64,000 nucleotides of DNA, from the IMG/VR virus record IMGVR_UViG_3300044799_000154, positions 32,001 to 96,000 of that record; one strand, 5' to 3'. Below, piece by piece: positions 1 to 64,000 of the stretch (positions are counted from its first letter, which is position 1; each line of letters begins with the position of its first letter). Source of the stretch: a virus. Position numbers and translations under genes: made by a program. The notes beneath the pieces are model-generated. The model worked only from the letters and a program-made list of their open reading frames with translations, did not search any database and was not told the origin of the DNA.

Positions 1-312
1 ATGGTTAATATGTATATTAGTTGGAGAGTATGGATGCCAACAGCAGTTAAAGGAAAGATAGTAACGCTTGAAAATATGAAAAGTATTATAAAGATTCAAT
101 TCTTTACTGACATATTAGAAAATAAACCCGTGGAATATTTCGCCACTCGTTTTGAAGAAGCTCTAGATATGATGGAAGAGCAGATGGATAAAGTTAAGTT
201 TGAATTCTACAAGAAAGGAATAGACACAAAAGTTGTAGCACCTTATCTAAGAAAATATGCTAAAGGTAAAATTATTCAAGTCCCTATTAATAGCATGAAG
301 GTCATACCATGA
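1..312 (+). CDS. hypothetical protein (possibly 5'-truncated at window edge)
   Basis: ORF overlapping the next gene by ATGA; no recognisable motif. Confidence 0.55.
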   Translation: MVNMYISWRVWMPTAVKGKIVTLENMKSIIKIQFFTDILENKPVEYFATRFEEALDMMEEQMDKVKFEFYKKGIDTKVVAPYLRKYAKGKIIQVPINSMKVIP

Positions 313-833
313 GTGAAGATATCAATCCATCTAGAAAAGAACAAAAGCAGCATATCTATGAGGCTTATATTGATGGTTCTGGAGTTTGGATGGATGAGAA
401 TGGAAAGCTACAAGAACCTCTATATGGATTCCTAATAACAAAGAAAGGATTTTTCATGGAACCAGACTCTATAATTAATAATCCTTATCCTCCTGTCATT
501 GTTCAAGCTACAAATAAAACAACAAATAATCAAGCAGAATATCTAGCTTTGAAAGAACTTATTGAGTGGTTACCTGATAGTTCTGTTGTTAAAGTGTTCT
601 CTGACTCTACTTTAGTTGTTGCTCAATTAGGAGGTCTCATCAAAGGAGTATATACGAAATGGGAATGCAGACATCCAGAATTGAAAGTACTCAAGGCTAA
701 TATTGAAGCTAGAATTATAGAGAAGCAATTGGCTATTAATCTGGAATGGGTGCCGAGAGAAAAGAACAAGTTTGGTCTAATCCTTCAGAGAATAAATGAA
801 CGAGCAGCTAACAAACGGAGAGGAAAGAAGTGA
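309..833 (+). CDS. rnhA: ribonuclease HI-like protein; N-terminal NPSRK tag
   Basis: Motifs YIDGS, TNNQAEY, VFSDSTLVV, WVPREKN typical of archaeal/bacterial RNase HI. Confidence 0.85.
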   Translation: MSEDINPSRKEQKQHIYEAYIDGSGVWMDENGKLQEPLYGFLITKKGFFMEPDSIINNPYPPVIVQATNKTTNNQAEYLALKELIEWLPDSSVVKVFSDSTLVVAQLGGLIKGVYTKWECRHPELKVLKANIEARIIEKQLAINLEWVPREKNKFGLILQRINERAANKRRGKK

Positions 834-1039
834 CAGAACCTCAGCTTCATCACCATGAGAAGAAGAAATATCCATGGAAGAAAGCTATGTTACCAATGAT
901 AGGCAGAACTTGTTCAACTGCTGGATGGTTAGGCTTACTATATTTCTTAACATGGAATGAAAATGCAATAGGAATCATTCTTGCTATTGTTCTAATTATT
1001 TTAGGAGATTTCCTAGATGTCTACTCGTACTACTCTTAA
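830..1039 (+). CDS. small membrane protein
   Basis: Two hydrophobic segments; GTGA overlap with upstream stop. Confidence 0.6.
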   Translation: MTEPQLHHHEKKKYPWKKAMLPMIGRTCSTAGWLGLLYFLTWNENAIGIILAIVLIILGDFLDVYSYYS

Positions 1040-1244
1040 ACTAGAAAACTTGAATAATCCTTCGTGCAGGTACTCATTAAAATTAAATCCTAAAACTACT
1101 AAAGCTTTAGTTCCTGATGTTATTATGAATACCATAGTTGAAGCAGCTAAGGTCTCTGCTACTATAAGAGACTTGTATGTTCAAGAAATAATATCTGTTC
1201 CTAAAAAGGAATTCAATCCATCAAGACGTGATTCAAATTGTTAA
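1017..1244 (+). CDS. hypothetical protein with two NPSxR tags (NPSCR, NPSRR)
   Basis: ORF in operon-like overlap; tags at 1056 and 1215. Confidence 0.6.
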   Translation: MSTRTTLKLENLNNPSCRYSLKLNPKTTKALVPDVIMNTIVEAAKVSATIRDLYVQEIISVPKKEFNPSRRDSNC

Positions 1245-1564
1245 ATCCATCCAAGAGAAATGAGAAAGCTAAGTTCCTAATCCATATTGGGAACGGCTTC
1301 ATAGTGGATTCATATTGCGTTAGACTTGATAAGCTAGAGCCTCCTATGTTTGGAGCAAATAGTCCTGAGGACTGGTTGATAGAGATATGCCATGATTATA
1401 TATATCAGAGAAATCCAACTGATTCTTGTTACTATAAATCTTTCATAGTTGAACTAGAAGTAAAATTAGTCACTAGAGATAAGAGATATGATAGTTCTTC
1501 AACTATAATTAAATTGAAAGAGAGAATCTTTGGAAACAGCAAATTAAAGATGTGGAAAAAATAA
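1238..1564 (+). CDS. hypothetical protein, N-terminal NPSKR tag
   Basis: TTG start, MLNPSKR. Confidence 0.6.
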   Translation: MLNPSKRNEKAKFLIHIGNGFIVDSYCVRLDKLEPPMFGANSPEDWLIEICHDYIYQRNPTDSCYYKSFIVELEVKLVTRDKRYDSSSTIIKLKERIFGNSKLKMWKK

Positions 1565-1590
1565 ACCCTTCAAAGAGAGATAAACAATGA
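1552..1590 (+). CDS. possible 12-aa micro-peptide (V/M)EKINPSKRDKQ, or -1 frame extension of 1238-1564
   Basis: GTG...ATA AAC CCT TCA AAG AGA...TGA; stop overlaps the ATG of the 1587 ORF. Confidence 0.35.
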   Translation: MEKINPSKRDKQ

Positions 1591-2267
1591 CATGGATATG
1601 TATCAGAAATATACCTCCAGATTTGTATGGAATAAATTTAGAGAAGTGGAAAAGAGAACAAACTAGAACTCTCTGGGTCAAAAGGGAAGTTCCCAATGAC
1701 CAACTTGAAGATTATGTTAAGAGAGGAGCTAGAGTTATTCAAACCAAAGACTTAACCACTATTCTAGAAGAACCTTCAACCAAATCTGATACTGCTGGAA
1801 AGATATTCAAAGATATTCTTATCAAAGACAGAGTTGATAATGAAATATATGCTGATTTATTGAAGAGCTTTGGATGGATTCCTAAACAGATTGGAAACCC
1901 CAATCTATCATACTATTCTGCATTAGATGAGCAGAAAGTTCAAGCTCATTTCATAGTTGTGGAGAAAGGAGTAAGAATAATCAAAACGGAAACGAGAATT
2001 GTTAGAGCAGGGTCACAAGAAATAGTTTACATCTTAGCTAAGAAAGAACCAATAAACGGTCTTATCTCAGTCTCCTATGTTCGTGGAGCAGAAGGGATAT
2101 ATAAATACGATTCAGCAACTCTCTGCCGTAGAGAAGAAACAAAGAAAGACATGGATGGCAATCCAGTAATTCTTGATAGGGCTAAGATTCCAGAAACTTA
2201 TAATTTGCCAAGGATACTAAATATAGATGAAGCTAGAATAAAGAAGAAAATCTTTGAGGATGATTAG
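1587..2267 (+). CDS. hypothetical protein
   Basis: 226-aa ORF abutting the next gene. Confidence 0.7.
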   Translation: MTWICIRNIPPDLYGINLEKWKREQTRTLWVKREVPNDQLEDYVKRGARVIQTKDLTTILEEPSTKSDTAGKIFKDILIKDRVDNEIYADLLKSFGWIPKQIGNPNLSYYSALDEQKVQAHFIVVEKGVRIIKTETRIVRAGSQEIVYILAKKEPINGLISVSYVRGAEGIYKYDSATLCRREETKKDMDGNPVILDRAKIPETYNLPRILNIDEARIKKKIFEDD

Positions 2268-2657
2268 ATGACCTATGCAGGATTGTCTTGGGGCAAACCT
2301 ATTTTTCAACCTTTAACCAAGCATTTGCGAATAGACCAAATAACAAAAACAGATACAGAGGCTTTCTTCAAAGCACTATCTAAAACAGGCAAAATTCAAG
2401 TAAAGATAAACTCCATAAACAAGGTAATTGCTATTCGGAAAGGATACTTACGAGAAGATATAGAGAATCCTTCTACTCGAACAGGTAAAGAGAACTTCTA
2501 TGAGATATCAGCCTCATTTCCTCTAAGTTTAGCTAAGAAAGCTGAAGTTGCTCAGTTGTTAGTTCAAGATATCCTTCTAGCTCAGACTCCTATAAAGGAG
2601 ATAGGAAGAGTAGAGAACAATAGGATGATAGTGTCATGGCGACTAAGAATAAAGTAA
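2268..2657 (+). CDS. hypothetical protein with internal NPSTR
   Basis: 129-aa ORF. Confidence 0.6.
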   Translation: MTYAGLSWGKPIFQPLTKHLRIDQITKTDTEAFFKALSKTGKIQVKINSINKVIAIRKGYLREDIENPSTRTGKENFYEISASFPLSLAKKAEVAQLLVQDILLAQTPIKEIGRVENNRMIVSWRLRIK

Positions 2658-2887
2658 ATTCATGCAGAGGATGTAAATATAAAAAAATACAAGAGCTCTG
2701 TGGGCATTGTACAGAGAATCCATCTAGAAGAAAAGATAAAATAGAAGAGAAAACACCATGGGGATTAGAGATAGACGGAAAGATAAGGATATCAGTCCAA
2801 TCTGTGACAGTGCAACTAGCAGACCTGAAGATTCTTCAAACAAAGATGCACAGGGAACTGCTAAAATCATTGAAGCGAAGATATTGA
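2636..2887 (+). CDS. Cys-rich hypothetical protein with NPSRR
   Basis: CxxC...CxxC followed by ENPSRR. Confidence 0.6.
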   Translation: MATKNKVNSCRGCKYKKIQELCGHCTENPSRRKDKIEEKTPWGLEIDGKIRISVQSVTVQLADLKILQTKMHRELLKSLKRRY

Positions 2888-3468
2888 CTGAAGAAGTAAC
2901 ATATCCTTGTCCTAAATGTGGACATTACTACAAGCCATTCATGCATGACAGAGATGGTTTTGCTCTAATGCTCTGTGAGACCTGTAATTGTCAATATAAG
3001 ACATCTACTCGTGTATCTGCTAACTTTAGGAAATTCTGTCAGAAACTTGGTTCTGCTCCTAATAGAAGTCCAACATATTATACTTCTTCAGAAGGAGTTG
3101 TTCAAAGATTCTTGGTGAGCCAAGGATTGAAAGAAGGATTGGATTTCTTCCATAATGCAAGAGTTGGTCCGTTTATCAATGATAACAATCATAAAGTCTA
3201 TTTCTGGTGTGACTTTGTTATTCCCAAATATACTCTTGTCTTAGAAGCTTCTCCCCATATTTGGCACAAAATGTGGAATAGAGAACAAGCAGACAGTCGA
3301 AAAGAGTTATGCTTAGGTAACCTAGGATGGAAAGTAGTTAATCTTGATGAAAAGGACTTACATCAATTGAACAAGATACGCAAAGAGAAGAAGTATCCTA
3401 AGACTGAAAGAGTAAAAGAGATTTATGGAATATTTGGATGTGAGAAGAAGTATGTCAAATACCTTTAA
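2884..3468 (+). CDS. Zn-ribbon + DUF559/Vsr-like PD-(D/E)XK endonuclease
   Basis: CPKC/CETC, then WCDFVI...LVLEASPHIWH...DSRKELCLGNLGWKVV; probable TTG start at 2884 (ORF track start 2758). Confidence 0.7.
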   Translation: MTEEVTYPCPKCGHYYKPFMHDRDGFALMLCETCNCQYKTSTRVSANFRKFCQKLGSAPNRSPTYYTSSEGVVQRFLVSQGLKEGLDFFHNARVGPFINDNNHKVYFWCDFVIPKYTLVLEASPHIWHKMWNREQADSRKELCLGNLGWKVVNLDEKDLHQLNKIRKEKKYPKTERVKEIYGIFGCEKKYVKYL

Positions 3469-3730
3469 CCCTTCTATGAGAAAACAACTAAGAAAGATTA
3501 TAGATAAAATAGAGATAACTTGGAGTTATCATCTTGCTCATCGGAATGCTCACCATAGAGGTAGACTTGCTAAATGTTATTCACTGCATATTATCTGCCA
3601 TTTGAAGAATTCCAAATGGAAGGATACTCATCTATATTTCTCAGACTTGGAATATAGTATGAAAGACCTCAAGAGAATGGAATATGAATTCACACAGATG
3701 AAAAAGTTCTTTGATGAGGTAGAACCATAA
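3452..3730 (+). CDS. hypothetical protein, N-terminal NPSMR tag
   Basis: MSNTFNPSMRK; ORF track start 3425. Confidence 0.6.
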   Translation: MSNTFNPSMRKQLRKIIDKIEITWSYHLAHRNAHHRGRLAKCYSLHIICHLKNSKWKDTHLYFSDLEYSMKDLKRMEYEFTQMKKFFDEVEP

Positions 3731-3927
3731 TGGCACATTATTTCAATCCTTCTGCTAGACACAACTTTCCAACTAAGCATCAAGAGAATAAGATGCTAGT
3801 AGTTTATTGTCGTTGTGGATTCATGATGAGCTATGACCTTTTCACAGATACCTTTGAATGTCAGAAATGTGGTCTACGTTGTACTCCTGAGGCTCTAACA
3901 AGCTTTATAAGGAAAAGATTTAAATAG
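3730..3927 (+). CDS. small Zn-ribbon protein, N-terminal NPSAR tag
   Basis: CRCG...CQKCG. Confidence 0.65.
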   Translation: MAHYFNPSARHNFPTKHQENKMLVVYCRCGFMMSYDLFTDTFECQKCGLRCTPEALTSFIRKRFK

Positions 3928-3940
3928 CAAGAGAAACAAT

Positions 3941-4192
3941 AGATAAGTGAGGAAAGGAACAAGGTATCCAGCAAATTTATAACTATGATTAGTAAAAGCT
4001 GTATTGAGTTATAAACTTTGGTAAATAAAGAATACCTATAAGCCATGGAAGGACAACCGCAATCCTTTCGGTATTTAGGTCTGGAGACAGATAAAGGAAC
4101 ACGCTGTCTTCTATAAATCCTGTCTGGAAATGGCTGTAAGATGGGTGGCTGGAACGACCTCATTCTTTGTTCTTCTTTCCTCAATCTTATTT
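3941..4192 (+). ncRNA. unidentified structured RNA (multi-helix, possible pseudoknot)
   Basis: The only long intergenic gap in a dense region. Terminal helices GAGGAAAG/CTTTCCTC, GAACAA/TTGTTC, TCCAGC/GCTGGA; inner TTTATAACT/AGTTATAAA, GGAAGGA/TCCTTTC, GAATACC/GGTATTT, AGCCAT/ATGGCT. Strand assumed from G-U pairs. Confidence 0.5.
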
Positions 4193-4208
4193 TTGAGTGG
4201 ATAAAAAA

Positions 4209-4610
4209 ATGAAAGAAAAAGATGTTATTTATATTTCTGGAATAATAGATGGAGAAGGTTGTATTGGTATTTTTAAGGAAAATCCGAAAAGAAAACAACC
4301 AGTTCTTAGACCTTTGATTTCTATTACAAATTCTAATCATCAACTTCTAAAATATCTTCTAAAGAGACTTCCAAGAGTGAAACCAACCTTTTATAAACGA
4401 GATATCATTTTTCATAAAAATTGGACTTTAATATTCAGAAAACAAGAAATTGTAGAATCAATCTTGAAAGACATTCTCCCATTTTTAGTTGCCAAGAAGG
4501 AACAAGCAAATTTAGTTCTAAAATTCATCAATCTGAGAAAACAAAATAATAGATATTCACAAGAAGAATGGAAACTTTACACGAAAGTAAAAAATCTCAA
4601 CAATCTTTAA
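4209..4610 (+). CDS. single-motif LAGLIDADG homing endonuclease
   Basis: YISGIIDGEGCI motif, ISITNSN, ILPFLVAKKEQA. Confidence 0.85.
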   Translation: MKEKDVIYISGIIDGEGCIGIFKENPKRKQPVLRPLISITNSNHQLLKYLLKRLPRVKPTFYKRDIIFHKNWTLIFRKQEIVESILKDILPFLVAKKEQANLVLKFINLRKQNNRYSQEEWKLYTKVKNLNNL

Positions 4611-4676
4611 ATACCTGAGTTTTGATAGTTCTATTGGTGGAGAAAATCCACTTGAATTGACTTGAGGTGAAATGAA

Positions 4677-5009
4677 ATGGAAAAGACGGAAATAGAATTG
4701 CTAGACTCAGAGAATACCTTAGTGAGAGTTTTTAGGTATCCTTCAGCAAAGATTACCAATGCTTCCTTTTGTGAAGATGGAAATGCCAACACTATTACTT
4801 TCTATTTTGATTCTTCATACATAAATGCTTTCACAAACAAAAGGGAAACCCGATGGTGTTATTATCTAGAAAGACTAAAGGATGACATCAAGAGAGCAGT
4901 ATCAGAAGGAGCAGATGTAACTCTTATAATAAGAAGATATGCTATGCGTACTTCTGGGCAGCAAGAAAAAGATATGCACGATTTTTGTGAAGATATCATT
5001 TTCAATTAA
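4677..5009 (+). CDS. hypothetical protein
   Basis: Preceded by SD GAGGTGA. Confidence 0.7.
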   Translation: MEKTEIELLDSENTLVRVFRYPSAKITNASFCEDGNANTITFYFDSSYINAFTNKRETRWCYYLERLKDDIKRAVSEGADVTLIIRRYAMRTSGQQEKDMHDFCEDIIFN

Positions 5010-5048
5010 GACTATTCCTTAAAGAATAGTCAATTCCCTTTTTCTTTC
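5010..5048 (+). terminator. stem-loop plus U-tract terminator
   Basis: GACTATTC-cttaaa-GAATAGTC followed by CCCTTTTTCTTT right after a stop codon. Confidence 0.55.
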
Positions 5049-5060
5049 AAAGCTTATATA
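5049..5060 (+). promoter_or_regulatory. archaeal TATA-box promoter candidate
   Basis: AAAG-CTTATATA about 25 nt upstream of the ATG at 5082 (leaderless-like spacing). Confidence 0.4.
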
Positions 5061-5081
5061 GCTCAGTAGAGAGTATGTCTA

Positions 5082-5417
5082 ATGAGGATGTCATTGAAAT
5101 TAGAAGACGTTCTAATCCTTATTTCTGTTAAGATAGAGGAGATTAAAGCAACTTTACCAGATAATGGTAGAAGACTAGAATATAAGTGCTTCATCCTCAC
5201 ACAAGAGCAATGGAAAGTCCTTTGTAAAGATGTAACTTTTAAGAATGAGGCAGACCATGGAAATGCTAATCTTGGTGGTATCCCTGTCAAATTTGATGCT
5301 AATTTATCTGAGATGAAGATTGAATACTTTCAAACGGAGAAGCAAAGAAAGTATTTTCGATTGAAAAGGTCAAGAAAACATGACGTATCAGAAAAGAAGA
5401 TTCAATCCCAACTATAG
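5082..5417 (+). CDS. hypothetical protein, weak resemblance to an HK97 capsid-protein segment
   Basis: FILTQEQWKVL...LGGIPVKFD pattern. Confidence 0.55.
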   Translation: MRMSLKLEDVLILISVKIEEIKATLPDNGRRLEYKCFILTQEQWKVLCKDVTFKNEADHGNANLGGIPVKFDANLSEMKIEYFQTEKQRKYFRLKRSRKHDVSEKKIQSQL

Positions 5418-5769
5418 ATTCCCTCATCAGAGAACTGATGACAAGGTGTTGAAAAGTATAGCTCTAAGACAACCTAAGTTCCATTATCTTAGGAATCTAG
5501 AGAAAGTTGGTGGACTTGATGGAATGAGTCTTGACTTTGGAGTATGTTGGATATGTTGGATACGCATAACAGGAGAAGGATTGAACAATTGGAGAAAAGA
5601 ACCATTCTCTGAAAATCGAAGTCATTCTGGTATTTGTCCATTATGTTTACAGGAGAAATGGTCTGGACGAGTATGGTATCCTAAACGATTTGTAATGTAT
5701 ACAGAAATAGGTAATCCAAGTAGAAGAGATAATATAGCACCTGAGATGAGAAGTAAATGCTTGACTTAA
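5380..5769 (+). CDS. Zn-finger protein with NPNYR and NPSRR tags
   Basis: CWIC...SHSGICPLC. Confidence 0.6.
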   Translation: MTYQKRRFNPNYRFPHQRTDDKVLKSIALRQPKFHYLRNLEKVGGLDGMSLDFGVCWICWIRITGEGLNNWRKEPFSENRSHSGICPLCLQEKWSGRVWYPKRFVMYTEIGNPSRRDNIAPEMRSKCLT

Positions 5770-6002
5770 TCTTGAATATCCTTGCTTTCCTTTTCTTGAC
5801 AATTCCATATTTCTTAGCAGCAATGGGAAAATGGAAAGGGGATTCGTACAAGTTCATTGGCTTCAATGTTATAGCTGGAATCTTAATGATTATTTACTTC
5901 ACATTTTGCTTCTTTAATCCAATACTAATTTTGCTCAATGTAATCTGGAGTGTTGGTGGAAGCATTCAAATGTTCAGAAAATGGAGAAGAAAAATAGAAT
6001 GA
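5757..6002 (+). CDS. small 3-TM membrane protein (PQ-loop/CBU_0592-like)
   Basis: Three hydrophobic helices; YFL...FNVIAG...LLNVIW pattern. Confidence 0.55.
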   Translation: MLDLILNILAFLFLTIPYFLAAMGKWKGDSYKFIGFNVIAGILMIIYFTFCFFNPILILLNVIWSVGGSIQMFRKWRRKIE

Positions 6003-6583
6003 AAAAGAATGGAAGAATTCCTCGGAAATTCTATATAGCTCATAGCATTATAGAAAGGGAACATGTAAAAGGAATCTGTCTGAAATTACAAGCAATTGGA
6101 ATTGAGACTTTCAATCCTTTCTATCTGGCAGATGGTTCATGGAGACCTGAAAGACCAGAGATAAAGAGGATTGATGAAGGTAAGCTTGACCCATATTATA
6201 TCAAGAACAAATCAAAAGCAAATGGCATAGTAGAGGCAGATTTAAGATTGATAGAGGCAGCAGATGGCATCATTGCTTTCCTTAAATCTCCAAGTGTAGG
6301 AACTTCTATGGAAATATTCTTCTGCTCATACATTCTTCATAAACCAACTTTTGTTATAACTGAGAAAGCTTTCAAACATGCATGGGTTATGGCTCTAGCA
6401 ACTGAGAGATTTAAGAACTTAGATGATTTCATGAGATGGTATAAACGAACATATCCTGTTAGCTTTCCTAAAGTGGAAGTAGATGGAGCAATAAAATTGG
6501 AGAGTATTGAAGATGGAAGAGAAAGAGACGGAAAAGAAAGAGATGGAAGAGATAAGCAGACCTCTGATACCCATAGTAATTGA
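5999..6583 (+). CDS. nucleoside 2-deoxyribosyltransferase / nucleotide N-hydrolase family protein
   Basis: FYIAHS, TFNPF, DLRLIEAADGIIA, SVGTSME motifs. Confidence 0.75.
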   Translation: MKKNGRIPRKFYIAHSIIEREHVKGICLKLQAIGIETFNPFYLADGSWRPERPEIKRIDEGKLDPYYIKNKSKANGIVEADLRLIEAADGIIAFLKSPSVGTSMEIFFCSYILHKPTFVITEKAFKHAWVMALATERFKNLDDFMRWYKRTYPVSFPKVEVDGAIKLESIEDGRERDGKERDGRDKQTSDTHSN

Positions 6584-6866
6584 AGTTAAATCCATCTTAG
6601 ATATGATGGAAGCTTGTCCAAATGGAATAATAATGCATAAGAAATTACAACATCATTTCTATTACTATTACATTTCCTTGGGAGAGACACTTGTAGTTAT
6701 AATGTTGTATAAAACAGACAAACCTTTAAGAAGATACATTGGATATCCAAAAGGAAAAATCTTAGAAGCAGATGAACCAAACTCAGATTGCTTTACACCA
6801 ATCATAGAGGTCAATTGCGACCCTATACTTGAATTAAGTGTAATGGAAGAAGATAAAAATGAATAA
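6507..6866 (+). CDS. hypothetical protein
   Basis: ORF overlapping its neighbours. Confidence 0.6.
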   Translation: MKMEEKETEKKEMEEISRPLIPIVIEVKSILDMMEACPNGIIMHKKLQHHFYYYYISLGETLVVIMLYKTDKPLRRYIGYPKGKILEADEPNSDCFTPIIEVNCDPILELSVMEEDKNE

Positions 6867-7008
6867 GAAAAATAAGATATGCCCTAAATGTGGCAAAGAT
6901 ATGCAGTATATAGAACCCTGTCATGAATGTGGTAGACCGTTCTCATACTGGATTTGCTACAATAGTAAAGAGCATGACAATAAAGAAATATACTATGAGA
7001 GGGATTGA
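6859..7008 (+). CDS. 49-aa Zn-ribbon micro-protein (not in ORF track)
   Basis: MNKKNKICPKCGKDMQYIEPCHECGRPFSYWIC...; fills the gap exactly. Confidence 0.65.
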   Translation: MNKKNKICPKCGKDMQYIEPCHECGRPFSYWICYNSKEHDNKEIYYERD

Positions 7009-7260
7009 GTGAGAAGCATTGCAATAGTAGAAGGAACTTGGGTTAAATTCCTAGAAGATCACAAAGTTATTTTAGGAAAAGTAGAAAAGAAAGATTCAAA
7101 TAAACCTTTGAGCCAAGATAACTTCTGGATTAAAACTAAAAGAGGATTTTATCAACCTAATCTTGAAGATATCATTTATGCATTTCCAAAGATTATTTTG
7201 AAAGACAAACTCAAATCTAAAATAAATCCATCTTTAAGAATCCAAAGAGGTTATCCATAA
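7009..7260 (+). CDS. hypothetical protein, C-terminal NPSLR tag
   Basis: 83-aa ORF. Confidence 0.6.
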   Translation: MRSIAIVEGTWVKFLEDHKVILGKVEKKDSNKPLSQDNFWIKTKRGFYQPNLEDIIYAFPKIILKDKLKSKINPSLRIQRGYP

Positions 7261-7526
7261 TGAATGTTTATCAAAAAGCTGTTGAGAAATGGGGTAAAGA
7301 AGCTCAACTAAATATGATAGTTGAGGAATGTGGTGAATTAATAACAGCTATAGAGCATTGGAAAAGAGGAAGAGGAAATGGCGAATTGCTCCAAGAATGG
7401 GCTGATGTAGAAATCATGCTTTCTCAACTTCCATATATCTTTCCTGAAAGTGTTGGTTATTTCAAAATTCAGAAGAAATATAAAGTTGGAAAATTAAGAA
7501 GAAAAATAAGAGGAAAAGAAGAATGA
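7260..7526 (+). CDS. MazG-like NTP pyrophosphohydrolase
   Basis: EECGELI...QEWADV (EExxE/ExxD) motifs. Confidence 0.8.
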   Translation: MNVYQKAVEKWGKEAQLNMIVEECGELITAIEHWKRGRGNGELLQEWADVEIMLSQLPYIFPESVGYFKIQKKYKVGKLRRKIRGKEE

Positions 7527-8617
7527 GAAAATATTATCACCCAGGAATATTCCTAGACACAGACAAATCTTTGATATATGAAATAGAGATTCCTGTATTG
7601 CCAGGAAAACCTTATGCAGAAGTAATGCACATTGGAGACCTCCACATTGGACACAAAGACTTTGCTCCAAGATTCTTAGCCAAATACTTAGCATTCCTGA
7701 AAGCTACTCCAGAGAGAAGAGTAGTTATGATGGGCGATTATTTCGAACATGAAGAAGGTACAAACTTTGTGCATGAGCAAGTAATGGATTTCACTACTCA
7801 AGTAAAAGAATTTGTCAAGTTCTTCACTCCTGTCAGCAAACAAATAGTCTCAATGATTTATGGAAACCATGATGAAAGATATTCAAAGCAAACTGGTTCA
7901 GGAATTGACTTGCTAGATTATCTGAGATTGAAAATAGGAAATCCAGACATCTTCATTGCTCCTCCACAAAGAGGATTGATAATAATCTTCAAAGTAAAGA
8001 ATCCAAATGGTGGATACTTTATTTATCCTGAGTATACTTTGCATTCTTCAACAGGAGCAATAGTTAATGTAGAATCTCAATTTAGGAGAACAGCAGATAA
8101 CTTCGATGTCCCCATCATAGCCCATGGTCACACTCATAAGATATTCTGGAAGGAGAATACACGATTTCTAGTTGCTGAAGATGAGAATGGAAGCTTCTCA
8201 AGAGCAGTTGTTAGACAATATTGGATTTCAACTGGATGCACTCTTAGATTTCCTTCATATGGAGAAACCAAATCAATGCCAGTTCCAGATATGGGATGTC
8301 CCATTATTCGTCTGTATGCTGATAGACATGCAGTTGAATATGTAGACCCAAGAACTACTTATGGATTAGACCAAGAACCTTTCACTGAGAGCTATGAGAA
8401 AGAATTAGGAGAAAGATTAGAAGACCCTCAAGATAAAGAGAAAGAACAAGCAAGTGAATGTGATACAGTAGATTCTCAGGAATTAGATGAAATCAAGAAT
8501 CTTAGATGTCCCGAATGCAGTGGTTATAAAATAGGTTCTAAAGGAACTGAATGGGTCTGTAAGTCTTGTGGAAAAAGATGGGTAAAGAATCCTAGAAAAG
8601 ACAAGAAGCATGAATAG
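7523..8617 (+). CDS. calcineurin-like metallophosphoesterase with C-terminal Zn ribbon
   Basis: GDLHIG, MGDY, GNHD, GHTH motifs; CPEC...CKSC. Confidence 0.85.
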   Translation: MRKYYHPGIFLDTDKSLIYEIEIPVLPGKPYAEVMHIGDLHIGHKDFAPRFLAKYLAFLKATPERRVVMMGDYFEHEEGTNFVHEQVMDFTTQVKEFVKFFTPVSKQIVSMIYGNHDERYSKQTGSGIDLLDYLRLKIGNPDIFIAPPQRGLIIIFKVKNPNGGYFIYPEYTLHSSTGAIVNVESQFRRTADNFDVPIIAHGHTHKIFWKENTRFLVAEDENGSFSRAVVRQYWISTGCTLRFPSYGETKSMPVPDMGCPIIRLYADRHAVEYVDPRTTYGLDQEPFTESYEKELGERLEDPQDKEKEQASECDTVDSQELDEIKNLRCPECSGYKIGSKGTEWVCKSCGKRWVKNPRKDKKHE

Positions 8618-8960
8618 AATGTCCTCAACCTCGCCATTAGCTGATGAGATACTAAAGAAGAAAATGGATTGCTCTAGTCAGAACTATAATTTGGAAGCTG
8701 TCTTTATCAATCCAATTGACCTAATCTCCTTACTAACTGATATTAGATTCGAAGATGTTAGTTACTATGCACAGAAGAATGCTCCTCTAGATAGAGGCGA
8801 GGTAGGAATGATTCTAGGAGTCAAGATTATAGTCTCAACTAATGTCCCTCTTCACAAACTTCTATTTTCTGTGAATATGGGAGGATATAGAAGTGTTCAA
8901 GGTCCAGCGTGGGATAAAGAGATAGATGAGCAAGTAAATCCGAGTAGGAGAGATAATTAA
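8610..8960 (+). CDS. short protein resembling an HK97-fold major capsid protein fragment; C-terminal NPSRR tag
   Basis: VFINP...LL.D..F...GEVGMILGVKIIVSTNVP. Confidence 0.55.
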   Translation: MNRMSSTSPLADEILKKKMDCSSQNYNLEAVFINPIDLISLLTDIRFEDVSYYAQKNAPLDRGEVGMILGVKIIVSTNVPLHKLLFSVNMGGYRSVQGPAWDKEIDEQVNPSRRDN

Positions 8961-9269
8961 ATGTTTGACAACATTTTAGATTGGTGGATATTAATTATGA
9001 CTATCGTGAATGTAGTAGTCATTGGTGGATTCTCATTACTTAGAACTTACTATCAACGTAAGGCTCTTAAAGTCCAAGAAGAGACTCTGAAAGAATCAAG
9101 AGAATATTGGAACTCTTGGCAGAAAAGGTCTCAGAACATTAAAGTAGAAATGAAGGATGAAATGAAGAAGGAAGAGAAAGTTGAAAAAGAGTCTAAAAGA
9201 GTTGACAAGAGAAATAGAGCAAATAAACGCAAGACTCAAAGAGATAAAACTGGAAAAGACCAAGCTTGA
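8961..9269 (+). CDS. membrane-anchored coiled-coil protein
   Basis: N-terminal TM helix, charged tail. Confidence 0.6.
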   Translation: MFDNILDWWILIMTIVNVVVIGGFSLLRTYYQRKALKVQEETLKESREYWNSWQKRSQNIKVEMKDEMKKEEKVEKESKRVDKRNRANKRKTQRDKTGKDQA

Positions 9270-9612
9270 GACAGAGATTGAACATCTTGAGGATTCTATG
9301 GCTAAAGAGAAAGGGAAGATTACGACAGCTAACATTAATATTAAGAACTTTACAACTAGACGTTTGAAATCTAGAAAAGAGAGGAATAGAATAGTGAGAG
9401 AAGAAGATAATCTTGAGCAGACTGAAAAAGTCAAGAAGAAACAACTGGACAAAGCTAAGAAAGAGTTCTTTGAAAGCATGAAAAACCAAAAGGACTTTAC
9501 AACTGAGAAATATGGTCCAGATTATCTTCAAGATTTGGGTAATCTATTGATAGAGAATGGAAATAGCCATAATAAGAAGAAGGAGGAAAAGAAAGATGAA
9601 AGCACGAAGTAA
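9181..9612 (+). CDS. coiled-coil protein
   Basis: Heptad-rich charged sequence. Confidence 0.55.
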   Translation: MKKSLKELTREIEQINARLKEIKLEKTKLETEIEHLEDSMAKEKGKITTANINIKNFTTRRLKSRKERNRIVREEDNLEQTEKVKKKQLDKAKKEFFESMKNQKDFTTEKYGPDYLQDLGNLLIENGNSHNKKKEEKKDESTK

Positions 9613-9937
9613 TCCTTGTCCTGTTCCATGTGAAGAAAAAGAATCTGTTTCTAGGACACGATTTGGAAGACTAAAGAGAACTTTTCGAAATTTCAAGAGA
9701 AGAATATCAAAAGAGAATAAGAAAACTAAGATTAAAAGTGGTGGTCTCATGAGAGGTCAATGGAATCAAAAAGATTTGCCTAAAATCGTAAAGAAAATTG
9801 TGGATAACAATCTTGGAATCACTGACATAGAAATTTATTCTAATGAGATTCGTTGGCATTGTGAGATTAATTATTTTGACTTATTCCCTAAGAAGAAAGG
9901 AAATGAAAATCCAAGTAAAAGGGATGAAAATGAATAA
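9557..9937 (+). CDS. hypothetical protein, C-terminal NPSKR tag
   Basis: Ends ENPSKRDENE; true start may be downstream. Confidence 0.55.
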   Translation: MEIAIIRRRRKRKMKARSNPCPVPCEEKESVSRTRFGRLKRTFRNFKRRISKENKKTKIKSGGLMRGQWNQKDLPKIVKKIVDNNLGITDIEIYSNEIRWHCEINYFDLFPKKKGNENPSKRDENE

Positions 9938-10140
9938 TGGGAAAAAGATGTTTAGATATTAAGTGTCCTTATCTCGCATATGATGGGACTTGTCTAATGT
10001 CAAAAGGAGAACTAGCAGATAATTGTCCAGCGAGAGAGAATCTTAGAAATGAATCTAAAGATGTTTGGATAACTAACCTCAAATACGTTAAGAAGAATGG
10101 TAATCCTTCAAAGAGAAAGAATATGAAATTGGTGAGTTGA
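9937..10140 (+). CDS. Cys-rich small protein, C-terminal NPSKR tag
   Basis: C-x4-C...C...C; GNPSKR. Confidence 0.6.
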   Translation: MGKRCLDIKCPYLAYDGTCLMSKGELADNCPARENLRNESKDVWITNLKYVKKNGNPSKRKNMKLVS

Positions 10141-10587
10141 ATGAGAAAAAGACAAAGAAAGGGAAAAGCTGGAGAAGATAAGGCTGATCTGGAAGATACC
10201 AATACCAAGGTTAACCATGAGCCTACTGATCAGCAACTCAAAGAGTTCATTGCAAAGAAGAAAGGAAAAGAAATCACAGAAAGAGTAGAAACATTTGAAC
10301 CCATAGAACAAGCTGGTGTTGAGAAAGCTAAGATTCTTCAAGTTTCTGAAGAACAACCAAGAAAGAAAATGATTTTATCTAAGATGACTGAAGAAGAGAA
10401 AGAAATGTTTAATGCTAGGAATGAATGGATACGAGAACAAAGACGCAAAGCTTCAATAGAGAAAATACTCGAAAAAATGGGAAAGAACAAGTATTCAGGA
10501 TTAATAGGTCAGAAAATAAATATCATGGGAGAACTTTACGAGGTAAAAGCCATTGGAAGAAAACCAAAAGATACAAGAACCAAGTAA
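10141..10587 (+). CDS. hypothetical charged protein
   Basis: 148-aa ORF. Confidence 0.6.
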   Translation: MRKRQRKGKAGEDKADLEDTNTKVNHEPTDQQLKEFIAKKKGKEITERVETFEPIEQAGVEKAKILQVSEEQPRKKMILSKMTEEEKEMFNARNEWIREQRRKASIEKILEKMGKNKYSGLIGQKINIMGELYEVKAIGRKPKDTRTK

Positions 10588-10981
10588 GGAATCTTTTCCC
10601 AGTTGCGAAGAATGTGCATGGAAGCTTGAAACCTTATCTGGAATCAGTCCATGTGAGTATTGTATAAGGAATCCAGAAATAGTTTCCAAGCGATGGAAAG
10701 GACCAAAAGAACTTAGCATTAAAGGTGTTCAGATGAAAGTTCCAAGAGATATGTATATCTCAAAGGAAATGCTAGATTTCTTTAAGATAATAATTTCAAC
10801 CTATTCCAGAGAAAATGAGATGCTACAAGCAATGATGGAAAGAAACAAGAGAAGTCCTCCTATCTTGAAGCCAATGTGGGAATATCCTTATTGGAAGATA
10901 ATTACAGTAGATAATAAAACCTATCAGACTACTTGGATGTCTTATGCTGTCCAAATGAGAAAAGGAAGTATGCTAGTTTAG
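10553..10981 (+). CDS. Cys-motif hypothetical protein
   Basis: CEEC...PCEYCIRN. Confidence 0.6.
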   Translation: MEENQKIQEPSKESFPSCEECAWKLETLSGISPCEYCIRNPEIVSKRWKGPKELSIKGVQMKVPRDMYISKEMLDFFKIIISTYSRENEMLQAMMERNKRSPPILKPMWEYPYWKIITVDNKTYQTTWMSYAVQMRKGSMLV

Positions 10982-11346
10982 AAAGTGAGAACTTGGAAAG
11001 AAGACCAAAACAATGGGGAGAAGAGATAGTTTGTATTGATGAGCCAGAGTATGCTATGAAGATTCTAAAGATAAAGAAGCTTCATCATACTTCAATGCAT
11101 TATCATCCTACCAAGAAAGAAACTTTCTATGTTCTTGAAGGAGAACTCAAAGTTCATCTTCAAACTGGTTGCTGTGGTAGCTTCTGTCCTGTAATGAAAG
11201 ACCAAACATATACAATTCTTCCAGGTACTAAGCATAGTATTCATGCAGTAATGGATGCTATTATAATTGAAGTCTCTACTCAACCAAAGGATGACTCTAT
11301 TAGGATTGAAAGCCAACAAGGTGAAGAAATTGCAACAAAGAACTGA
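10933..11346 (+). CDS. cupin-domain protein (mannose-6-phosphate isomerase / sugar isomerase-like)
   Basis: KQWGEE, SMHYHPTKKETFYVLEG, HSIHA, IIEVST; probable start TTG at 10993. Confidence 0.8.
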   Translation: MDVLCCPNEKRKYASLESENLERRPKQWGEEIVCIDEPEYAMKILKIKKLHHTSMHYHPTKKETFYVLEGELKVHLQTGCCGSFCPVMKDQTYTILPGTKHSIHAVMDAIIIEVSTQPKDDSIRIESQQGEEIATKN

Positions 11347-11518
11347 GTCCTGGGATATTAGAGGATGGTCTCTCCAACAAATAAAAGACAAACTTAATGG
11401 TATTTTTAGAAGAAAAGAAATTGCTATAGAAGAGATTCATGTTACCCCTCAGACTTTACGAATTAAATATTATGAGAAAGAGTCAAATGAAGTGGTGAAT
11501 CCTAGTAAGAGGTATTAA
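11267..11518 (+). CDS. hypothetical protein, C-terminal NPSKR tag
   Basis: Ends VVNPSKRY. Confidence 0.55.
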   Translation: MKSLLNQRMTLLGLKANKVKKLQQRTESWDIRGWSLQQIKDKLNGIFRRKEIAIEEIHVTPQTLRIKYYEKESNEVVNPSKRY

Positions 11519-11519
11519 G

Positions 11520-12182
11520 ATGGAAACAATAATCCTAGCGGGTGGTTCTGGAAAACGACTGAGGCTGGAGACAAAAACACCAAAGCCACTTCTCAAGCTG
11601 AATGGAACAACATTAATAGATTATCAATTGAAGTGGTTATCCTCTTATGGGTTTGATAAGTTCTATGTTCCCAGTCATGATAAAATTAAAACCAAAACTC
11701 CTATTGTTTGGATTAAAGAACCAAAGGAGAAATTGGGGACAGGAGGAGCAATTAAGATAGCTCTTCAGAAAGTTCAAGATTCTAGAGTCTATATTATGAA
11801 CGTAGATGACATCGTATTCTATGATCCAAATACGCTTGTTAAGGAAGCATATCTTGGAGGGTCAATCTTAGTAACCAAACCAGTCTCAGGATTTGGAAGA
11901 GTAGAATTTGACAATGCTGATAATGTCTCTCAGTTTGTTGAGAAACCAGAGATGCCTTGGAGTACAAGTTGTGGACATTATGCAATGAAGAGAGATGTTC
12001 TTATGAAGTATCTTCCAGATAAAGGAGATATCGAAGTATGCACTTTCCAGCCTATGGCTACTGCTAAGTTATTGAGAGTTTTAGAGTACAACGGAACGTG
12101 GATAACAATAAATACATTTAAAGATTTAGATAAAGCAAGAGGAGAATTACATGCAACTAAAGCTCTCACCTTATACCTTTAA
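11520..12182 (+). CDS. sugar-1-phosphate nucleotidyltransferase
   Basis: IILAGGSGKRL...PKPLL, LGTGGA, FVEKP motifs. Confidence 0.85.
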   Translation: METIILAGGSGKRLRLETKTPKPLLKLNGTTLIDYQLKWLSSYGFDKFYVPSHDKIKTKTPIVWIKEPKEKLGTGGAIKIALQKVQDSRVYIMNVDDIVFYDPNTLVKEAYLGGSILVTKPVSGFGRVEFDNADNVSQFVEKPEMPWSTSCGHYAMKRDVLMKYLPDKGDIEVCTFQPMATAKLLRVLEYNGTWITINTFKDLDKARGELHATKALTLYL

Positions 12183-12333
12183 ACGATATACTTATCCAAA
12201 CAAAGTAGGATGGCTTGGTTGGATAGAAACTAACAAGGATACTATTTATATAGATCTTCAAGGTAAGATGTATCATTGGAAACTAGAAAAGGTTTCTTGT
12301 AATAAAGTATTCAATCCCTCTTATCGTTGGTGA
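12151..12333 (+). CDS. hypothetical protein, C-terminal NPSYR tag
   Basis: Ends VFNPSYRW. Confidence 0.55.
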   Translation: MQLKLSPYTFKRYTYPNKVGWLGWIETNKDTIYIDLQGKMYHWKLEKVSCNKVFNPSYRW

Positions 12334-12337
12334 TAAT

Positions 12338-13585
12338 TTGAAATTACAAAATAGTCCTTTTACTAAAGAATTTTTTAAGCTCTCATATGGGAAATATGGG
12401 AACTTGGGATTATTCTGGGGACCACTCATCCTATTAACTTCTTGTTATGTTGTAGCTCCAGAGAAGTTCTTAATGATGAAATGGGGCTATTCTGGAGTAG
12501 GTAAAACGATATCTGATAAGGTTTCTTTATTTTTTGTAGAACCATCTGCTGGAGGTAAACCAGCCAATGGGCAAGAAGAGGAAGTGCCTTATCTAATTCT
12601 TTCGGCTAGATTAACTCCAGCAGGGCTTGGAAAGATGCTCAAAAATGAGAAAGTCTCTGCTTATAAATTCCGCAAGGCTAATTTGATTCTATATGAAGAT
12701 TTGTCAAAGGCGACTACTTCTTATCTTCAGAAGACTGCTGTTACTTTCTTAGCTGCCCTTACTGAATCCAAGACTTTAGATGATATTACATCTGATGGTG
12801 CAGGTCTAGGACTTCCTATGTCTGATAAGAAAAAGAAATGTATGCTCTCAGGCACACCATCTCAATTTGATTTCATTAGTTCACAAGATGTCTTCACAGA
12901 ATATATTGATAGACGTAGTATCTCTATCTTTCTTTTGATGTCATCTGATGAATGGAATGAAAGAATCAATAGAGCTAGAAATGGTACATTCTCTAGAGAT
13001 GATGATAAGATAATAGAGGAATGGAAAAGATTAATCTCTGATGCTTTTGTCAAATCTGATATTCAACCAGAAAGTGCTTGTCCAGATATTCACATTGATA
13101 TGACTTCTCAAGCTAGGCAAGAAGTCTATGATGAGATGCTTAAAATCAAAAGATTCCCAGAGAACTTGATGTTAATGATAGATGCTCTAGCTAAAGGTCA
13201 TGCTATGTTGAATGGAAGAAACTGTACTTGCAATGAAGATTATGAAGTTCTAGGAAAGCTATTCTCTAGGTATCTATTCATTGGAAGCGTCAGGAAGAAG
13301 GAATTCCTACTCATTGAAGAAATCATGAGAAATAATGGCAGAGTATCTATGAAATATCTAGTTCACATATTACAAGGAAGAACCCAAGGAAGCAATCTAC
13401 CAGAAGTAATATCTGTTGAGAAGACTATCAAGAAGTATGCTGAATTGTCTCCATTCATAGAATACAAGTTGATGGATGAGCCTTATGGTAATTTGAGAAG
13501 ACAAGTAGCCTATTTAGAGCTTACAGATAATTTGAAGAAGATAATCTCAGAATGCATGAGAGAAACTAAGGAAGCAATCCAATGA
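12338..13585 (+). CDS. AAA+ ATPase, MCM/MoxR-like (putative helicase)
   Basis: Walker A GYSGVGKT, Walker B LILYED, Arg finger DRR, lid LAKGHAMLNGR. Confidence 0.65.
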   Translation: MKLQNSPFTKEFFKLSYGKYGNLGLFWGPLILLTSCYVVAPEKFLMMKWGYSGVGKTISDKVSLFFVEPSAGGKPANGQEEEVPYLILSARLTPAGLGKMLKNEKVSAYKFRKANLILYEDLSKATTSYLQKTAVTFLAALTESKTLDDITSDGAGLGLPMSDKKKKCMLSGTPSQFDFISSQDVFTEYIDRRSISIFLLMSSDEWNERINRARNGTFSRDDDKIIEEWKRLISDAFVKSDIQPESACPDIHIDMTSQARQEVYDEMLKIKRFPENLMLMIDALAKGHAMLNGRNCTCNEDYEVLGKLFSRYLFIGSVRKKEFLLIEEIMRNNGRVSMKYLVHILQGRTQGSNLPEVISVEKTIKKYAELSPFIEYKLMDEPYGNLRRQVAYLELTDNLKKIISECMRETKEAIQ

Positions 13586-13821
13586 CAGAACAGAAAGACT
13601 TAAATCCCTCAAAGCGTACTCAGAAAGAAGAGGACGATATTCTCTGGAACCTCAAAAAAGAATTAGAACTTTATCGAACCAAATATTGGAATGAAGTTAA
13701 AGCAATCCATATATGGAGAGATAAGGAATGGAACATGGAAAAGAAAAGGAACGAGTGGAGATTATGCTTCATTATGTTTATTGTTCTCATGGTTATCCTC
13801 AAATTAATAAAAGTGATATAA
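13582..13821 (+). CDS. C-terminally anchored membrane protein, N-terminal NPSKR tag
   Basis: DLNPSKR; C-terminal hydrophobic helix. Confidence 0.6.
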   Translation: MTEQKDLNPSKRTQKEEDDILWNLKKELELYRTKYWNEVKAIHIWRDKEWNMEKKRNEWRLCFIMFIVLMVILKLIKVI

Positions 13822-14169
13822 ATGAAAGAAGAAGAATATCTAAAATTGATTGAAGAGTCATGGAAGAGACGAAAAGCAATCCATACAAAGAAGAGCCATG
13901 ATTATGCTACTGAAGATGTACTCTCAAATTTCAAGAGAGTAGCTCAAATGATAGAGATTCTAGGTGTAGACCCAACTACTCCTCATGGAATAGCTTGTGT
14001 ATACATTATCTTGAAAATGGATAGATTCTGTAATCTTGCTTTCCGTAAGAGTGGAGAAGAACCTAGCAATGAAGCCGTTGAAGATACATTGGATGATTGG
14101 AAGAGTTATCTAGACTTGTTAGACGCAAATTGGTTGGAGTATAGGAAGAAACAACAAACTCCCACTTGA
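13822..14169 (+). CDS. DUF1599/Nmad1-like (nucleotide-modification-associated alpha-helical) protein
   Basis: KKSHDYA...LSNF...KMDR...EDTLDD pattern. Confidence 0.65.
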   Translation: MKEEEYLKLIEESWKRRKAIHTKKSHDYATEDVLSNFKRVAQMIEILGVDPTTPHGIACVYIILKMDRFCNLAFRKSGEEPSNEAVEDTLDDWKSYLDLLDANWLEYRKKQQTPT

Positions 14170-14256
14170 TAGAGTCGAGAGAGTTAGTTCTTCTAGGAAT
14201 GGATGGAAGGATGGATAAAATGTTTTTCAGATTAACTAACTCTACAGAGATTTCTA
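14170..14256 (+). other. intergenic stem-loop
   Basis: Perfect 10-bp inverted repeat AGAGTTAGTT (14180-14189) / AACTAACTCT (14234-14243), with an imperfect outer stem. Confidence 0.4.
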
Positions 14257-14301
14257 GGTGAAAGGAGTTCTGTTTCTTCCAACAGCAAAGAGGTATTCTG
14301 A

Positions 14302-14640
14302 ATGAATGGAGTAGATTATGAAGCGATGATTAGAGCTAGAGTTAAGACAAGACCTGTCTCATTAAGAGAGAACTTGGACACAAAGCATGGAATCTCACTA
14401 TTCCAGAAACTGAATCTAGAAAAATCTTTCAAAGTATTGAAAACATATCCAATCAAGAATCTTGGAACTAGTCATGAATACATTGAGATTGTTGAGTGTC
14501 CTAGATGCAAAGAGGAATTTCCAAGACTTGTTAGGTCAGGATGTTTTAATGTGCATATTGACCCAGAAACTTGTCCAAAATGTAATTATCCTTTTAACAT
14601 TCAACCAAAAGATGAAGATATTAATCCATCAAAAAGATAA
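14302..14640 (+). CDS. Zn-ribbon protein, C-terminal NPSKR tag
   Basis: CPRC...CPKC; ends INPSKR-stop. Confidence 0.65.
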   Translation: MNGVDYEAMIRARVKTRPVSLRENLDTKHGISLFQKLNLEKSFKVLKTYPIKNLGTSHEYIEIVECPRCKEEFPRLVRSGCFNVHIDPETCPKCNYPFNIQPKDEDINPSKR

Positions 14641-14651
14641 GGAGGAAGAAT

Positions 14652-14849
14652 ATGTCAAAGAAAGAAGAAAAGGAAGCTGAACTGTCTGATGTCTTAAAGG
14701 AAGCATCAAAGAGAAAGAAGATTCCAGAAATAGTTGCTGGAGTACCTATCTCTGAGAAAGAAGAGACATTCCCTGATGGACAACAGGCTAAGGGAGAGAA
14801 GCTTCCACCTGAGAAAGTAGAAGTAAAGAAAGAAGAAAAGAAGGAATAG
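14652..14849 (+). CDS. small charged protein
   Basis: SD AGGAGG upstream. Confidence 0.6.
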   Translation: MSKKEEKEAELSDVLKEASKRKKIPEIVAGVPISEKEETFPDGQQAKGEKLPPEKVEVKKEEKKE

Positions 14850-14854
14850 ATTTC

Positions 14855-16390
14855 ATGACTAACTATACGATGAAATCCTTGATAAACAATGGGATTTATG
14901 TAGCTCCTATTGAGTATCATGGATTCACTATCAAAGTCAAAGGTAAACCTGTTAAGCTTAATACTAAAGCTGAACAGATGGCAATTGCTTGGTGTCGTAG
15001 ATTACTAAGTCCTACTCTTTCTAAACCAGATGAAGTTATGATAAAGAATTTTATGGAAGACTTCTCTAAAGAACTCTCTTTAACTACACAATATTCTGAA
15101 GTGGATTTTACTGAAGTTTTATCGTGGTTAACCTTGGAAAAAGGATCCAGGGAGACGATGACCAAAGAGTTAAAGAAAGCACTTTCATTAGAACGAAAAG
15201 GAATCCGTGAGAAACTCAAAGAACATTATGGTTTTGCTATTGTAGATGGCAAGACTCTTGAGATAGGTAATTGGGCTTCTGAACCATCCTGTCTATTTGT
15301 AGGAAGAGGAAACCATCCAATGAGAGGACATTGGAAGGAAGGTCCAAAGGAAGAAGATATTATACTCAATCTTAGTCCTAATGCTCCAAGACCTAAAGGG
15401 AATTGGAAGAGCATTGTGTGGGAACCCAATAAGATGTATCTTGCAAAGTGGGTTGACAAATTATGTGGCAAGGTGAAGTATGTCTTATTTTCTGACTCAG
15501 CATTTCTTAAGCAAGATAGAGAGAAAGCTAAGTTCGAGAAAGCAGAACTCCTCGGGAAGAACATTCAAGTTGTTGAGAAGCATATTCAAACTAATCTTAA
15601 CGCTAAAGATTTGAAAAGACGAAAAGTAGCAACAGTTAGTTACCTCATCTTAGCAGTAAACATGAGAGTTGGAGATGAGAAAGACCCTGATGAAGCAGAT
15701 ACTGTTGGAGCTATCACTTTAAGACCTCAACATCTAACTATCTTAGGAAATGAGATTCTCTTTGATTTCCTTGGAAAAGATTCTGTTAGATGGGAGAAGA
15801 AAATCATAGCATCACCACAAGTTATAAACAATCTACAGGACTTTGCTACTCATTGTAAGGATTATCTCTTTGAAGGAATAACTTCAAGTGATGTTAAGGA
15901 ATTCTTATCAGAAGCATTGTCTGGATTATCAGCGAAAACATTCAGGACTTGGAAATGTACAGATAGAGTAAAAGCTTATCTAGACCAATGTGGTGCCAAG
16001 AAAACAGATACAGATGACGTAAAGAAGTATCATGCTAAGAAAGCTAATCTAGAAGCTGCTAAGATTGCCAATCATAAAAGGAAAGTACCAGATAACTTTG
16101 ATCAAAAGTTGAATGAACGAGATATGAAAATCGAGGAAGAAAATAAAAGACTTAGAGAACTGATGAAGCAAGGAAAAGCTAGTGACTTTGCTATCAGGAA
16201 AGTAAGAAAAGCTGAGATGGAAGTAGACTTAGCTAAAGAAGCAAGGGATTACAATCTCAATACGTCTCTTAAGAATTATATAGACCCTAGTGTGTATGTT
16301 CAATGGGCAAAGAAGGTAGACTTCAGTTTGAAGAATCTATACTCTAAGACTCTCCAAAAGAAATTTAGTTGGTTATTTGAAGATGAGTAA
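14855..16390 (+). CDS. top1: DNA topoisomerase IB (archaeal/eukaryotic type)
   Basis: Catalytic pentad MRVGDEKD (R), FLGKD (K), AKTFRT (R), ANH (H), TSLKNYIDP (Y); GRGNHP motif. Confidence 0.95.
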   Translation: MTNYTMKSLINNGIYVAPIEYHGFTIKVKGKPVKLNTKAEQMAIAWCRRLLSPTLSKPDEVMIKNFMEDFSKELSLTTQYSEVDFTEVLSWLTLEKGSRETMTKELKKALSLERKGIREKLKEHYGFAIVDGKTLEIGNWASEPSCLFVGRGNHPMRGHWKEGPKEEDIILNLSPNAPRPKGNWKSIVWEPNKMYLAKWVDKLCGKVKYVLFSDSAFLKQDREKAKFEKAELLGKNIQVVEKHIQTNLNAKDLKRRKVATVSYLILAVNMRVGDEKDPDEADTVGAITLRPQHLTILGNEILFDFLGKDSVRWEKKIIASPQVINNLQDFATHCKDYLFEGITSSDVKEFLSEALSGLSAKTFRTWKCTDRVKAYLDQCGAKKTDTDDVKKYHAKKANLEAAKIANHKRKVPDNFDQKLNERDMKIEEENKRLRELMKQGKASDFAIRKVRKAEMEVDLAKEARDYNLNTSLKNYIDPSVYVQWAKKVDFSLKNLYSKTLQKKFSWLFEDE

Positions 16391-16673
16391 AATATATATA
16401 CCTCTAACAAAAGAGATTAAAATTCAAGGATATAAGTTCAAGATAAAAGCTCTCACATTTGAAGACCTGAGAGTTCTAAGTTCTATCGACCAAACTAATG
16501 CCATAGAGTTCACCAAGACAGTCATGGAAAGAGGAGTATTGAAATCAGAAGCAGATATTTCTTCATTACCTATTCCATTGTATACTGAACTTCTTAAGGA
16601 AATCATGGATTTCTCTGGTCTTGGACAAGGAAACAATATTTTCAATCCTTCAGCGAGGAAACAAATACCTTGA
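16377..16673 (+). CDS. tail-assembly-chaperone-like small protein, C-terminal NPSAR tag
   Basis: FKIKALTFED...LYTELLKEIMDFSGL resembles XkdN-like chaperones. Confidence 0.5.
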   Translation: MKMSKIYIPLTKEIKIQGYKFKIKALTFEDLRVLSSIDQTNAIEFTKTVMERGVLKSEADISSLPIPLYTELLKEIMDFSGLGQGNNIFNPSARKQIP

Positions 16674-16924
16674 AAAGACGAAAAGTGAGATCTCGTTTTC
16701 CCATCAAACGTACTCGGTTAACCATGGTAAAAAGACCTCGAATAAGAATTCCTTCTTATGAAGAGCAATATCCTCATGATATGTTGTATCATCCTTCTCC
16801 CTCAATGAAAAGACTTGAGAAGATGATTGAAAAGGAGGACTTTAATCCTTCAAGACGCAGACAAAGAAAACTTAAGCAAATCTTGGATGAAGATACAGAA
16901 TTTGATAATGAGAATGACACTTAA
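16670..16924 (+). CDS. basic hypothetical protein with NPSRR
   Basis: DFNPSRRR. Confidence 0.5.
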   Translation: MKRRKVRSRFPIKRTRLTMVKRPRIRIPSYEEQYPHDMLYHPSPSMKRLEKMIEKEDFNPSRRRQRKLKQILDEDTEFDNENDT

Positions 16925-16938
16925 GTAAAGGAATAATT

Positions 16939-17175
16939 ATGGACCCTAGTAAAAGAGTAAACAAGAATCCTCATGTCACACCTGGTTGCCAAGGTTGTAT
17001 TTATGAAAATCAAGATAATCCTACTAAGAGACCTTGCTTTCTATGCGTTAGAAAAGAATTCATGATCATAGATAGCAAATTAACTACAAGGGAATTGATG
17101 GCTCATTACAAAGAATATTTTGAGGAAGGCAAACAAACGTATAGAGATCATTATATGCCTCATGAAAAGGTTTAG
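16939..17175 (+). CDS. Cys-motif protein with DPSKR/NPTKR tag variants
   Basis: CQGC...PCFLC. Confidence 0.6.
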   Translation: MDPSKRVNKNPHVTPGCQGCIYENQDNPTKRPCFLCVRKEFMIIDSKLTTRELMAHYKEYFEEGKQTYRDHYMPHEKV

Positions 17176-17186
17176 GGAAGGATAAA

Positions 17187-17552
17187 ATGACTGAGACTCG
17201 GAAATTAGATGTATGGAAATTGAAAGATAGACAACTGATTGAGAAGCTTCCATGTGCTTTCTGTGGAAAACATAAGATAAGCTTTAGAAGCTCAGATGGA
17301 TATGAATCTCATTTCTCAGATTCAGACTTTGATTGTCTCAATTGTGGTTGTTGTTATCCTGTTGGTTTATTCATACCAGACAAGACTCTAGATGAATGCA
17401 AGGAAATGATGAAAAGGAGAGCATTGGGATATTATACTCAACTTCAGAAAGATTACCTAGAAAAATCTGAGATTGCTACAAGATTGAAGAAACAAATGAA
17501 AATGTATGAGGATAATTTCAATCCATCAAAGAGGGAAGAACTTGGAAGATGA
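17187..17552 (+). CDS. Zn-ribbon protein, C-terminal NPSKR tag
   Basis: PCAFCG...CLNCG. Confidence 0.65.
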   Translation: MTETRKLDVWKLKDRQLIEKLPCAFCGKHKISFRSSDGYESHFSDSDFDCLNCGCCYPVGLFIPDKTLDECKEMMKRRALGYYTQLQKDYLEKSEIATRLKKQMKMYEDNFNPSKREELGR

Positions 17553-17733
17553 CAGACCTCGTTGTATAGATTGTGCTATGTATCAAATAGGATGTAGAAG
17601 TGAAGAGCTCTTATGTTGTTCTTGCTGTCCTGAGTATAGAAGAATCCCTGGAGATTGGAGAATAGTTATAGATAGATTACTCATCAGAATAACTAGATGG
17701 TGGTTGAAACATGGAAATAAAGGACTATATTAG
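17506..17733 (+). CDS. Cys-rich small protein
   Basis: CIDC...CCSCCP. Confidence 0.5.
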   Translation: MRIISIHQRGKNLEDDRPRCIDCAMYQIGCRSEELLCCSCCPEYRRIPGDWRIVIDRLLIRITRWWLKHGNKGLY

Positions 17734-18007
17734 ACTTTGTGGAGAATCTGCAAATAGGAAAGGTTGGAGAGTAACCTGGGAACAACTCCCTGCTTTTCTC
17801 ATGGCTACTATAGATGAACTAACAAATGGCTTTGAGAAAGGTTGGAGAGATGATAATCCAGAGAAAATGAATGAAGAGATCGGAGATTGTTTTGTCAGGC
17901 TCTTTCATATATGTCACGATCTAGATATACCAATTGAAGATATCTTAAAGAAGATAATGAAAAACAATGAGAAGAGGATAAAGTTACATGGGCACAAGCG
18001 GATTTAA
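17711..18007 (+). CDS. MazG-like NTP pyrophosphohydrolase
   Basis: IDEL...EEIGDCFVRLFHIC...KNNEKR. Confidence 0.8.
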   Translation: MEIKDYIRLCGESANRKGWRVTWEQLPAFLMATIDELTNGFEKGWRDDNPEKMNEEIGDCFVRLFHICHDLDIPIEDILKKIMKNNEKRIKLHGHKRI

Positions 18008-18533
18008 TCCTAGTCTTCGAAGAAAAGTAATTCAATTGGGAAAAGTCTACATTCCTCCTAATTACATGATTGCTAAAATCTGGAGAAAACCTGATTACAG
18101 AAAAGATATTGCATATTCCTGTAATATTCATGTTGCTACTTTAGCTTCCTTAACAGAGCAACAAACTAACAGAATAATCTCAGTGTCCAAAGTTAAACCT
18201 TTGGTTAAATATCCACTCAAACTCTGGAGGAATGCTGGAGTTACTACAAGTTATTTTGATATAGAAAAAGTTGTGGCTGCTTTTGATTATCCTTTGAAAC
18301 AAAAATGTGTTCTAACAATTCGTCCTACTCTAGATTCTAATGGACATTCCATGCTTATGAATATTGGTTACTTCTTATGGCAAGTAGCTAGAGCTTATCA
18401 AGATATAGTTTATGTGAGTCCTCAGAAATATGGTATTTGGGGTCATGGTTTAAATGATCTTTACTTTGAAACTATAATTTTGAAGAAAATATCGCCTAAG
18501 AATTATTATGGAGTAGTTGATTTTGGGTCTTAA
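17988..18533 (+). CDS. hypothetical protein, N-terminal NPSLR tag
   Basis: 181-aa ORF. Confidence 0.65.
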   Translation: MGTSGFNPSLRRKVIQLGKVYIPPNYMIAKIWRKPDYRKDIAYSCNIHVATLASLTEQQTNRIISVSKVKPLVKYPLKLWRNAGVTTSYFDIEKVVAAFDYPLKQKCVLTIRPTLDSNGHSMLMNIGYFLWQVARAYQDIVYVSPQKYGIWGHGLNDLYFETIILKKISPKNYYGVVDFGS

Positions 18534-18786
18534 TAACAATAATGCAATAAAGACTAGAGAAAAAACAGGGAAGGAAATCTTTTGCCCTGTTTGTGGATCT
18601 AAGGTTAAACCTAAATGTCCATTCTATGCTTTTTGTACTTACAGATTAAATGATCTGGGAATTCCTCATCTTTGTGTATCTCATCCTGAGATGTGTGATT
18701 TCTTCAAAAGTCAAGGAGGAATTTCCAAGATGAATGTTGAAGTTAACCCGAGTAGAAGAGATGAACTAGATTATGAGCCTATCTGA
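18517..18786 (+). CDS. Zn-finger protein, C-terminal NPSRR tag
   Basis: CPVCG...CPFYAFC. Confidence 0.55.
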   Translation: MILGLNNNNAIKTREKTGKEIFCPVCGSKVKPKCPFYAFCTYRLNDLGIPHLCVSHPEMCDFFKSQGGISKMNVEVNPSRRDELDYEPI

Positions 18787-20500
18787 GAATGCTAAATATA
18801 TTCTTAAACAAAGATACTTAAAGAAAGATGAAAATAGAGAGACCATAGAGTCTCCTAGACAATTGTTCAGACGAGTATCTAGAGCTATCGCTGAAGTTGA
18901 TTTGAAGTATGGAAAAACAAAGGAAGAAATAAAGAAAGAGGAAACTGATTTTCTAAACATGATGCTCAAGTTTGAATTCTTACCTAATTCACCAACTTTG
19001 ATGAATGCAGGAACAGACCTGGGACAATTGTCTGCTTGCTTTGTATTGCCAGTAGATGATGATATAGATGCTATCTTTGAAGCTGTTCATTATACTGCTA
19101 AGATACATAAAACAGGAGGAGGAACAGGAATGTCTTTCTCTAGACTTAGACCTAAAGATGATGTGGTCAAGTCTACAGGAGGAATAGCTTCTGGTCCAAT
19201 ATCTTTTATGACTGTCTTTGATTCTGCTACTGAAGTGATAAAGCAAGGAGGAAAACGTAGAGGAGCTAATATGGGACTTCTAAGAGTAGATCATCCAGAC
19301 ATATTTGACTTCATAGTTCTAAAAGAAAAAGAAGGAGTTCTGAGGAATTTCAATATCTCCATTGGACTCACTAAAGAATTCATGGATGCTGTAGAGAAAG
19401 ATTTGGACTTTAATCTGGTTAATCCTAAGACACATAAGGTTTCCAAGACTATTAGAGCTAGAGCTCTATGGAATCTAATAATTACTATGAGTTGGAAGAA
19501 TGGAGAACCAGGTATTATCTTCTTGGATAAGATGAATGATACAAATCCAACTCCAGACCTCGGAGACATAGAGTCTACTAATCCTTGTGCAGAACAACCA
19601 CTTCTTCCCTATGAGTCTTGTAATCTTGGGTCTATCAACCTATCAAAGTTTGTTAAGAATGGAAAAATAGAATGGACAAAGTTAAGAAAAATAATACGTC
19701 TATCAGTTAGATTCCTAGATAATGTAGTAGATGCTAACAAGTATCCTTTGCCACAAATAGAACAGATGACATTGGGAAATAGGAAAATAGGACTTGGAGC
19801 AATGGGTTGGGCAGATATGCTCTTAATGCTAGGCATACGCTATGATTCTGATCAAGGAATAGACCTAGCTAAGAAGATAATGCAGTTCATTCAGAAAGAG
19901 GGATTCCAAATGTCTCAAGAACTTGGGAAGGAGAAAGGTAATTTCCCAAATATCTCCAAGAGTATCTACAAAGATTTATCTTTTCTAAGGAATGCAACGA
20001 TCACTACAATAGCTCCCACTGGAACTATTAGTATTATTGCTAATTGCTCAAGTGGAATTGAACCTATCTATGCTGTTGTTCAAAGAAGAAATGTTAAGGA
20101 AACTCTAGGAAAAGACTTGATAGAGGTTAATCCAGCTATTAGACATTCACTAGAATTGAAAGGATTATGGAGTCCTCAAATGGAAGAAGCTCTAAAGAAG
20201 ACTCAATGTATTAAATGTAGCTTACTACCGAAAGAGACCAAGGATGTAGTAGTTACATCTGCTGAGATAAAACCAGAATGGCATGTAAAGATGCAAGCAG
20301 CTTTCCAAGAATATACTAATAATGCAGTATCTAAGACAATTAATCTTCCTTCAGATGCTACTCCAAATGATATTGAGGATATTTATCTTTTAGCTTACAA
20401 GTTAAACTGTAAAGGAATAACAGTATATCGTGATGGTAGTAGGAAACATCAACTGTTAACAAAAGAGGAAGGAGTGTGTCCTGTCTGTGGCGACAATTAA
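18773..20500 (+). CDS. nrdJ: class II (B12-dependent) ribonucleotide reductase
   Basis: FLPNSPTLMNAG, QLSACFV, RRGANMG, TNPCAEQPL, CNLGS, IAPTGT, SKTIN, GITVYRDGSR. Confidence 0.95.
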   Translation: MSLSENAKYILKQRYLKKDENRETIESPRQLFRRVSRAIAEVDLKYGKTKEEIKKEETDFLNMMLKFEFLPNSPTLMNAGTDLGQLSACFVLPVDDDIDAIFEAVHYTAKIHKTGGGTGMSFSRLRPKDDVVKSTGGIASGPISFMTVFDSATEVIKQGGKRRGANMGLLRVDHPDIFDFIVLKEKEGVLRNFNISIGLTKEFMDAVEKDLDFNLVNPKTHKVSKTIRARALWNLIITMSWKNGEPGIIFLDKMNDTNPTPDLGDIESTNPCAEQPLLPYESCNLGSINLSKFVKNGKIEWTKLRKIIRLSVRFLDNVVDANKYPLPQIEQMTLGNRKIGLGAMGWADMLLMLGIRYDSDQGIDLAKKIMQFIQKEGFQMSQELGKEKGNFPNISKSIYKDLSFLRNATITTIAPTGTISIIANCSSGIEPIYAVVQRRNVKETLGKDLIEVNPAIRHSLELKGLWSPQMEEALKKTQCIKCSLLPKETKDVVVTSAEIKPEWHVKMQAAFQEYTNNAVSKTINLPSDATPNDIEDIYLLAYKLNCKGITVYRDGSRKHQLLTKEEGVCPVCGDN

Positions 20501-20792
20501 GAAAGAATGTTTGGGACAACATGATTATGCTCGTGAGGATTGTTATTCTTGTCCTCAAAGAGTAGAATGTATGCTCAAGAAGTTTGAAAATAAAGAACAA
20601 TTTGATGATTGGGGAGATGGAGAGAAACCTAACTGCTTTGGAAGTTACAGAGGAAGAGCAGACTGTGGTTCTTGTGGATATAGAAAGGAATGCTCTGGAA
20701 TTAGCAAAGATATTCTTAAAGGAAAGACTCAGAAAAGACATGGTGGCAAGTACAAAAGTAGAGGCAAGGAAATAGAGAGGGATATCTATTGA
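20487..20792 (+). CDS. Cys-rich protein with two repeated Cys clusters
   Basis: CLG...CYSC...C / CFG...CGSC...C internal repeat. Confidence 0.6.
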   Translation: MATIKKECLGQHDYAREDCYSCPQRVECMLKKFENKEQFDDWGDGEKPNCFGSYRGRADCGSCGYRKECSGISKDILKGKTQKRHGGKYKSRGKEIERDIY

Positions 20793-21055
20793 CAACTATT
20801 AGAGAAAGAATAGAAGATGACCAGTTCTTTCCATGGGTTATTAATCATTTTGTAAAACATAAAGGGCAAGTTCCACTTTGCTGTTTTTCCAATAAGAAAA
20901 CAAAGAAAGGGTGGGTTTTAAACTGCACTTGGTTACGGTCTCAAGGAGTAAAAGACCTCTCTTTTAAAGAGTTCCAAGTCAAATGTTTAGAATGTCAGAA
21001 AGAGATTGAAAAGAAAATAAGAGAATGGGATGAAGCTTATGGCAAAAGTTCATAG
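20789..21055 (+). CDS. hypothetical protein
   Basis: TTGA overlap. Confidence 0.55.
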   Translation: MTTIRERIEDDQFFPWVINHFVKHKGQVPLCCFSNKKTKKGWVLNCTWLRSQGVKDLSFKEFQVKCLECQKEIEKKIREWDEAYGKSS

Positions 21056-21278
21056 ATATAAACACGGAAAGGGAGAAAGGATAACTGTTCTAAATAACAA
21101 TGGCACAGTAGGAGCCGTCATCTATATAGACAAAAAAGGTAATGTTCATTGTGATAGCTGGATTAATTACAATCAAACCAACAAGAAGAAATTTGATGGG
21201 GCTATGTATGATGATTCTAAATCTAAATCCAGAAAATTTGATCCATCTTATAGGGAATGCAAAGGATTGATATCATGA
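21030..21278 (+). CDS. hypothetical protein, C-terminal DPSYR tag variant
   Basis: FDPSYR. Confidence 0.55.
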   Translation: MKLMAKVHRYKHGKGERITVLNNNGTVGAVIYIDKKGNVHCDSWINYNQTNKKKFDGAMYDDSKSKSRKFDPSYRECKGLIS

Positions 21279-21838
21279 GTTTACATCCAATTGATAGGCA
21301 AAAGAAGAATTGGACTGATGAAGAATTAGAAAAGATGTTTATATTTTGTCTATTAGATAGAGCAATGCCTTATGAAAAAGTATGCAAAGCTTTCAATCAT
21401 TTAGATCAATGTGGATTAACTACAAGAAATGGACTTAAACGAATATCTTATCCTTACAAAGATGAAGCACATATTGCTAATAAATTACGAGAAGTCGGCT
21501 ATCGCTTTCCTAATCAAACTGCTAAATTTCTAATGTTATTCGTTTCTAATCCAATTGATTTGAGAAATGCGTCCAGAGATGAGATTGCAGAGAATGTTAA
21601 GGGAATAGGGTATAAACTTGCTTCAATGTTCTTAAGAAATACTCGTGGAGAAGAATATGCTGTCTTAGATGTTCATGTCAAAAGATGGCTCAAAGAGAAA
21701 GGCATCCTATTCAAGAAATACAAAGATCAGGAAAGAGCATTCCTGAGTTTGGCTAGAGCTATGGGTAAAACTCCCTATGAGTTAGATATGGAAATATGGC
21801 AGGAACGTAGAATTGGGAACAAAAATAAATCCAAGTAA
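21257..21838 (+). CDS. ogg: 8-oxoguanine DNA glycosylase/AP lyase (HhH-GPD, Ogg2-type)
   Basis: GYRFPN, VKGIGYKLASMFLRN, AVLDVHV, LDMEIW. Confidence 0.85.
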   Translation: MQRIDIMSLHPIDRQKKNWTDEELEKMFIFCLLDRAMPYEKVCKAFNHLDQCGLTTRNGLKRISYPYKDEAHIANKLREVGYRFPNQTAKFLMLFVSNPIDLRNASRDEIAENVKGIGYKLASMFLRNTRGEEYAVLDVHVKRWLKEKGILFKKYKDQERAFLSLARAMGKTPYELDMEIWQERRIGNKNKSK

Positions 21839-22049
21839 AAGATATCAAGGTTCTCTTCCTTCTTTAGCTTTATATTTAGAAGCTTTGAAAGATGGAAATA
21901 ACAAATGTGTTTGTTGTGGTTATCCAGTTCAACTTTCTAATGTTTCTTCTTTCTCAAGAAGATACGTTAACTTCAAATGGCAATGGTTTCTGATATGCAA
22001 AAATGATTATTGTGAAAGAATGGAAAGAAGTGGAAAGTATGCGGATTAA
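21813..22049 (+). CDS. Zn-finger protein, N-terminal NPSKR tag
   Basis: MGTKINPSKR; CVCCG...C..DYC. Confidence 0.6.
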   Translation: MGTKINPSKRYQGSLPSLALYLEALKDGNNKCVCCGYPVQLSNVSSFSRRYVNFKWQWFLICKNDYCERMERSGKYAD

Positions 22050-22203
22050 TCCCAGTAGAAGATTTCAAAAAGAAGACTTCTATTGTTATCTAGAAGCAGA
22101 TTCTCTTGTTATTACGAAAGAAGAACTCACGGAGTTAGAATCATTAAAAATAGATATTCTAAGAACGTATCATATTAAGAAAATTAGGAGGAAAGAAATA
22201 TGA
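22039..22203 (+). CDS. small protein, N-terminal NPSRR tag
   Basis: MRINPSRRF (ORF track start 22003). Confidence 0.55.
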   Translation: MRINPSRRFQKEDFYCYLEADSLVITKEELTELESLKIDILRTYHIKKIRRKEI

Positions 22204-22216
22204 AAAGAACCAAAGA

Positions 22217-22236
22217 CTTAAATACAGGTGAAACAC
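22217..22236 (+). promoter_or_regulatory. TATA-box promoter with downstream GTGAAACAC element, at the head of the replication module
   Basis: CTTAAATA-CAG-GTGAAACAC; repeated at 31256 (+) and 56328-56347 (-). Confidence 0.5.
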
Positions 22237-22271
22237 CTTGTATGTTGGAAGGAAGGATGGTGTCCTAGAAG

Positions 22272-23249
22272 ATGCCACAAGAAACTGATGTAGTTAAGAG
22301 ACTAAAGAAAGGTATCAATCTCCTTTACATGCATGATGATGCAGATGGTATTACCTCTGCTGTTCTTTTAAGCCATGCGTTTCCTGTCAAAGAAGTCTTC
22401 TGTCCTGAAGACTTTGGAGAATGGGCAGCAAAGGCAGATATTGCAAAGAAATACATTCCGCCAGATGTTGCTGTTGACATGGTTCCAAAAGATCCAGAAT
22501 GGGCTGGTCTATGTATAGATCATCACCCTACTCATCCTGCAAGCAATGTGAGAAAATATACTTTAGTCTGGGATGGAGGATATCCTGCAACAGGCATTAT
22601 TTACAATCTCTTCAAAGATTATATTCCACCAGAACATCATTGGAAGATGGTTGTAGGCTTAGTTGGGGATGGACAGGCTGATTTGATTCCACCTGAGATT
22701 TGGGCAAAGTGTCCAAGTTTGCTAGATGGTTATGGATCGGTCTATGAAAAGTATGGGAAGGTAACAATCTATAAACTCCCAGTGTATCTCAAACTCTCCT
22801 CGTTTATCAATGCTCCTTGTAAGATACCTGACAAGTGGTATACAGGATATCAAATTTTGAAGAATGCTAAAGAACCTTTGGATATCATAGAAGACCCTGC
22901 ATTAAGAGCAGCTAAAGAAACTGTAGATGAAGAATACAAAAGAGTTATGCGGGATTCGGCACCTATTGAATTTCCTAATCTTAGAGTATGGAGACTATCT
23001 TCAGACTATAAGTTGGAAAGAACAATAGCATGGAAAGCAAGTGAGATAGACCAAAAGACTTGTCTTATTGTAAACACAAAAACAGGGCGTATGTCGTTGC
23101 GAGGAGTATTAAGTCTAGTAATTTATGAGGAATTGAAAAAGATGAATTACAACATAAATGGACATCCAGGCTTTGGGGGCGGAAAGCTAACAAAGAATCA
23201 GTCACCAGAGCAATTAATCCGAGATTTAAGAAAGATCAAAATAATCTAA
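22272..23249 (+). CDS. DHH-family phosphoesterase (RecJ/GAN/Cdc45-like)
   Basis: HDDADG, VD, IDHH, GLVGD, GHPGFGG motifs. Confidence 0.85.
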   Translation: MPQETDVVKRLKKGINLLYMHDDADGITSAVLLSHAFPVKEVFCPEDFGEWAAKADIAKKYIPPDVAVDMVPKDPEWAGLCIDHHPTHPASNVRKYTLVWDGGYPATGIIYNLFKDYIPPEHHWKMVVGLVGDGQADLIPPEIWAKCPSLLDGYGSVYEKYGKVTIYKLPVYLKLSSFINAPCKIPDKWYTGYQILKNAKEPLDIIEDPALRAAKETVDEEYKRVMRDSAPIEFPNLRVWRLSSDYKLERTIAWKASEIDQKTCLIVNTKTGRMSLRGVLSLVIYEELKKMNYNINGHPGFGGGKLTKNQSPEQLIRDLRKIKII

Positions 23250-23265
23250 AAGGAGGAAAAGAAAA

Positions 23266-24333
23266 ATGGATAAAGAATTCATAAATAGGTGGGTTAAAAG
23301 CACCAAAAAACCACTCAAAGAACTAGAGAAGAAATTTGATGAGATATGTATGGAGGTTGATAGACTCCATGCAGAGAAATCAGATTTGGAGAGAGAAAGA
23401 ATCTCTAAGGTTCTATTCCGTAAAGAAATGGGAAGAGAACTTTACTCTAAATCAAAACCAGACACATACTTCGGTTTCATCCTTGGAACAAACCGAGCCT
23501 TTGACATAAATGAAAACTATAGACGCAAAGCACTTGCTCGTGCAAGAGAAGATCCAGTTCAAGCACAACTTGAGGGATTGATTGATGAGCAAGGTACACC
23601 TCTGGACCCAAGAGAAAAGTTAGGAACTAGGGATAACCCCAACTTCCATAAGCCTCTGACTGAACATCTTTGGACTCGCAAGGTCTATGGTATTGCTCAG
23701 AAAGAAGGAACTAAGGGTCCTCTAGTATTCGTCATGTCATTATGGCGAGCTAGTGCAAAGAACTTTACATACAAACCATTTGTACCTGTAGAGTTTAAAG
23801 CTCTAACAAAGGACATGAAGAAAGGATACTACACTCTAAATGTATCTACACAGACCAAGTTCCAGGTCACAAGGAAAGAAGTGGACTTCGAGAAGTGGAT
23901 TAGAGATGCTTCTAAAGTGGTAGCATTGGCTGATCTGAAAAAGATAGCAGGACAGCACATGAAAGAGTTTGATTTCTTCATTGTCACGGAGGGAGACGTG
24001 GATCTCATTCGTCCCGAAGTAAATGCAAACACAAACAGCAGAAGTATCATTCTATCAGATGCCGATTCTGGCATGATAGAAACTGTAAGACTGTTCCTAT
24101 CAGCAGACTTTCCAATAGGCTTCTCAGAACTTAGCAGAGTACTTGTGCTAGGAAAGCCTCGACTCTGGAAGAGAAATGATGAAGATGAGGAACAAGTCAG
24201 CATGGAAGCATTTTCAATATACCCATTGCCAGGCAAGACTGTAACTGGAGTAGAAGCACCAACTGAAAACATACCCACTGAAGGTGAAGATGAAGGTCCC
24301 ATCGTGGAATTCGTTGAAGAACCTGAGAAGTAA
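23266..24333 (+). CDS. putative single-stranded DNA-binding (OB-fold) protein
   Basis: Replication-module context, OB-like beta pattern (IILSD...VRLF...RVLVLGK), acidic C-terminal tail. Confidence 0.5.
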   Translation: MDKEFINRWVKSTKKPLKELEKKFDEICMEVDRLHAEKSDLERERISKVLFRKEMGRELYSKSKPDTYFGFILGTNRAFDINENYRRKALARAREDPVQAQLEGLIDEQGTPLDPREKLGTRDNPNFHKPLTEHLWTRKVYGIAQKEGTKGPLVFVMSLWRASAKNFTYKPFVPVEFKALTKDMKKGYYTLNVSTQTKFQVTRKEVDFEKWIRDASKVVALADLKKIAGQHMKEFDFFIVTEGDVDLIRPEVNANTNSRSIILSDADSGMIETVRLFLSADFPIGFSELSRVLVLGKPRLWKRNDEDEEQVSMEAFSIYPLPGKTVTGVEAPTENIPTEGEDEGPIVEFVEEPEK

Positions 24334-24338
24334 GGTGA

Positions 24339-25220
24339 ATGAACTTGAAGTTTAAAGAGTTCAAATGGATTCCTTTGAAGAGCTTGAAAGTCTCTGACGA
24401 GAACATCAGGAAAACTTTGATAGATAGAGAAAAGGATGCTCTTAAAAAGTGCATTCGAGCCAAGGTTATACTCGATGTTCTTACTGTAGTATACAATGAG
24501 AATGACCAAACCTATGAGATCATTAAAGGACAAAGACGACTAATAGCAGCTCTGGAACTTCAAAAAGAAGGATTTCCAATAAAGGAACTTCCTTGTATAG
24601 TAAAAGTTCCAGAGAACACTACTAAACCAGAAGGGGCAGAAGAATGTGTCTGTGATGAACTATTGCGATGTGGTACTGAAGCTAATGATATTGGACAAGC
24701 CATTCAAAAGTTGATAGCATATTATGGTTCAGTAAACAAAGTTAGCCAAGAACTTGGTATAGCTGAAGATTGGCTAAACTACTATATCCAACATTTGAAT
24801 CTTAATGAGCCAGCAAATGCACAAGAAGCTACTAGTTCTGTCACATCCAAGATCTTAGAAGATTTTAGTAAGAAAGAACCTGATGTGGAAGCAGTTACAG
24901 ATCCTTTGGCTGACTTTTCGTTGGAAGAACGGAAAGAAGCTGAGAGGAGAATACTTGAGACACCAAAAGTGTCAATACCTGTAATCAAATCTGCTACAAA
25001 GGATTGGTTGGACAACTCTAGAGATTTTCTTTTTAGAGTTGATGAAAAGAACTTCCAGGCTCTCTCAGATTGGGCTAAGACTGGTCAAGCTAAAGTGAAT
25101 ATTACTATTGACATAGAACTGCCAATTCATGAACAAGGAATTCAAATAAGACGAGCAATGGATATTGTCGTTAATGAAGCTCTTAAAGAAATCCTAAGAA
25201 AGTTACATTTCAGAACCTAA
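24339..25220 (+). CDS. ParB/Srx N-terminal domain protein with HTH
   Basis: IPLKSLKVS.ENIR, YEIIKGQRRLIA; HTH-like VNKVSQELGI. Confidence 0.75.
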   Translation: MNLKFKEFKWIPLKSLKVSDENIRKTLIDREKDALKKCIRAKVILDVLTVVYNENDQTYEIIKGQRRLIAALELQKEGFPIKELPCIVKVPENTTKPEGAEECVCDELLRCGTEANDIGQAIQKLIAYYGSVNKVSQELGIAEDWLNYYIQHLNLNEPANAQEATSSVTSKILEDFSKKEPDVEAVTDPLADFSLEERKEAERRILETPKVSIPVIKSATKDWLDNSRDFLFRVDEKNFQALSDWAKTGQAKVNITIDIELPIHEQGIQIRRAMDIVVNEALKEILRKLHFRT

Positions 25221-25240
25221 GCTCCCAAGTTTCTTTGGAG
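25221..25240 (+). terminator. short stem-loop after stop codon
   Basis: GCTCCCAAG-tt-TCTTTGGAGC imperfect hairpin. Confidence 0.3.
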
Positions 25241-25265
25241 CATATCATTAAATTGAGGTCAGAAC

Positions 25266-25658
25266 ATGAGTCAGAAATTTAAAATAGCAACAGAAAGTAT
25301 CAAAGGTACAAAGTTCAGTATTGAATTCGAAATAACAAACAGTGGATCTTGGAAAATAAGTAACTTACCACCACTTCCTAAAAGGAACTATTGGAATTGG
25401 AATACAAATTACTATTACAAAAACTATCCTGTCTTGAAAGAGTTACTATTTGTAATTAACTTTCTAAAAGAAAATCAGATCAAATTAAACACCCTAAGTG
25501 CCAGAGACCTTTCAGAGATAATCTGTATGTTGTTAGAAATAAAAATAATACCTAAGCAGAACACCGTAGGCAGCGTCCTAAGTAAGAAATATCCAAAGAA
25601 AGCCTTGGTTCTTACTCATGTTATAAAAGACCTTGAAACTAAATTGAAATTAATATAG
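25266..25658 (+). CDS. hypothetical protein
   Basis: SD GAGGT upstream; 130 aa. Confidence 0.6.
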   Translation: MSQKFKIATESIKGTKFSIEFEITNSGSWKISNLPPLPKRNYWNWNTNYYYKNYPVLKELLFVINFLKENQIKLNTLSARDLSEIICMLLEIKIIPKQNTVGSVLSKKYPKKALVLTHVIKDLETKLKLI

Positions 25659-25671
25659 GAGGAAAAAGAAA

Positions 25672-26595
25672 ATGTCATTTTGTTCTACAGGATGCAAGAG
25701 CTTGGATGATATGATGAATGGTGGATTCCCACTGAAAGCTCCTAGTTTAGTCTTTGGTATTCCAAACCTGGGAAAGACTTGGTTATGCTTTCAGACTGCT
25801 TCTAACTGCACTCGTGAGATAAGCAAAGGTGGACTTGGAAGACCAGCTTTATACTTGGATACAGAATCATTCTTTACTCCAGATGTCTTTGATAGATTCT
25901 ATGGATACTTTGGGAAGAGATGGACTGACCTGCCCAAGAATCCAAAGATAGAAGTTAAGATGATCTCAGATATCTTCGAACTTGGTAAAGAATTCGGCAT
26001 TCAGTATGAAATTGTTCAAGAGGAAGCAAGAGTTTCTGTATTGGCTAAGTTCCCTACTGATAGGCAAGCAAAACTTGCTGAAGGAAAAGGAGATGTAGTA
26101 AAACAAACTGTTCAGACTTATGATTGGCTAACAGGATCTCCTATTTGGAAAGCAATGGAAGCTAAGAACTATGGCATAATAGTTCTGGATTCAATAACAG
26201 TACCAATTAAAAGTGTTATTCCAAAAGGAACACAACATTTGCCTGGACGAGGAACTCTAATAACATCATTACTAGGAACTTTATATCCAATAGCTAAACA
26301 CTTCAATTGTGCAATTGTTATAACAGATCACTACTCAAGCAATCCAATGATGGGATATGGTCAGGGATTTGGAGGGAGTGCATGGGGAGGTCAAGACATG
26401 ATGTTCTACATTAAGTATCACTATGGAATAGCACCTGCTCTCAAAGAACAGAGAGAGAAATATGGACCAGATGCAGAAAGACTCAGAAGGATTGAAAGAC
26501 ATAGATTTCCAGGATTAGACAAAGATATTCAATTGTTCTTGCTAATGAAAGACTACGGATACACAGACGTACCTAGAGGTTCTAGACCTGCTTAG
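25672..26595 (+). CDS. radA: RadA/RadB-like recombinase (RecA-family ATPase)
   Basis: STGCKSLDDMMNGG, Walker A GIPNLGKT, LYLDTE, Walker B IIVLDS. Confidence 0.85.
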   Translation: MSFCSTGCKSLDDMMNGGFPLKAPSLVFGIPNLGKTWLCFQTASNCTREISKGGLGRPALYLDTESFFTPDVFDRFYGYFGKRWTDLPKNPKIEVKMISDIFELGKEFGIQYEIVQEEARVSVLAKFPTDRQAKLAEGKGDVVKQTVQTYDWLTGSPIWKAMEAKNYGIIVLDSITVPIKSVIPKGTQHLPGRGTLITSLLGTLYPIAKHFNCAIVITDHYSSNPMMGYGQGFGGSAWGGQDMMFYIKYHYGIAPALKEQREKYGPDAERLRRIERHRFPGLDKDIQLFLLMKDYGYTDVPRGSRPA

Positions 26596-26606
26596 AGGGA
26601 TAACCA

Positions 26607-26807
26607 ATGACAGGCACTAAAACTACTGCAAAGACTGAATCCAAGAAGTATCCTTGTGTTTTTAAACTAACAGATGATTGCCCAGTGAAAGCTGAGTTTA
26701 AGTTGAAACCAGAGAACTTGAGACCTTGGTGTGAAATATGTCCTATTAGACATCAAGAGATCAAAGAAGTTGAAGCTGAAGTAGAAGCAGATCAAGAAAA
26801 AAGTTAG
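26607..26807 (+). CDS. small Cys-containing protein
   Basis: C...CP...CEICP. Confidence 0.6.
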   Translation: MTGTKTTAKTESKKYPCVFKLTDDCPVKAEFKLKPENLRPWCEICPIRHQEIKEVEAEVEADQEKS

Positions 26808-26817
26808 GGATAAGAAG

Positions 26818-27561
26818 ATGAAGAAATCTCCAGACAATAATAATCTACAAATAACATTCCCAATAGAAGACCAACTGAAAGATGAAGAAGAGAAAAAGAA
26901 TGGGAATGGTTTACAGACCTCATTTGCTCCAGGATTTACAGGAATTATAGTTGATGTTCATGAGCCAAAGATAATTGCTCTATCTCTTCAGAAAGACAAA
27001 GGTCTTCTTGTTAAAGTTATGTCATTGAAATCTGGAGACTATGTCTTTGCAAATGTTGGAATTGAAAGGAAGGACTTTGGGGACTATATGACTAGCTTAA
27101 CCTCTGGTCGGCTTTGGGAACAAATGTATAACTTAAAGAGAACTTATGAGAGACCTGTTCTAGTTGTTGAAGGTCTCAAAGATCCAACTTTACAATTGGC
27201 TGGAAACATCTCTATCAGGTTTGTTAGTTCTTTGTCAAGGATAATTCTTATGGGAATATCTGTTGTCGTACTTCCAACTCTTGCTCATTTTCTAAGTTTT
27301 ATTCAGTATACATACTTATCTTGTGGTCGGCAAGGAATAAGTATGAAACCAATTCCCAAGAAACCTTGGTATCGAGAGAAGGAAGAAATCAAAGAAGACC
27401 TTCTTTGTATGTGCCCAGGAATAGGAAGAAAGACAGCTAAATCTATCTTAGCTAGATTTAATACGTTTGATAAACTAATGGCTGCTAGTCCATTGGAGAT
27501 AGCAAATACAGGTCTAGGGAAAAAGAGAAGTCAGGCACTCTGGGAAATACTTCATACCTGA
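26818..27561 (+). CDS. ERCC4/XPF-family structure-specific endonuclease with HhH
   Basis: IIVDVHE, GDY, IERKD, SGRLWEQ, PGIGRKTA. Confidence 0.9.
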   Translation: MKKSPDNNNLQITFPIEDQLKDEEEKKNGNGLQTSFAPGFTGIIVDVHEPKIIALSLQKDKGLLVKVMSLKSGDYVFANVGIERKDFGDYMTSLTSGRLWEQMYNLKRTYERPVLVVEGLKDPTLQLAGNISIRFVSSLSRIILMGISVVVLPTLAHFLSFIQYTYLSCGRQGISMKPIPKKPWYREKEEIKEDLLCMCPGIGRKTAKSILARFNTFDKLMAASPLEIANTGLGKKRSQALWEILHT

Positions 27562-27575
27562 AGGAAGGATGCACA

Positions 27576-30362
27576 ATGAAAATTATACCAAATGAGAAGA
27601 TCTGTATCAATTGTTGGGAATATCTAAACCTGCCAAATGCTCAGAAAGAGGTTGTTCCTGTAATCTTTGCATGGTACAGAGATTACCAAAAGAATAGAAA
27701 ACGTCTTGTTTTTCGAGGCTTTGAACCTTATTGCTATGTAGATCAAAGTATTAGAGTGCCTCAATTCTTCTATCACAAGGAAACTGGAGAAAAAGAGAAG
27801 CTTGTTAAACGATTAGAGACAACCCGAATTAGAGATCCAGGTAATCCTATGTTATTGAAAGTATTCACATTCTTACCCTCTCAAGTTAGAGCTATTAGAA
27901 TTCTTCTTGAATCACAAAATCCTCCTTTAGGAGATCATATCTTTGAAGCAGATATAGAATTTATCTATAGATTTATGATAGACAAGAAGATTAGATTCGC
28001 ATTGGAAAGGACACCTTCTGGGTTCTTACCAATAGAAGAAGAGATTCCTTCAAATCTCAAATATGTCTTTCTAGACTTTGAAGTTTATACTAATAGAAAG
28101 CCTGATCCTAGAAAACTTAGGATAGGAGAGAAAGTTATCTGTGCTACTCTCTGGGATAATTATTCTAAGATATATCATCTTTTCTACGAATATTCTAGAC
28201 AATTAACTTTACCTTCATTTGGTTCAAATGTTGTAGTCCATTATTGTGTGAATGAGAGAGAACTCCTTAAATCAGTTACAAAATATCTGATGGAACAAGA
28301 CCCAGATATCATTGCTGGATATAACATTGATTGGGACTTAACATGTCTTATCAAGACTATGGAACAACGGTATAAGATGTCTCCAGATGTTATTAGTCCA
28401 CTCAAGAAAGTTAAGATACGCAATTCCAAGAAGAGACTTGGAGATATTCTCATTAATGCTCCTCGTGCTAGGATATGGGGTAGAAGTACATTAGACCTTC
28501 TGGAACTTTACATGAAGATGCATCTTTCTGGATTAGAAGAAATGACATTGGAATATGTAGCTAAACTAGAGAAACTTCCAATTCAGAAGATTGTTGTTCC
28601 TGACTTCTTTGATACATGGAATAAGAATCCTGAGTTGATTATTAGAAGGAACTTAGGAGATGTTCAGATTTATGTGGAATTAGAGAAGAAACTCAATCTC
28701 ATTAGATTTGCAGATGAACAGAGAAGACTAGTAGGCTGTAGATTAGAAGATACTCTCTCATCAAAGAAGATGTTAGACTTATTCATGATGAGAATGAAAG
28801 ACAAGAAGATAATGCCTACAGCTAGAAGTCGAGGAGCTAAGTATATTGGAGCTTATGTTAGAGATCCTATCTCTGGAATGTATTCCTGGGTTATACAATT
28901 AGACTTCTCTGCTCTATATCCTACTATAATGATATGCTTCAATATTGATCCTGATACTTTCAGAAATCCTCAGTTCTATAAGGGATCAGAGGATTTATTC
29001 AGATTAGATGAGAGCCATGCTTTTGTTAAAGATCCAATTGGTCTTATTCCTAAGATGTTAAAGAAACTGCTAGAGCTAAGGGCTCAGAAGAAGCAACTTC
29101 AAGTAGAAGCTTTAGCTAAGAATGATGATGAAGCCTACAAGATGTATAACTTACAGGAAGGAGTAATCAAAGTTCTGAGCAATGCATTGTATGGAGTTAT
29201 GGGTTATAGGTTTAGAAAAGGAAGTAAGGAAACGGTAGAGTCAGTAACTTTAATGGGCAGAAGTCTCATCACTTTTGTAGCTGAAAAATTAATTGAATCT
29301 AATAGGAAAGTAATATATGGTGATACAGATTCAGTCTTCTTTGAAGCAAAAGGAAAGAGTTTAGATGAGTGTCTTGTAGAAGCAAAAGAAATACAAGCAA
29401 TGATTCATGCAAAGTTACCTGAATTCTTAGCTAAGTTTGGAGTAACAGGAGAACAGCCATTTAATATTGAACCTGCTCAAATTTATTCTGCTTTCTTCAT
29501 ATTGGAAGCTAAGAAAAGATATGCAGGAAAGATTGAATGGGATTCCAAAAGAGGGACCAAACTTAACTATAGGTACAATATCAAAGGTCTGGAAACAAGA
29601 AGATCAGATCTCTCGGTATTAGGAAAGAGAATTCAGAAAGAAGTAATACATAAGCTTCTAGAGAAGACTTCCAAAGAAGAGATGCTCAAGTTCTTAGAAA
29701 CAGAATTAAGTAATTTTGATACTCTACCATTGACAGAGATTGGTACTCCTTCTGCAATAGGACAGCCATTGAAAGCATATAAAGGAAATGCTATTCAGAA
29801 AACTTCTGCTGAATATTCCAATAACTTCTTACACACTCAATTTGATGTTGGATCTAAACCCAAAAGAATTGCAATAAAAGGAGTTCCTCCTCGAATAGAA
29901 CAATCAGAAATTCTAGTAGGTTTACCAAAAGGACAAATTTATAGAGTCAAGAATGTTCCTTTGTCTGAAATAACAAAGTTAGAGATGGGATACTTAGATA
30001 TCAAGAATAAACTCAAAAGTTATCATGCAGATGGATCTTTTGTTCTGGATCTTGAAGCTAAAAATCAAACTATCTCAATTAGTTATTTGCAAGGATATTC
30101 AGATACTCATTCTATAGCTATAGATTATGGTATAGTTCCACCTCCAGGATTCCAGATAGATTATTTGAAGATGTTGGATTCAACAGTAAAAAAGAAGATT
30201 GAGAAATTAATTGCTATGATTGGAATAACTTGGGAAGAAATCAACCTAAAGCCTGAATTGAAGATTGTTCCCAAAGTTCCAAAGAAACGAAAAGAAAAAG
30301 TAGATAAAAAAGGAAAGATAAAAGATGACAAGCAAAAAACCCTTAGCCAATTCAAGTGTTGA
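27576..30362 (+). CDS. polB: family B DNA polymerase with C-terminal PIP box
   Basis: LDFE (ExoI), GYN, DFSALYPT, KVLSNALYG, YGDTDS, KKRY, KGLE; QKTLSQF at C-terminus. Confidence 0.95.
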   Translation: MKIIPNEKICINCWEYLNLPNAQKEVVPVIFAWYRDYQKNRKRLVFRGFEPYCYVDQSIRVPQFFYHKETGEKEKLVKRLETTRIRDPGNPMLLKVFTFLPSQVRAIRILLESQNPPLGDHIFEADIEFIYRFMIDKKIRFALERTPSGFLPIEEEIPSNLKYVFLDFEVYTNRKPDPRKLRIGEKVICATLWDNYSKIYHLFYEYSRQLTLPSFGSNVVVHYCVNERELLKSVTKYLMEQDPDIIAGYNIDWDLTCLIKTMEQRYKMSPDVISPLKKVKIRNSKKRLGDILINAPRARIWGRSTLDLLELYMKMHLSGLEEMTLEYVAKLEKLPIQKIVVPDFFDTWNKNPELIIRRNLGDVQIYVELEKKLNLIRFADEQRRLVGCRLEDTLSSKKMLDLFMMRMKDKKIMPTARSRGAKYIGAYVRDPISGMYSWVIQLDFSALYPTIMICFNIDPDTFRNPQFYKGSEDLFRLDESHAFVKDPIGLIPKMLKKLLELRAQKKQLQVEALAKNDDEAYKMYNLQEGVIKVLSNALYGVMGYRFRKGSKETVESVTLMGRSLITFVAEKLIESNRKVIYGDTDSVFFEAKGKSLDECLVEAKEIQAMIHAKLPEFLAKFGVTGEQPFNIEPAQIYSAFFILEAKKRYAGKIEWDSKRGTKLNYRYNIKGLETRRSDLSVLGKRIQKEVIHKLLEKTSKEEMLKFLETELSNFDTLPLTEIGTPSAIGQPLKAYKGNAIQKTSAEYSNNFLHTQFDVGSKPKRIAIKGVPPRIEQSEILVGLPKGQIYRVKNVPLSEITKLEMGYLDIKNKLKSYHADGSFVLDLEAKNQTISISYLQGYSDTHSIAIDYGIVPPPGFQIDYLKMLDSTVKKKIEKLIAMIGITWEEINLKPELKIVPKVPKKRKEKVDKKGKIKDDKQKTLSQFKC

Positions 30363-30516
30363 CGATCTAATAGAAATGCTTAGAAAGTATAAAGAAGAGA
30401 AAGAAGCTAGAGACTTTCTTATGAGGATTCTATTAGAGCATCCAGAGAAGAAAACCGAAATGGATGAGGAATTGTGGAAGAAGAAGACTAATCCATCGAA
30501 GAGGAATAATAAATGA
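30325..30516 (+). CDS. small protein, C-terminal NPSKR tag
   Basis: Ends TNPSKRNNK. Confidence 0.6.
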   Translation: MTSKKPLANSSVDDLIEMLRKYKEEKEARDFLMRILLEHPEKKTEMDEELWKKKTNPSKRNNK

Positions 30517-30794
30517 CGGGAAAGATAAAGTATGGGTTCCATGAATTACGCAATAAAAACCCAAATAAGTATACCAGAGAACTTTATAAAGTCAATTTAG
30601 ACTATAAACAAAAGAAAATAATTCGTAGTCTGAATTCTTATTATAATAATAAAACTTGGATGGTTAGAAATTGTATTACATGTGGTAGATTCTGCTCTAA
30701 GTATTCTAGTAAGTACTGCAAAGATTGTGCAGTAATCTTTCATATAATTGATTCTAGAATTGGAGCTTGTGAACAAAGGAGGAGGCAAAAATAG
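30513..30794 (+). CDS. Zn-finger protein
   Basis: CITCG...YCKDC. Confidence 0.55.
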   Translation: MTGKIKYGFHELRNKNPNKYTRELYKVNLDYKQKKIIRSLNSYYNNKTWMVRNCITCGRFCSKYSSKYCKDCAVIFHIIDSRIGACEQRRRQK

Positions 30795-30797
30795 TTT

Positions 30798-31223
30798 ATG
30801 AAAATCTTCACGAGATATCCAAGAATATGTATGCGTGAGAAGAAAGTAGTCTTCTCAGAAGAAGAATTATTGGATAATATCCGAGAAGGAGCTCAAAATA
30901 GAAAGCAATGTATAATGAGCTTATACTCCTTTGAAGAAGTCTATGATAAGAAAGTAAGACCAGAGACTGCTGTTATTGATTGTGCTATGTGGATTGGAGA
31001 TAGAGCATTCTGTGAAAGTAAATGTAAATTATTTCCACATGATTCATCTCTCGTTATTGATGAAGGCAAGGATCATTTAGCTATTGTCTTCAAGAACTTT
31101 ACACGAGAACAATTACAAAGTTTAAATGCCTGTACAGAGTTAGATATTATGATTGTTGTGCCTGGTTGCTTGAACCTCCGCACAGGCAAGAAATGTACTA
31201 TCGTCAAGAGGAATAACATTTGA
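30798..31223 (+). CDS. degenerate AEP primase small-subunit-like protein
   Basis: YPR...SLYSF...AVID and PGCLNLRTGK resemble viral PriS termini; no DxD catalytic motif. Confidence 0.45.
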   Translation: MKIFTRYPRICMREKKVVFSEEELLDNIREGAQNRKQCIMSLYSFEEVYDKKVRPETAVIDCAMWIGDRAFCESKCKLFPHDSSLVIDEGKDHLAIVFKNFTREQLQSLNACTELDIMIVVPGCLNLRTGKKCTIVKRNNI

Positions 31224-31390
31224 AAATAATAGATAAAATTGCGAGTACAGTAATTTTAAATACAGGTGAAAATATTCAAATAGGACCAATATTACTAATG
31301 AATACAGCATCTGGAAAGAAATTACGAATCTCAATAGAAATATCTGAAGAAATAAATCCATCTGGGAGAAAAGAAAATGAAGAAACCTAA
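31220..31390 (+). CDS. 56-aa protein with C-terminal NPSGR tag (not in ORF track)
   Basis: TTG start overlapping the upstream stop; ...EEINPSGRKENEET. Confidence 0.55.
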   Translation: MKIIDKIASTVILNTGENIQIGPILLMNTASGKKLRISIEISEEINPSGRKENEET

Positions 31391-32438
31391 GATCATTTGG
31401 ATAACACAATTTCCTCTATCTGGAGTATCCTTTGGTGCTGTTAGTCAGCAATTGCTAATGCCATTGACTAATAAATATGATATCTATTGCCTAAGCTTTG
31501 GATATGATGGACAGCCCCTCGACATAGGGTATACAATATTACCATTCTCATCTGGAAGTCATATTGACTTCTATTGGAAAGAGATCAAGCCAGACTTGGT
31601 AGTTCTATTCCATGCTGTAGTTGCTTTGCCTAAGATAATGTCTATGGGAAGATTTGCAGAGCCATCAATCTTGTATGTTCCTGTGGAAGGTCATAGAGTT
31701 CCTCCAAGTTATATTTCATATTTCCAGCACTTTGATAGAATCATTACTCCTTCAAAATGGAGTCAAGATGCTTTAGCTAGAGACAAGATAAACGCTGAGA
31801 TTCTACCTCATGGTGTCAATACTGACTTCTATCATCCTTATGAGAGGAAGAATGAGGCATTCACATTTGGGTATTTAGGTTCAAATGATACAAGGAAACA
31901 AGTACCCACGATTATGGATGCATTTGCTAGAGTTAAAGGACCAAAGGAATTGAATATGGCAACTCCAATTCAAGGATACATGGATTTAGGAGAAGTTTCT
32001 AAGGAACTAAATATTGTTCCTAAGTTCCAGAAAGCATTGGGAAGAGGACTTCCAGTTACAGCAGATAAGATCAGAGACTTCTATTATGGTCTTGATGCTT
32101 ATGTTGGTCTAGGAACTGAAGGATTTGGATTGCCAGCATTGGAATGTGCAAGTACACAGATTCCTAACATTGCAATGGATTATGGTGCTAGTAAAGAGAT
32201 CTTAGGAAATTCTGCTGTTTATGTTAAACCAGTAACAACTCAATTGAGTCCTCTAGGAAGACTAGGTATCTGTGACTTCAAGGAAGTTGCTGATGCAATG
32301 CAAGCTTTGAAAGAGGATGAGAATGAATGCAAGAGATTAGCAAAGAATGGTGTTATAAGAGCCAAGAAATTTCCATGGAATAAACCAATCAAAAGATTGG
32401 ATGATATTATCCAGGAGGAATTAAATGCCAGCAAATGA
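31377..32438 (+). CDS. GT-B glycosyltransferase (GT4)
   Basis: PHGVNT, EGFGLPALE motifs. Confidence 0.85.
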   Translation: MKKPKIIWITQFPLSGVSFGAVSQQLLMPLTNKYDIYCLSFGYDGQPLDIGYTILPFSSGSHIDFYWKEIKPDLVVLFHAVVALPKIMSMGRFAEPSILYVPVEGHRVPPSYISYFQHFDRIITPSKWSQDALARDKINAEILPHGVNTDFYHPYERKNEAFTFGYLGSNDTRKQVPTIMDAFARVKGPKELNMATPIQGYMDLGEVSKELNIVPKFQKALGRGLPVTADKIRDFYYGLDAYVGLGTEGFGLPALECASTQIPNIAMDYGASKEILGNSAVYVKPVTTQLSPLGRLGICDFKEVADAMQALKEDENECKRLAKNGVIRAKKFPWNKPIKRLDDIIQEELNASK

Positions 32439-32574
32439 ATGTAATCCAGAAGGATGGAAATGTCCTTTTTGTAAGAGTGAAGACTTGTTTGTTTGCATAG
32501 ATTGTGGAGTAATAACTTGTTGTTCTTGTGGGAAAGTCTTCAAAAAAGATAAAATAAAGAAGGAGAAAAATTAG
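32425..32574 (+). CDS. 49-aa Zn-ribbon micro-protein (not in ORF track)
   Basis: CPFCKS...CIDCG...CCSCG. Confidence 0.6.
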   Translation: MPANECNPEGWKCPFCKSEDLFVCIDCGVITCCSCGKVFKKDKIKKEKN

Positions 32575-32575
32575 A

Positions 32576-32893
32576 ATGCAAGAAGATAAGAAAGTAGATT
32601 ATACAGGGCATCCGTGTTATGACCCTGCATCAGGTGTATTAAAAGGATTCATGTGTCCTTTCTGTGCTAGAATCTATCCTGCTGAAGAGCAAGCTAAACA
32701 ATGTAAAGAGTCTCATGATGATTTTGAGATAGATTATATCTTTGAGAAAGGATATAGGTTTCCAGCAGAAATTATCGTGAAAAGAATTAAAGGTAATGTT
32801 CTAATAGAAGTTGGAACTTATATTGTAAAAAAAGTAGAGGTAATGGATGAAAATGGAAAAGTCAAAGAAACAATCCAAGATAAGCAAGTCTAA
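32576..32893 (+). CDS. C2H2-like Zn-finger protein
   Basis: FMCPFC...AKQCKESH. Confidence 0.6.
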   Translation: MQEDKKVDYTGHPCYDPASGVLKGFMCPFCARIYPAEEQAKQCKESHDDFEIDYIFEKGYRFPAEIIVKRIKGNVLIEVGTYIVKKVEVMDENGKVKETIQDKQV

Positions 32894-34226
32894 AGTTCAG
32901 ACTGCTCCTTCTCAGAAATCTCCTGAAGAGATGAAGAAGGAAATCAATGAATTCTTAGCAAGACAGAAGATTCTCAAACTAGCAATATATGGTGAAGCTC
33001 CATTTATCAAGAGTTCTAGTGGTATCTTAGCAAACTACTTTAGTCAAGGATTCTTGAGTATGGGTATTCCTGCTATTGTTATAGCTAATTATGGAGTAGA
33101 ATCAGGAGGCTATCTAAGATTTGGACAAACCAATGTTCTTCCAGTAGTTAGATCAGAAGAAGACAAGAAAGGATTTGGAACTGCTTTACAGCATTTCTTC
33201 AAATTCAAATTAGATGTATTCTTTTATGTTGATAAGGACTTCATAGCAGGAGCAAACATAGCTACTAAGATTCCAAATACATGGGTTCTAGCTCGATTAG
33301 ATTCAACTCAGTATCCACAGGAAGCAATTGATGCTTTGAAGACATATAGTGTTGTTATTTCTCCCACTAAGTTTGCAGAGAAAGAACTTAACAAGTACAA
33401 AATTAAGAATGAATATTTTCCAATTGGAGTGAATACAAAGATATTCCAGCAAACTCCTAAGATAGAAAGTAGGAAATACTTCATGGTTCCAAAGGATCAT
33501 TTCTGCATTGGTCTAGTTGGAGATAACAAAGATAAAGAACCTTCCAATGGATGGGACTCAATGTTTGAGGCTATACAGATATTCTTCAAAATATGCCCAG
33601 AGGCTAAAACAAAGACTACTATTCTAATACATTCAAATCGTAAAGACAAAGATGGAATAGATTTGGAGAAGCTAACAAAAGGATTTGATATAGATCAAAA
33701 TTGTGTTTGTCAAGATCCTCATCTCATGATACTAGGTGTACCAGAAGGAGCAATGTCTAGAATGTATTCTTCAATGGATGTCCTTCTGCACTTATCAAGA
33801 AGATGTGGTTATGGAATGACAATCTTAGAAGCAGGAGCTTGTGGAGTTCCAGCAATAGTTTCAGACTATGGTGCTCAGAGAGAAAGAGTCAATGATGGCA
33901 AATGTGGCTGGTTGATTCCTGTAGTCCATCTAGTTCCAAATGAAGATAAAACTCAGTCAGCTATTCCAGATGCTCGGAAAGCAGGAGAAGCATTAGCAGA
34001 AGCTTACAAGGATAAGAAAAAGAGAGATACTTTTGGGAAGAAAGCTAAAGCATATGCTTTGAACTATTCTTGGGAAGTTATCTTGGAACAGAAATGGTTA
34101 CCTTTCTTACAAAAGAAGGGTGAAGAGATTCTTGGAAAGGAAGAAATAAAACCAGTGGAAGGAAAGCCAGTTGTCAAACCAGAAGAAACTAAAAAGAATC
34201 CTGATAGTCAGTCCTCTAAAGAATGA
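32847..34226 (+). CDS. GT-B glycosyltransferase (GT4)
   Basis: PIGVNT, GYGMTILEAGACGVP, YSWE. Confidence 0.85.
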   Translation: MKMEKSKKQSKISKSKVQTAPSQKSPEEMKKEINEFLARQKILKLAIYGEAPFIKSSSGILANYFSQGFLSMGIPAIVIANYGVESGGYLRFGQTNVLPVVRSEEDKKGFGTALQHFFKFKLDVFFYVDKDFIAGANIATKIPNTWVLARLDSTQYPQEAIDALKTYSVVISPTKFAEKELNKYKIKNEYFPIGVNTKIFQQTPKIESRKYFMVPKDHFCIGLVGDNKDKEPSNGWDSMFEAIQIFFKICPEAKTKTTILIHSNRKDKDGIDLEKLTKGFDIDQNCVCQDPHLMILGVPEGAMSRMYSSMDVLLHLSRRCGYGMTILEAGACGVPAIVSDYGAQRERVNDGKCGWLIPVVHLVPNEDKTQSAIPDARKAGEALAEAYKDKKKRDTFGKKAKAYALNYSWEVILEQKWLPFLQKKGEEILGKEEIKPVEGKPVVKPEETKKNPDSQSSKE

Positions 34227-34932
34227 AGCTCAGTGGATATCAAGACATCTAAAAGCCTGGGAGAAAGTAGATTATCCAGGAGATAAGATTAGATGGGTAA
34301 TTCTCCTAGGTAAAAGTATTGACAAGACAGAAGAGATATTGCTGAATTACTTTGAGAAGCATAAATGGCAAGTAGAAATTTACAAAGAACCTAAGTTCCA
34401 TAATCCAACTGGAAATGCTCTGTATATAGCAGATGTAATGAATGAATTCAAAAAATACTATCAAGATGAAGATTATGTAGTCTTGGATGATGGTGATATA
34501 GTAAAGATTCCTAAGACTTTCTTGGAAGAAACTACTGATTTGAACTTGGATATAGTAGCTCCTGGAATCTGGATAGAGAATACAGATCCTCCTCAGTTTT
34601 TTGATACTTATGTTTTTAGAACTATTGATGGATCTAAGTTTCCACCATTCGGTATCCCTTATGAAGACAGCAAGTTACCGATAGAAATAGGATCAGTTGG
34701 AACTCTTGTTGTTATGAAAGGAAAAATATTCAATAAGATTTCCTTTGAGAATCCTGTACCAACTTTGCAGTTCTGTAAAAATGCAAGGAACGCTGGTTAC
34801 AAGATCTGGTTTGCTCCTTGGATAAAAGTAATTCATGCTAATGTTATGGAGATAGGAGAATACCATATGCCTCTTGAATTTTATGTCCAAGCAGGGAAAC
34901 TTCCTAAAGAAGAATTGGAGAAAGTGCAATGA
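34171..34932 (+). CDS. GT-A glycosyltransferase (GT2/Anp1-like)
   Basis: IVSPLKNE, DDGDI, FFDTYVFR, SVGT, FC..AR..GY.IW. Confidence 0.75.
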   Translation: MSNQKKLKRILIVSPLKNEAQWISRHLKAWEKVDYPGDKIRWVILLGKSIDKTEEILLNYFEKHKWQVEIYKEPKFHNPTGNALYIADVMNEFKKYYQDEDYVVLDDGDIVKIPKTFLEETTDLNLDIVAPGIWIENTDPPQFFDTYVFRTIDGSKFPPFGIPYEDSKLPIEIGSVGTLVVMKGKIFNKISFENPVPTLQFCKNARNAGYKIWFAPWIKVIHANVMEIGEYHMPLEFYVQAGKLPKEELEKVQ

Positions 34933-36020
34933 ATAAAATAAAATATGCCTGGGCTATTCCAGATATTGGTGAAGAAGAAAGATTAGCCGTAGATGAAGTC
35001 ATGAAATCTGGATGGATATCTGGGACAACTCCTTACAATGAACTCTTTGAGAAAGCATTTGCTAAAACTGTAAGAGCTAAGTATGCTGTATCTGTAAGTA
35101 ATGGAACAGCAGCTTTGATATTAGGACTTATGGCAATAGAAAGAAGATTGAACCTAAAGTCTATGGAAAAGATGAGCATTGTTGTTCCTGCATGGACTTA
35201 TATTGCTACAGCTAATACAGCTAGATTCATGGGAAGAACAATATTAACAGACTGTGGTCGAGATACATTTTGTATTAAGATTCAAGGAATTCCGAAGAGT
35301 CAAGTTGTTATGCCTGTAGACATTGGTGGTTGTCCTTGTGAATATGATGACTTAAAGAATCTATCTTGGAAACCAATTCTCTTTGCAGATTCGGCAGAGG
35401 CTATTGGATCTATGTACAAAGGGCATCCAGTTGGAAGTCAAGCATTACTACACATGTTTTCATTACATGCTACTAAAGTAATCACAACTGGAGAAGGTGG
35501 AATGCTAACTACTAATGATCTAGCATTATATGAACAATTGAAATGTTTGAATAATCAAGGACATCCAATTGGGTATAAAACTTCAGACTATGAGCATCCA
35601 GAACTTGGATATAACTTTAGAATGCCAGCTCCTCAAGCAGCAATTGGTCTAGTTCAATTGAAGAAGCTTCCAGGATACTTAAAGAAAAGAGAAGAGTTCT
35701 CTCATATCTATAGTGACATTCTCGGAGATAAAGTTGGGTATCAATTTATACCAAGTTATTCTAGAAGTTGTAACTTCTTATTCACTATATTAGTTGATCC
35801 AAATCAGAAAATTGATTTCATGGATGAGATGTTGAAGCAAGGAATTCAGACTAAGAGTTGGAAACCAGTTCATATGCAACCTTGCTATAGTCTTTGGAAT
35901 TCTATTAGTTTTCCAAATGCAGAAGATCTGTACAAGAGAAATGTGCATCTTCCAATACACAACAAACTCTCTGATGAGGATATTAAATTCATTGCCGAAA
36001 CAGCTAAAAGCTTGTTATAG
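34929..36020 (+). CDS. DegT/DnrJ/StrS PLP-dependent sugar aminotransferase (perosamine synthase-like)
   Basis: SNGTAAL, DSAEAIG, FSLHATKVITTGEGGM, GYNFRM. Confidence 0.9.
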   Translation: MNKIKYAWAIPDIGEEERLAVDEVMKSGWISGTTPYNELFEKAFAKTVRAKYAVSVSNGTAALILGLMAIERRLNLKSMEKMSIVVPAWTYIATANTARFMGRTILTDCGRDTFCIKIQGIPKSQVVMPVDIGGCPCEYDDLKNLSWKPILFADSAEAIGSMYKGHPVGSQALLHMFSLHATKVITTGEGGMLTTNDLALYEQLKCLNNQGHPIGYKTSDYEHPELGYNFRMPAPQAAIGLVQLKKLPGYLKKREEFSHIYSDILGDKVGYQFIPSYSRSCNFLFTILVDPNQKIDFMDEMLKQGIQTKSWKPVHMQPCYSLWNSISFPNAEDLYKRNVHLPIHNKLSDEDIKFIAETAKSLL

Positions 36021-36042
36021 AAGTATATAGGTGTGAATCAAG

Positions 36043-37062
36043 TTGACACAAAAGAAAGATATTGTTGTTAAAGGTTCTAGTGTTTTGGTAACTGGCGGTG
36101 CAGGATTCATAGGATCTGCCTTAGTAAGAAAATTAGAGACTCTAAATTGTGATGTAACTATTGTAGACAATCTAGTTGCTGGAAGACAAGATCATTTGAC
36201 AGGATGTAAAGCAAGACTAGTTGAAGGAGACATTAGGAATAAAGAACTTTTGAAAGAGATCATGAAAAGAGATAGTCCCTCACTTTGCTTCCATCTTGCT
36301 GCTGAACCATTCATACCCAAAGGTTATCAGAACCCTGAGATAATGTTTGACGTAAATACTATGGGAACGATCTCTGTTCTTAAAGCTTGTCAATCTAGTA
36401 AGATTCAACGAGTAATCTATTACTCAACTTCTGAAGTTTATGGAACTGCTAGAACTTTGCCAATGTCTGAGAGTCATCCAACTACAATGCATTCGATGTA
36501 TGCTCTTGCTAAGTTTGCAGGAGATAGAGCATGCTTCATCCTTTGGAAAGAAAGAAATATTCCTGTTGTCATCCTTAGACAATTTAATTGCTTTGGTCCT
36601 AGAGAAGCTCAACCTTATATTATTCCTGAGATTATCAGACAGTTCAATGTAGGGAATGAATTACATCTAGGAAACATAGACGCTAAAAGAGATTTCCTTT
36701 GGGTTTATGACCACTGTGAAGCAGTAACTAAACTAATGGAAGTTCCAGATATTGAAGGAACAGTAGTCAATTGTGGAAGAGGAAAAAACTGGTCTATCAG
36801 AGAAATAGTTGATAAACTTGCTAAGATCATGAATAGAGAACCTTACACAATAATACAAGAACGAAAGAGACTTAGACCTTATGATGTAGATGAGCTTCTA
36901 TGTGATAATACTCTGTTTGATCAACTTACAGGTGGAATAAAATACACTGACTTTGAGGATGGATTGAAATGGTTAGTAGACTGGTATCACCGACATGGTG
37001 ATAAATGGTCATGGGAAAGAGAGAAGGAAATGACTGTTGAAGCAAGTGCAAGGAAAAAGTAA
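36043..37062 (+). CDS. NAD-dependent NDP-sugar epimerase/4,6-dehydratase
   Basis: LVTGGAGFIG, HLAA, STSEVYG, YALAK, RQFNCFGP. Confidence 0.9.
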   Translation: MTQKKDIVVKGSSVLVTGGAGFIGSALVRKLETLNCDVTIVDNLVAGRQDHLTGCKARLVEGDIRNKELLKEIMKRDSPSLCFHLAAEPFIPKGYQNPEIMFDVNTMGTISVLKACQSSKIQRVIYYSTSEVYGTARTLPMSESHPTTMHSMYALAKFAGDRACFILWKERNIPVVILRQFNCFGPREAQPYIIPEIIRQFNVGNELHLGNIDAKRDFLWVYDHCEAVTKLMEVPDIEGTVVNCGRGKNWSIREIVDKLAKIMNREPYTIIQERKRLRPYDVDELLCDNTLFDQLTGGIKYTDFEDGLKWLVDWYHRHGDKWSWEREKEMTVEASARKK

Positions 37063-37486
37063 GAAAATTATCGGCATGGATTTTGATGGAGTATTTAACA
37101 TACTTATTCCTCCCATGCAATGGATTATGAAAAATCTAAGACCAGGTGACATCTGGGAAAGAAGTCATTTGACAAAACTTCTAAGTTTAATACTTAAAAT
37201 ATATTCTCATCTTCCTTTTATTTTAGATGGAAGAACTGTAAACAAAACTCCTAGAACTGTATTTATTATTTCTGGGAGAGTCCTTAAACGATCAGAAGCT
37301 AGAAAGCTTTTAGAGAAGTATGGATTCAGATTCTTTTTCTTTAGACCTAATAATAAGATAGGAGAATTTGAATGGAAATTGAGAATGTGTAAATTACTAG
37401 GAGTTACTGAATTTTATGATGATCGCCCAAGTATTGTTGAAAGACTTAGAAAAGAAGGAATAGATGCGAGGTTAAATGTAAGATGA
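37037..37486 (+). CDS. HAD-superfamily phosphatase
   Basis: DFDGV, ISGR, FYDD motifs. Confidence 0.75.
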   Translation: MKQVQGKSKKIIGMDFDGVFNILIPPMQWIMKNLRPGDIWERSHLTKLLSLILKIYSHLPFILDGRTVNKTPRTVFIISGRVLKRSEARKLLEKYGFRFFFFRPNNKIGEFEWKLRMCKLLGVTEFYDDRPSIVERLRKEGIDARLNVR

Positions 37487-38550
37487 GAGAAACCATATCG
37501 GTCCTTGGTTATTGGATTCCTTATTTATCAGCCAATCAATTACAGGGATTTCCACCACCAAGATTCTTCTTACCAGCTCTTGAAGCTGTTGGATATGATG
37601 TAGATTTTGTTAATATCTATGAGATTTCTCAAATGAAAGTAAATCCTCTTCAAAGAACTCATGAGCAAACCCATGATGATATTTTGGGTGCAATAAAAGC
37701 TTGCAAAGGTCAAAAGGTTATTCTTTCATACTGGGATTATATCTATAATAGAGATCTTGAAGCTATCTTCTCAGATCCAAGTAAGAAGATTTTATTCAAT
37801 GTCAATTGGAATGAAGAACCAAAAACTGTAGAACAGAAGATCGCTATTCTACAGAACTCATCTTATGTAACTGTATCTCAAGAACATTTTAGGAACCAAT
37901 GGTGGCAAGATCTAGGTCCTGAAAATGCTAAGATCTTTGAAGACAAATTAAAGATCTGGAGATTCCCTTGTACTATAGGAGCTTCCTTAAACAAAGAAGC
38001 AGCAAAGAAACGAATTGGTATATCTACTACAAAATCTATTCTAATGTGGGGCTATTATGGATCAGGAAAAGGAGCAGATGATATCCTTCAGTGGTGTTCT
38101 TCAATGTTTGAAACTTCAGTCTTGTTCTGTGGAACTCCTGCTGCCGAGACTGCTGGTGAATATCTATTAGCTAAGTCAATGGAATTGAATATGAAAGATA
38201 GAGTGTTCTTTTCTAAATCATTGATCTCTGATGAAGAAGCAGATCTATGGTTTTCAGCAGCAGATATAGTTGTTATTCCCTATTGGCATAAAATAGGTGA
38301 ATCTGCTTTAGCATATGCTCTTGGACATAATAAGGTATGTATTACTTCTGATCTATATTGCTTCAAAGAATATGCAGATCAAGGAGCTTGCATATCAACT
38401 ACAAAAGAAGCTTTCAAAAGCACATTAGAAAAATATCTTAATGATGTTGATCTAGCTAAGATTCAAGAACAGAAAGCTAGAGATTATGCTCAGAAATACA
38501 ATTGGCAATCAACAGCCATTCAGTTCAAAGAACTATTGGATAAGATGTGA
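37483..38550 (+). CDS. GT-B glycosyltransferase (GT4)
   Basis: GYYGSGKG, AADIVVIPY, ESALAYAL. Confidence 0.8.
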   Translation: MRETISVLGYWIPYLSANQLQGFPPPRFFLPALEAVGYDVDFVNIYEISQMKVNPLQRTHEQTHDDILGAIKACKGQKVILSYWDYIYNRDLEAIFSDPSKKILFNVNWNEEPKTVEQKIAILQNSSYVTVSQEHFRNQWWQDLGPENAKIFEDKLKIWRFPCTIGASLNKEAAKKRIGISTTKSILMWGYYGSGKGADDILQWCSSMFETSVLFCGTPAAETAGEYLLAKSMELNMKDRVFFSKSLISDEEADLWFSAADIVVIPYWHKIGESALAYALGHNKVCITSDLYCFKEYADQGACISTTKEAFKSTLEKYLNDVDLAKIQEQKARDYAQKYNWQSTAIQFKELLDKM

Positions 38551-38554
38551 TAAA

Positions 38555-39988
38555 ATGAGGATACTACTCTATATACCTCACTTTGGATGGGGCTCAGGTT
38601 TGATCTCTTCTATGCCAAGTGATACTTTCTACATTGCAAACAAATTAATGCCTGGAGAGAATAGAGGTGGAGATCTTTGTGTACTTAACGAATATTGGTC
38701 TTGGTGGAGATCAATAAAACCCAAACCTCCAAATGCAATTCTCTTAGGTCAAAATTGGAAAGAAATTGATACTCAGGATTATGATGTAGCTATCTTGATT
38801 GCAGATGCTGGACAAATGAATCTATTATCTTATGTTGAAGATATGCCTAGAGTCTTTAAATTCCATCTTAAGAATCCAGGAACCAAAAACAGCATGCAAA
38901 CTCTGCTAAGAGAAATTGGTAACTATCCACTTATCTTCTCTGCTGATAGCCAGAAAGAATGGTATGGTAACCCACCTAATTCCTGGGTTATAACTGGAGG
39001 AAAAGATCCAGACCTTTACAAAGGATGGATTGGAGATTGGGAAAAAGTTCTCTGGGTATGTGAGAGAATATCAGTACCTGGAACTATAAGGTGGGAAGAA
39101 CGTGGAGGAAGACTTTGGACAGATATAGCAGATGATTTACCATCTCTTCGATTGGGATTGGATATTGATAGAGCAACTCCATTAGAAGCATTTGAAAATG
39201 TTATCCTTGCTTTCAAGCATAGTAGAGTTTTCTTTGAAGCTGCCGAGAATACTCTTTTAACAGATGGATTGATGGAAGCTATGATGACTGGAATGCCAAT
39301 AGTAGCTTATCCAAACAATGAAATGGATAGAGTAATTACTCATGGAGTCAATGGATTCAAATCATCTAATCCAGAAGAATTGAAAGGATACTGCAAGACT
39401 CTATTGAAAAATGAAGATCTAGCTAGAAAGATGGGAGCAGAAGCAAGAAAAACTGCCATTGAAGTTTGGAATCCCAAGAAAACAGAAAAATTTCATCACT
39501 TAGTATTTGAAGAAGCAATGAAGGTTTACAATGCAGATAAAGTTCCAAGTGTTAGAACTTTCCACTTAGATCCTCCAACTCAACCAAATAGAACTGATCT
39601 CTTCTTTGCTTCAACAATTGATAAAAGAATCCAAGAACGAGAAATAGAATATCATTCTGAATTGGGTTGGTTCAATTGTCCTCAATGTGGAGAAACCTAT
39701 AGGGTTATTCATAGGAAAGGAAAACATGAATTGGAATTAATGAAAGAACTTGGTCCCAAAGAGAAGAAGTTATTCTTTCCACAACCTAGAGCACCTGATA
39801 TGATGAAAGTTAATGCTTTAGAAGTTGAACTTGAACCAGAAATAGAAAGTTATACTTCATCAAATCCTTGTCCTTATTGCCATACAGATCAGATAGTAAA
39901 AGTCAGGGATAAAATTGTTTGTGAAGGTTGTAGAAGATTCTTAGGAACTTACAAAGAATGGAAAGCAAAGGAGAAGAAACATCAGTGA
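38555..39988 (+). CDS. GT4 glycosyltransferase with C-terminal Zn ribbons
   Basis: LMEAMMTGMPIV, HGVNGF; CPQC, CPYC...CEGC. Confidence 0.8.
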   Translation: MRILLYIPHFGWGSGLISSMPSDTFYIANKLMPGENRGGDLCVLNEYWSWWRSIKPKPPNAILLGQNWKEIDTQDYDVAILIADAGQMNLLSYVEDMPRVFKFHLKNPGTKNSMQTLLREIGNYPLIFSADSQKEWYGNPPNSWVITGGKDPDLYKGWIGDWEKVLWVCERISVPGTIRWEERGGRLWTDIADDLPSLRLGLDIDRATPLEAFENVILAFKHSRVFFEAAENTLLTDGLMEAMMTGMPIVAYPNNEMDRVITHGVNGFKSSNPEELKGYCKTLLKNEDLARKMGAEARKTAIEVWNPKKTEKFHHLVFEEAMKVYNADKVPSVRTFHLDPPTQPNRTDLFFASTIDKRIQEREIEYHSELGWFNCPQCGETYRVIHRKGKHELELMKELGPKEKKLFFPQPRAPDMMKVNALEVELEPEIESYTSSNPCPYCHTDQIVKVRDKIVCEGCRRFLGTYKEWKAKEKKHQ

Positions 39989-41061
39989 AAACAATTCTAA
40001 TACTTGGTTCTTCTGGACAAGCAGCTTTATCAGTGATTAAGTGTTTACGACTGGCTAACTTGAAAGAACTAAAGTATAGAATCATAACTGAAGATCTGGA
40101 TCCTCTATTGCCTGGAGCTTATGTTGGAGATGTAGGATATATTAATGAGAAAGATAATGACAAATGGATTGCTGGAATCAATAGGATCATTGCTGAAGAG
40201 AAAATTGATTTGGTAGTTCCATGTCATGACATTCCAGTTGATATTGTATCTGAAAGACGAGATGAAATCAATGCTCCAATACTAGTTACTCAGAATGAAA
40301 AAATCAAAATAACTAGAGACAAATGGTTGTTCAACCAATGGCTCAAACTGAATGGTTATCCTGCACCAAAGACCTGGCTTGGATTACCAATAGTTCTACA
40401 CTTTCCTGAGTTTGTTCCTTATCCAGTGATTATCAAGCCAAGAGGAGGATATGGAAGCAAAGATCAATATACAATAAATTCACAGGAAGAAATGGAAGCA
40501 TTGAAGGATCTATTCAAAGCTAAAGAACTCAATGAGGAAGATTATATAACTCAAGAAAAGTTAGAAGGTACAGAACTTAGTGGTATGGCTTTGGTCTCAA
40601 AGGATGGAGAGATCTTGAGTATTACTTGTGCAGAATCAGTCAAGAAGTTTGGCATGTCATATAAGACAATACATGGAAGTGAACAAGATAATCTAGACTT
40701 CAAATTACTTGTTGCTAAGATAGTTGGACGAATGGGCATAACAGGTCCAGTTTCAGTTCAGGGTTTCCGCACTAGCAAGATCTGTGACGCTTGCACCGTT
40801 ACTCCCTACGATAGTATCAAACTGTTTGAGATCAATCCAAGGTTTACTGGTGCTCAGGTGGTTCGAGCTATGGGTGGAGTTAACGGACCAGAAGTGTTGA
40901 TTGACAATTGGTTGGAAGGAACCAAAGTTTATCCAATTTGTAAGGAAAGAATAATAGCACTATGGGTGGCAGATTATGGATATATCTCAGAAAAAGATTA
41001 TCTAGAACTGAAAGAGAAAAAGAAAATAGCTAGAAAAGCAAAGTTTACAAATTTGTTATAA
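39958..41061 (+). CDS. ATP-grasp ligase (CPSase-like)
   Basis: RDKW, IIKPRGGYGS, ITQEKLEG.E, FEINPRF. Confidence 0.85.
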   Translation: MESKGEETSVKTILILGSSGQAALSVIKCLRLANLKELKYRIITEDLDPLLPGAYVGDVGYINEKDNDKWIAGINRIIAEEKIDLVVPCHDIPVDIVSERRDEINAPILVTQNEKIKITRDKWLFNQWLKLNGYPAPKTWLGLPIVLHFPEFVPYPVIIKPRGGYGSKDQYTINSQEEMEALKDLFKAKELNEEDYITQEKLEGTELSGMALVSKDGEILSITCAESVKKFGMSYKTIHGSEQDNLDFKLLVAKIVGRMGITGPVSVQGFRTSKICDACTVTPYDSIKLFEINPRFTGAQVVRAMGGVNGPEVLIDNWLEGTKVYPICKERIIALWVADYGYISEKDYLELKEKKKIARKAKFTNLL

Positions 41062-41073
41062 GGAGAAAAAAGT

Positions 41074-41457
41074 ATGAATGAAAGAGAAAAGAAGAAATAT
41101 CCTGTCAAGAAATATTATGCAAAATATTATCGCAATCATAAGAAGCAAAGACATGATGCTACTACAAAATATATACATAAAATTAGAAATAAAGCTATCG
41201 AGTGTCTAGGTGGGAAATGTTCCAATCCTAATTGTCTGGTCCCTGGAGGATGCAAAGATTTTCGTTGTTTACAAATAGATCACATTTATGGCAATGGAAA
41301 TCATGATAACAGGAAATCTAGTGCTTATTATAATCGAGTAATAGAAAGCTTCAAGAAAGGAGAGAGAAAATATCAACTTCTTTGTGCGAACTGCAACTGG
41401 ATTAAAAGATGTGAGAATAAAGAATACCTCAATACTGTAGGAGTTCCCTTGCTATGA
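41074..41457 (+). CDS. HNH-type endonuclease
   Basis: LGGKC...CLQIDHI...QLLCANCN. Confidence 0.75.
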   Translation: MNEREKKKYPVKKYYAKYYRNHKKQRHDATTKYIHKIRNKAIECLGGKCSNPNCLVPGGCKDFRCLQIDHIYGNGNHDNRKSSAYYNRVIESFKKGERKYQLLCANCNWIKRCENKEYLNTVGVPLL

Positions 41458-41945
41458 GAATCAAAATATTAGAGTCTGGAGATGAAGAATTGTTCTTGGA
41501 GTTCTTACAGTGGTTAACACCAGAATCATTGAATCTTTGGTATCCATATGGAAAGACCTTTGATCCAAGTAAAGCAAAAGAGATCTTAGCAAGACCAGAT
41601 GAATTAAGAATTGCAGGGATTGATATAGTGAAGAAAGATGTATCTCTAAGCTATTCGGAGTCACCAGAGAAAGAACGAATTGTTGTTTATGGACACTTGT
41701 ATCATTTCACTGATGATTCATGCAGACTAGGAATAATCTCTGGCATAACTGGGAAAGGATATGGAACTCAAATGATGAAGATTCTAATTAACTATGCAAA
41801 GTCCTCTGGTGTTAAAAGACTTCTACTCTCAGTCGATCAAAACAATTATCCAGCATTAGCTTTGTACAAGAAGTTTAATTTCAAAATCATTCAAACATTC
41901 ACAGACAAACTTAGACCTAGATTCGAAATGGAGAAAGACCTATGA
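41454..41945 (+). CDS. GNAT acetyltransferase
   Basis: GKGYGTQMM, LSVDQNNYPALALYKKFNF. Confidence 0.85.
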   Translation: MRIKILESGDEELFLEFLQWLTPESLNLWYPYGKTFDPSKAKEILARPDELRIAGIDIVKKDVSLSYSESPEKERIVVYGHLYHFTDDSCRLGIISGITGKGYGTQMMKILINYAKSSGVKRLLLSVDQNNYPALALYKKFNFKIIQTFTDKLRPRFEMEKDL

Positions 41946-42958
41946 CAATACAACCTGATTTTGCTTTCATCTTCTGGACTTACAAACAAAGAGAAGTGCC
42001 AGTAGGTTACCCTTTTCCACATCTTCTTGTTCCTGCTTTCAAGCGTATTGGAAAGAATCCACAAGTAATCGAATTTCAACAATATTATGGAACAAATGTA
42101 TATGTGCCTACAAATAAAGAACCTTTTAAACAGATACTAGCTCAGTTGAAAACTGACAAGATTCTTTTAGAGTGGGACTATGTTACTGAAATATCAGACC
42201 ATTATGCTCTTTTCAATGCCAAAAAAGATCTTTACATTATTCCTCACAACGAAGATCTAGTTAACAACAAGTGGAAGAAAGAAATGATAGAGAATAGCAA
42301 AGTGATTCTCGGAATGAATGTTTACAAAGAAATGTGGAAGAACTTATTTCCAGATCAAATCTCTAAGATGGAATTGATCCATCCTCCTACACGCTTGGGG
42401 CAAAGATTGAATAAAGAGCAGTGTAAGCAAACTTTGAATATAAAGACCAAGTATTCTATCATTTGTTGGGGAAGCTATTCATCGAAAAAGTTCTTAACAG
42501 TGATTCCTTATCTCTCAGAATGGAAAGATACTTCTCTACTCTTTTGTGGTTCATCTCGTGGGTGTAAGCCAGAATATCAGAAGATTGCTTCTGAAAATGG
42601 AGTCTTAGATAGAGTCTTCTTTTCCAAAGAAGCAATTTTAGAAGAAGAAGCAGATACATGGTTCTCAGCTTCTGATTTAGCTGTTTATCCTTGTCCTGTA
42701 GAACATGGTTGGAGTGCAACAGTAATAGATTGCATTGGGTTTGGAAAAACTTGTGTAACTCCTGATTTCCCTGTCTTCAGGGAACTTTCAAATATAAGTG
42801 GAGTGATTCCAACCTTAGATATTAAAGAACGCATTAGGACTCTTCTTTTAGATGAGGATACAAGAGAAGAATGTGAGAAGAAATCTAGAACTTATGCTCA
42901 AGAGAACTCATTTGAAAAATATGCAGAGAAAGTAACTAAAATTATGGGGATAAACTAA
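41942..42958 (+). CDS. GT4 glycosyltransferase (paralog of 37483-38550)
   Basis: Shared RVFFSK..I.EEEAD.WFSA.D and C-terminal motifs. Confidence 0.75.
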   Translation: MTIQPDFAFIFWTYKQREVPVGYPFPHLLVPAFKRIGKNPQVIEFQQYYGTNVYVPTNKEPFKQILAQLKTDKILLEWDYVTEISDHYALFNAKKDLYIIPHNEDLVNNKWKKEMIENSKVILGMNVYKEMWKNLFPDQISKMELIHPPTRLGQRLNKEQCKQTLNIKTKYSIICWGSYSSKKFLTVIPYLSEWKDTSLLFCGSSRGCKPEYQKIASENGVLDRVFFSKEAILEEEADTWFSASDLAVYPCPVEHGWSATVIDCIGFGKTCVTPDFPVFRELSNISGVIPTLDIKERIRTLLLDEDTREECEKKSRTYAQENSFEKYAEKVTKIMGIN

Positions 42959-43896
42959 TGAAAGTTTTGCTACATGCTCCACTTCATCCTACCTTATGGA
43001 TTTATCTAATGGAAGCACTTAAGGAACACGAGTTCTTTATAGAACCTACTGCTGATTTCCAAGAAGCTGACACTCCTAGAACACAAATAAAATATGAAGT
43101 AGTACCAAGGAAACCTAATAGTAATTTTGATGTTCAAATCATTGCTTTGCATGGAATAGGATATCATACGCCACAAGAACTTTTGAAAATATTTCCTGTA
43201 CCAGTTGTTTGGATAGAATTCCAAAGAACACTTTTACCTTTCACAGGAAACTATCCTTTGATCACTACTTGCCAAACTAGTTGCACTAGAAGATACCCTA
43301 ATTGGAAATATTGGTGTCCTGTAGTTTCCAGAACCTTGTGGAATGAAGATTGGATAGGAGATGTACCAATAATAAATTGCACAGTTGGAGCTTATGCATG
43401 TCATCCAGATTTGGTCCCAATCTTGAACTATCTTAAAAAGGAAAATGTGCCTTTGGATATGAGAACTACTTCAAGAAGACTAGTTCCTTTTGCAGATTGG
43501 AAATCAAAGTTCATTCATGATAGGGTTCTCTTTGAACTAACATTGAAACCATCTTCATTTACTATCTTGGAAGCAACTACAATAGGGATGCCAGTGGTTA
43601 CATTGAATTGGTTTGATCATTCAAAGATGATCCGAGATAATATAGATGGATTCACATTTGGATTTGGAGGACCCAATCCTGCTCATTTAACTGACTTAAC
43701 TCTTCTTTTAAATAAATTTCTAAATGATTATGATTTTGCTAAAGAATGGGGAAAGAAATCTAAGGAACGAGGAAATCAATTGAACTCCATAGAGAACACC
43801 AAAACAATCTGGAATCAAGCATTTGAAGATTCTATACGCATCTTCAAACAAAATCCTGGAAATCCTTTTGGGAAAGAAAAAAAATGGGAACCATAG
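42958..43896 (+). CDS. GT4 glycosyltransferase
   Basis: ILEATTIGMPVV, IRDNIDGF. Confidence 0.75.
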   Translation: MKVLLHAPLHPTLWIYLMEALKEHEFFIEPTADFQEADTPRTQIKYEVVPRKPNSNFDVQIIALHGIGYHTPQELLKIFPVPVVWIEFQRTLLPFTGNYPLITTCQTSCTRRYPNWKYWCPVVSRTLWNEDWIGDVPIINCTVGAYACHPDLVPILNYLKKENVPLDMRTTSRRLVPFADWKSKFIHDRVLFELTLKPSSFTILEATTIGMPVVTLNWFDHSKMIRDNIDGFTFGFGGPNPAHLTDLTLLLNKFLNDYDFAKEWGKKSKERGNQLNSIENTKTIWNQAFEDSIRIFKQNPGNPFGKEKKWEP

Positions 43897-43908
43897 AGAG
43901 GAAAGAAT

Positions 43909-44886
43909 TTGAAAATCTTACTAATAGGTCCATGGTGGCATCCAGCTCTTCTTTCAAGCCTAACTTTAGTATTCCGAGAACATCAGTTCTTTATTACTGG
44001 ACCTAAGATAAATCCTAGAGCTCTGACTCAACCAATGGGCTCAAATCTTCAACCCATTGAAGCATTTGGAAGTATTACTCAGAAGCGTTTAGATGATTTC
44101 GACTTACTCATAGATTATTCAGAAAACAAATTCAAAGGATACCTAGAAAATTGGGAGATTCCTAAAATTTGGTTTTCCTGGTATCCTCTGGCAGGGAAGA
44201 TTAAAACTGTTATCAAAATAAATGAGCCAGTAGTCTATACTTCTTTTTGGACTAGAACTCAAAGCATAGCTGATTCCAAATTAATGAACTACACTGAGGA
44301 AAACATAAGAGGACCAGTTGTTTATCCTTATCGAGATCCCAATATTTTCAAAGGGTATACAGGAGAACTAGCTTCAGGATTGATAGTAGTAAATGACTTC
44401 TGGAATCGAAAAGTATTTGGAGCTATGAAGTACCAAGAAATGATCACAATAGAAAAAGATCTGCCAATTAAAATTATCGGTGATTATTCATATTCTTTCA
44501 CTAAACTTCTAGAGAACTATCAGAAAAACAGGGTCTTTCTAGAACTAACAGAAGCTGGAAGACCAAGTACTTCTACTATGGGAGAAGCTATGACTGTTGG
44601 GATGCCTATAATTGCCACTTCCTTTGGAGATTTTCCAATCTTAATTAGGAATGATATAGAAGGATTCATTAGTTTGGATCCTAAAGAGATTATTAAATGT
44701 TTCAAAGTTTTAGTTAATGATCAATCTAAAGCTCAAGAACTTGGTAGAAACTCAAGATCAAGAGCTCTAGAAGTTAATGGAGAAACTCAATTCAGAACAG
44801 GTCTTGAAGAAGCTTTTGGGTTTGCTCTAAAAGGACAAAAATGGATTGTCAATCAAGATCAAAGAAAGCAAAAATTAGAGGAATAA
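43909..44886 (+). CDS. GT4 glycosyltransferase
   Basis: GEAMTVGMPII, IRNDIEGF. Confidence 0.75.
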   Translation: MKILLIGPWWHPALLSSLTLVFREHQFFITGPKINPRALTQPMGSNLQPIEAFGSITQKRLDDFDLLIDYSENKFKGYLENWEIPKIWFSWYPLAGKIKTVIKINEPVVYTSFWTRTQSIADSKLMNYTEENIRGPVVYPYRDPNIFKGYTGELASGLIVVNDFWNRKVFGAMKYQEMITIEKDLPIKIIGDYSYSFTKLLENYQKNRVFLELTEAGRPSTSTMGEAMTVGMPIIATSFGDFPILIRNDIEGFISLDPKEIIKCFKVLVNDQSKAQELGRNSRSRALEVNGETQFRTGLEEAFGFALKGQKWIVNQDQRKQKLEE

Positions 44887-44889
44887 AAT

Positions 44890-45807
44890 ATGAAAATTTT
44901 AATGAAAGGATTTGTTCACCAAGTATTCCTTCAAAGTCTAACAGAAACATTCAGCAAAGATTCTTTCTATCTAACAAATAGAATCTATCATCCTAAATAT
45001 CCTGATAACTACTTCCCTAAACCTTCTCCTAATGTTAGAGTTATTCCAGAAATTCAAGATCTAAAAGAATTAGATGATTATGATATCTTCATTGGAGTTT
45101 TTGGAGGACGAGTAATGGAGGATACTAAAGATTGGAAGATTCCTACTGTCTGGAGAACGTATGTCCCTATTTCTCAGAATTGGCAGTACCTAAGAGGAGC
45201 ACCAGTAGTTTACAATGCATCAATTTCTAAGAATGTTACTCTTGGAGCTTCTAAAATGCAGAAAGTATATTCTTCAAATCTTGATGGACCTTATAGTTAT
45301 GATTATAGAGATCCTAAAGTCTACTGCTCATGGAATGGAAATATTGAGAAAGGTATGGTTGTTGGAGTAGCAGCAGGTCTAGGATATGGTAGAGATCTTT
45401 GTGAGGAAATCAAGAAAACAATTCCAATTGATGTTATTGAGAATGTACCCTATTGGTATCTTGTTGAAGCTTTTAAGGACCATCGAGTCTATCTAGAAGT
45501 GAACAAGACTTCAAGAGTCATTAGTGCAGCATTCACAGAAGCTATGCTTACTGGAACTCCTATCGTGTCAAATAGAGTAGGTGAATTCAAAGAATTAATA
45601 GAGCATGGGAAGAATGGTTTCCTAAATGCTAAATCTCATGATCCCCAAGATATGGTGGAATATGCCTCACAATTATTACAAGACAAAAAATTAGCTAAAA
45701 AGATAAGCCAAGAAGAACGCAAAAGAGCACTAGAATTGTTCAGCAAAAAAAGAGTGAAAGAATCATTTGAAAGTGCATTTAAATATACTAAGGATGGGAA
45801 ATGGTAA
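44890..45807 (+). CDS. GT4 glycosyltransferase
   Basis: TEAMLTGTPIV, IEHGKNGF. Confidence 0.75.
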   Translation: MKILMKGFVHQVFLQSLTETFSKDSFYLTNRIYHPKYPDNYFPKPSPNVRVIPEIQDLKELDDYDIFIGVFGGRVMEDTKDWKIPTVWRTYVPISQNWQYLRGAPVVYNASISKNVTLGASKMQKVYSSNLDGPYSYDYRDPKVYCSWNGNIEKGMVVGVAAGLGYGRDLCEEIKKTIPIDVIENVPYWYLVEAFKDHRVYLEVNKTSRVISAAFTEAMLTGTPIVSNRVGEFKELIEHGKNGFLNAKSHDPQDMVEYASQLLQDKKLAKKISQEERKRALELFSKKRVKESFESAFKYTKDGKW

Positions 45808-46791
45808 ATGAAGATTTTAATGAAAGGACCTCAAGTTCATCCCTCATACTTGAATAGTTTGACACAAGTTTTCCCAGAACATACTTTTCATTTAACTGGT
45901 TATAAAGATCGGATTACTCAAGAGTTAAAATTAACCGACTTCACTTATTTGTATCCAATGCAACCAAATGTGAAGATTGAAATTCCCTGGGATGAACTAT
46001 TACAGATCAAAGATTGGCAAGACAATTATGATCTATTTATAGGAGATACAGAAGGAACTCAACCAAAAGAATTGGAAAAATATACTATCATTCCTAAAGT
46101 CTGGAGAACTTTCTCTATTCTTGATTTCAGTAAAGTACCAATACTAGGTGGACCAGTTGTATTCAATTCTTATACTTCTAGGAATTTTGCTGTTAGAGAA
46201 TGTAGGAAGCATGAAGTTCTAACTAGAGATATGGGCAAATATGTTGCTTATGATTATAAGAATCCTTCTGTCTATAAAGGATGGACAGGAGACAATCCTA
46301 ATCCTCTAATAGTAACTCATAACTTCTTTACTAGAGGAGCAGTAGGAAATGAACTATATGCAAAATTAGATCCAAAGATAAAATCAAATGTTAGAGTAAT
46401 AGATGGCAATCTTCATTTCGAAGATCTATTGAAAGCTTATAGAGAACATAGAGTTCTGTTAGAATTAACTCAAGGAGGAAGATTGATTACTGGAACTATA
46501 ATGGAAGGGATGATGACAGGAATGCCAGTAATAGCTACTTCAGAAGCTGATTTCCCAATGTTTGTTAGACCATGGATTGAAGGATTTCTTTCAGATGATC
46601 CAGCCAGAATCTCTCATTTTTCAGATTTCCTATCATATGATTTTATTACTGCTCAAGATATGGGACATAATGCTAGAATGCGAGCTTTAGAACTTTGTAG
46701 TTATTCTTCTATTCGAGCAGTGTGGGAAGATGCTATCCATGAAGTTACCAAAGCAGGACCTTGGAGTGAAGTAGGTAGGATGTGGGGCTAA
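45808..46791 (+). CDS. GT4 glycosyltransferase
   Basis: MEGMMTGMPVI, WIEGF. Confidence 0.75.
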   Translation: MKILMKGPQVHPSYLNSLTQVFPEHTFHLTGYKDRITQELKLTDFTYLYPMQPNVKIEIPWDELLQIKDWQDNYDLFIGDTEGTQPKELEKYTIIPKVWRTFSILDFSKVPILGGPVVFNSYTSRNFAVRECRKHEVLTRDMGKYVAYDYKNPSVYKGWTGDNPNPLIVTHNFFTRGAVGNELYAKLDPKIKSNVRVIDGNLHFEDLLKAYREHRVLLELTQGGRLITGTIMEGMMTGMPVIATSEADFPMFVRPWIEGFLSDDPARISHFSDFLSYDFITAQDMGHNARMRALELCSYSSIRAVWEDAIHEVTKAGPWSEVGRMWG

Positions 46792-47403
46792 ATGGAAGAC
46801 TTTACCAAATATTCTAAGAATGATCCTCAGAATAGAATGAAGGTTCTTTCTCCAACCAGAATAGACTTTACTGCACATGATGAGATTTCATATATGTGGA
46901 AAGAAATAGATTCTAAGAAATCTTTGAACTTGATAACTAAAGTAAAAGTAAAGCCTAGAATTGGAGCAGGATTCTCATTGTTAATCTTCTATAGTTTAGC
47001 CAATGAACTTCAATATGGAAAGTATTTCAGAGATCAGAAAAAGAAATGCATATGGATCTGCTTTGAGACTGTACAAGGAAAACCTAGATTAGCAATATAC
47101 TATGAAGGAGATCAAGGAGCACAACATAATGGTCCTCTCCTTTCATGGAATAAAATCTATTCGATAACAATTGTTAGAAGTCCTCAGGATCTTTCATTGG
47201 AAGCACTTGATGAAGAAGGAAAGAATGTAAGTTCTCTAAAAGTTAGATTGGAAGATTCACCTAAGTTCCAATACTTCTTTATATGCAACAATTGGTTTTT
47301 CAATGATTCAAAGGAACCAATGTGGTTCAGAGGAGAAATATTAGACTTGGAATTTGCAGAGGAAGTTGAAAAGAAAAGTTTCTTTAGGAGTTTGAGATCA
47401 TGA
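46792..47403 (+). CDS. stand-alone ConA/lectin-like beta-sandwich, homologous to a domain of the 49491-52151 fibre
   Basis: Co-linear similarity with residues encoded at about 49950-50540. Confidence 0.55.
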   Translation: MEDFTKYSKNDPQNRMKVLSPTRIDFTAHDEISYMWKEIDSKKSLNLITKVKVKPRIGAGFSLLIFYSLANELQYGKYFRDQKKKCIWICFETVQGKPRLAIYYEGDQGAQHNGPLLSWNKIYSITIVRSPQDLSLEALDEEGKNVSSLKVRLEDSPKFQYFFICNNWFFNDSKEPMWFRGEILDLEFAEEVEKKSFFRSLRS

Positions 47404-48284
47404 AAATAGTTTTCTTCCAATGGGGTCCACACCATCAAGCAACTTGGGAATATCTTTTTAGTCAATTAGAACTGAAAGGTTTTAATCCCATAAATCATAG
47501 TGGACAAGAGAATGGTAAGAAAATTGCTGATGATGCAGATATAGTCTTTATTACCTCTGATAGAGATCGTCCTATTAAGAATCCCAAAACCAAGACATGT
47601 TTTATAGGACACGGAATGGGTTTGGAAAGTTGGGATCCTGGAATGAACACGGATGATCGTGTATTTCTTGCGGGAAAAAAACCTTGGACTCCGCCTCTAG
47701 ATGCTTCAAATTGGAGAATGGTTGGTTGGAGTAAATCTGATGTTCTATGGTATCCTGAAAAAGAAAAAGTAGATTATGTCAGAGACTTCATGGCTAAGTT
47801 TCCTTATGAGACTTCTATCTTATTTGTTCCTCCTCAAGATAGAAATGATCTTCCTCATCTTGATTTCATAGTAGAATATGCAGATCAGCATAAGTATAAC
47901 TTGATAGTTCCATTTAGGAAAAGAAGTCAAGCTTACAATATCGAAGAAGGAATTGCAAGATACAAAAAGTATGCTAATGTTCAATGCCCAGAGATCTTGA
48001 ATCTATATTACTTCAAACCTTATATCAAAATAGTAGCAATAATGGGTTTGTCTTCAGTTGGGAGAGAATTCTATCCAACTGGTCTTCCAACCTTACATGC
48101 TGGTTTTGGATTTGAAGAGTCTCATTTTAGTTATCCTATTGAAAGAGACTTTCCTAAGTTTCTAGAAGAAGCTATTATAGATCCAAAGAAATATCTACAA
48201 CCACCTGAAGTAGTTAGAAGCTTTCATGAAATCTGGGATGGAGAAGCTACAAAAAGAATAATAGCTGAAATAGAAAAAATGTAA
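47400..48284 (+). CDS. GT-B fold transferase (TagF/CDP-glycerol glycerophosphotransferase-like)
   Basis: FIGHG, VGWSKSD, ILFVPP, SSV..E, WDGEATKRII. Confidence 0.6.
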   Translation: MKIVFFQWGPHHQATWEYLFSQLELKGFNPINHSGQENGKKIADDADIVFITSDRDRPIKNPKTKTCFIGHGMGLESWDPGMNTDDRVFLAGKKPWTPPLDASNWRMVGWSKSDVLWYPEKEKVDYVRDFMAKFPYETSILFVPPQDRNDLPHLDFIVEYADQHKYNLIVPFRKRSQAYNIEEGIARYKKYANVQCPEILNLYYFKPYIKIVAIMGLSSVGREFYPTGLPTLHAGFGFEESHFSYPIERDFPKFLEEAIIDPKKYLQPPEVVRSFHEIWDGEATKRIIAEIEKM

Positions 48285-48421
48285 GTCTCCGAGAAGGAAA
48301 ATTCTAGAATAAATATAAGCACTAAATAGATTAATCCATCTGAACAAAAACGATTTCAAAGATAAGGCTAAAGAAGAAATCTTTATATGTTTCTTTCTTA
48401 TCCTTTAAGTGAGGAAATTAA

Positions 48422-48859
48422 ATGCCTTGGAGTAAAGAGAAACTTAAGGAGTATATGAAAAAGAAATATCATGAAGATTCTGATTATAGAGAAAAAGTGA
48501 AAAAGAAATCAAGAGAAAGACAAAGGAAGAACTATTATGACAAGAATCTTCGACCATATAGACAGAAGTTAAGAGCAGAAATTTTGGAACTTTTAGGAAA
48601 CAAATGCAATAATTCAGGTTGTCTCATTCCAGGAGGTTGTAAAGACATTCGGTGTTTGGAAATTGATCATGTAAAAAATAATGGATATCTCCATAGAAAG
48701 AAATTTGGGGGTGTTCGTCTGAATTATACTAGTTATTTGATAGAAATTAGAAATGCAATTCTTCATGGTTCAAAAGATTATCAACTTTTGTGCTCAAACT
48801 GTAACAAGATAAAAGAATTTGAAAGAATGGAAATTAAAAGAAAGCAAAGATTTCTTTAG
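48422..48859 (+). CDS. HNH-type endonuclease (paralog of 41074-41457)
   Basis: LGNKC...PGGCKDIRCLEIDHV...YQLLCSNCN. Confidence 0.75.
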   Translation: MPWSKEKLKEYMKKKYHEDSDYREKVKKKSRERQRKNYYDKNLRPYRQKLRAEILELLGNKCNNSGCLIPGGCKDIRCLEIDHVKNNGYLHRKKFGGVRLNYTSYLIEIRNAILHGSKDYQLLCSNCNKIKEFERMEIKRKQRFL

Positions 48860-48941
48860 TAACATTTTTTCAGAAATTAAAATTTGCCTTTCTCATCCTT
48901 TTCTAAGAACTTAGTATTTTAAAAAAAGAAATGTTTGGAAC
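48860..48941. terminator. convergent termination zone
   Basis: T-tract on + (48864-48870) and A-tract (about 48921-48927) between convergent gene blocks. Confidence 0.4.
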
Positions 48942-49283
48942 TTAAGCATATTTGGCTTTAATAGCTTTATATGCTTTCACTACAAATTTACGCCAAATAA
49001 CTTTGACTGCTTGATCTGCAAACATTGTTATAGCAGTTAACACAATAGCTTTTAGAGCTTCTGCTGGTATTCCAACTTCTGCAAAAGAATCCCATTGAGC
49101 ATCTGTTATTCCTGCACCTGCTATTCCACCTAAGATTGAACCAATGATTACTGTCTTTGCTAATTTTTGTTTATCAATAGATTCCCAAGGTTCATTCTTT
49201 GCCATTCCAATGCCAGCAGCTATAGCACCATAGACAATACCTTTTCCAATTCCAATAAGTATTCGTACTATTTCTGGATTCAT
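48942..49283 (-). CDS. holin-like membrane protein
   Basis: Three hydrophobic Gly/Ala-rich helices, basic C-terminus, at the end of the virion operon. Confidence 0.5.
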   Translation of the reverse strand: MNPEIVRILIGIGKGIVYGAIAAGIGMAKNEPWESIDKQKLAKTVIIGSILGGIAGAGITDAQWDSFAEVGIPAEALKAIVLTAITMFADQAVKVIWRKFVVKAYKAIKAKYA

Positions 49284-49315
49284 ATTCTCTCCCTACCTAT
49301 TATAAGTTATTTAAC

Positions 49316-49510
49316 CTATATAAGTGTTTTGGATTCTTTCTCACACTTTTTACAAAGATATGTGATCTTAATGCTCCCATTCTCAAATTTCTGTTGAACT
49401 TCAGTCATATTCCTAAAATCATCTAAGTTCCCACATTTGTAACATATGTATGGAATATATTCTATTTTAGGTTTTGCTTGAGATTCCATTCTAATTGCTC
49501 CATAATGCAT
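49316..49510 (-). CDS. small Zn-ribbon protein
   Basis: CYKCG...CKKC. Confidence 0.5.
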   Translation of the reverse strand: MHYGAIRMESQAKPKIEYIPYICYKCGNLDDFRNMTEVQQKFENGSIKITYLCKKCEKESKTLI

Positions 49511-52151
49511 TTATTCCAGTTGTACCTGTGCTTAAAGCTAGAGTACTACTAACACTCAAAGTAGAAATATCTACCTTTTTAATCTCATTGATGTTTCCAC
49601 CACCAACATATAGATAATCACCAGATCCTATAGCACAACCAAATGAGGTCCAATCAGTATCACTATCAGCAAGCTCTTTCTCAAAACCAAAGGCTCCCAT
49701 TCTCAACTTAAGCAAATGTTTGAAAGTGCATCCAGTAACCCAGAATAAATCATTCCAAGGTTTGGAACCAGCATAGAAGAAGCATTCCATCTTAGGAGTG
49801 TGAGAAGATCCAGTTGGAATAAGATAATTGCTTGTACTCAATGTAAGATCTGCCTTAGTAATTTTATAGCACATACCATTTGTCGTAAAGGCATAGATGT
49901 AAGTATCATCAAGATAGAATGTTTCTATCTGTCCAGGAGTAGTTACTTCACCAATTGCTAAGTTCTCAATGTCTAGATCACAAGTCTTATTGCTTCCATC
50001 ATTGTAAGTATCTCCAGCATAAAGATATCTGAAAGTATGATTGGCATGAAGTGTCAAAGTTTTAGTTCCCAAATCACCTGATGCTCCAGCATCTAAAAGA
50101 GCTTGACTTGAATAAACATCTAATGTAAGAGTTGTAGTACTCTTGACTAGTCTACAGAAATAGAAAGTTGTAAGAGCTATTGTTAAAGCAGTATCCTCAT
50201 ACGCTGATCCACCATTATCTTCATGAAGATAAAGTTTATAACTGGAAGCACCATCTTGAGTAACTCTAACTCCTATGAAAATTTTAGATCCATCATGCAA
50301 TCCTTTGGCATCATCTAGAGTGTCTTTAGCTAAAAGATAAGGATAAGCAACTGCTCCTTCAGCAGAACTATCTATACAGAATTTAAATTTATGAGTGAAA
50401 TTTCCAAAGTGATCTGCTGTATAATCTTTAGTTACTCTAGCATCTTGAGAAGTATTAGCATTGAAGTCTAGATAATTGTGATGAATAATATCTATCCAAG
50501 TCGCTGGATCAGTCTCTGTAAATCCTTTAAGATCTTCATAGACTCTATTATCTTGGAAAATTGTATATTTGTAAGAAGCTGTTATTGTTGAAAAGTCTGC
50601 AATAGCAATAGTCCAAAAAGCAGACTTTGCTGTAGCTACAGATCCACCTATCCTTAGATCTGTACCATCAACTGAGATTGGACCAACACTATCAGCACTA
50701 TCTCCACCAATAGTACTTAAAATTTTTACAGTCTCTGTCCAATCACTCTTAGCTATTTTAATTACTCTTGGAGATGAAGCTCCAGTACCATCCTGTAAAC
50801 AAGTAACATAAATATAATCTCCACTTTGAACAATACCTCTAATCTTTCGTCCATTTGTAAGAGTATGAGTAGAATTAACTCCCATGTCTCCAGAGCCATC
50901 TACTTTCTTGATAATATTCTCATTGGTTCCTCCGCCAGCTATGTAAAGCCAATTGGTGTCCCCGACAAGAACTAGATAACCTGCCATATTCTCCCCTACT
51001 TCTTCTATCTCATATACACATAAAAACCCTTCGGAAGAACTGTAAATTTCTCCCCATGTATACTTAATTGTTGTATAATTAATTACATCCATCAAACCCC
51101 AACCTTGATGAGCACCACTATATACCGTTTCATCAAGGCTCCAAGTATCGCCACTATCCAATGTTTTGAAAATTAAAACTTGAAATGGAGTAGCATAATC
51201 CAAAATAACTGTGTAGGTAGTTGCATCTACAACGTCAATTTTTCCCCAACCCTCAGAACCATTTCCAGAGTTACCTGCTGCGGTAATTGCTTTAATACTC
51301 CATGTTGAACCAGTCCAACTTGCAGTATGCCATTCCATATTACCACTCAGACCATGTACTGTAAATAGAATAATTGGATTACCATTTGGTAGAAGTCTTA
51401 AGTGTGCCCCTCTTGTTGCAGCACCAGAACTATCATATACCTTATCAGAAGTTGTAGCATTTGCTGGAGTCGTTATAACTGTACCATCAGCCTTTTTCCA
51501 AATTGTACCGCCAGATTCTCCAACTATATAATATACATCTACTAATGCTTCATCTCCAGCATCTTTTTCCCAAAGGATATGGATTTTATCATTACTATCC
51601 ATCCAGCAGTATGAGTTCCATAAGAAAATTGTACCACTGAAATCAGCAAGTTCCCCACTAATTGGATTGCTCCAAGTATCTCCACCATCTGTTGATTTTC
51701 TAATACGCACTACTCTACGAGATGATACATTATGTTGACATATAAAATATAAGTTTCCGACAGAATCCACTAAAATGTTAGGTTCATTGCATGAAGTTAT
51801 ATCGCTTGGTGGAGTTTTAGTTGCCCAACTAGTAATATCATAAGGATTAACACTTCTTTTGTATTTAGGTGCAGTATTACCACAAGAATAAAAAACATGA
51901 ATATAGCCATCCTTGTCAACATTCATACAAGGTCTGCCTATATCTATACCAGCAGCATTATCAGTAGCAACTGTAACTACGTCATGCCATTCCTCAGTTG
52001 TATGGTTGTAAGCAGTTATAATAATGTTTGCAGCACTCCTCTCATCAGAACAAACATATGTTGTACCATTAGCGTATACACTCGCTGGATTCATATAATT
52101 ACATTGTTGACAGAATTTATCTGTAATTGCCAATTTTTTGTATCCTACCAT
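49491..52151 (-). CDS. tail fibre/receptor-binding protein: BNR/Asp-box beta-propeller, second propeller and lectin-like insert
   Basis: KSTDGGDTWS, KTLDSGDTWS Asp-boxes; DKDGYIHVFY; tail-module context. Confidence 0.7.
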   Translation of the reverse strand: MVGYKKLAITDKFCQQCNYMNPASVYANGTTYVCSDERSAANIIITAYNHTTEEWHDVVTVATDNAAGIDIGRPCMNVDKDGYIHVFYSCGNTAPKYKRSVNPYDITSWATKTPPSDITSCNEPNILVDSVGNLYFICQHNVSSRRVVRIRKSTDGGDTWSNPISGELADFSGTIFLWNSYCWMDSNDKIHILWEKDAGDEALVDVYYIVGESGGTIWKKADGTVITTPANATTSDKVYDSSGAATRGAHLRLLPNGNPIILFTVHGLSGNMEWHTASWTGSTWSIKAITAAGNSGNGSEGWGKIDVVDATTYTVILDYATPFQVLIFKTLDSGDTWSLDETVYSGAHQGWGLMDVINYTTIKYTWGEIYSSSEGFLCVYEIEEVGENMAGYLVLVGDTNWLYIAGGGTNENIIKKVDGSGDMGVNSTHTLTNGRKIRGIVQSGDYIYVTCLQDGTGASSPRVIKIAKSDWTETVKILSTIGGDSADSVGPISVDGTDLRIGGSVATAKSAFWTIAIADFSTITASYKYTIFQDNRVYEDLKGFTETDPATWIDIIHHNYLDFNANTSQDARVTKDYTADHFGNFTHKFKFCIDSSAEGAVAYPYLLAKDTLDDAKGLHDGSKIFIGVRVTQDGASSYKLYLHEDNGGSAYEDTALTIALTTFYFCRLVKSTTTLTLDVYSSQALLDAGASGDLGTKTLTLHANHTFRYLYAGDTYNDGSNKTCDLDIENLAIGEVTTPGQIETFYLDDTYIYAFTTNGMCYKITKADLTLSTSNYLIPTGSSHTPKMECFFYAGSKPWNDLFWVTGCTFKHLLKLRMGAFGFEKELADSDTDWTSFGCAIGSGDYLYVGGGNINEIKKVDISTLSVSSTLALSTGTTGINALWSN

Positions 52152-52160
52152 AAACTCCCT

Positions 52161-53501
52161 CTAAGTTATTGTTAAAATTTTCTCCTCTATTAAAGTACTT
52201 AAATCAATCCTAAAAACATTATTTTCCCTGTCAACCACAAAGATCTTTCCAGTAGATAAAGTTGGAGTTGTCGTAGTTGCATTATTCTCTGAATAACCAT
52301 CAGAGTAATAACCAGAGTCTGAATCATAAGCCCAAGCCCTGTAATAATAATGAACTCCTCCAATTAATCCTATATTATTGTAAGATGTTCCAATGTCAAA
52401 ATAAACTAAATCACCATCTGAAATATTTGCTGGATAAGAACCTATCTTTCGTATAATCTTAGTCTTATCTCCACCTGTTCCTTTTGTCCAAGCAAGATTG
52501 ATTTGATGAGAATCTATTATAGTACATCCTAGACTAGAAGGATCATTTGGTTTGGTATAAAAGGTTACTTCATTACCATAGCCATATCCTACTGAATTGT
52601 AAGCATAAGCTCTAACATAATACAAAGTTCCAGGAGCAAGACTTGTCATTGATTCAGTGAAAGCTCCAGTTCCAAAAGGACCAGGACTTTCTTCGGTCTT
52701 AGAATCAGATATTGTTGGAGTCCCAGTTGTGTTCCAACAAATTCCTCTCTTAGTACAATTTGCTCCACCAGTAGCGGTAATAGTTCCATTTCCAGTAGCC
52801 GTGGTTTCTTCTACACTGGAAACTGCTTCAGTTGTAACTGTTGGAGCTGTTGGAGCTACATATTCCATAATTGCATCAGCAATCAAATTCCAGTAAGTAG
52901 TACCAAATGTCCAATTTACTGCTGTTGCAGATTGAGTAGCTGTAACAACTTTATACTCTCCATGTTCAAGATTATTTACACAACTTACAATAAGTGTAAA
53001 TCCAGAACCAACAGTTGGTGTCCCAACATTATACTTATATAAGAGTCCAACTATCATATCATGAGCATTTGATGTTGTAATGTTGACACTTGGATTGGAA
53101 GTACCATCGCCACCAGCAGACGGATTAGCTCCCGCATTACTATCAAAAATTGTTGTAGTATCTGCTCCACTAATGCCAAATGCTATCCCAGTCCAACCTT
53201 GAACATTTGGAGCACCACTTACCGCAACTGTTATAGAAATAGTTCCATGACTTGTCCAGACAGCATACCACTCTTCAAAGTTTTGATAAGCACTACCATG
53301 AATATATTGTACTCGTTTCCTTAAAGTCCATGTAAGGGCAGGATTTGATGTTATACCAGTAACAGTTTTATAACCACCACTATCAAAAGAACCTGCTGTA
53401 ACAATTAAAACATCATTATCCTGAGTAGTAACCAAATTAAATGTCGTTGGTGGGTAAGAGCCATTTAAACCTGAAACAGCTCCATCAATAGCTAAAGTCA
53501 T
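52161..53501 (-). CDS. tail-associated adhesin with FN3 domains
   Basis: LAPGTLYYVRAYAYNSVG and YYYRAWAY FN3 signatures; Thr-rich. Confidence 0.7.
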   Translation of the reverse strand: MTLAIDGAVSGLNGSYPPTTFNLVTTQDNDVLIVTAGSFDSGGYKTVTGITSNPALTWTLRKRVQYIHGSAYQNFEEWYAVWTSHGTISITVAVSGAPNVQGWTGIAFGISGADTTTIFDSNAGANPSAGGDGTSNPSVNITTSNAHDMIVGLLYKYNVGTPTVGSGFTLIVSCVNNLEHGEYKVVTATQSATAVNWTFGTTYWNLIADAIMEYVAPTAPTVTTEAVSSVEETTATGNGTITATGGANCTKRGICWNTTGTPTISDSKTEESPGPFGTGAFTESMTSLAPGTLYYVRAYAYNSVGYGYGNEVTFYTKPNDPSSLGCTIIDSHQINLAWTKGTGGDKTKIIRKIGSYPANISDGDLVYFDIGTSYNNIGLIGGVHYYYRAWAYDSDSGYYSDGYSENNATTTTPTLSTGKIFVVDRENNVFRIDLSTLIEEKILTIT

Positions 53502-53557
53502 AACCTCTTAAACCCATCTTTTTTTCAATTTTATCTCCATGTTATCTTAACTTTCTT

Positions 53558-54589
53558 TCAAGTTACAACAAGTTTTTTCTCTTCAACCAGACCACTAAGA
53601 TCTATCCTAAATACATTGTTATCTTTGTCAATTACAAATATTTTGTTAGAAGGCAAAGTAGGTTGTTCTTCTATTCCCCATGTATCATGTGCTGGTTCAG
53701 TTGCTTGGTATTTAGATACGAATATCCAATCCAAATCAAGAGTAGGATTAACACTATAACCACCTTCCATTTCAAAAAGAGTTACATTTACTGGTATATG
53801 TGTAGTATGATTTACTATTTGACTTCCATTATCTACATAATATGATGATGATGTATTAGCAATCCATCTTAATTCATAAAGATGAAATACATTAGCAGAT
53901 GGTGCTGTCCAAGCGGTTTTATCTTCAGCAGTATAATAATCCAAGATTTGACCCGCCCCAGATTGAAATATTGAATATTCTGCATTATCAGATTTTTGAA
54001 GACCATAATCAGACCCATTAGTGGCACTACTTCTTAGATTAAATTTTAGTCTGAGTGAAGTTGGAAGTGTTCCTTTGCTTCTTTCCTTACTATTAACACC
54101 AGACAGTGTTAAGTAGCCACCAGATTCAACTATTGTACCACTTACTGCTGTCCATTTGTTACTATCAATAGAACCATCAGCAAAGTTATCAAAGAATATG
54201 AATGTGGCTACACCTTGGGCTAAATCAGTTGCTAAATAAGGATATGTAGCATCAGACTTACTATAATAAACATAGATAGTTTTATCTACTGTACTTAAGT
54301 CTCCAGCAACTTCTACCCAGAATATGGCACTTGTACCAGAAACATAAGATTCCATCCAACAATCTATTAAAGTATTTCCAGTATCATCAGTAAATCTAAT
54401 ATCACCAAAATCGTTTCTACAATGACTGTCACAACTAACTTTTCCAGCAGTTACTCCACCAATGGTTTCAGTTCCGTTTGCTGTTCCAACTTTGTAAACT
54501 TTAATGCAAGTCTGATAGAGTGTTCCAGCATTAGCTGCATGAACAATAAGATGAGACTTTCTATAATTCCAACCAGTAAGCCAAGCCAT
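53558..54589 (-). CDS. DUF2341 + lectin-like tail protein
   Basis: WLTGWNYRK, DFGDIRFTD, AIFWVEV, IYVYY, FFDNF. Confidence 0.75.
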   Translation of the reverse strand: MAWLTGWNYRKSHLIVHAANAGTLYQTCIKVYKVGTANGTETIGGVTAGKVSCDSHCRNDFGDIRFTDDTGNTLIDCWMESYVSGTSAIFWVEVAGDLSTVDKTIYVYYSKSDATYPYLATDLAQGVATFIFFDNFADGSIDSNKWTAVSGTIVESGGYLTLSGVNSKERSKGTLPTSLRLKFNLRSSATNGSDYGLQKSDNAEYSIFQSGAGQILDYYTAEDKTAWTAPSANVFHLYELRWIANTSSSYYVDNGSQIVNHTTHIPVNVTLFEMEGGYSVNPTLDLDWIFVSKYQATEPAHDTWGIEEQPTLPSNKIFVIDKDNNVFRIDLSGLVEEKKLVVT

Positions 54590-54592
54590 ATT

Positions 54593-55732
54593 TTAATTCA
54601 GTCTCCTTTTACTTTCTTTTATTCTTCTAACTTTAATTTGAGGAGGAAGGATAACCAGTTCACAATTTCCTTCCTTCTCAATATTAGTATACTTGCAGAT
54701 TATTGAATGATTTCCAGAGCCAGCAAATAAAGTTCCTATGTAATTACTATTCATATCCAGAACTGGAGACCCTGAATCTCCACCAAGACTAAAGTTCTTG
54801 CCTGAAACTAGAATACAATCAATAAATGTAGCAGAACCTCTTGAATATTTTACAGTACCTGTCCAACTTGTAGATACTACACTTCCAACTGTTACTCCAG
54901 TAGTTCTTCCTACTTTCTGTACTCTTTGATTAAGATTTGGAAGTTTCTTTCCAATTGGTAATCCAATACCATATATTTTAACAAGACAGATATTTGTTAT
55001 AGGATTACATTTAGGACAATTGGAACATCCAATGAAAGAAGCAAAGGCGATGTCTACTCGGTTAAAGAAAGCTTCTTCAGGTCTGAAAGTTTTAAAGATC
55101 TTAAGAAAAAAATCTTTGATAGGATTCTTGACCTGTATAAACTTGATCTCAATACATTTGTAGAATTCTCCTATTTTATCTATAGGTTCTATTCCACCAT
55201 CGTAAGGAGAAGGTTGCAGTATAGAATCTCCTACCTTAGCTGTATTCTCTTTTCCAAAACAATGATTATTAGAAGCCATAAGCAATCTTCCAGTTCCATT
55301 TTCAATAAATAAACAATTTAATGTACAGGCAGTAGATCTATAATGTGTTGCTGAGGTCCCTGCTAGAAGAGGACGATATCTTAATTGTGTTTTTTGTCTT
55401 GGTGTAACAGGTCTAGGAGCAACTACTTCTACTTCATCAAGAGAATGAACTTCTCCCATTTCAACTACATCCACAGGATAACCATTAATAGTTTCTGGAA
55501 TTAGATCTTCAAGAGAAAGATGTTTATTAAAAATCTTTGAGATCACATTTCGTTTTCTAAACTGATCTCGTGGAATCTTCTTTGAAACATAAACTCTAAT
55601 AGCCAAAGAATTGAGAATCTTTCCATCCTTGATTTTGGGTTGTAATTCTCCATCAATACCAATTACATTAGGATATTTCCTCAGATCTAGAAAACATTTA
55701 GTTAACTCTTCTTCTGTACTGAATGCTTGCAT
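54593..55732 (-). CDS. chymotrypsin-like (PA clan) serine protease with N-terminal pro-domain
   Basis: SNNHC (His), VDIA (Asp), KVGRTTG, GGDSGS (Ser). Confidence 0.85.
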   Translation of the reverse strand: MQAFSTEEELTKCFLDLRKYPNVIGIDGELQPKIKDGKILNSLAIRVYVSKKIPRDQFRKRNVISKIFNKHLSLEDLIPETINGYPVDVVEMGEVHSLDEVEVVAPRPVTPRQKTQLRYRPLLAGTSATHYRSTACTLNCLFIENGTGRLLMASNNHCFGKENTAKVGDSILQPSPYDGGIEPIDKIGEFYKCIEIKFIQVKNPIKDFFLKIFKTFRPEEAFFNRVDIAFASFIGCSNCPKCNPITNICLVKIYGIGLPIGKKLPNLNQRVQKVGRTTGVTVGSVVSTSWTGTVKYSRGSATFIDCILVSGKNFSLGGDSGSPVLDMNSNYIGTLFAGSGNHSIICKYTNIEKEGNCELVILPPQIKVRRIKESKRRLN

Positions 55733-55810
55733 GTTCTTTTACCTTCTAGGAATGGAGTTCTCTACTAATAGAAAGTATATAGAAATTAATAAGGTTATCT
55801 AAGGTATGGA

Positions 55811-56296
55811 TCATTTGTTCCACATATCCTTTTTCTTATATAGACATTTCCTATGAGGATTCTCTATATATCCATTCTTTCTAAGGATCTCCCAGAGGAT
55901 CCTAGCTTGTTGAGATAGACCTTCATGACAAGAATAGAATTTACCATCTTTCTTGCTTATAGATATTGACTTCTGATTCTTGTATTGTAGAATGAAAGAA
56001 TCATCTTCTTCAATAATATCTATGTCAGCATGACTGTCTCGGAATATCTTCTTTAGGATTGTTTTAGAGAGATTCTCTGTCATTATTCTACCTTGACAGA
56101 ATTGTAATCCTCTAGCATTCTTGTTTATTGGTTGGACTTCAAGAGGATATGCTTTACTAGGTTTGAAGGAAATATTTAGACTCTCGTCCCTAGAATCATC
56201 TTTTGCACTAGAAGAAGTCTTACTAAAATGTTCGGGATGAGACCATCCCTCAATCAGTCGTTTACCCTCCTTACCTTTCATTCCACATCTATCCAA
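55811..56296 (-). CDS. hypothetical protein
   Basis: ORF; true start probably the internal MTENLS. Confidence 0.5.
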   Translation of the reverse strand: MDRCGMKGKEGKRLIEGWSHPEHFSKTSSSAKDDSRDESLNISFKPSKAYPLEVQPINKNARGLQFCQGRIMTENLSKTILKKIFRDSHADIDIIEEDDSFILQYKNQKSISISKKDGKFYSCHEGLSQQARILWEILRKNGYIENPHRKCLYKKKDMWNK

Positions 56297-56327
56297 TTAC
56301 AAGATAATTGCTTACTTACCTTTAATA

Positions 56328-56347
56328 GTGTTTCACACCTATTTAAA
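56328..56347 (-). promoter_or_regulatory. TATA-box promoter with GTGAAACAC element
   Basis: Reverse complement reads TTTAAATA-GGT-GTGAAACAC, matching the 22217 site. Confidence 0.45.
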
Positions 56348-56372
56348 GCTTTGTTCTTCATTAAAATAAATA

Positions 56373-57683
56373 TTAGAGAGTTGTGATTTCCTCAGGTCCC
56401 CAATCCCCATGACTGGGCTCAGGACTAACATATTTACTTGCAAATATCCAATCAACATAGCCAATATTTGTCCCTGCACCATAGAATGCTATGCCAATTA
56501 AACCACTTGCTGAACCTGCATCTATCCCAGTAATTTCATTAATACCGTCAAATAATGCCTTATGACTACTACCTACAACCATTTCTTCCATTAGATGCCA
56601 AACACCCAAAGTTAAAAATGGAGCAGAGGTTCCGAAGAAATAACTAGGAGGTATTCTATAATGCTGACAGACCCACCCAAAAGGAGGTCCATAAACCATA
56701 TAAAATGTATTTGCATTAGTATAACGATATATTAAATCCATGTCACTTGCAGAAACCTTGATACATCGAGACTTAATTCTTGCATTTGTTATAGTTGAAT
56801 TAGTTAAACAAGCCATACCTCCACTAGGAAAAGTACTAGTACACTGGATTGTTCCATCTCCAATAGCTACCCATGAACCACTCACTATTGTCCAACCAGT
56901 TAATACATCACAATCATCAAAATGTAAGAAAGTATTATCTCCATTACTTGTTGTCGTGGCATCTGCTTTACCATAATACACATAAATTCTCTGATTTATT
57001 GAACTTAGATCATCTGCCACTTCAACCCAAAATATAGCATAGTTGCCATCAACTTTACTTTCCATCCAATAATCTAAAAGTGTAAAGCCGTCATCATCAG
57101 TAAATCTTACATCACCAAAATCAGTTCTACAATGATTATTAAGATAAACATCATCATCATTGTCTATTCCACTTCCAAAGTGAACAGTTATCAGTTTCTG
57201 ATAGTTAGTTCCAGCTCCAGCAGCATAATTAATAATATGATATTTTCGATATTCCCAACCTAGTAACCATTCCAAAGTCGAAGAGGTTGCACTAATAGCT
57301 ATGAAATCATATTCTTCTTCTAGCCATCCAGAAACTGGAATATTGATAGTAGCTTTCTTGAACCTACAATTGTAAAGATATAGAGAAGGAGAGCTAGGAT
57401 CAGTAGAACTTTCCAATAACAAATCAAAAGGAATATTATTGTTCCAAGAGAAAGGAGATATATTTATACCAAGAAGGCTAAGATAATAAGTATTAACCCA
57501 AAGCCGTTTGATATGTCCTAAGATTTCTTGGGTTCCTTCGGTAATAATTGTATTAGGAGTTATTTGTTCTATCCCATAGTATTCTTCTAAGCTATTGTTT
57601 ATTTCTATAGAGACATTAGAACAACCAACTTCTATTCCATTAATCAGAATCTTAGCAGTTCCACTCTTGAAGATCTTTCCCAT
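56373..57683 (-). CDS. tail-tube-like domain fused to DUF2341/lectin
   Basis: N-terminal ~130 aa paralogous to the 58210-58935 N-terminus; then WLLGWEYRK...DFGDVRFTD. Confidence 0.7.
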   Translation of the reverse strand: MGKIFKSGTAKILINGIEVGCSNVSIEINNSLEEYYGIEQITPNTIITEGTQEILGHIKRLWVNTYYLSLLGINISPFSWNNNIPFDLLLESSTDPSSPSLYLYNCRFKKATINIPVSGWLEEEYDFIAISATSSTLEWLLGWEYRKYHIINYAAGAGTNYQKLITVHFGSGIDNDDDVYLNNHCRTDFGDVRFTDDDGFTLLDYWMESKVDGNYAIFWVEVADDLSSINQRIYVYYGKADATTTSNGDNTFLHFDDCDVLTGWTIVSGSWVAIGDGTIQCTSTFPSGGMACLTNSTITNARIKSRCIKVSASDMDLIYRYTNANTFYMVYGPPFGWVCQHYRIPPSYFFGTSAPFLTLGVWHLMEEMVVGSSHKALFDGINEITGIDAGSASGLIGIAFYGAGTNIGYVDWIFASKYVSPEPSHGDWGPEEITTL

Positions 57684-57689
57684 TTTAGA

Positions 57690-58193
57690 TCATTCCCTTT
57701 GGTCTTTCAAATGTTTTGCTCGCATAGGTAAAGTTTCTATTTGGTAACCAAAATGTCTTATTTTACTCCACATATAAAGACATTCACAGATTCCAGAAGG
57801 ATTCCAATCATAATATTTCTTAAGTAGATCTGTTCTCCATATACTTGTTCCAAATGCTAAATGTCCTTGAAGAGTCTCATAATCAAGAGCAACTACTCCC
57901 ACTTTATCATTTTTTTCTAAGATCTGTAAAGCTTCATCAACATAACCATAAGGAAGTAAAGTATCTGAGTCCAAAACAAGAATATATTTTGTTGAAGTGA
58001 GATCAATCATCTTTCTCCTAGCTTCCCAAAACTTCATGTCAGATATCTCTACATTGTTCACAAATAGTATTGTATCAGAAGTAGCAATTATGCGGATTGG
58101 ATATTTCTTGAAGAGCTCTCTATGATGCTCAATAAATTTAACTAAGATTTCTTTCTTCTCTTTGATAGGAATTGTGATAGTTAAAAGATCCAT
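57690..58193 (-). CDS. GT2-like glycosyltransferase inside the tail module
   Basis: LTITIP, YILVLDSD (DxD). Confidence 0.65.
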   Translation of the reverse strand: MDLLTITIPIKEKKEILVKFIEHHRELFKKYPIRIIATSDTILFVNNVEISDMKFWEARRKMIDLTSTKYILVLDSDTLLPYGYVDEALQILEKNDKVGVVALDYETLQGHLAFGTSIWRTDLLKKYYDWNPSGICECLYMWSKIRHFGYQIETLPMRAKHLKDQRE

Positions 58194-58209
58194 TAATGTT
58201 CATCCTCCA

Positions 58210-58935
58210 TTAACATCCTGAATGATGAAAAACTGCTGTTATTGTACAAGTTCCAGAAATGTGAGCTACAGTACTAATAAGAGAAGGATCATCCAAAACA
58301 ACAGAACCAGTACTTTCCCAATGATTAAAAATATTAGAATCAGTTTCAATATAAGTTATAGTATAATCTCCTGCTGCTTTTGTTAAAGTTTGAGGTAAAG
58401 GAACGTAAGTTTCTAGAGGAGGAGAAATAGTTATCTCTCCTTCATGATCATGCCAAGGTTCCCATTCACATCTTGAGTCTATTACTACACTATAAGTTGG
58501 AAGTGGAGGGATAGTATTTGTACCAGCAGAAAAAGCTATAAAATCATAAGATTCCTCTAGCCAACCATTTGCTGGTATTGAGATTGATCCTTTCTTAAAT
58601 CTACAATTATAAAGATATAAAATAGGAGAGTCTGGATCAGAAGAAGCTTGAAGTCTCATATCAAATTCAAAATTGGGAACTGTTGGTCCTACTCCACCAA
58701 GAAGAAGTCTTAGATAATAAATGTTAACCCAAGCTTTCTCAATAGTTCCAGAAATTTCTATTAGCCCAAACTCATCAGCAGAAGCAACAGGATGATGATA
58801 CATGTTCGGATCTTCAATTGAATAATAAGGTTCTACAGGAGTATTGTAATCTACCTTGACGCTTCTACAATCTATGATTTCCATGTCTTGAAGGTAGATC
58901 TTAGCTGTCCATCCCCTAAATATTCTGTGAGACAC
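58210..58935 (-). CDS. tail-tube-like domain fused to an Ig/B-repeat-like domain
   Basis: ISGTIEKAWVN, LYNCRF...WLEESYDFIA; C-terminal FNHWE...TITAVF. Confidence 0.6.
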   Translation of the reverse strand: MSHRIFRGWTAKIYLQDMEIIDCRSVKVDYNTPVEPYYSIEDPNMYHHPVASADEFGLIEISGTIEKAWVNIYYLRLLLGGVGPTVPNFEFDMRLQASSDPDSPILYLYNCRFKKGSISIPANGWLEESYDFIAFSAGTNTIPPLPTYSVVIDSRCEWEPWHDHEGEITISPPLETYVPLPQTLTKAAGDYTITYIETDSNIFNHWESTGSVVLDDPSLISTVAHISGTCTITAVFHHSGC

Positions 58936-58936
58936 A

Positions 58937-61900
58937 TTAGTCTACCTCCGTTGGATTCTCGGCTGGTTTCCTTCTTCCTTTCTGTTCTATTCGTCTAACT
59001 CTTTCAGAGATCTGGTAAACATTACCTTCAAAGTAAATTGGATCTAAAGACAGAATTAGATCTACATAGTAATCATTTTCTTCAATATGATGAATGATTG
59101 TCTCAATTCTGTAACTTCTATTGTCAAGAGTCATATCAGCAAATTCAGGGACAGAGTTATCAACTACTAGAACTTTTCCAGGGTCTAAGTTTTCCATTCC
59201 AATATATTCTGCTTCTACATTCTTTATTGTTATAATTGGATCTTTGTACTTGACTACAAATTCAAGAGCTCTTCTTGCAGCAGCAGTATCTGAGTATAGA
59301 GTCTCATCAAATAATTCTTTAAATCGAACACCATTGCCAAACTCAGAAGTAGCATCCTCATATTCTCCATACCATCTAGCTTGATCGAAATGAATCCAAT
59401 CAATTAAGAGATAATCTCCAACTGCTGGTACTCCTCCAAAAGTAGCTGTTAGTTCAAATTCAATACTCTGCAAAGTTCCTACACAATTTCCTGTCCATCC
59501 ATCAGCATCTTCACCTACAGGAATTTCTATAGTTGTCCAGTTATCACTTGTCATTCCAGAAAATTGGACTTGAGTAGTAGCTGTATTACCATCTGCAAAG
59601 ATAAATCTAACTACTAATTGTGAGATTCCAGTTGGGAAATTACCATAATGAGGAGCAGCTACAAACTTAAAGGATTTAGCTGAAGCTTTAGTTTCTAGAT
59701 CAACTATTTCATCCAATGGATTAGAATTAACCAGCCAATCTAAACGATAAGTAGCAGTTACATTTCCACTTCCATGGAATCGTATTGATCGAATATGATC
59801 CCAACCAGTATAACCTCCAATAGTTGCAAAGTCTGCTCTTGCAGGTTCAAACCATTTCCATCCTACGAAATTATCAGTGATTTGATACCTATACCCATCT
59901 ATCATAACTGGAACATATACTGCTTTGGAGAACTCAATATCAATTGTTGATCCTGTATTCTGTCCATATAGCCAGAATCCTATATTGGGCTTAGAAGCAG
60001 AACTGTAATTTTGATCTACACTGTAGTTATGATAGAAATCTAAAGTTTGTGTAGACAAGATCACTTTATAAGAGCTAGAGCCTTTTTTCATTTCCTCAGA
60101 ATCATCTTCAGCACTTCCTGAAATTAGACTCCAGAAAGCAGTTCCTCCATCAGTCCAAATAACTACTGGAGATGGTATTGTTAATCTAGCTGAAAACTTC
60201 TCTGTTCCTGCAACAGAATTGTCGGCATAATAGACAGTAAAGTTATTCATGCATCCAGTAGAATACAATCCCATTCCTGTAAGTTTGTATTTAATATAAA
60301 GATCTGTGTCTGTAGGTCCTTCAACATAATCAGGAGGTCCTGGAGGCAAATATGGAAAGAGATCTTGATACTCATCAGTGATATTATCATCTGGATACAA
60401 TAACCTTACATAAGTTCCACCAGAACCCCATTTGTAATAAACTTCAACATGTCCAGTTCCTGTATGGAAACAACCAGCACTATGAAGTCTCATCTTTTTA
60501 CCTGAAGAACAACCCAAACTGAATTCTACTTCTAAACTTCCAGGTCCAAAAAGAACAGGAGTATGACACCAACCATCTGGATGATTCCATATCCACCAAG
60601 AACCAGTTGTAGCTCCTGAGATCTTAATTGAATTTGTTCCAGCTTTTGGAGTAGGTGGTGCAGGTTGTAAAGTACATGAGCAGGTAAGAAGTCCAGTCCA
60701 TACAAATGGTAATGAACCTCCACCTAAAGAATCAGACCAACGATCATAATCCCAAGGAATAACTTTGTTATCTCGACCATAGACTTTTACTTTATTACAA
60801 AGCAATTCTTCTGGATCAGTTACATCATAATCAGTTAGATCTTCTCTATAAAGTACAAGTGGAATAGTAGGAGGATCATCTCGATATTGGATATGTCCAA
60901 CTGTATCTCTTCTCTTGAACCATCTAGCCATTTTCTCTTCATCAATATACCAATCATGCTCTGTTGCATCACTTACTTTAGTCATTGCATCAATTAAAGG
61001 TTCTCCATCAAAATCTAGTTGTCTAGTGGGTCTAGGTATCAAATCTTCAATATGATCAGTACCTATTACTGCTGAAATATTTAGATTACATTTTTCAGTA
61101 GCAAGAGGTTCTTCTGTTCCTGTGCCTCCATTCCATCTAATAGCTATTTCAGAAGTTGAAAGAACTCCTGAATAAAGAACTATTTCATCTAGTTTAGTGT
61201 AATAAAGATGATCGGCAATAGTATTGGAACCAAATCTTAGAGGTTCAGTATTCAATATTGAAGCAGTAAGATTATCTTCAACAACAAGTGGAGCTTTTAA
61301 TGTATTATCTATGTACAATTTAATTCCACTTGCAACTCCACTACCATCATAAGTCATTACTAAATGATGCCAAGCACTATTTAACCATGAACAAGGATAC
61401 ACTCCTTCAGTAAGTGTAAGAAGTATTCTATTACCAGTTAAACCATTAGAACTAAGAACTATATTTAAATTAAGTCCATCCTGTTCAAATATAGTCCAAC
61501 CTGTGAAAGGAGTACCTGAATATTTTGAGATTAAAGGAAAGATTCCAGCCCAGTCAGTTTCAAGTTTACTTGAATCCATCCAGAACCAGAATTCCACAGA
61601 GAAAGGAGTATTCCAATCAAAATCAGTGATATCTCCACAAGTTACTGATCCAGTCTGAGAGGATTGAAAATATAAAGCGTTTCCCAATTTTCCAGAGACC
61701 CAAGTTGGTGCTAGACCTGGATTCAATAAATCCTCATAAGTTCCATCTCTTCCAAAATAGCTTGAATCAGTTATTAGAGTTCCAGATCCTTCATTAATAT
61801 GCCAATGTCCTTCTTCAAAGAAAGATGGTGTAAAAGATGAGAGAATGTCAAGAACAATTTGTGTAGCATATTCAGTTTCTGGATATGATTGAGTAAATTT

Positions 61901-62290
61901 ATCTGTCAAAAGAAGAAATGACCAATCTCTAGCTCTCAAAGTTAGTGTTTTATCTTCATCATCTGAGGTTTTAGCAGCTTCATAAACTACGCCACTAAAT
62001 ACTTTTTGAAGAACGCTTCCAGTCGCTTCGAATCCTAACCAAATAAGAATAATATCTCCAGCTTCAAATCTTTTAGTAGGATCATTATCAAAAGATACTT
62101 CTGCTTCAGCTACCTGACCTGAGACTGTTTGAGTTGCTTTTATTTTTATTAATTCAGACAATAGAAATTCATGAATATCATCTGGAGTAGTATTCTGAGG
62201 AGGAGGATTAACATAAGTGGCATTATTATCAATGCGAGTACAAATTCCACTTATTTTTCTATAAATCTGAATATCATAGTCAGGTATCAT
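58937..62290 (-). CDS. tail hub/baseplate protein with LamG and carbohydrate-binding inserts
   Basis: VFSGVV...LTLRARD hub motif; FSVEFW, WHHLVMTYDG, LDEIVLY (LamG); NKVKVYG. Confidence 0.75.
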   Translation of the reverse strand: MIPDYDIQIYRKISGICTRIDNNATYVNPPPQNTTPDDIHEFLLSELIKIKATQTVSGQVAEAEVSFDNDPTKRFEAGDIILIWLGFEATGSVLQKVFSGVVYEAAKTSDDEDKTLTLRARDWSFLLLTDKFTQSYPETEYATQIVLDILSSFTPSFFEEGHWHINEGSGTLITDSSYFGRDGTYEDLLNPGLAPTWVSGKLGNALYFQSSQTGSVTCGDITDFDWNTPFSVEFWFWMDSSKLETDWAGIFPLISKYSGTPFTGWTIFEQDGLNLNIVLSSNGLTGNRILLTLTEGVYPCSWLNSAWHHLVMTYDGSGVASGIKLYIDNTLKAPLVVEDNLTASILNTEPLRFGSNTIADHLYYTKLDEIVLYSGVLSTSEIAIRWNGGTGTEEPLATEKCNLNISAVIGTDHIEDLIPRPTRQLDFDGEPLIDAMTKVSDATEHDWYIDEEKMARWFKRRDTVGHIQYRDDPPTIPLVLYREDLTDYDVTDPEELLCNKVKVYGRDNKVIPWDYDRWSDSLGGGSLPFVWTGLLTCSCTLQPAPPTPKAGTNSIKISGATTGSWWIWNHPDGWCHTPVLFGPGSLEVEFSLGCSSGKKMRLHSAGCFHTGTGHVEVYYKWGSGGTYVRLLYPDDNITDEYQDLFPYLPPGPPDYVEGPTDTDLYIKYKLTGMGLYSTGCMNNFTVYYADNSVAGTEKFSARLTIPSPVVIWTDGGTAFWSLISGSAEDDSEEMKKGSSSYKVILSTQTLDFYHNYSVDQNYSSASKPNIGFWLYGQNTGSTIDIEFSKAVYVPVMIDGYRYQITDNFVGWKWFEPARADFATIGGYTGWDHIRSIRFHGSGNVTATYRLDWLVNSNPLDEIVDLETKASAKSFKFVAAPHYGNFPTGISQLVVRFIFADGNTATTQVQFSGMTSDNWTTIEIPVGEDADGWTGNCVGTLQSIEFELTATFGGVPAVGDYLLIDWIHFDQARWYGEYEDATSEFGNGVRFKELFDETLYSDTAAARRALEFVVKYKDPIITIKNVEAEYIGMENLDPGKVLVVDNSVPEFADMTLDNRSYRIETIIHHIEENDYYVDLILSLDPIYFEGNVYQISERVRRIEQKGRRKPAENPTEVD

Positions 62291-62302
62291 TAAGATTCAT
62301 TC

Positions 62303-62800
62303 CTATACTGTGCAAGTCCAAGGATCAGTATATCCAGTAATATTCTCACAGTTAACTCTTTCAAGATCTATTGTATAGTCTAACCAACCAATCCTTCCTT
62401 CTGTTTGAGTAAACTTTACATTCTTGAAAACTACAAAAACAATTTCCCAAGTATGTGCATTAGCACCTGCTGGATTTGGACATAGAAAAATCTGAGGTGT
62501 GTTAGAATCTATAACTACTTGGAACTTAGAGTTCCTTTTGGAATAAAATTCTATTAGGTTAGCAAGAGCATCTGAACTGTAAGATCCTTGACAACTTCCT
62601 TGTAAGTTCCAAGTTATAGTTTCTCGTGTACGGAACTTAGCTTTCTTTAATTTTCTCCTTCCTCTGTGAGCAACTCTCCACTGAACCTCAACTGATTTAG
62701 TAATAGACTTAGGTCCAGGAGAGAAAGTTAAAGTAGTTCCACTAGTTGCATATGAACTTCCATCCCAGTAATATTCTGTTAATCTTAAACTTACTGTCAT
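62303..62800 (-). CDS. distal tail (Dit-like) protein
   Basis: Position between tape measure and hub; ITWNLQG...YTIDLE pattern. Confidence 0.5.
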   Translation of the reverse strand: MTVSLRLTEYYWDGSSYATSGTTLTFSPGPKSITKSVEVQWRVAHRGRRKLKKAKFRTRETITWNLQGSCQGSYSSDALANLIEFYSKRNSKFQVVIDSNTPQIFLCPNPAGANAHTWEIVFVVFKNVKFTQTEGRIGWLDYTIDLERVNCENITGYTDPWTCTV

Positions 62801-62802
62801 TA

Positions 62803-63999
62803 TTAATACACTCTTCCACCATATTCTTTACTTTGCTTTTCAGATATCTTCTTTGCCAATTTATCTATATCTGCATCTTCTCGGATAGTAGCTTGTATAT
62901 TATAGGTATTGTATATTGAACCTATTCCACCTACTGCTCCACCTGGAGGTACAACTACTTCTGCTGGTTCCAAATAAGCTACTCCTCCTCTCTCTACAAC
63001 TCCTCCAGCTTGTAACATTGGAATACCTCCCATTACTCCACCTATGAATCCAGCTATTCCTCCTACTATTCCAGTTGCCCAAGCAGGGATAGCACTCAAA
63101 GATGCAGCTAGAGCACCTACTGCTCCTGCTAAGAGACCTATTGACCCTGCAACCATTGCTATTCCAGCAGCACCTAAGAACAACCCAGGCATAGCAATTA
63201 GAAGTGCTGTTCCCAAAACTACAAATGCAAGACCTAATCCTAGAATTATTCCTAAAGCAGCAGCCATTTGAGGAATTGAACCAATTATAGTATTGAAGAA
63301 TCCAGTTGAAGCAACCATTACACTTATGAATGCATTTGCTAAGTTCTGCACTCCTATTGAGAATACTAAGAATGCAGCAGCAGCTACCAAAACAGCTCCT
63401 GCTAAAACCATGAAAACAGCAGCTCCCAGAAGAGTTAAAGGAGCTAAAGCACCCATGATTGTCATTGCTACCATTAATGCTAAGAATGCACCCACAAATG
63501 CATACATTACTGATATCATATCCCCAATATTTCCACCCATAGCTCCCAAAGCAAGAAACATTCCAGTGAATGCTCCTATTAGCATGATGATAGGAATTGT
63601 CATCACAATCATAGCAGCAGCTCCTTGCATTATCTGACCAGAGAATGCATTGAGAATAACTATGATTCCAGTCATTATTCCCATTAATGATCCTATTGCT
63701 CCAGCCATGCTGAATAGGAATCCTACTACTTCCCCTACTGATAGTCCTGCATTACCAATGACAGTTAAGAATAATGTGAACATTCCTATTAAAATGTCAA
63801 CAGCAAGAGATAATGCTATGAGTACTCCTACTGCTTTGTAAGTATCAGCCTCTAATCCACTCATACTTCTAATGAAGAATACTAGAGCTCCAACAATTGC
63901 TATGATATTTACTGATAAAGTTCCCAGATATCCAAAGAGATCAGCTAGACTAATCTTGAAAGTTCCTACAGTTTTTAGAATCTCGTTTATAGCTAACAA
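62803..63999 (-). CDS. tail tape measure protein, C-terminal part (5'-truncated)
   Basis: Ala/Gly/hydrophobic repeats; IPMLQAGGVV...AYLEPAEVVVP C-terminal motif. Confidence 0.8.
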   Translation of the reverse strand: MLAINEILKTVGTFKISLADLFGYLGTLSVNIIAIVGALVFFIRSMSGLEADTYKAVGVLIALSLAVDILIGMFTLFLTVIGNAGLSVGEVVGFLFSMAGAIGSLMGIMTGIIVILNAFSGQIMQGAAAMIVMTIPIIMLIGAFTGMFLALGAMGGNIGDMISVMYAFVGAFLALMVAMTIMGALAPLTLLGAAVFMVLAGAVLVAAAAFLVFSIGVQNLANAFISVMVASTGFFNTIIGSIPQMAAALGIILGLGLAFVVLGTALLIAMPGLFLGAAGIAMVAGSIGLLAGAVGALAASLSAIPAWATGIVGGIAGFIGGVMGGIPMLQAGGVVERGGVAYLEPAEVVVPPGGAVGGIGSIYNTYNIQATIREDADIDKLAKKISEKQSKEYGGRVY

Positions 64000-64000
64000 T

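What the first reader, a model, noticed from the sequence alone, without database searches (positions are those of the whole stretch)
324..31369. A shared peptide tag, N-P-S-x-R, on about 26 unrelated small viral proteins
Seen in sequence: the tag starts at 324 (NPSRK), 1056, 1215, 1244, 1564, 2466, 2717, 3467, 3745, 5713, 7225, 8937, 9908, 10102, 11498, 12313, 13603, 14623, 16644, 16844, 17520, 18006, 18745, 21828, 22048, 30490 and 31355. Variants are NPNYR (5404), DPSKR (16942), NPTKR (17017) and DPSYR (21240). It is usually preceded by F/I/V/L, x is most often K/R, and most copies lie within about 15 aa of an N- or C-terminus. The carriers share no other similarity (RNase H, Zn ribbons, a membrane protein, capsid-like and chaperone-like fragments). 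All four Pro codons, both Ser families (TCN and AGT) and both Arg families (AGR and CGN) are used, so conservation is at the protein level, not a DNA repeat. The tag is absent from topo IB, RNR, PolB, RadA, all glycan-island genes and all virion genes. A rough composition estimate gives well under one chance copy in the window. Inference: this is a convergently acquired short linear motif (an address label). It could dock many accessory proteins onto one hub (host or viral protease/proteasome, AAA+ ATPase or kinase), mark them for co-packaging or ejection, or be a modification/cleavage site. N-P-S is also the one N-x-S arrangement that is not glycosylated. I know of no described system like this in archaeal viruses.
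Basis: partly seen in the sequence, partly recalled or inferred. Interest (0 to 1): 0.93.

Follow-up and report, generated by a model that had tools for sequence, protein, structure and literature searches.

The report
Shared NPSxR end-tag on viral proteins
About half of the small accessory proteins of this uncultured 121-kb archaeal head-tail virus carry the same five-residue peptide (Asn-Pro-Ser-x-Arg) at one end, which behaves like a portable address label whose reader is still unknown.

Summary
All 27 listed sites and 4 variants are in the window. The whole 121,517-nt virus has 74 NPSxR, all on the + strand between genome positions 11 and 63,355. Shuffling predicts 0.16 in those ORFs, and the late and virion proteome has none.

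The signal is a peptide, not DNA. Both Ser and both Arg codon families are used at roughly genome-wide frequencies, and AAYCC outside tags is at expectation.

Seventy of 74 copies lie near an ORF end, on 70 ORFs that are almost all unrelated.

The tag is invariant in a close relative and nearly so across 25 homologues of one family. RNase H and four other families carry it only as an extra terminal tail in this virus.

Two distant relatives carry 8 and 11 terminal copies; three others and a cellular Bathyarchaeia sample carry none. The scan noted the same motif before on other DNA (e1-5934374).

So it is an appended short linear motif. Its reader and function are not shown. My leading guess, timed proteolysis, is weak. 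I found no description in print.

The parts
324..338 (+). NPSRK, residues 6-10 of the RNase H ORF 309-833 (N-terminal tag)
   Evidence: (PF00075)
1056..1070 (+). NPSCR, 13 aa from the start of ORF 1017-1244. This ORF carries a tag at both ends.
1215..1229 (+). NPSRR, 4 aa before the stop of ORF 1017-1244
1244..1258 (+). NPSKR, residues 3-7 of ORF 1238-1564 (TTG start). It lies 29 nt after the previous tag, in another frame.
1564..1578 (+). NPSKR in a 25-codon frame that overlaps the end of ORF 1238-1564. The carrier is uncertain: a tiny ORF or a frameshift.
2466..2480 (+). NPSTR, internal in ORF 2268-2657 (66 aa from the start, 58 aa to the stop)
2717..2731 (+). NPSRR, 27 aa from the start of ORF 2636-2887 (classed internal)
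3467..3481 (+). NPSMR, 14 aa from the first ATG of ORF 3425-3730
3745..3759 (+). NPSAR, 5 aa from the start of ORF 3730-3927
5404..5418 (+). Variant NPNYR near the start of ORF 5380-5769
5713..5727 (+). NPSRR, 13 aa before the stop of ORF 5380-5769. The tag is kept in the G002 orthologue.
7225..7239 (+). NPSLR, 6 aa before the stop of ORF 7009-7260. The paralogue at genome 2928-3179 is also tagged.
8937..8951 (+). NPSRR, 2 aa before the stop of ORF 8610-8960, a 116-aa fragment-like paralogue of the major capsid protein
9908..9922 (+). NPSKR, 4 aa before the stop of ORF 9557-9937. The tag is kept in the G002 orthologue.
10102..10116 (+). NPSKR, 7 aa before the stop of ORF 9937-10140
11498..11512 (+). 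NPSKR, 1 aa before the stop of ORF 11267-11518
12313..12327 (+). NPSYR, 1 aa before the stop of ORF 12151-12333
13603..13617 (+). NPSKR, 7 aa from the start of ORF 13582-13821. This is the only tagged ORF with a predicted membrane segment (C-terminal). The tag is kept in L005.
14623..14637 (+). NPSKR as the last five residues of ORF 14302-14640. The tag is kept in L005 next to an indel.
16644..16658 (+). NPSAR, 4 aa before the stop of ORF 16377-16673, a paralogue of a virion-module ORF at genome 97423-97776(-)
16844..16858 (+). NPSRR, 21 aa before the stop of ORF 16670-16924. The tag is kept in L005.
16942..16956 (+). Variant DPSKR at residues 2-6 of ORF 16939-17175. The L005 orthologue reads NPSKR.
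17017..17031 (+). Variant NPTKR, internal in ORF 16939-17175
17520..17534 (+). NPSKR, 5 aa before the stop of ORF 17187-17552. The tag is kept in L005.
18006..18020 (+). NPSLR, 6 aa from the start of ORF 17988-18533
18745..18759 (+). NPSRR, 8 aa before the stop of ORF 18517-18786. The tag is kept in L005.
21240..21254 (+). Variant DPSYR, 7 aa before the stop of ORF 21030-21278
21828..21842 (+). NPSKR, 5 aa from the TTG start of ORF 21813-22049
22048..22062 (+). NPSRR, 15 aa from the first ATG (3 aa from a nearer ATG) of ORF 22003-22203
30490..30504 (+). NPSKR, 3 aa before the stop of ORF 30325-30516
31355..31369 (+). NPSGR, 6 aa before the stop of ORF 31220-31390. This is the last tag in the genome, directly before the glycan island.

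Best explanation
NPSxR, fuller consensus hydrophobic-N-P-S-[K/R]-R-[D/E], is a portable short linear motif selected at the protein level. Evolution has appended it to the floppy N- or C-terminal end of about half of the small accessory proteins encoded on the + strand replication and accessory block of this head-tail virus, which probably infects Bathyarchaeia.

**Shown**
- It is a peptide signal, not a nucleotide signal.
- It sits on unrelated bodies.
- It is kept under strong purifying selection.
- It can be gained as a bare terminal extension.

**Inferred**
- One common trans-acting reader, viral or host, binds the five residues. The four invariant side chains imply a specific pocket.

**Guess for the outcome**
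- About 0.25 on its own: hand-over to an AAA+ unfoldase or protease, so that accessory proteins are removed on schedule. Candidates are the host proteasome with PAN or Cdc48, or the virus's own membrane LonB, which is encoded in the head module.
- The stated confidence of 0.55 is for the general claim of an address label read by a common partner, not for proteolysis.
For: **Peptide level**
- Ser is coded by AGY 26 times and TCN 48 times. Arg is coded by AGR 55 times and CGN 19 times.
- These proportions are close to synonymous usage in the early ORFs.
- Of 193 AAYCC on the + strand, 74 are in tags. The other 119 compare with a Markov expectation of 108.
- There is no DNA repeat family beyond the core.

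**Enrichment and class restriction**
- 72 observed against 0.16 expected in early ORFs, and 0 in the other 67 ORFs.

**Terminal placement**
- 70 of 74 copies lie near an ORF end.
- In the RNase H model, residues 1-12 with the tag at 6-10 have pLDDT below 50 and are coil. The fold starts at residue 16.

**Unrelated carriers**
- Only 2 related pairs among 70 tagged ORFs.
- Carriers include RNase H, a capsid-protein fragment and a tail-anchored membrane protein.
- 23 of 70 carry at least two CxxC-like pairs.
- In relatives a Cas4-like nuclease is tagged.

**Real genes**
- dN/dS is 0.27-0.33 for the 5 tagged ORF pairs where dS could be computed, comparing this virus with contig L005.

**Conservation**
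- The 5 NPSxR tags with an L005 orthologue are all kept at 47-68% protein identity. A sixth site reads DPSKR here and NPSKR in L005.
- In a 25-sequence family, P and S are invariant. N is present in 24 of 25, and position 5 is R in 22 and K in 3. Mean column identity of the family is 43%.

**Portability**
- 4 families (genome 850, 1262, 5402, 29324) and RNase H have the tag only as an extra terminal stretch that G001 and G002 orthologues lack.
- One family carries NPSxR at its C-terminus here but a different N-terminal motif (W-x-K-I-L) in G002.

**Lineage spread**
- 8 terminal NPSx[RK] in G001 and 11 in G002.

**Proteolysis guess only**
- The tags are unstructured and terminal, as unfoldases require (established knowledge, recalled).
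- A complete LonB is encoded next to the portal gene.
Against: - No reader is identified and nothing about binding was measured.
- LonB is present at 55-58% identity in G005, G006 and G007, which have 0 tags. Its presence therefore does not track the tag.
- Known prokaryotic degrons are mostly non-polar (recalled), whereas this motif is polar and basic.
- No temporal expression data exist. Calling the + strand block 'early' is an assumption from gene content and strand.
- RNase H and a Cas4-like nuclease are enzymes that one would not obviously want removed.
- A 58-kb fragment of a further relative (G010) has at most one copy. The label is therefore dispensable in the clade.
- Four copies are internal.
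Confidence: 0.55

Rival explanations
1. Client-recruitment motif. The tag docks nucleic-acid-handling accessory proteins onto a replication, recombination or DNA-bound hub, in the way PIP boxes at protein ends dock onto sliding clamps. The tagged proteins are concentrated on viral DNA rather than destroyed.
For: - Carriers with a recognisable function act on nucleic acids: RNase H, a Cas4-like PD-(D/E)XK nuclease in G001 and G002, and a C2H2-like zinc finger family.
- 23 of 70 tagged ORFs carry zinc-ribbon-like CxxC pairs.
- Tagged genes are interleaved with topo IB, RNR, RadA, ERCC4 and PolB.
- The placement at either end is like archaeal PIP boxes (recalled).
Against: - The motif does not resemble the PIP consensus.
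- No viral PCNA was found (PF00705, E up to 1).
- Seventy different clients for one hub is far more than any known clamp toolbelt.
- The core replication enzymes themselves are untagged.
Confidence: 0.15
2. Virion cargo-loading label. The tag docks small proteins on the inside of the procapsid, on the shell, scaffold or portal. They are then packaged and injected with the DNA, like the T4 capsid-targeting sequence, P1 Dar proteins or encapsulin cargo peptides.
For: - The virus has an HK97-type capsid protein.
- Short terminal peptides that load unrelated cargo into HK97-fold shells are established (recalled; listing and abstracts only, e.g. PMC3012670, PMC9024508).
- Carriers are small, with a median of 85.5 aa.
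- Two tagged ORFs are paralogues of virion-module proteins.
Against: - All 74 tags are in the + strand block with the replication genes. None is in or beside the virion module, which lies on the other strand.
- About 70 cargo species is very many for a 121-kb genome capsid.
- One carrier is a tail-anchored membrane protein.
- Most tags are C-terminal, unlike the T4 sequence.
Confidence: 0.12
3. Enzyme-substrate site. The motif is where an enzyme modifies the protein, for example phosphorylation or glycosylation of the Ser, or modification of the Arg or Asn. Alternatively the enzyme cuts the chain, for example at the Asn-Pro bond.
For: - Four invariant polar residues with a free x position resemble enzyme recognition sequons (inference).
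- The virus encodes candidate modifiers: a GNAT, which in G001 and G002 is flanked on both sides by tagged genes; two metallophosphoesterases; a transglutaminase-like protein; and a large glycosyltransferase set (and note e1-6144063).
- Another note of this scan reports Asn-Pro seams in a different virus (e1-6077131, not tested here).
Against: - None of these enzymes tracks the tag across genomes. The transglutaminase-like gene is in tagless G005 and G007 and absent from G001.
- Cutting off 5-19 terminal residues has no obvious use.
- No data on modification exist.
Confidence: 0.1
4. Nascent-peptide effect at gene junctions. While NPSxR is being made, the ribosome sits on a gene boundary. The peptide could slow or alter termination or early elongation and so tune translational coupling in these tightly packed operons.
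For: - Every terminal tag is by definition within about 60 nt of a gene junction.
- The virus carries translation genes: an eRF1-like gene, a tRNA-Ser, and aIF-1A and eS26 according to note e1-6146259, which I did not test.
- The x-R codons are often purine-rich and look like a ribosome-binding site a few bases before the next start (not quantified).
Against: - The distance from tag to stop varies from 0 to 15 aa with no preferred register.
- N-terminal tags lie downstream of the start they would have to serve.
- G001 has tags but no eRF1-like gene.
- There is no resemblance to the upstream part of 2A peptides.
Confidence: 0.05
5. Shared ancestry or a structural capping motif. The carriers would be one very old paralogous family, or NPS would simply be a helix cap, with no common reader.
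For: - In the low-confidence model of one family the tag lies between two short helices.
- Two pairs of tagged ORFs are paralogues.
Against: - The tag occurs at either end, and on RNase H, a capsid-protein fragment and a nuclease, which have unrelated folds.
- Some tags are the very last residues, so nothing is left to cap.
- Orthologues fold without it.
Confidence: 0.04
6. Nucleotide-level signal: a promoter, a recombination core or a protein-binding site that happens to read NPSxR.
For: - The tags lie at gene boundaries.
- AATCC is nearly constant.
Against: - Ser switches between AGY and TCN and Arg between AGR and CGN at about genome frequencies.
- AAYCC outside tags is at expectation.
- All 74 copies read in an open frame.
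- There are 0 copies on the - strand.
- There is no flanking DNA similarity.
Confidence: 0.01

Closest known systems
Terminal degrons and adaptor-binding tags of AAA+ proteases (ssrA tag, ClpX N- and C-motifs, Lon degrons). Recalled knowledge, not from a call.
   Same: - Short and unstructured.
- Works at either protein end.
- Transferable between unrelated proteins.
- One machine handles many substrates.
- A Lon-family protease is encoded by the virus.
   Different: - The motif is polar and basic with four invariant residues, not a non-polar tail.
- It is genome-encoded on about 70 proteins of one virus.
- LonB does not track the tag.
- No degradation is shown.
Capsid-targeting sequence of T4 internal proteins, P1 Dar packaging signals, and encapsulin cargo-loading peptides. 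Recalled; one search gave listing and abstracts only.
   Same: - A short terminal peptide that addresses unrelated proteins to one destination.
- The system is built on an HK97-fold shell.
   Different: - Tagged genes are not in the virion module.
- Most tags are C-terminal.
- There are far more carriers.
- There is no evidence that any tagged protein is in the particle.
PIP-box and other clamp- or hub-binding peptides at archaeal protein termini (recalled)
   Same: - Extreme N- or C-terminal placement.
- Found on nucleases such as RNase H.
- Acts as a modular add-on.
   Different: - The consensus is different (no Q-x-x-[LIM]-x-x-[FY][FY]).
- No viral PCNA was found.
- The number of carriers is an order of magnitude higher.
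Shared terminal tags noted by this scan in other uncultured phages (e1-4772764, e1-5792376, e1-5481921, e1-3433680). These are AI notes that I did not check.
   Different: - The peptide is different.
- This is an archaeal virus.
- Both ends are used.
- The share of the accessory proteome is higher: 70 of 149 ORFs.
- Relatives carry a second, interchangeable motif.
NPTH autocleavage loop of FlhB, YscU and EscU, and the 2A NPGP peptides (recalled)
   Same: Contains Asn-Pro followed by a small hydroxyl or small residue.
   Different: - Those motifs work inside a folded domain or inside the ribosome tunnel, and need H, or G-P plus a conserved upstream D-[VI]-E-x.
- Here the tags are terminal and disordered, and position 5 is Arg.

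Membership tests
Short linear motif (SLiM) / terminal address peptide | 3-10 residues with a few fixed positions | tested here: met
   N, P, S and R are fixed and x is free. Position -1 is F, I, M, L or V in 48 of 73 copies.
Short linear motif (SLiM) / terminal address peptide | Recurs on proteins with no other similarity | tested here: met
   70 tagged ORFs with only 2 related pairs by BLASTP. The carriers have different folds.
Short linear motif (SLiM) / terminal address peptide | Lies in a disordered, accessible region | tested here: inconclusive
   In the RNase H model the tag residues 6-10 lie in the pLDDT<50 coil of residues 1-12. The second model has low confidence, mean pLDDT 62, with the tag between two short helices. 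Only 2 of 70 carriers were modelled.
Short linear motif (SLiM) / terminal address peptide | Conserved in orthologues while the flanks drift; gained and lost as a module | tested here: met
Short linear motif (SLiM) / terminal address peptide | A defined binding partner | not testable with these tools
   No reader was identified. This needs peptide pull-down or a systematic complex screen.
AAA+ protease degron | Tag confers protease-dependent instability | not testable with these tools
   Needs degradation assays.
AAA+ protease degron | Cognate protease co-occurs with the tag | tested here: not met
   LonB is present in G000, G001 and G002, which have tags, and also in G005, G006 and G007, which have none.
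Capsid cargo-loading peptide (T4 CTS, encapsulin CLP) | Carriers are encoded with, or expressed with, the capsid genes | tested here: not met
   All tags are on the + strand at genome 11-63,355. The virion genes are on the - strand from about 81 kb. Expression timing is unknown.
Capsid cargo-loading peptide (T4 CTS, encapsulin CLP) | Carriers are present in the particle | not testable with these tools
   Needs virion proteomics.
PIP-box clamp-binding peptide | Consensus Q-x-x-[LIM]-x-x-[FYW][FYWL] (recalled) | tested here: not met
   The logo shows none of these positions.
2A / StopGo peptide | D-[VI]-E-x-N-P-G-P (recalled) | tested here: not met
   NPG.R count is 0. The upstream positions are not conserved.
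Tat signal peptide | N-terminal [ST]-R-R-x-F-L-K followed by a hydrophobic stretch (recalled) | tested here: not met
   50 of 74 tags are C-terminal. Only 1 of 70 carriers has a hydrophobic segment, and it is at the far end from the tag.
DNA repeat or cis-element | Conservation at nucleotide level, independent of frame | tested here: not met

The most novel reading that the evidence does not exclude
This clade of archaeal head-tail viruses runs a proteome-wide addressing code. Interchangeable terminal peptides mark most accessory proteins for one dedicated handling machine, which sorts, loads or destroys them as a class. NPSxR is the code here; NPSx[RK] together with an N-terminal W-x-K-I-L-G is used in relatives. 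This virus has extended the code to about 70 proteins. It would be the first such system described for any archaeal virus.
Probability: 0.3. Interest if true: 0.9.

Novelty: new variant of a known kind. Interest (0 to 1): 0.78.

Why it matters
**Function of orphan genes.** Most genes of archaeal viruses are small orphans with no handle on function. A five-residue label shared by about half of them turns some 70 unknowns into one experimentally addressable class.

**Practical uses.** The motif can mark accessory genes in metagenomic contigs of this clade. It is also a minimal transferable tag that might be reused as a tool in archaea.

**Evolution.** Expansion from 8-11 to 74 copies, and replacement by a second motif in relatives, gives a natural experiment on how short linear motifs spread through a viral proteome.

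Tried and rejected
**Reader search**
- Phyletic profiling of G000 ORFs against G001, G002, G005, G006 and G007 did not single out a reader. G000, G001 and G002 share most of their replication and virion genes, so dozens of genes fit the pattern.
- Conserved ORFs of unknown function gave no Pfam or PDB sequence match: window 12338-13585, 22272-23249, 23266-24333 and 2758-3468.
- The ESM Atlas gave only leads. For the 236-aa ORF the lead was DUF559-like at a score of 0.89. For the 415-aa ORF it was viral hypotheticals, with a helicase family on 10% of one cluster.

**Complex prediction (collected)**
- I submitted the capsid protein alignment A6 with the tagged family A4. The verdict was 'no answer' with score 0.00, and the controls were not run. 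This is neither for nor against binding.

**Sequencing runs**
- No RNA holder was listed. Two DNA runs labelled peat metagenome hold the stretch, and one of them may be the source.

**Wider relatives**
- No match for topo IB or the capsid protein in the GenBank phage collection.
- The topo IB single protein and the topo IB alignment found no viral contigs relative.
- The A4 family scan of viral contigs returned only G001.
- The 83-aa paralogue family had only 2 database hits.

**Literature**
- 'NPSxR', 'NPSXR motif' and 'Asn-Pro-Ser' gave 30 papers. The 15 listed were aquaporin, glycosylation or unrelated topics (listing and abstract starts only).
- The Bathyarchaeia virus paper PMC10541130 was searched with find for Lon, topoisomerase, motif, C-terminal, release factor and Fuxiviridae. 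It does not mention this motif (passages only, extended data tables not seen).
- Searches were read as listings and abstract starts only.
- Supplementary files were not opened, and they could hold gene tables of related viruses.

**Ideas considered and dropped**
- tRNA-Ser(GCU) as tag-linked: AGY is 26 of 74 tag Ser codons against 31% in early ORFs, so there is no enrichment.
- One tag per junction against one tag per protein: my rough expectation for double-tagged junctions or proteins is about 6 each, and 3-4 and 2 were observed. This does not discriminate. It was hand arithmetic on the counts.

Full report
**What the record is**

The window is bases 32001-96000 of a single 121,517-nt virus record with 35% G+C. 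The record encodes the following.
- An HK97-type major capsid protein, a large terminase, a portal, and a complete LonB protease next to the portal.
- A long + strand block with an eRF1-like gene, a Toprim protein, PAPS-reductase-like and ParB-like proteins, topo IB, RNR, RadA, an ERCC4 nuclease and PolB.
- A glycosyltransferase-rich island.

The closest cellular homologues of its topo IB, at about 55% identity, are named Bathyarchaeia in their source records. The host assignment is therefore an inference. Two public DNA runs that hold the stretch are labelled peat metagenome.

**The observation**

- Genome-wide there are 74 NPSxR. All are on the + strand and all lie between positions 11 and 63,355, ending exactly where the glycan island begins.
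- With my simple ORF calling, 149 early + strand ORFs (20,786 aa) hold 72 copies. Within-protein shuffles give a mean of 0.16 and a maximum of 3 in 2000.
- The other 67 ORFs (18,506 aa) hold none.
- Of 76 NPS tripeptides in the early set, 72 continue as x-R.
- NPS.R is by far the most over-represented word of its kind.

**Peptide, not DNA**

- Ser is coded by AGT or AGC 26 times and by TCN 48 times. Arg is coded by AGR 55 times and by CGN 19 times. All four Pro codons occur.
- These proportions are close to synonymous usage in the early ORFs.
- The + strand of the block has 193 AAYCC. Of these, 74 are tags, and the other 119 match a first-order Markov expectation of 108.
- The flanking bases carry no signal except the T at position -2, which comes from the hydrophobic codon before the tag.
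- No DNA repeat family extends beyond the core.

**Where the tag sits, and on what**

Position of the 74 copies:

| Class | Copies |
|---|---|
| Within 15 aa of the stop (six are the very last residues) | 50 |
| Within 20 aa of the first start | 16 |
| Within 12 aa of a nearer in-frame start | 4 |
| Internal | 4 |

- The fuller consensus is hydrophobic-N-P-S-[K/R]-R-[D/E].
- The 70 carriers have a median length of 85.5 aa. 23 have at least two CxxC-like pairs, and only one has a membrane segment.
- BLASTP links only two pairs among the 70.
- Recognisable carriers are an RNase H and a 116-aa fragment-like paralogue of the virus's own capsid protein. A third is a paralogue of a small virion-module protein.
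- Five tagged ORF pairs between this virus and a related contig give dN/dS of 0.27-0.33, so these are real coding genes.

**Relatives**

- **L005.** A metagenome contig with 87% topo IB identity has 7 tags in 11.5 kb. The five window NPSxR tags that have an orthologue there are all kept, although the proteins are only 47-68% identical and indels lie next to the tag. The window's DPSKR at 16942 reads NPSKR in L005.
- **G001 and G002.** Two complete IMG/VR records, of 120.7 kb and 156 kb, have terminase only 29% identical to this virus. They carry 8 and 11 NPSx[RK], every one terminal.
- **Tagless records.** Three records of another clade, G005, G006 and G007, have none. A 58-kb fragment, G010, has at most one.
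- **Cellular control.** A sample of 1,160 ORFs (232,229 aa) from 79 Bathyarchaeia-type contigs has 7 NPSx[RK] against 3.3 expected. Four of the 7 are the same topo IB position.

**The tag is a module**

- Three families keep it at the same place in G000 and G001 and/or G002 at 35-50% identity.
- In one family with 25 members from many samples, P and S are invariant. N is present in 24 of 25. Position 5 is R in 22 and K in 3. Mean column identity of the family is 43%.
- Four families and RNase H carry the tag in G000 only, on an extra N- or C-terminal stretch that the orthologues lack.
- In the RNase H model that stretch is a low-confidence coil ahead of the fold. The second model was too weak to say more.

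**A second label in the relatives**

- G002 and G001 have another motif, W-x-K-I-L-(G), near the N-terminus of 22 and 8 ORFs by my regex. G000 has none.
- No ORF carries both labels.
- One family has NPSxR at its C-terminus in G000 and W-E-K-I-L at its N-terminus in G002. In another family, G000's SPNPSRRKQ aligns with G002's APWWKTLKQ.
- Some of the W-tagged ORFs look like paralogues, so their independence was not established.

**What reads it**

This is not solved.
- LonB is the obvious viral candidate. However, it is 55-65% identical in all six compared records, with or without tags.
- The eRF1-like gene is in G000 and G002 but not in G001.
- The transglutaminase-like gene is in tagless records and absent from G001.
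- No viral PCNA was found.
- A GNAT gene is flanked by tagged genes in G001 and G002, but this may be chance in a dense region.

**Mechanism**

What is shown: a peptide-level, terminal, portable and strongly conserved label that is restricted to one gene class of one viral clade.

What is inferred: one common reader with a specific pocket for N, P, S and R.

| Outcome | My odds |
|---|---|
| Timed proteolysis | about 0.25 |
| Recruitment to a DNA or replication hub | 0.15 |
| Virion cargo loading | 0.12 |
| Modification or cleavage site | 0.10 |
| Nascent-chain effect at junctions | 0.05 |
| Shared ancestry or helix cap | 0.04 |
| Nucleotide signal | 0.01 |

The remainder is something I have not thought of.

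**Novelty**

Terminal address peptides are a known kind of thing. This peptide, its use at both ends, its coverage of about half of the accessory proteome of an archaeal virus, and its exchange with a second motif in relatives were not found in the searched literature (supplements not seen).

Noticed in passing
G002 and G001 (IMG/VR records reached through L089/L088; for example loci L127-L130 and L118-L119): A second shared motif, W-x-K-I-L-(G), lies 6-21 aa from the N-terminus of many small ORFs. My regex finds 22 ORFs in G002 and 8 in G001, and none in G000 or G007. It is never on an ORF that also has NPSx[RK]. Some carriers look like paralogues.
   Followed up: partly
genome 113801-115975 (-), which is L003:17801-19975, beyond the window's end: The virus-encoded LonB (AAA+ and S16 domains) lies next to the portal gene. 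It is 55-65% identical across records whose terminases are only 22-29% identical. It is present with or without tags.
   Followed up: partly
genome 11642-12631 (+), which is L001:11642-12631, before the window's start: A 329-aa eRF1-like protein matches eRF1 domain 2 and part of domain 3. G002 has a copy at 61% identity and G001 has none. I did not examine whether it is a release factor or Pelota-like.
   Followed up: partly
genome 10316-10404 (+), which is L001:10316-10404: The only tRNA gene of the record is tRNA-Ser(GCU). It lies directly after a GNAT acetyltransferase gene at 9759-10316. AGY Ser codons are not enriched in the tags.
   Followed up: partly
window 8610-8960 (+) and 16377-16673 (+): Two tagged small ORFs in the accessory block are paralogues of virion-module proteins. 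One matches capsid protein residues 243-299. The other matches the 117-aa ORF at genome 97423-97776(-). Their role is unknown; decoys or assembly modulators are possible.
   Followed up: no
window 1552-1590 (+): The tag at 1564 reads in a 25-codon frame that overlaps the last codons of ORF 1238-1564 and lies just after a run of A. This may be a frameshift, programmed or an assembly error, or a tiny ORF.
   Followed up: no
window 8937-8963, 14623-14655, 30490-30516 and similar junctions: The x-R codons of many C-terminal tags (AAG AGG, AGG AGA) are purine-rich and look like a ribosome-binding site a few bases before the next start codon. This was not quantified.
   Followed up: no
genome 13238-13837 (+), which is L001:13238-13837: A transglutaminase-like (PF01841) protein has a hydrophobic N-terminus. 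It is shared with G002, G005 and G007 but not with G001.
   Followed up: no
genome 1128-1822 (+), which is L001:1128-1822: The G002 orthologue suggests that the 186-aa ORF 1262-1822 really starts at an internal ATG that overlaps the stop of the tagged ORF 1128-1373. That would put its tag 11 aa from the start.
   Followed up: partly
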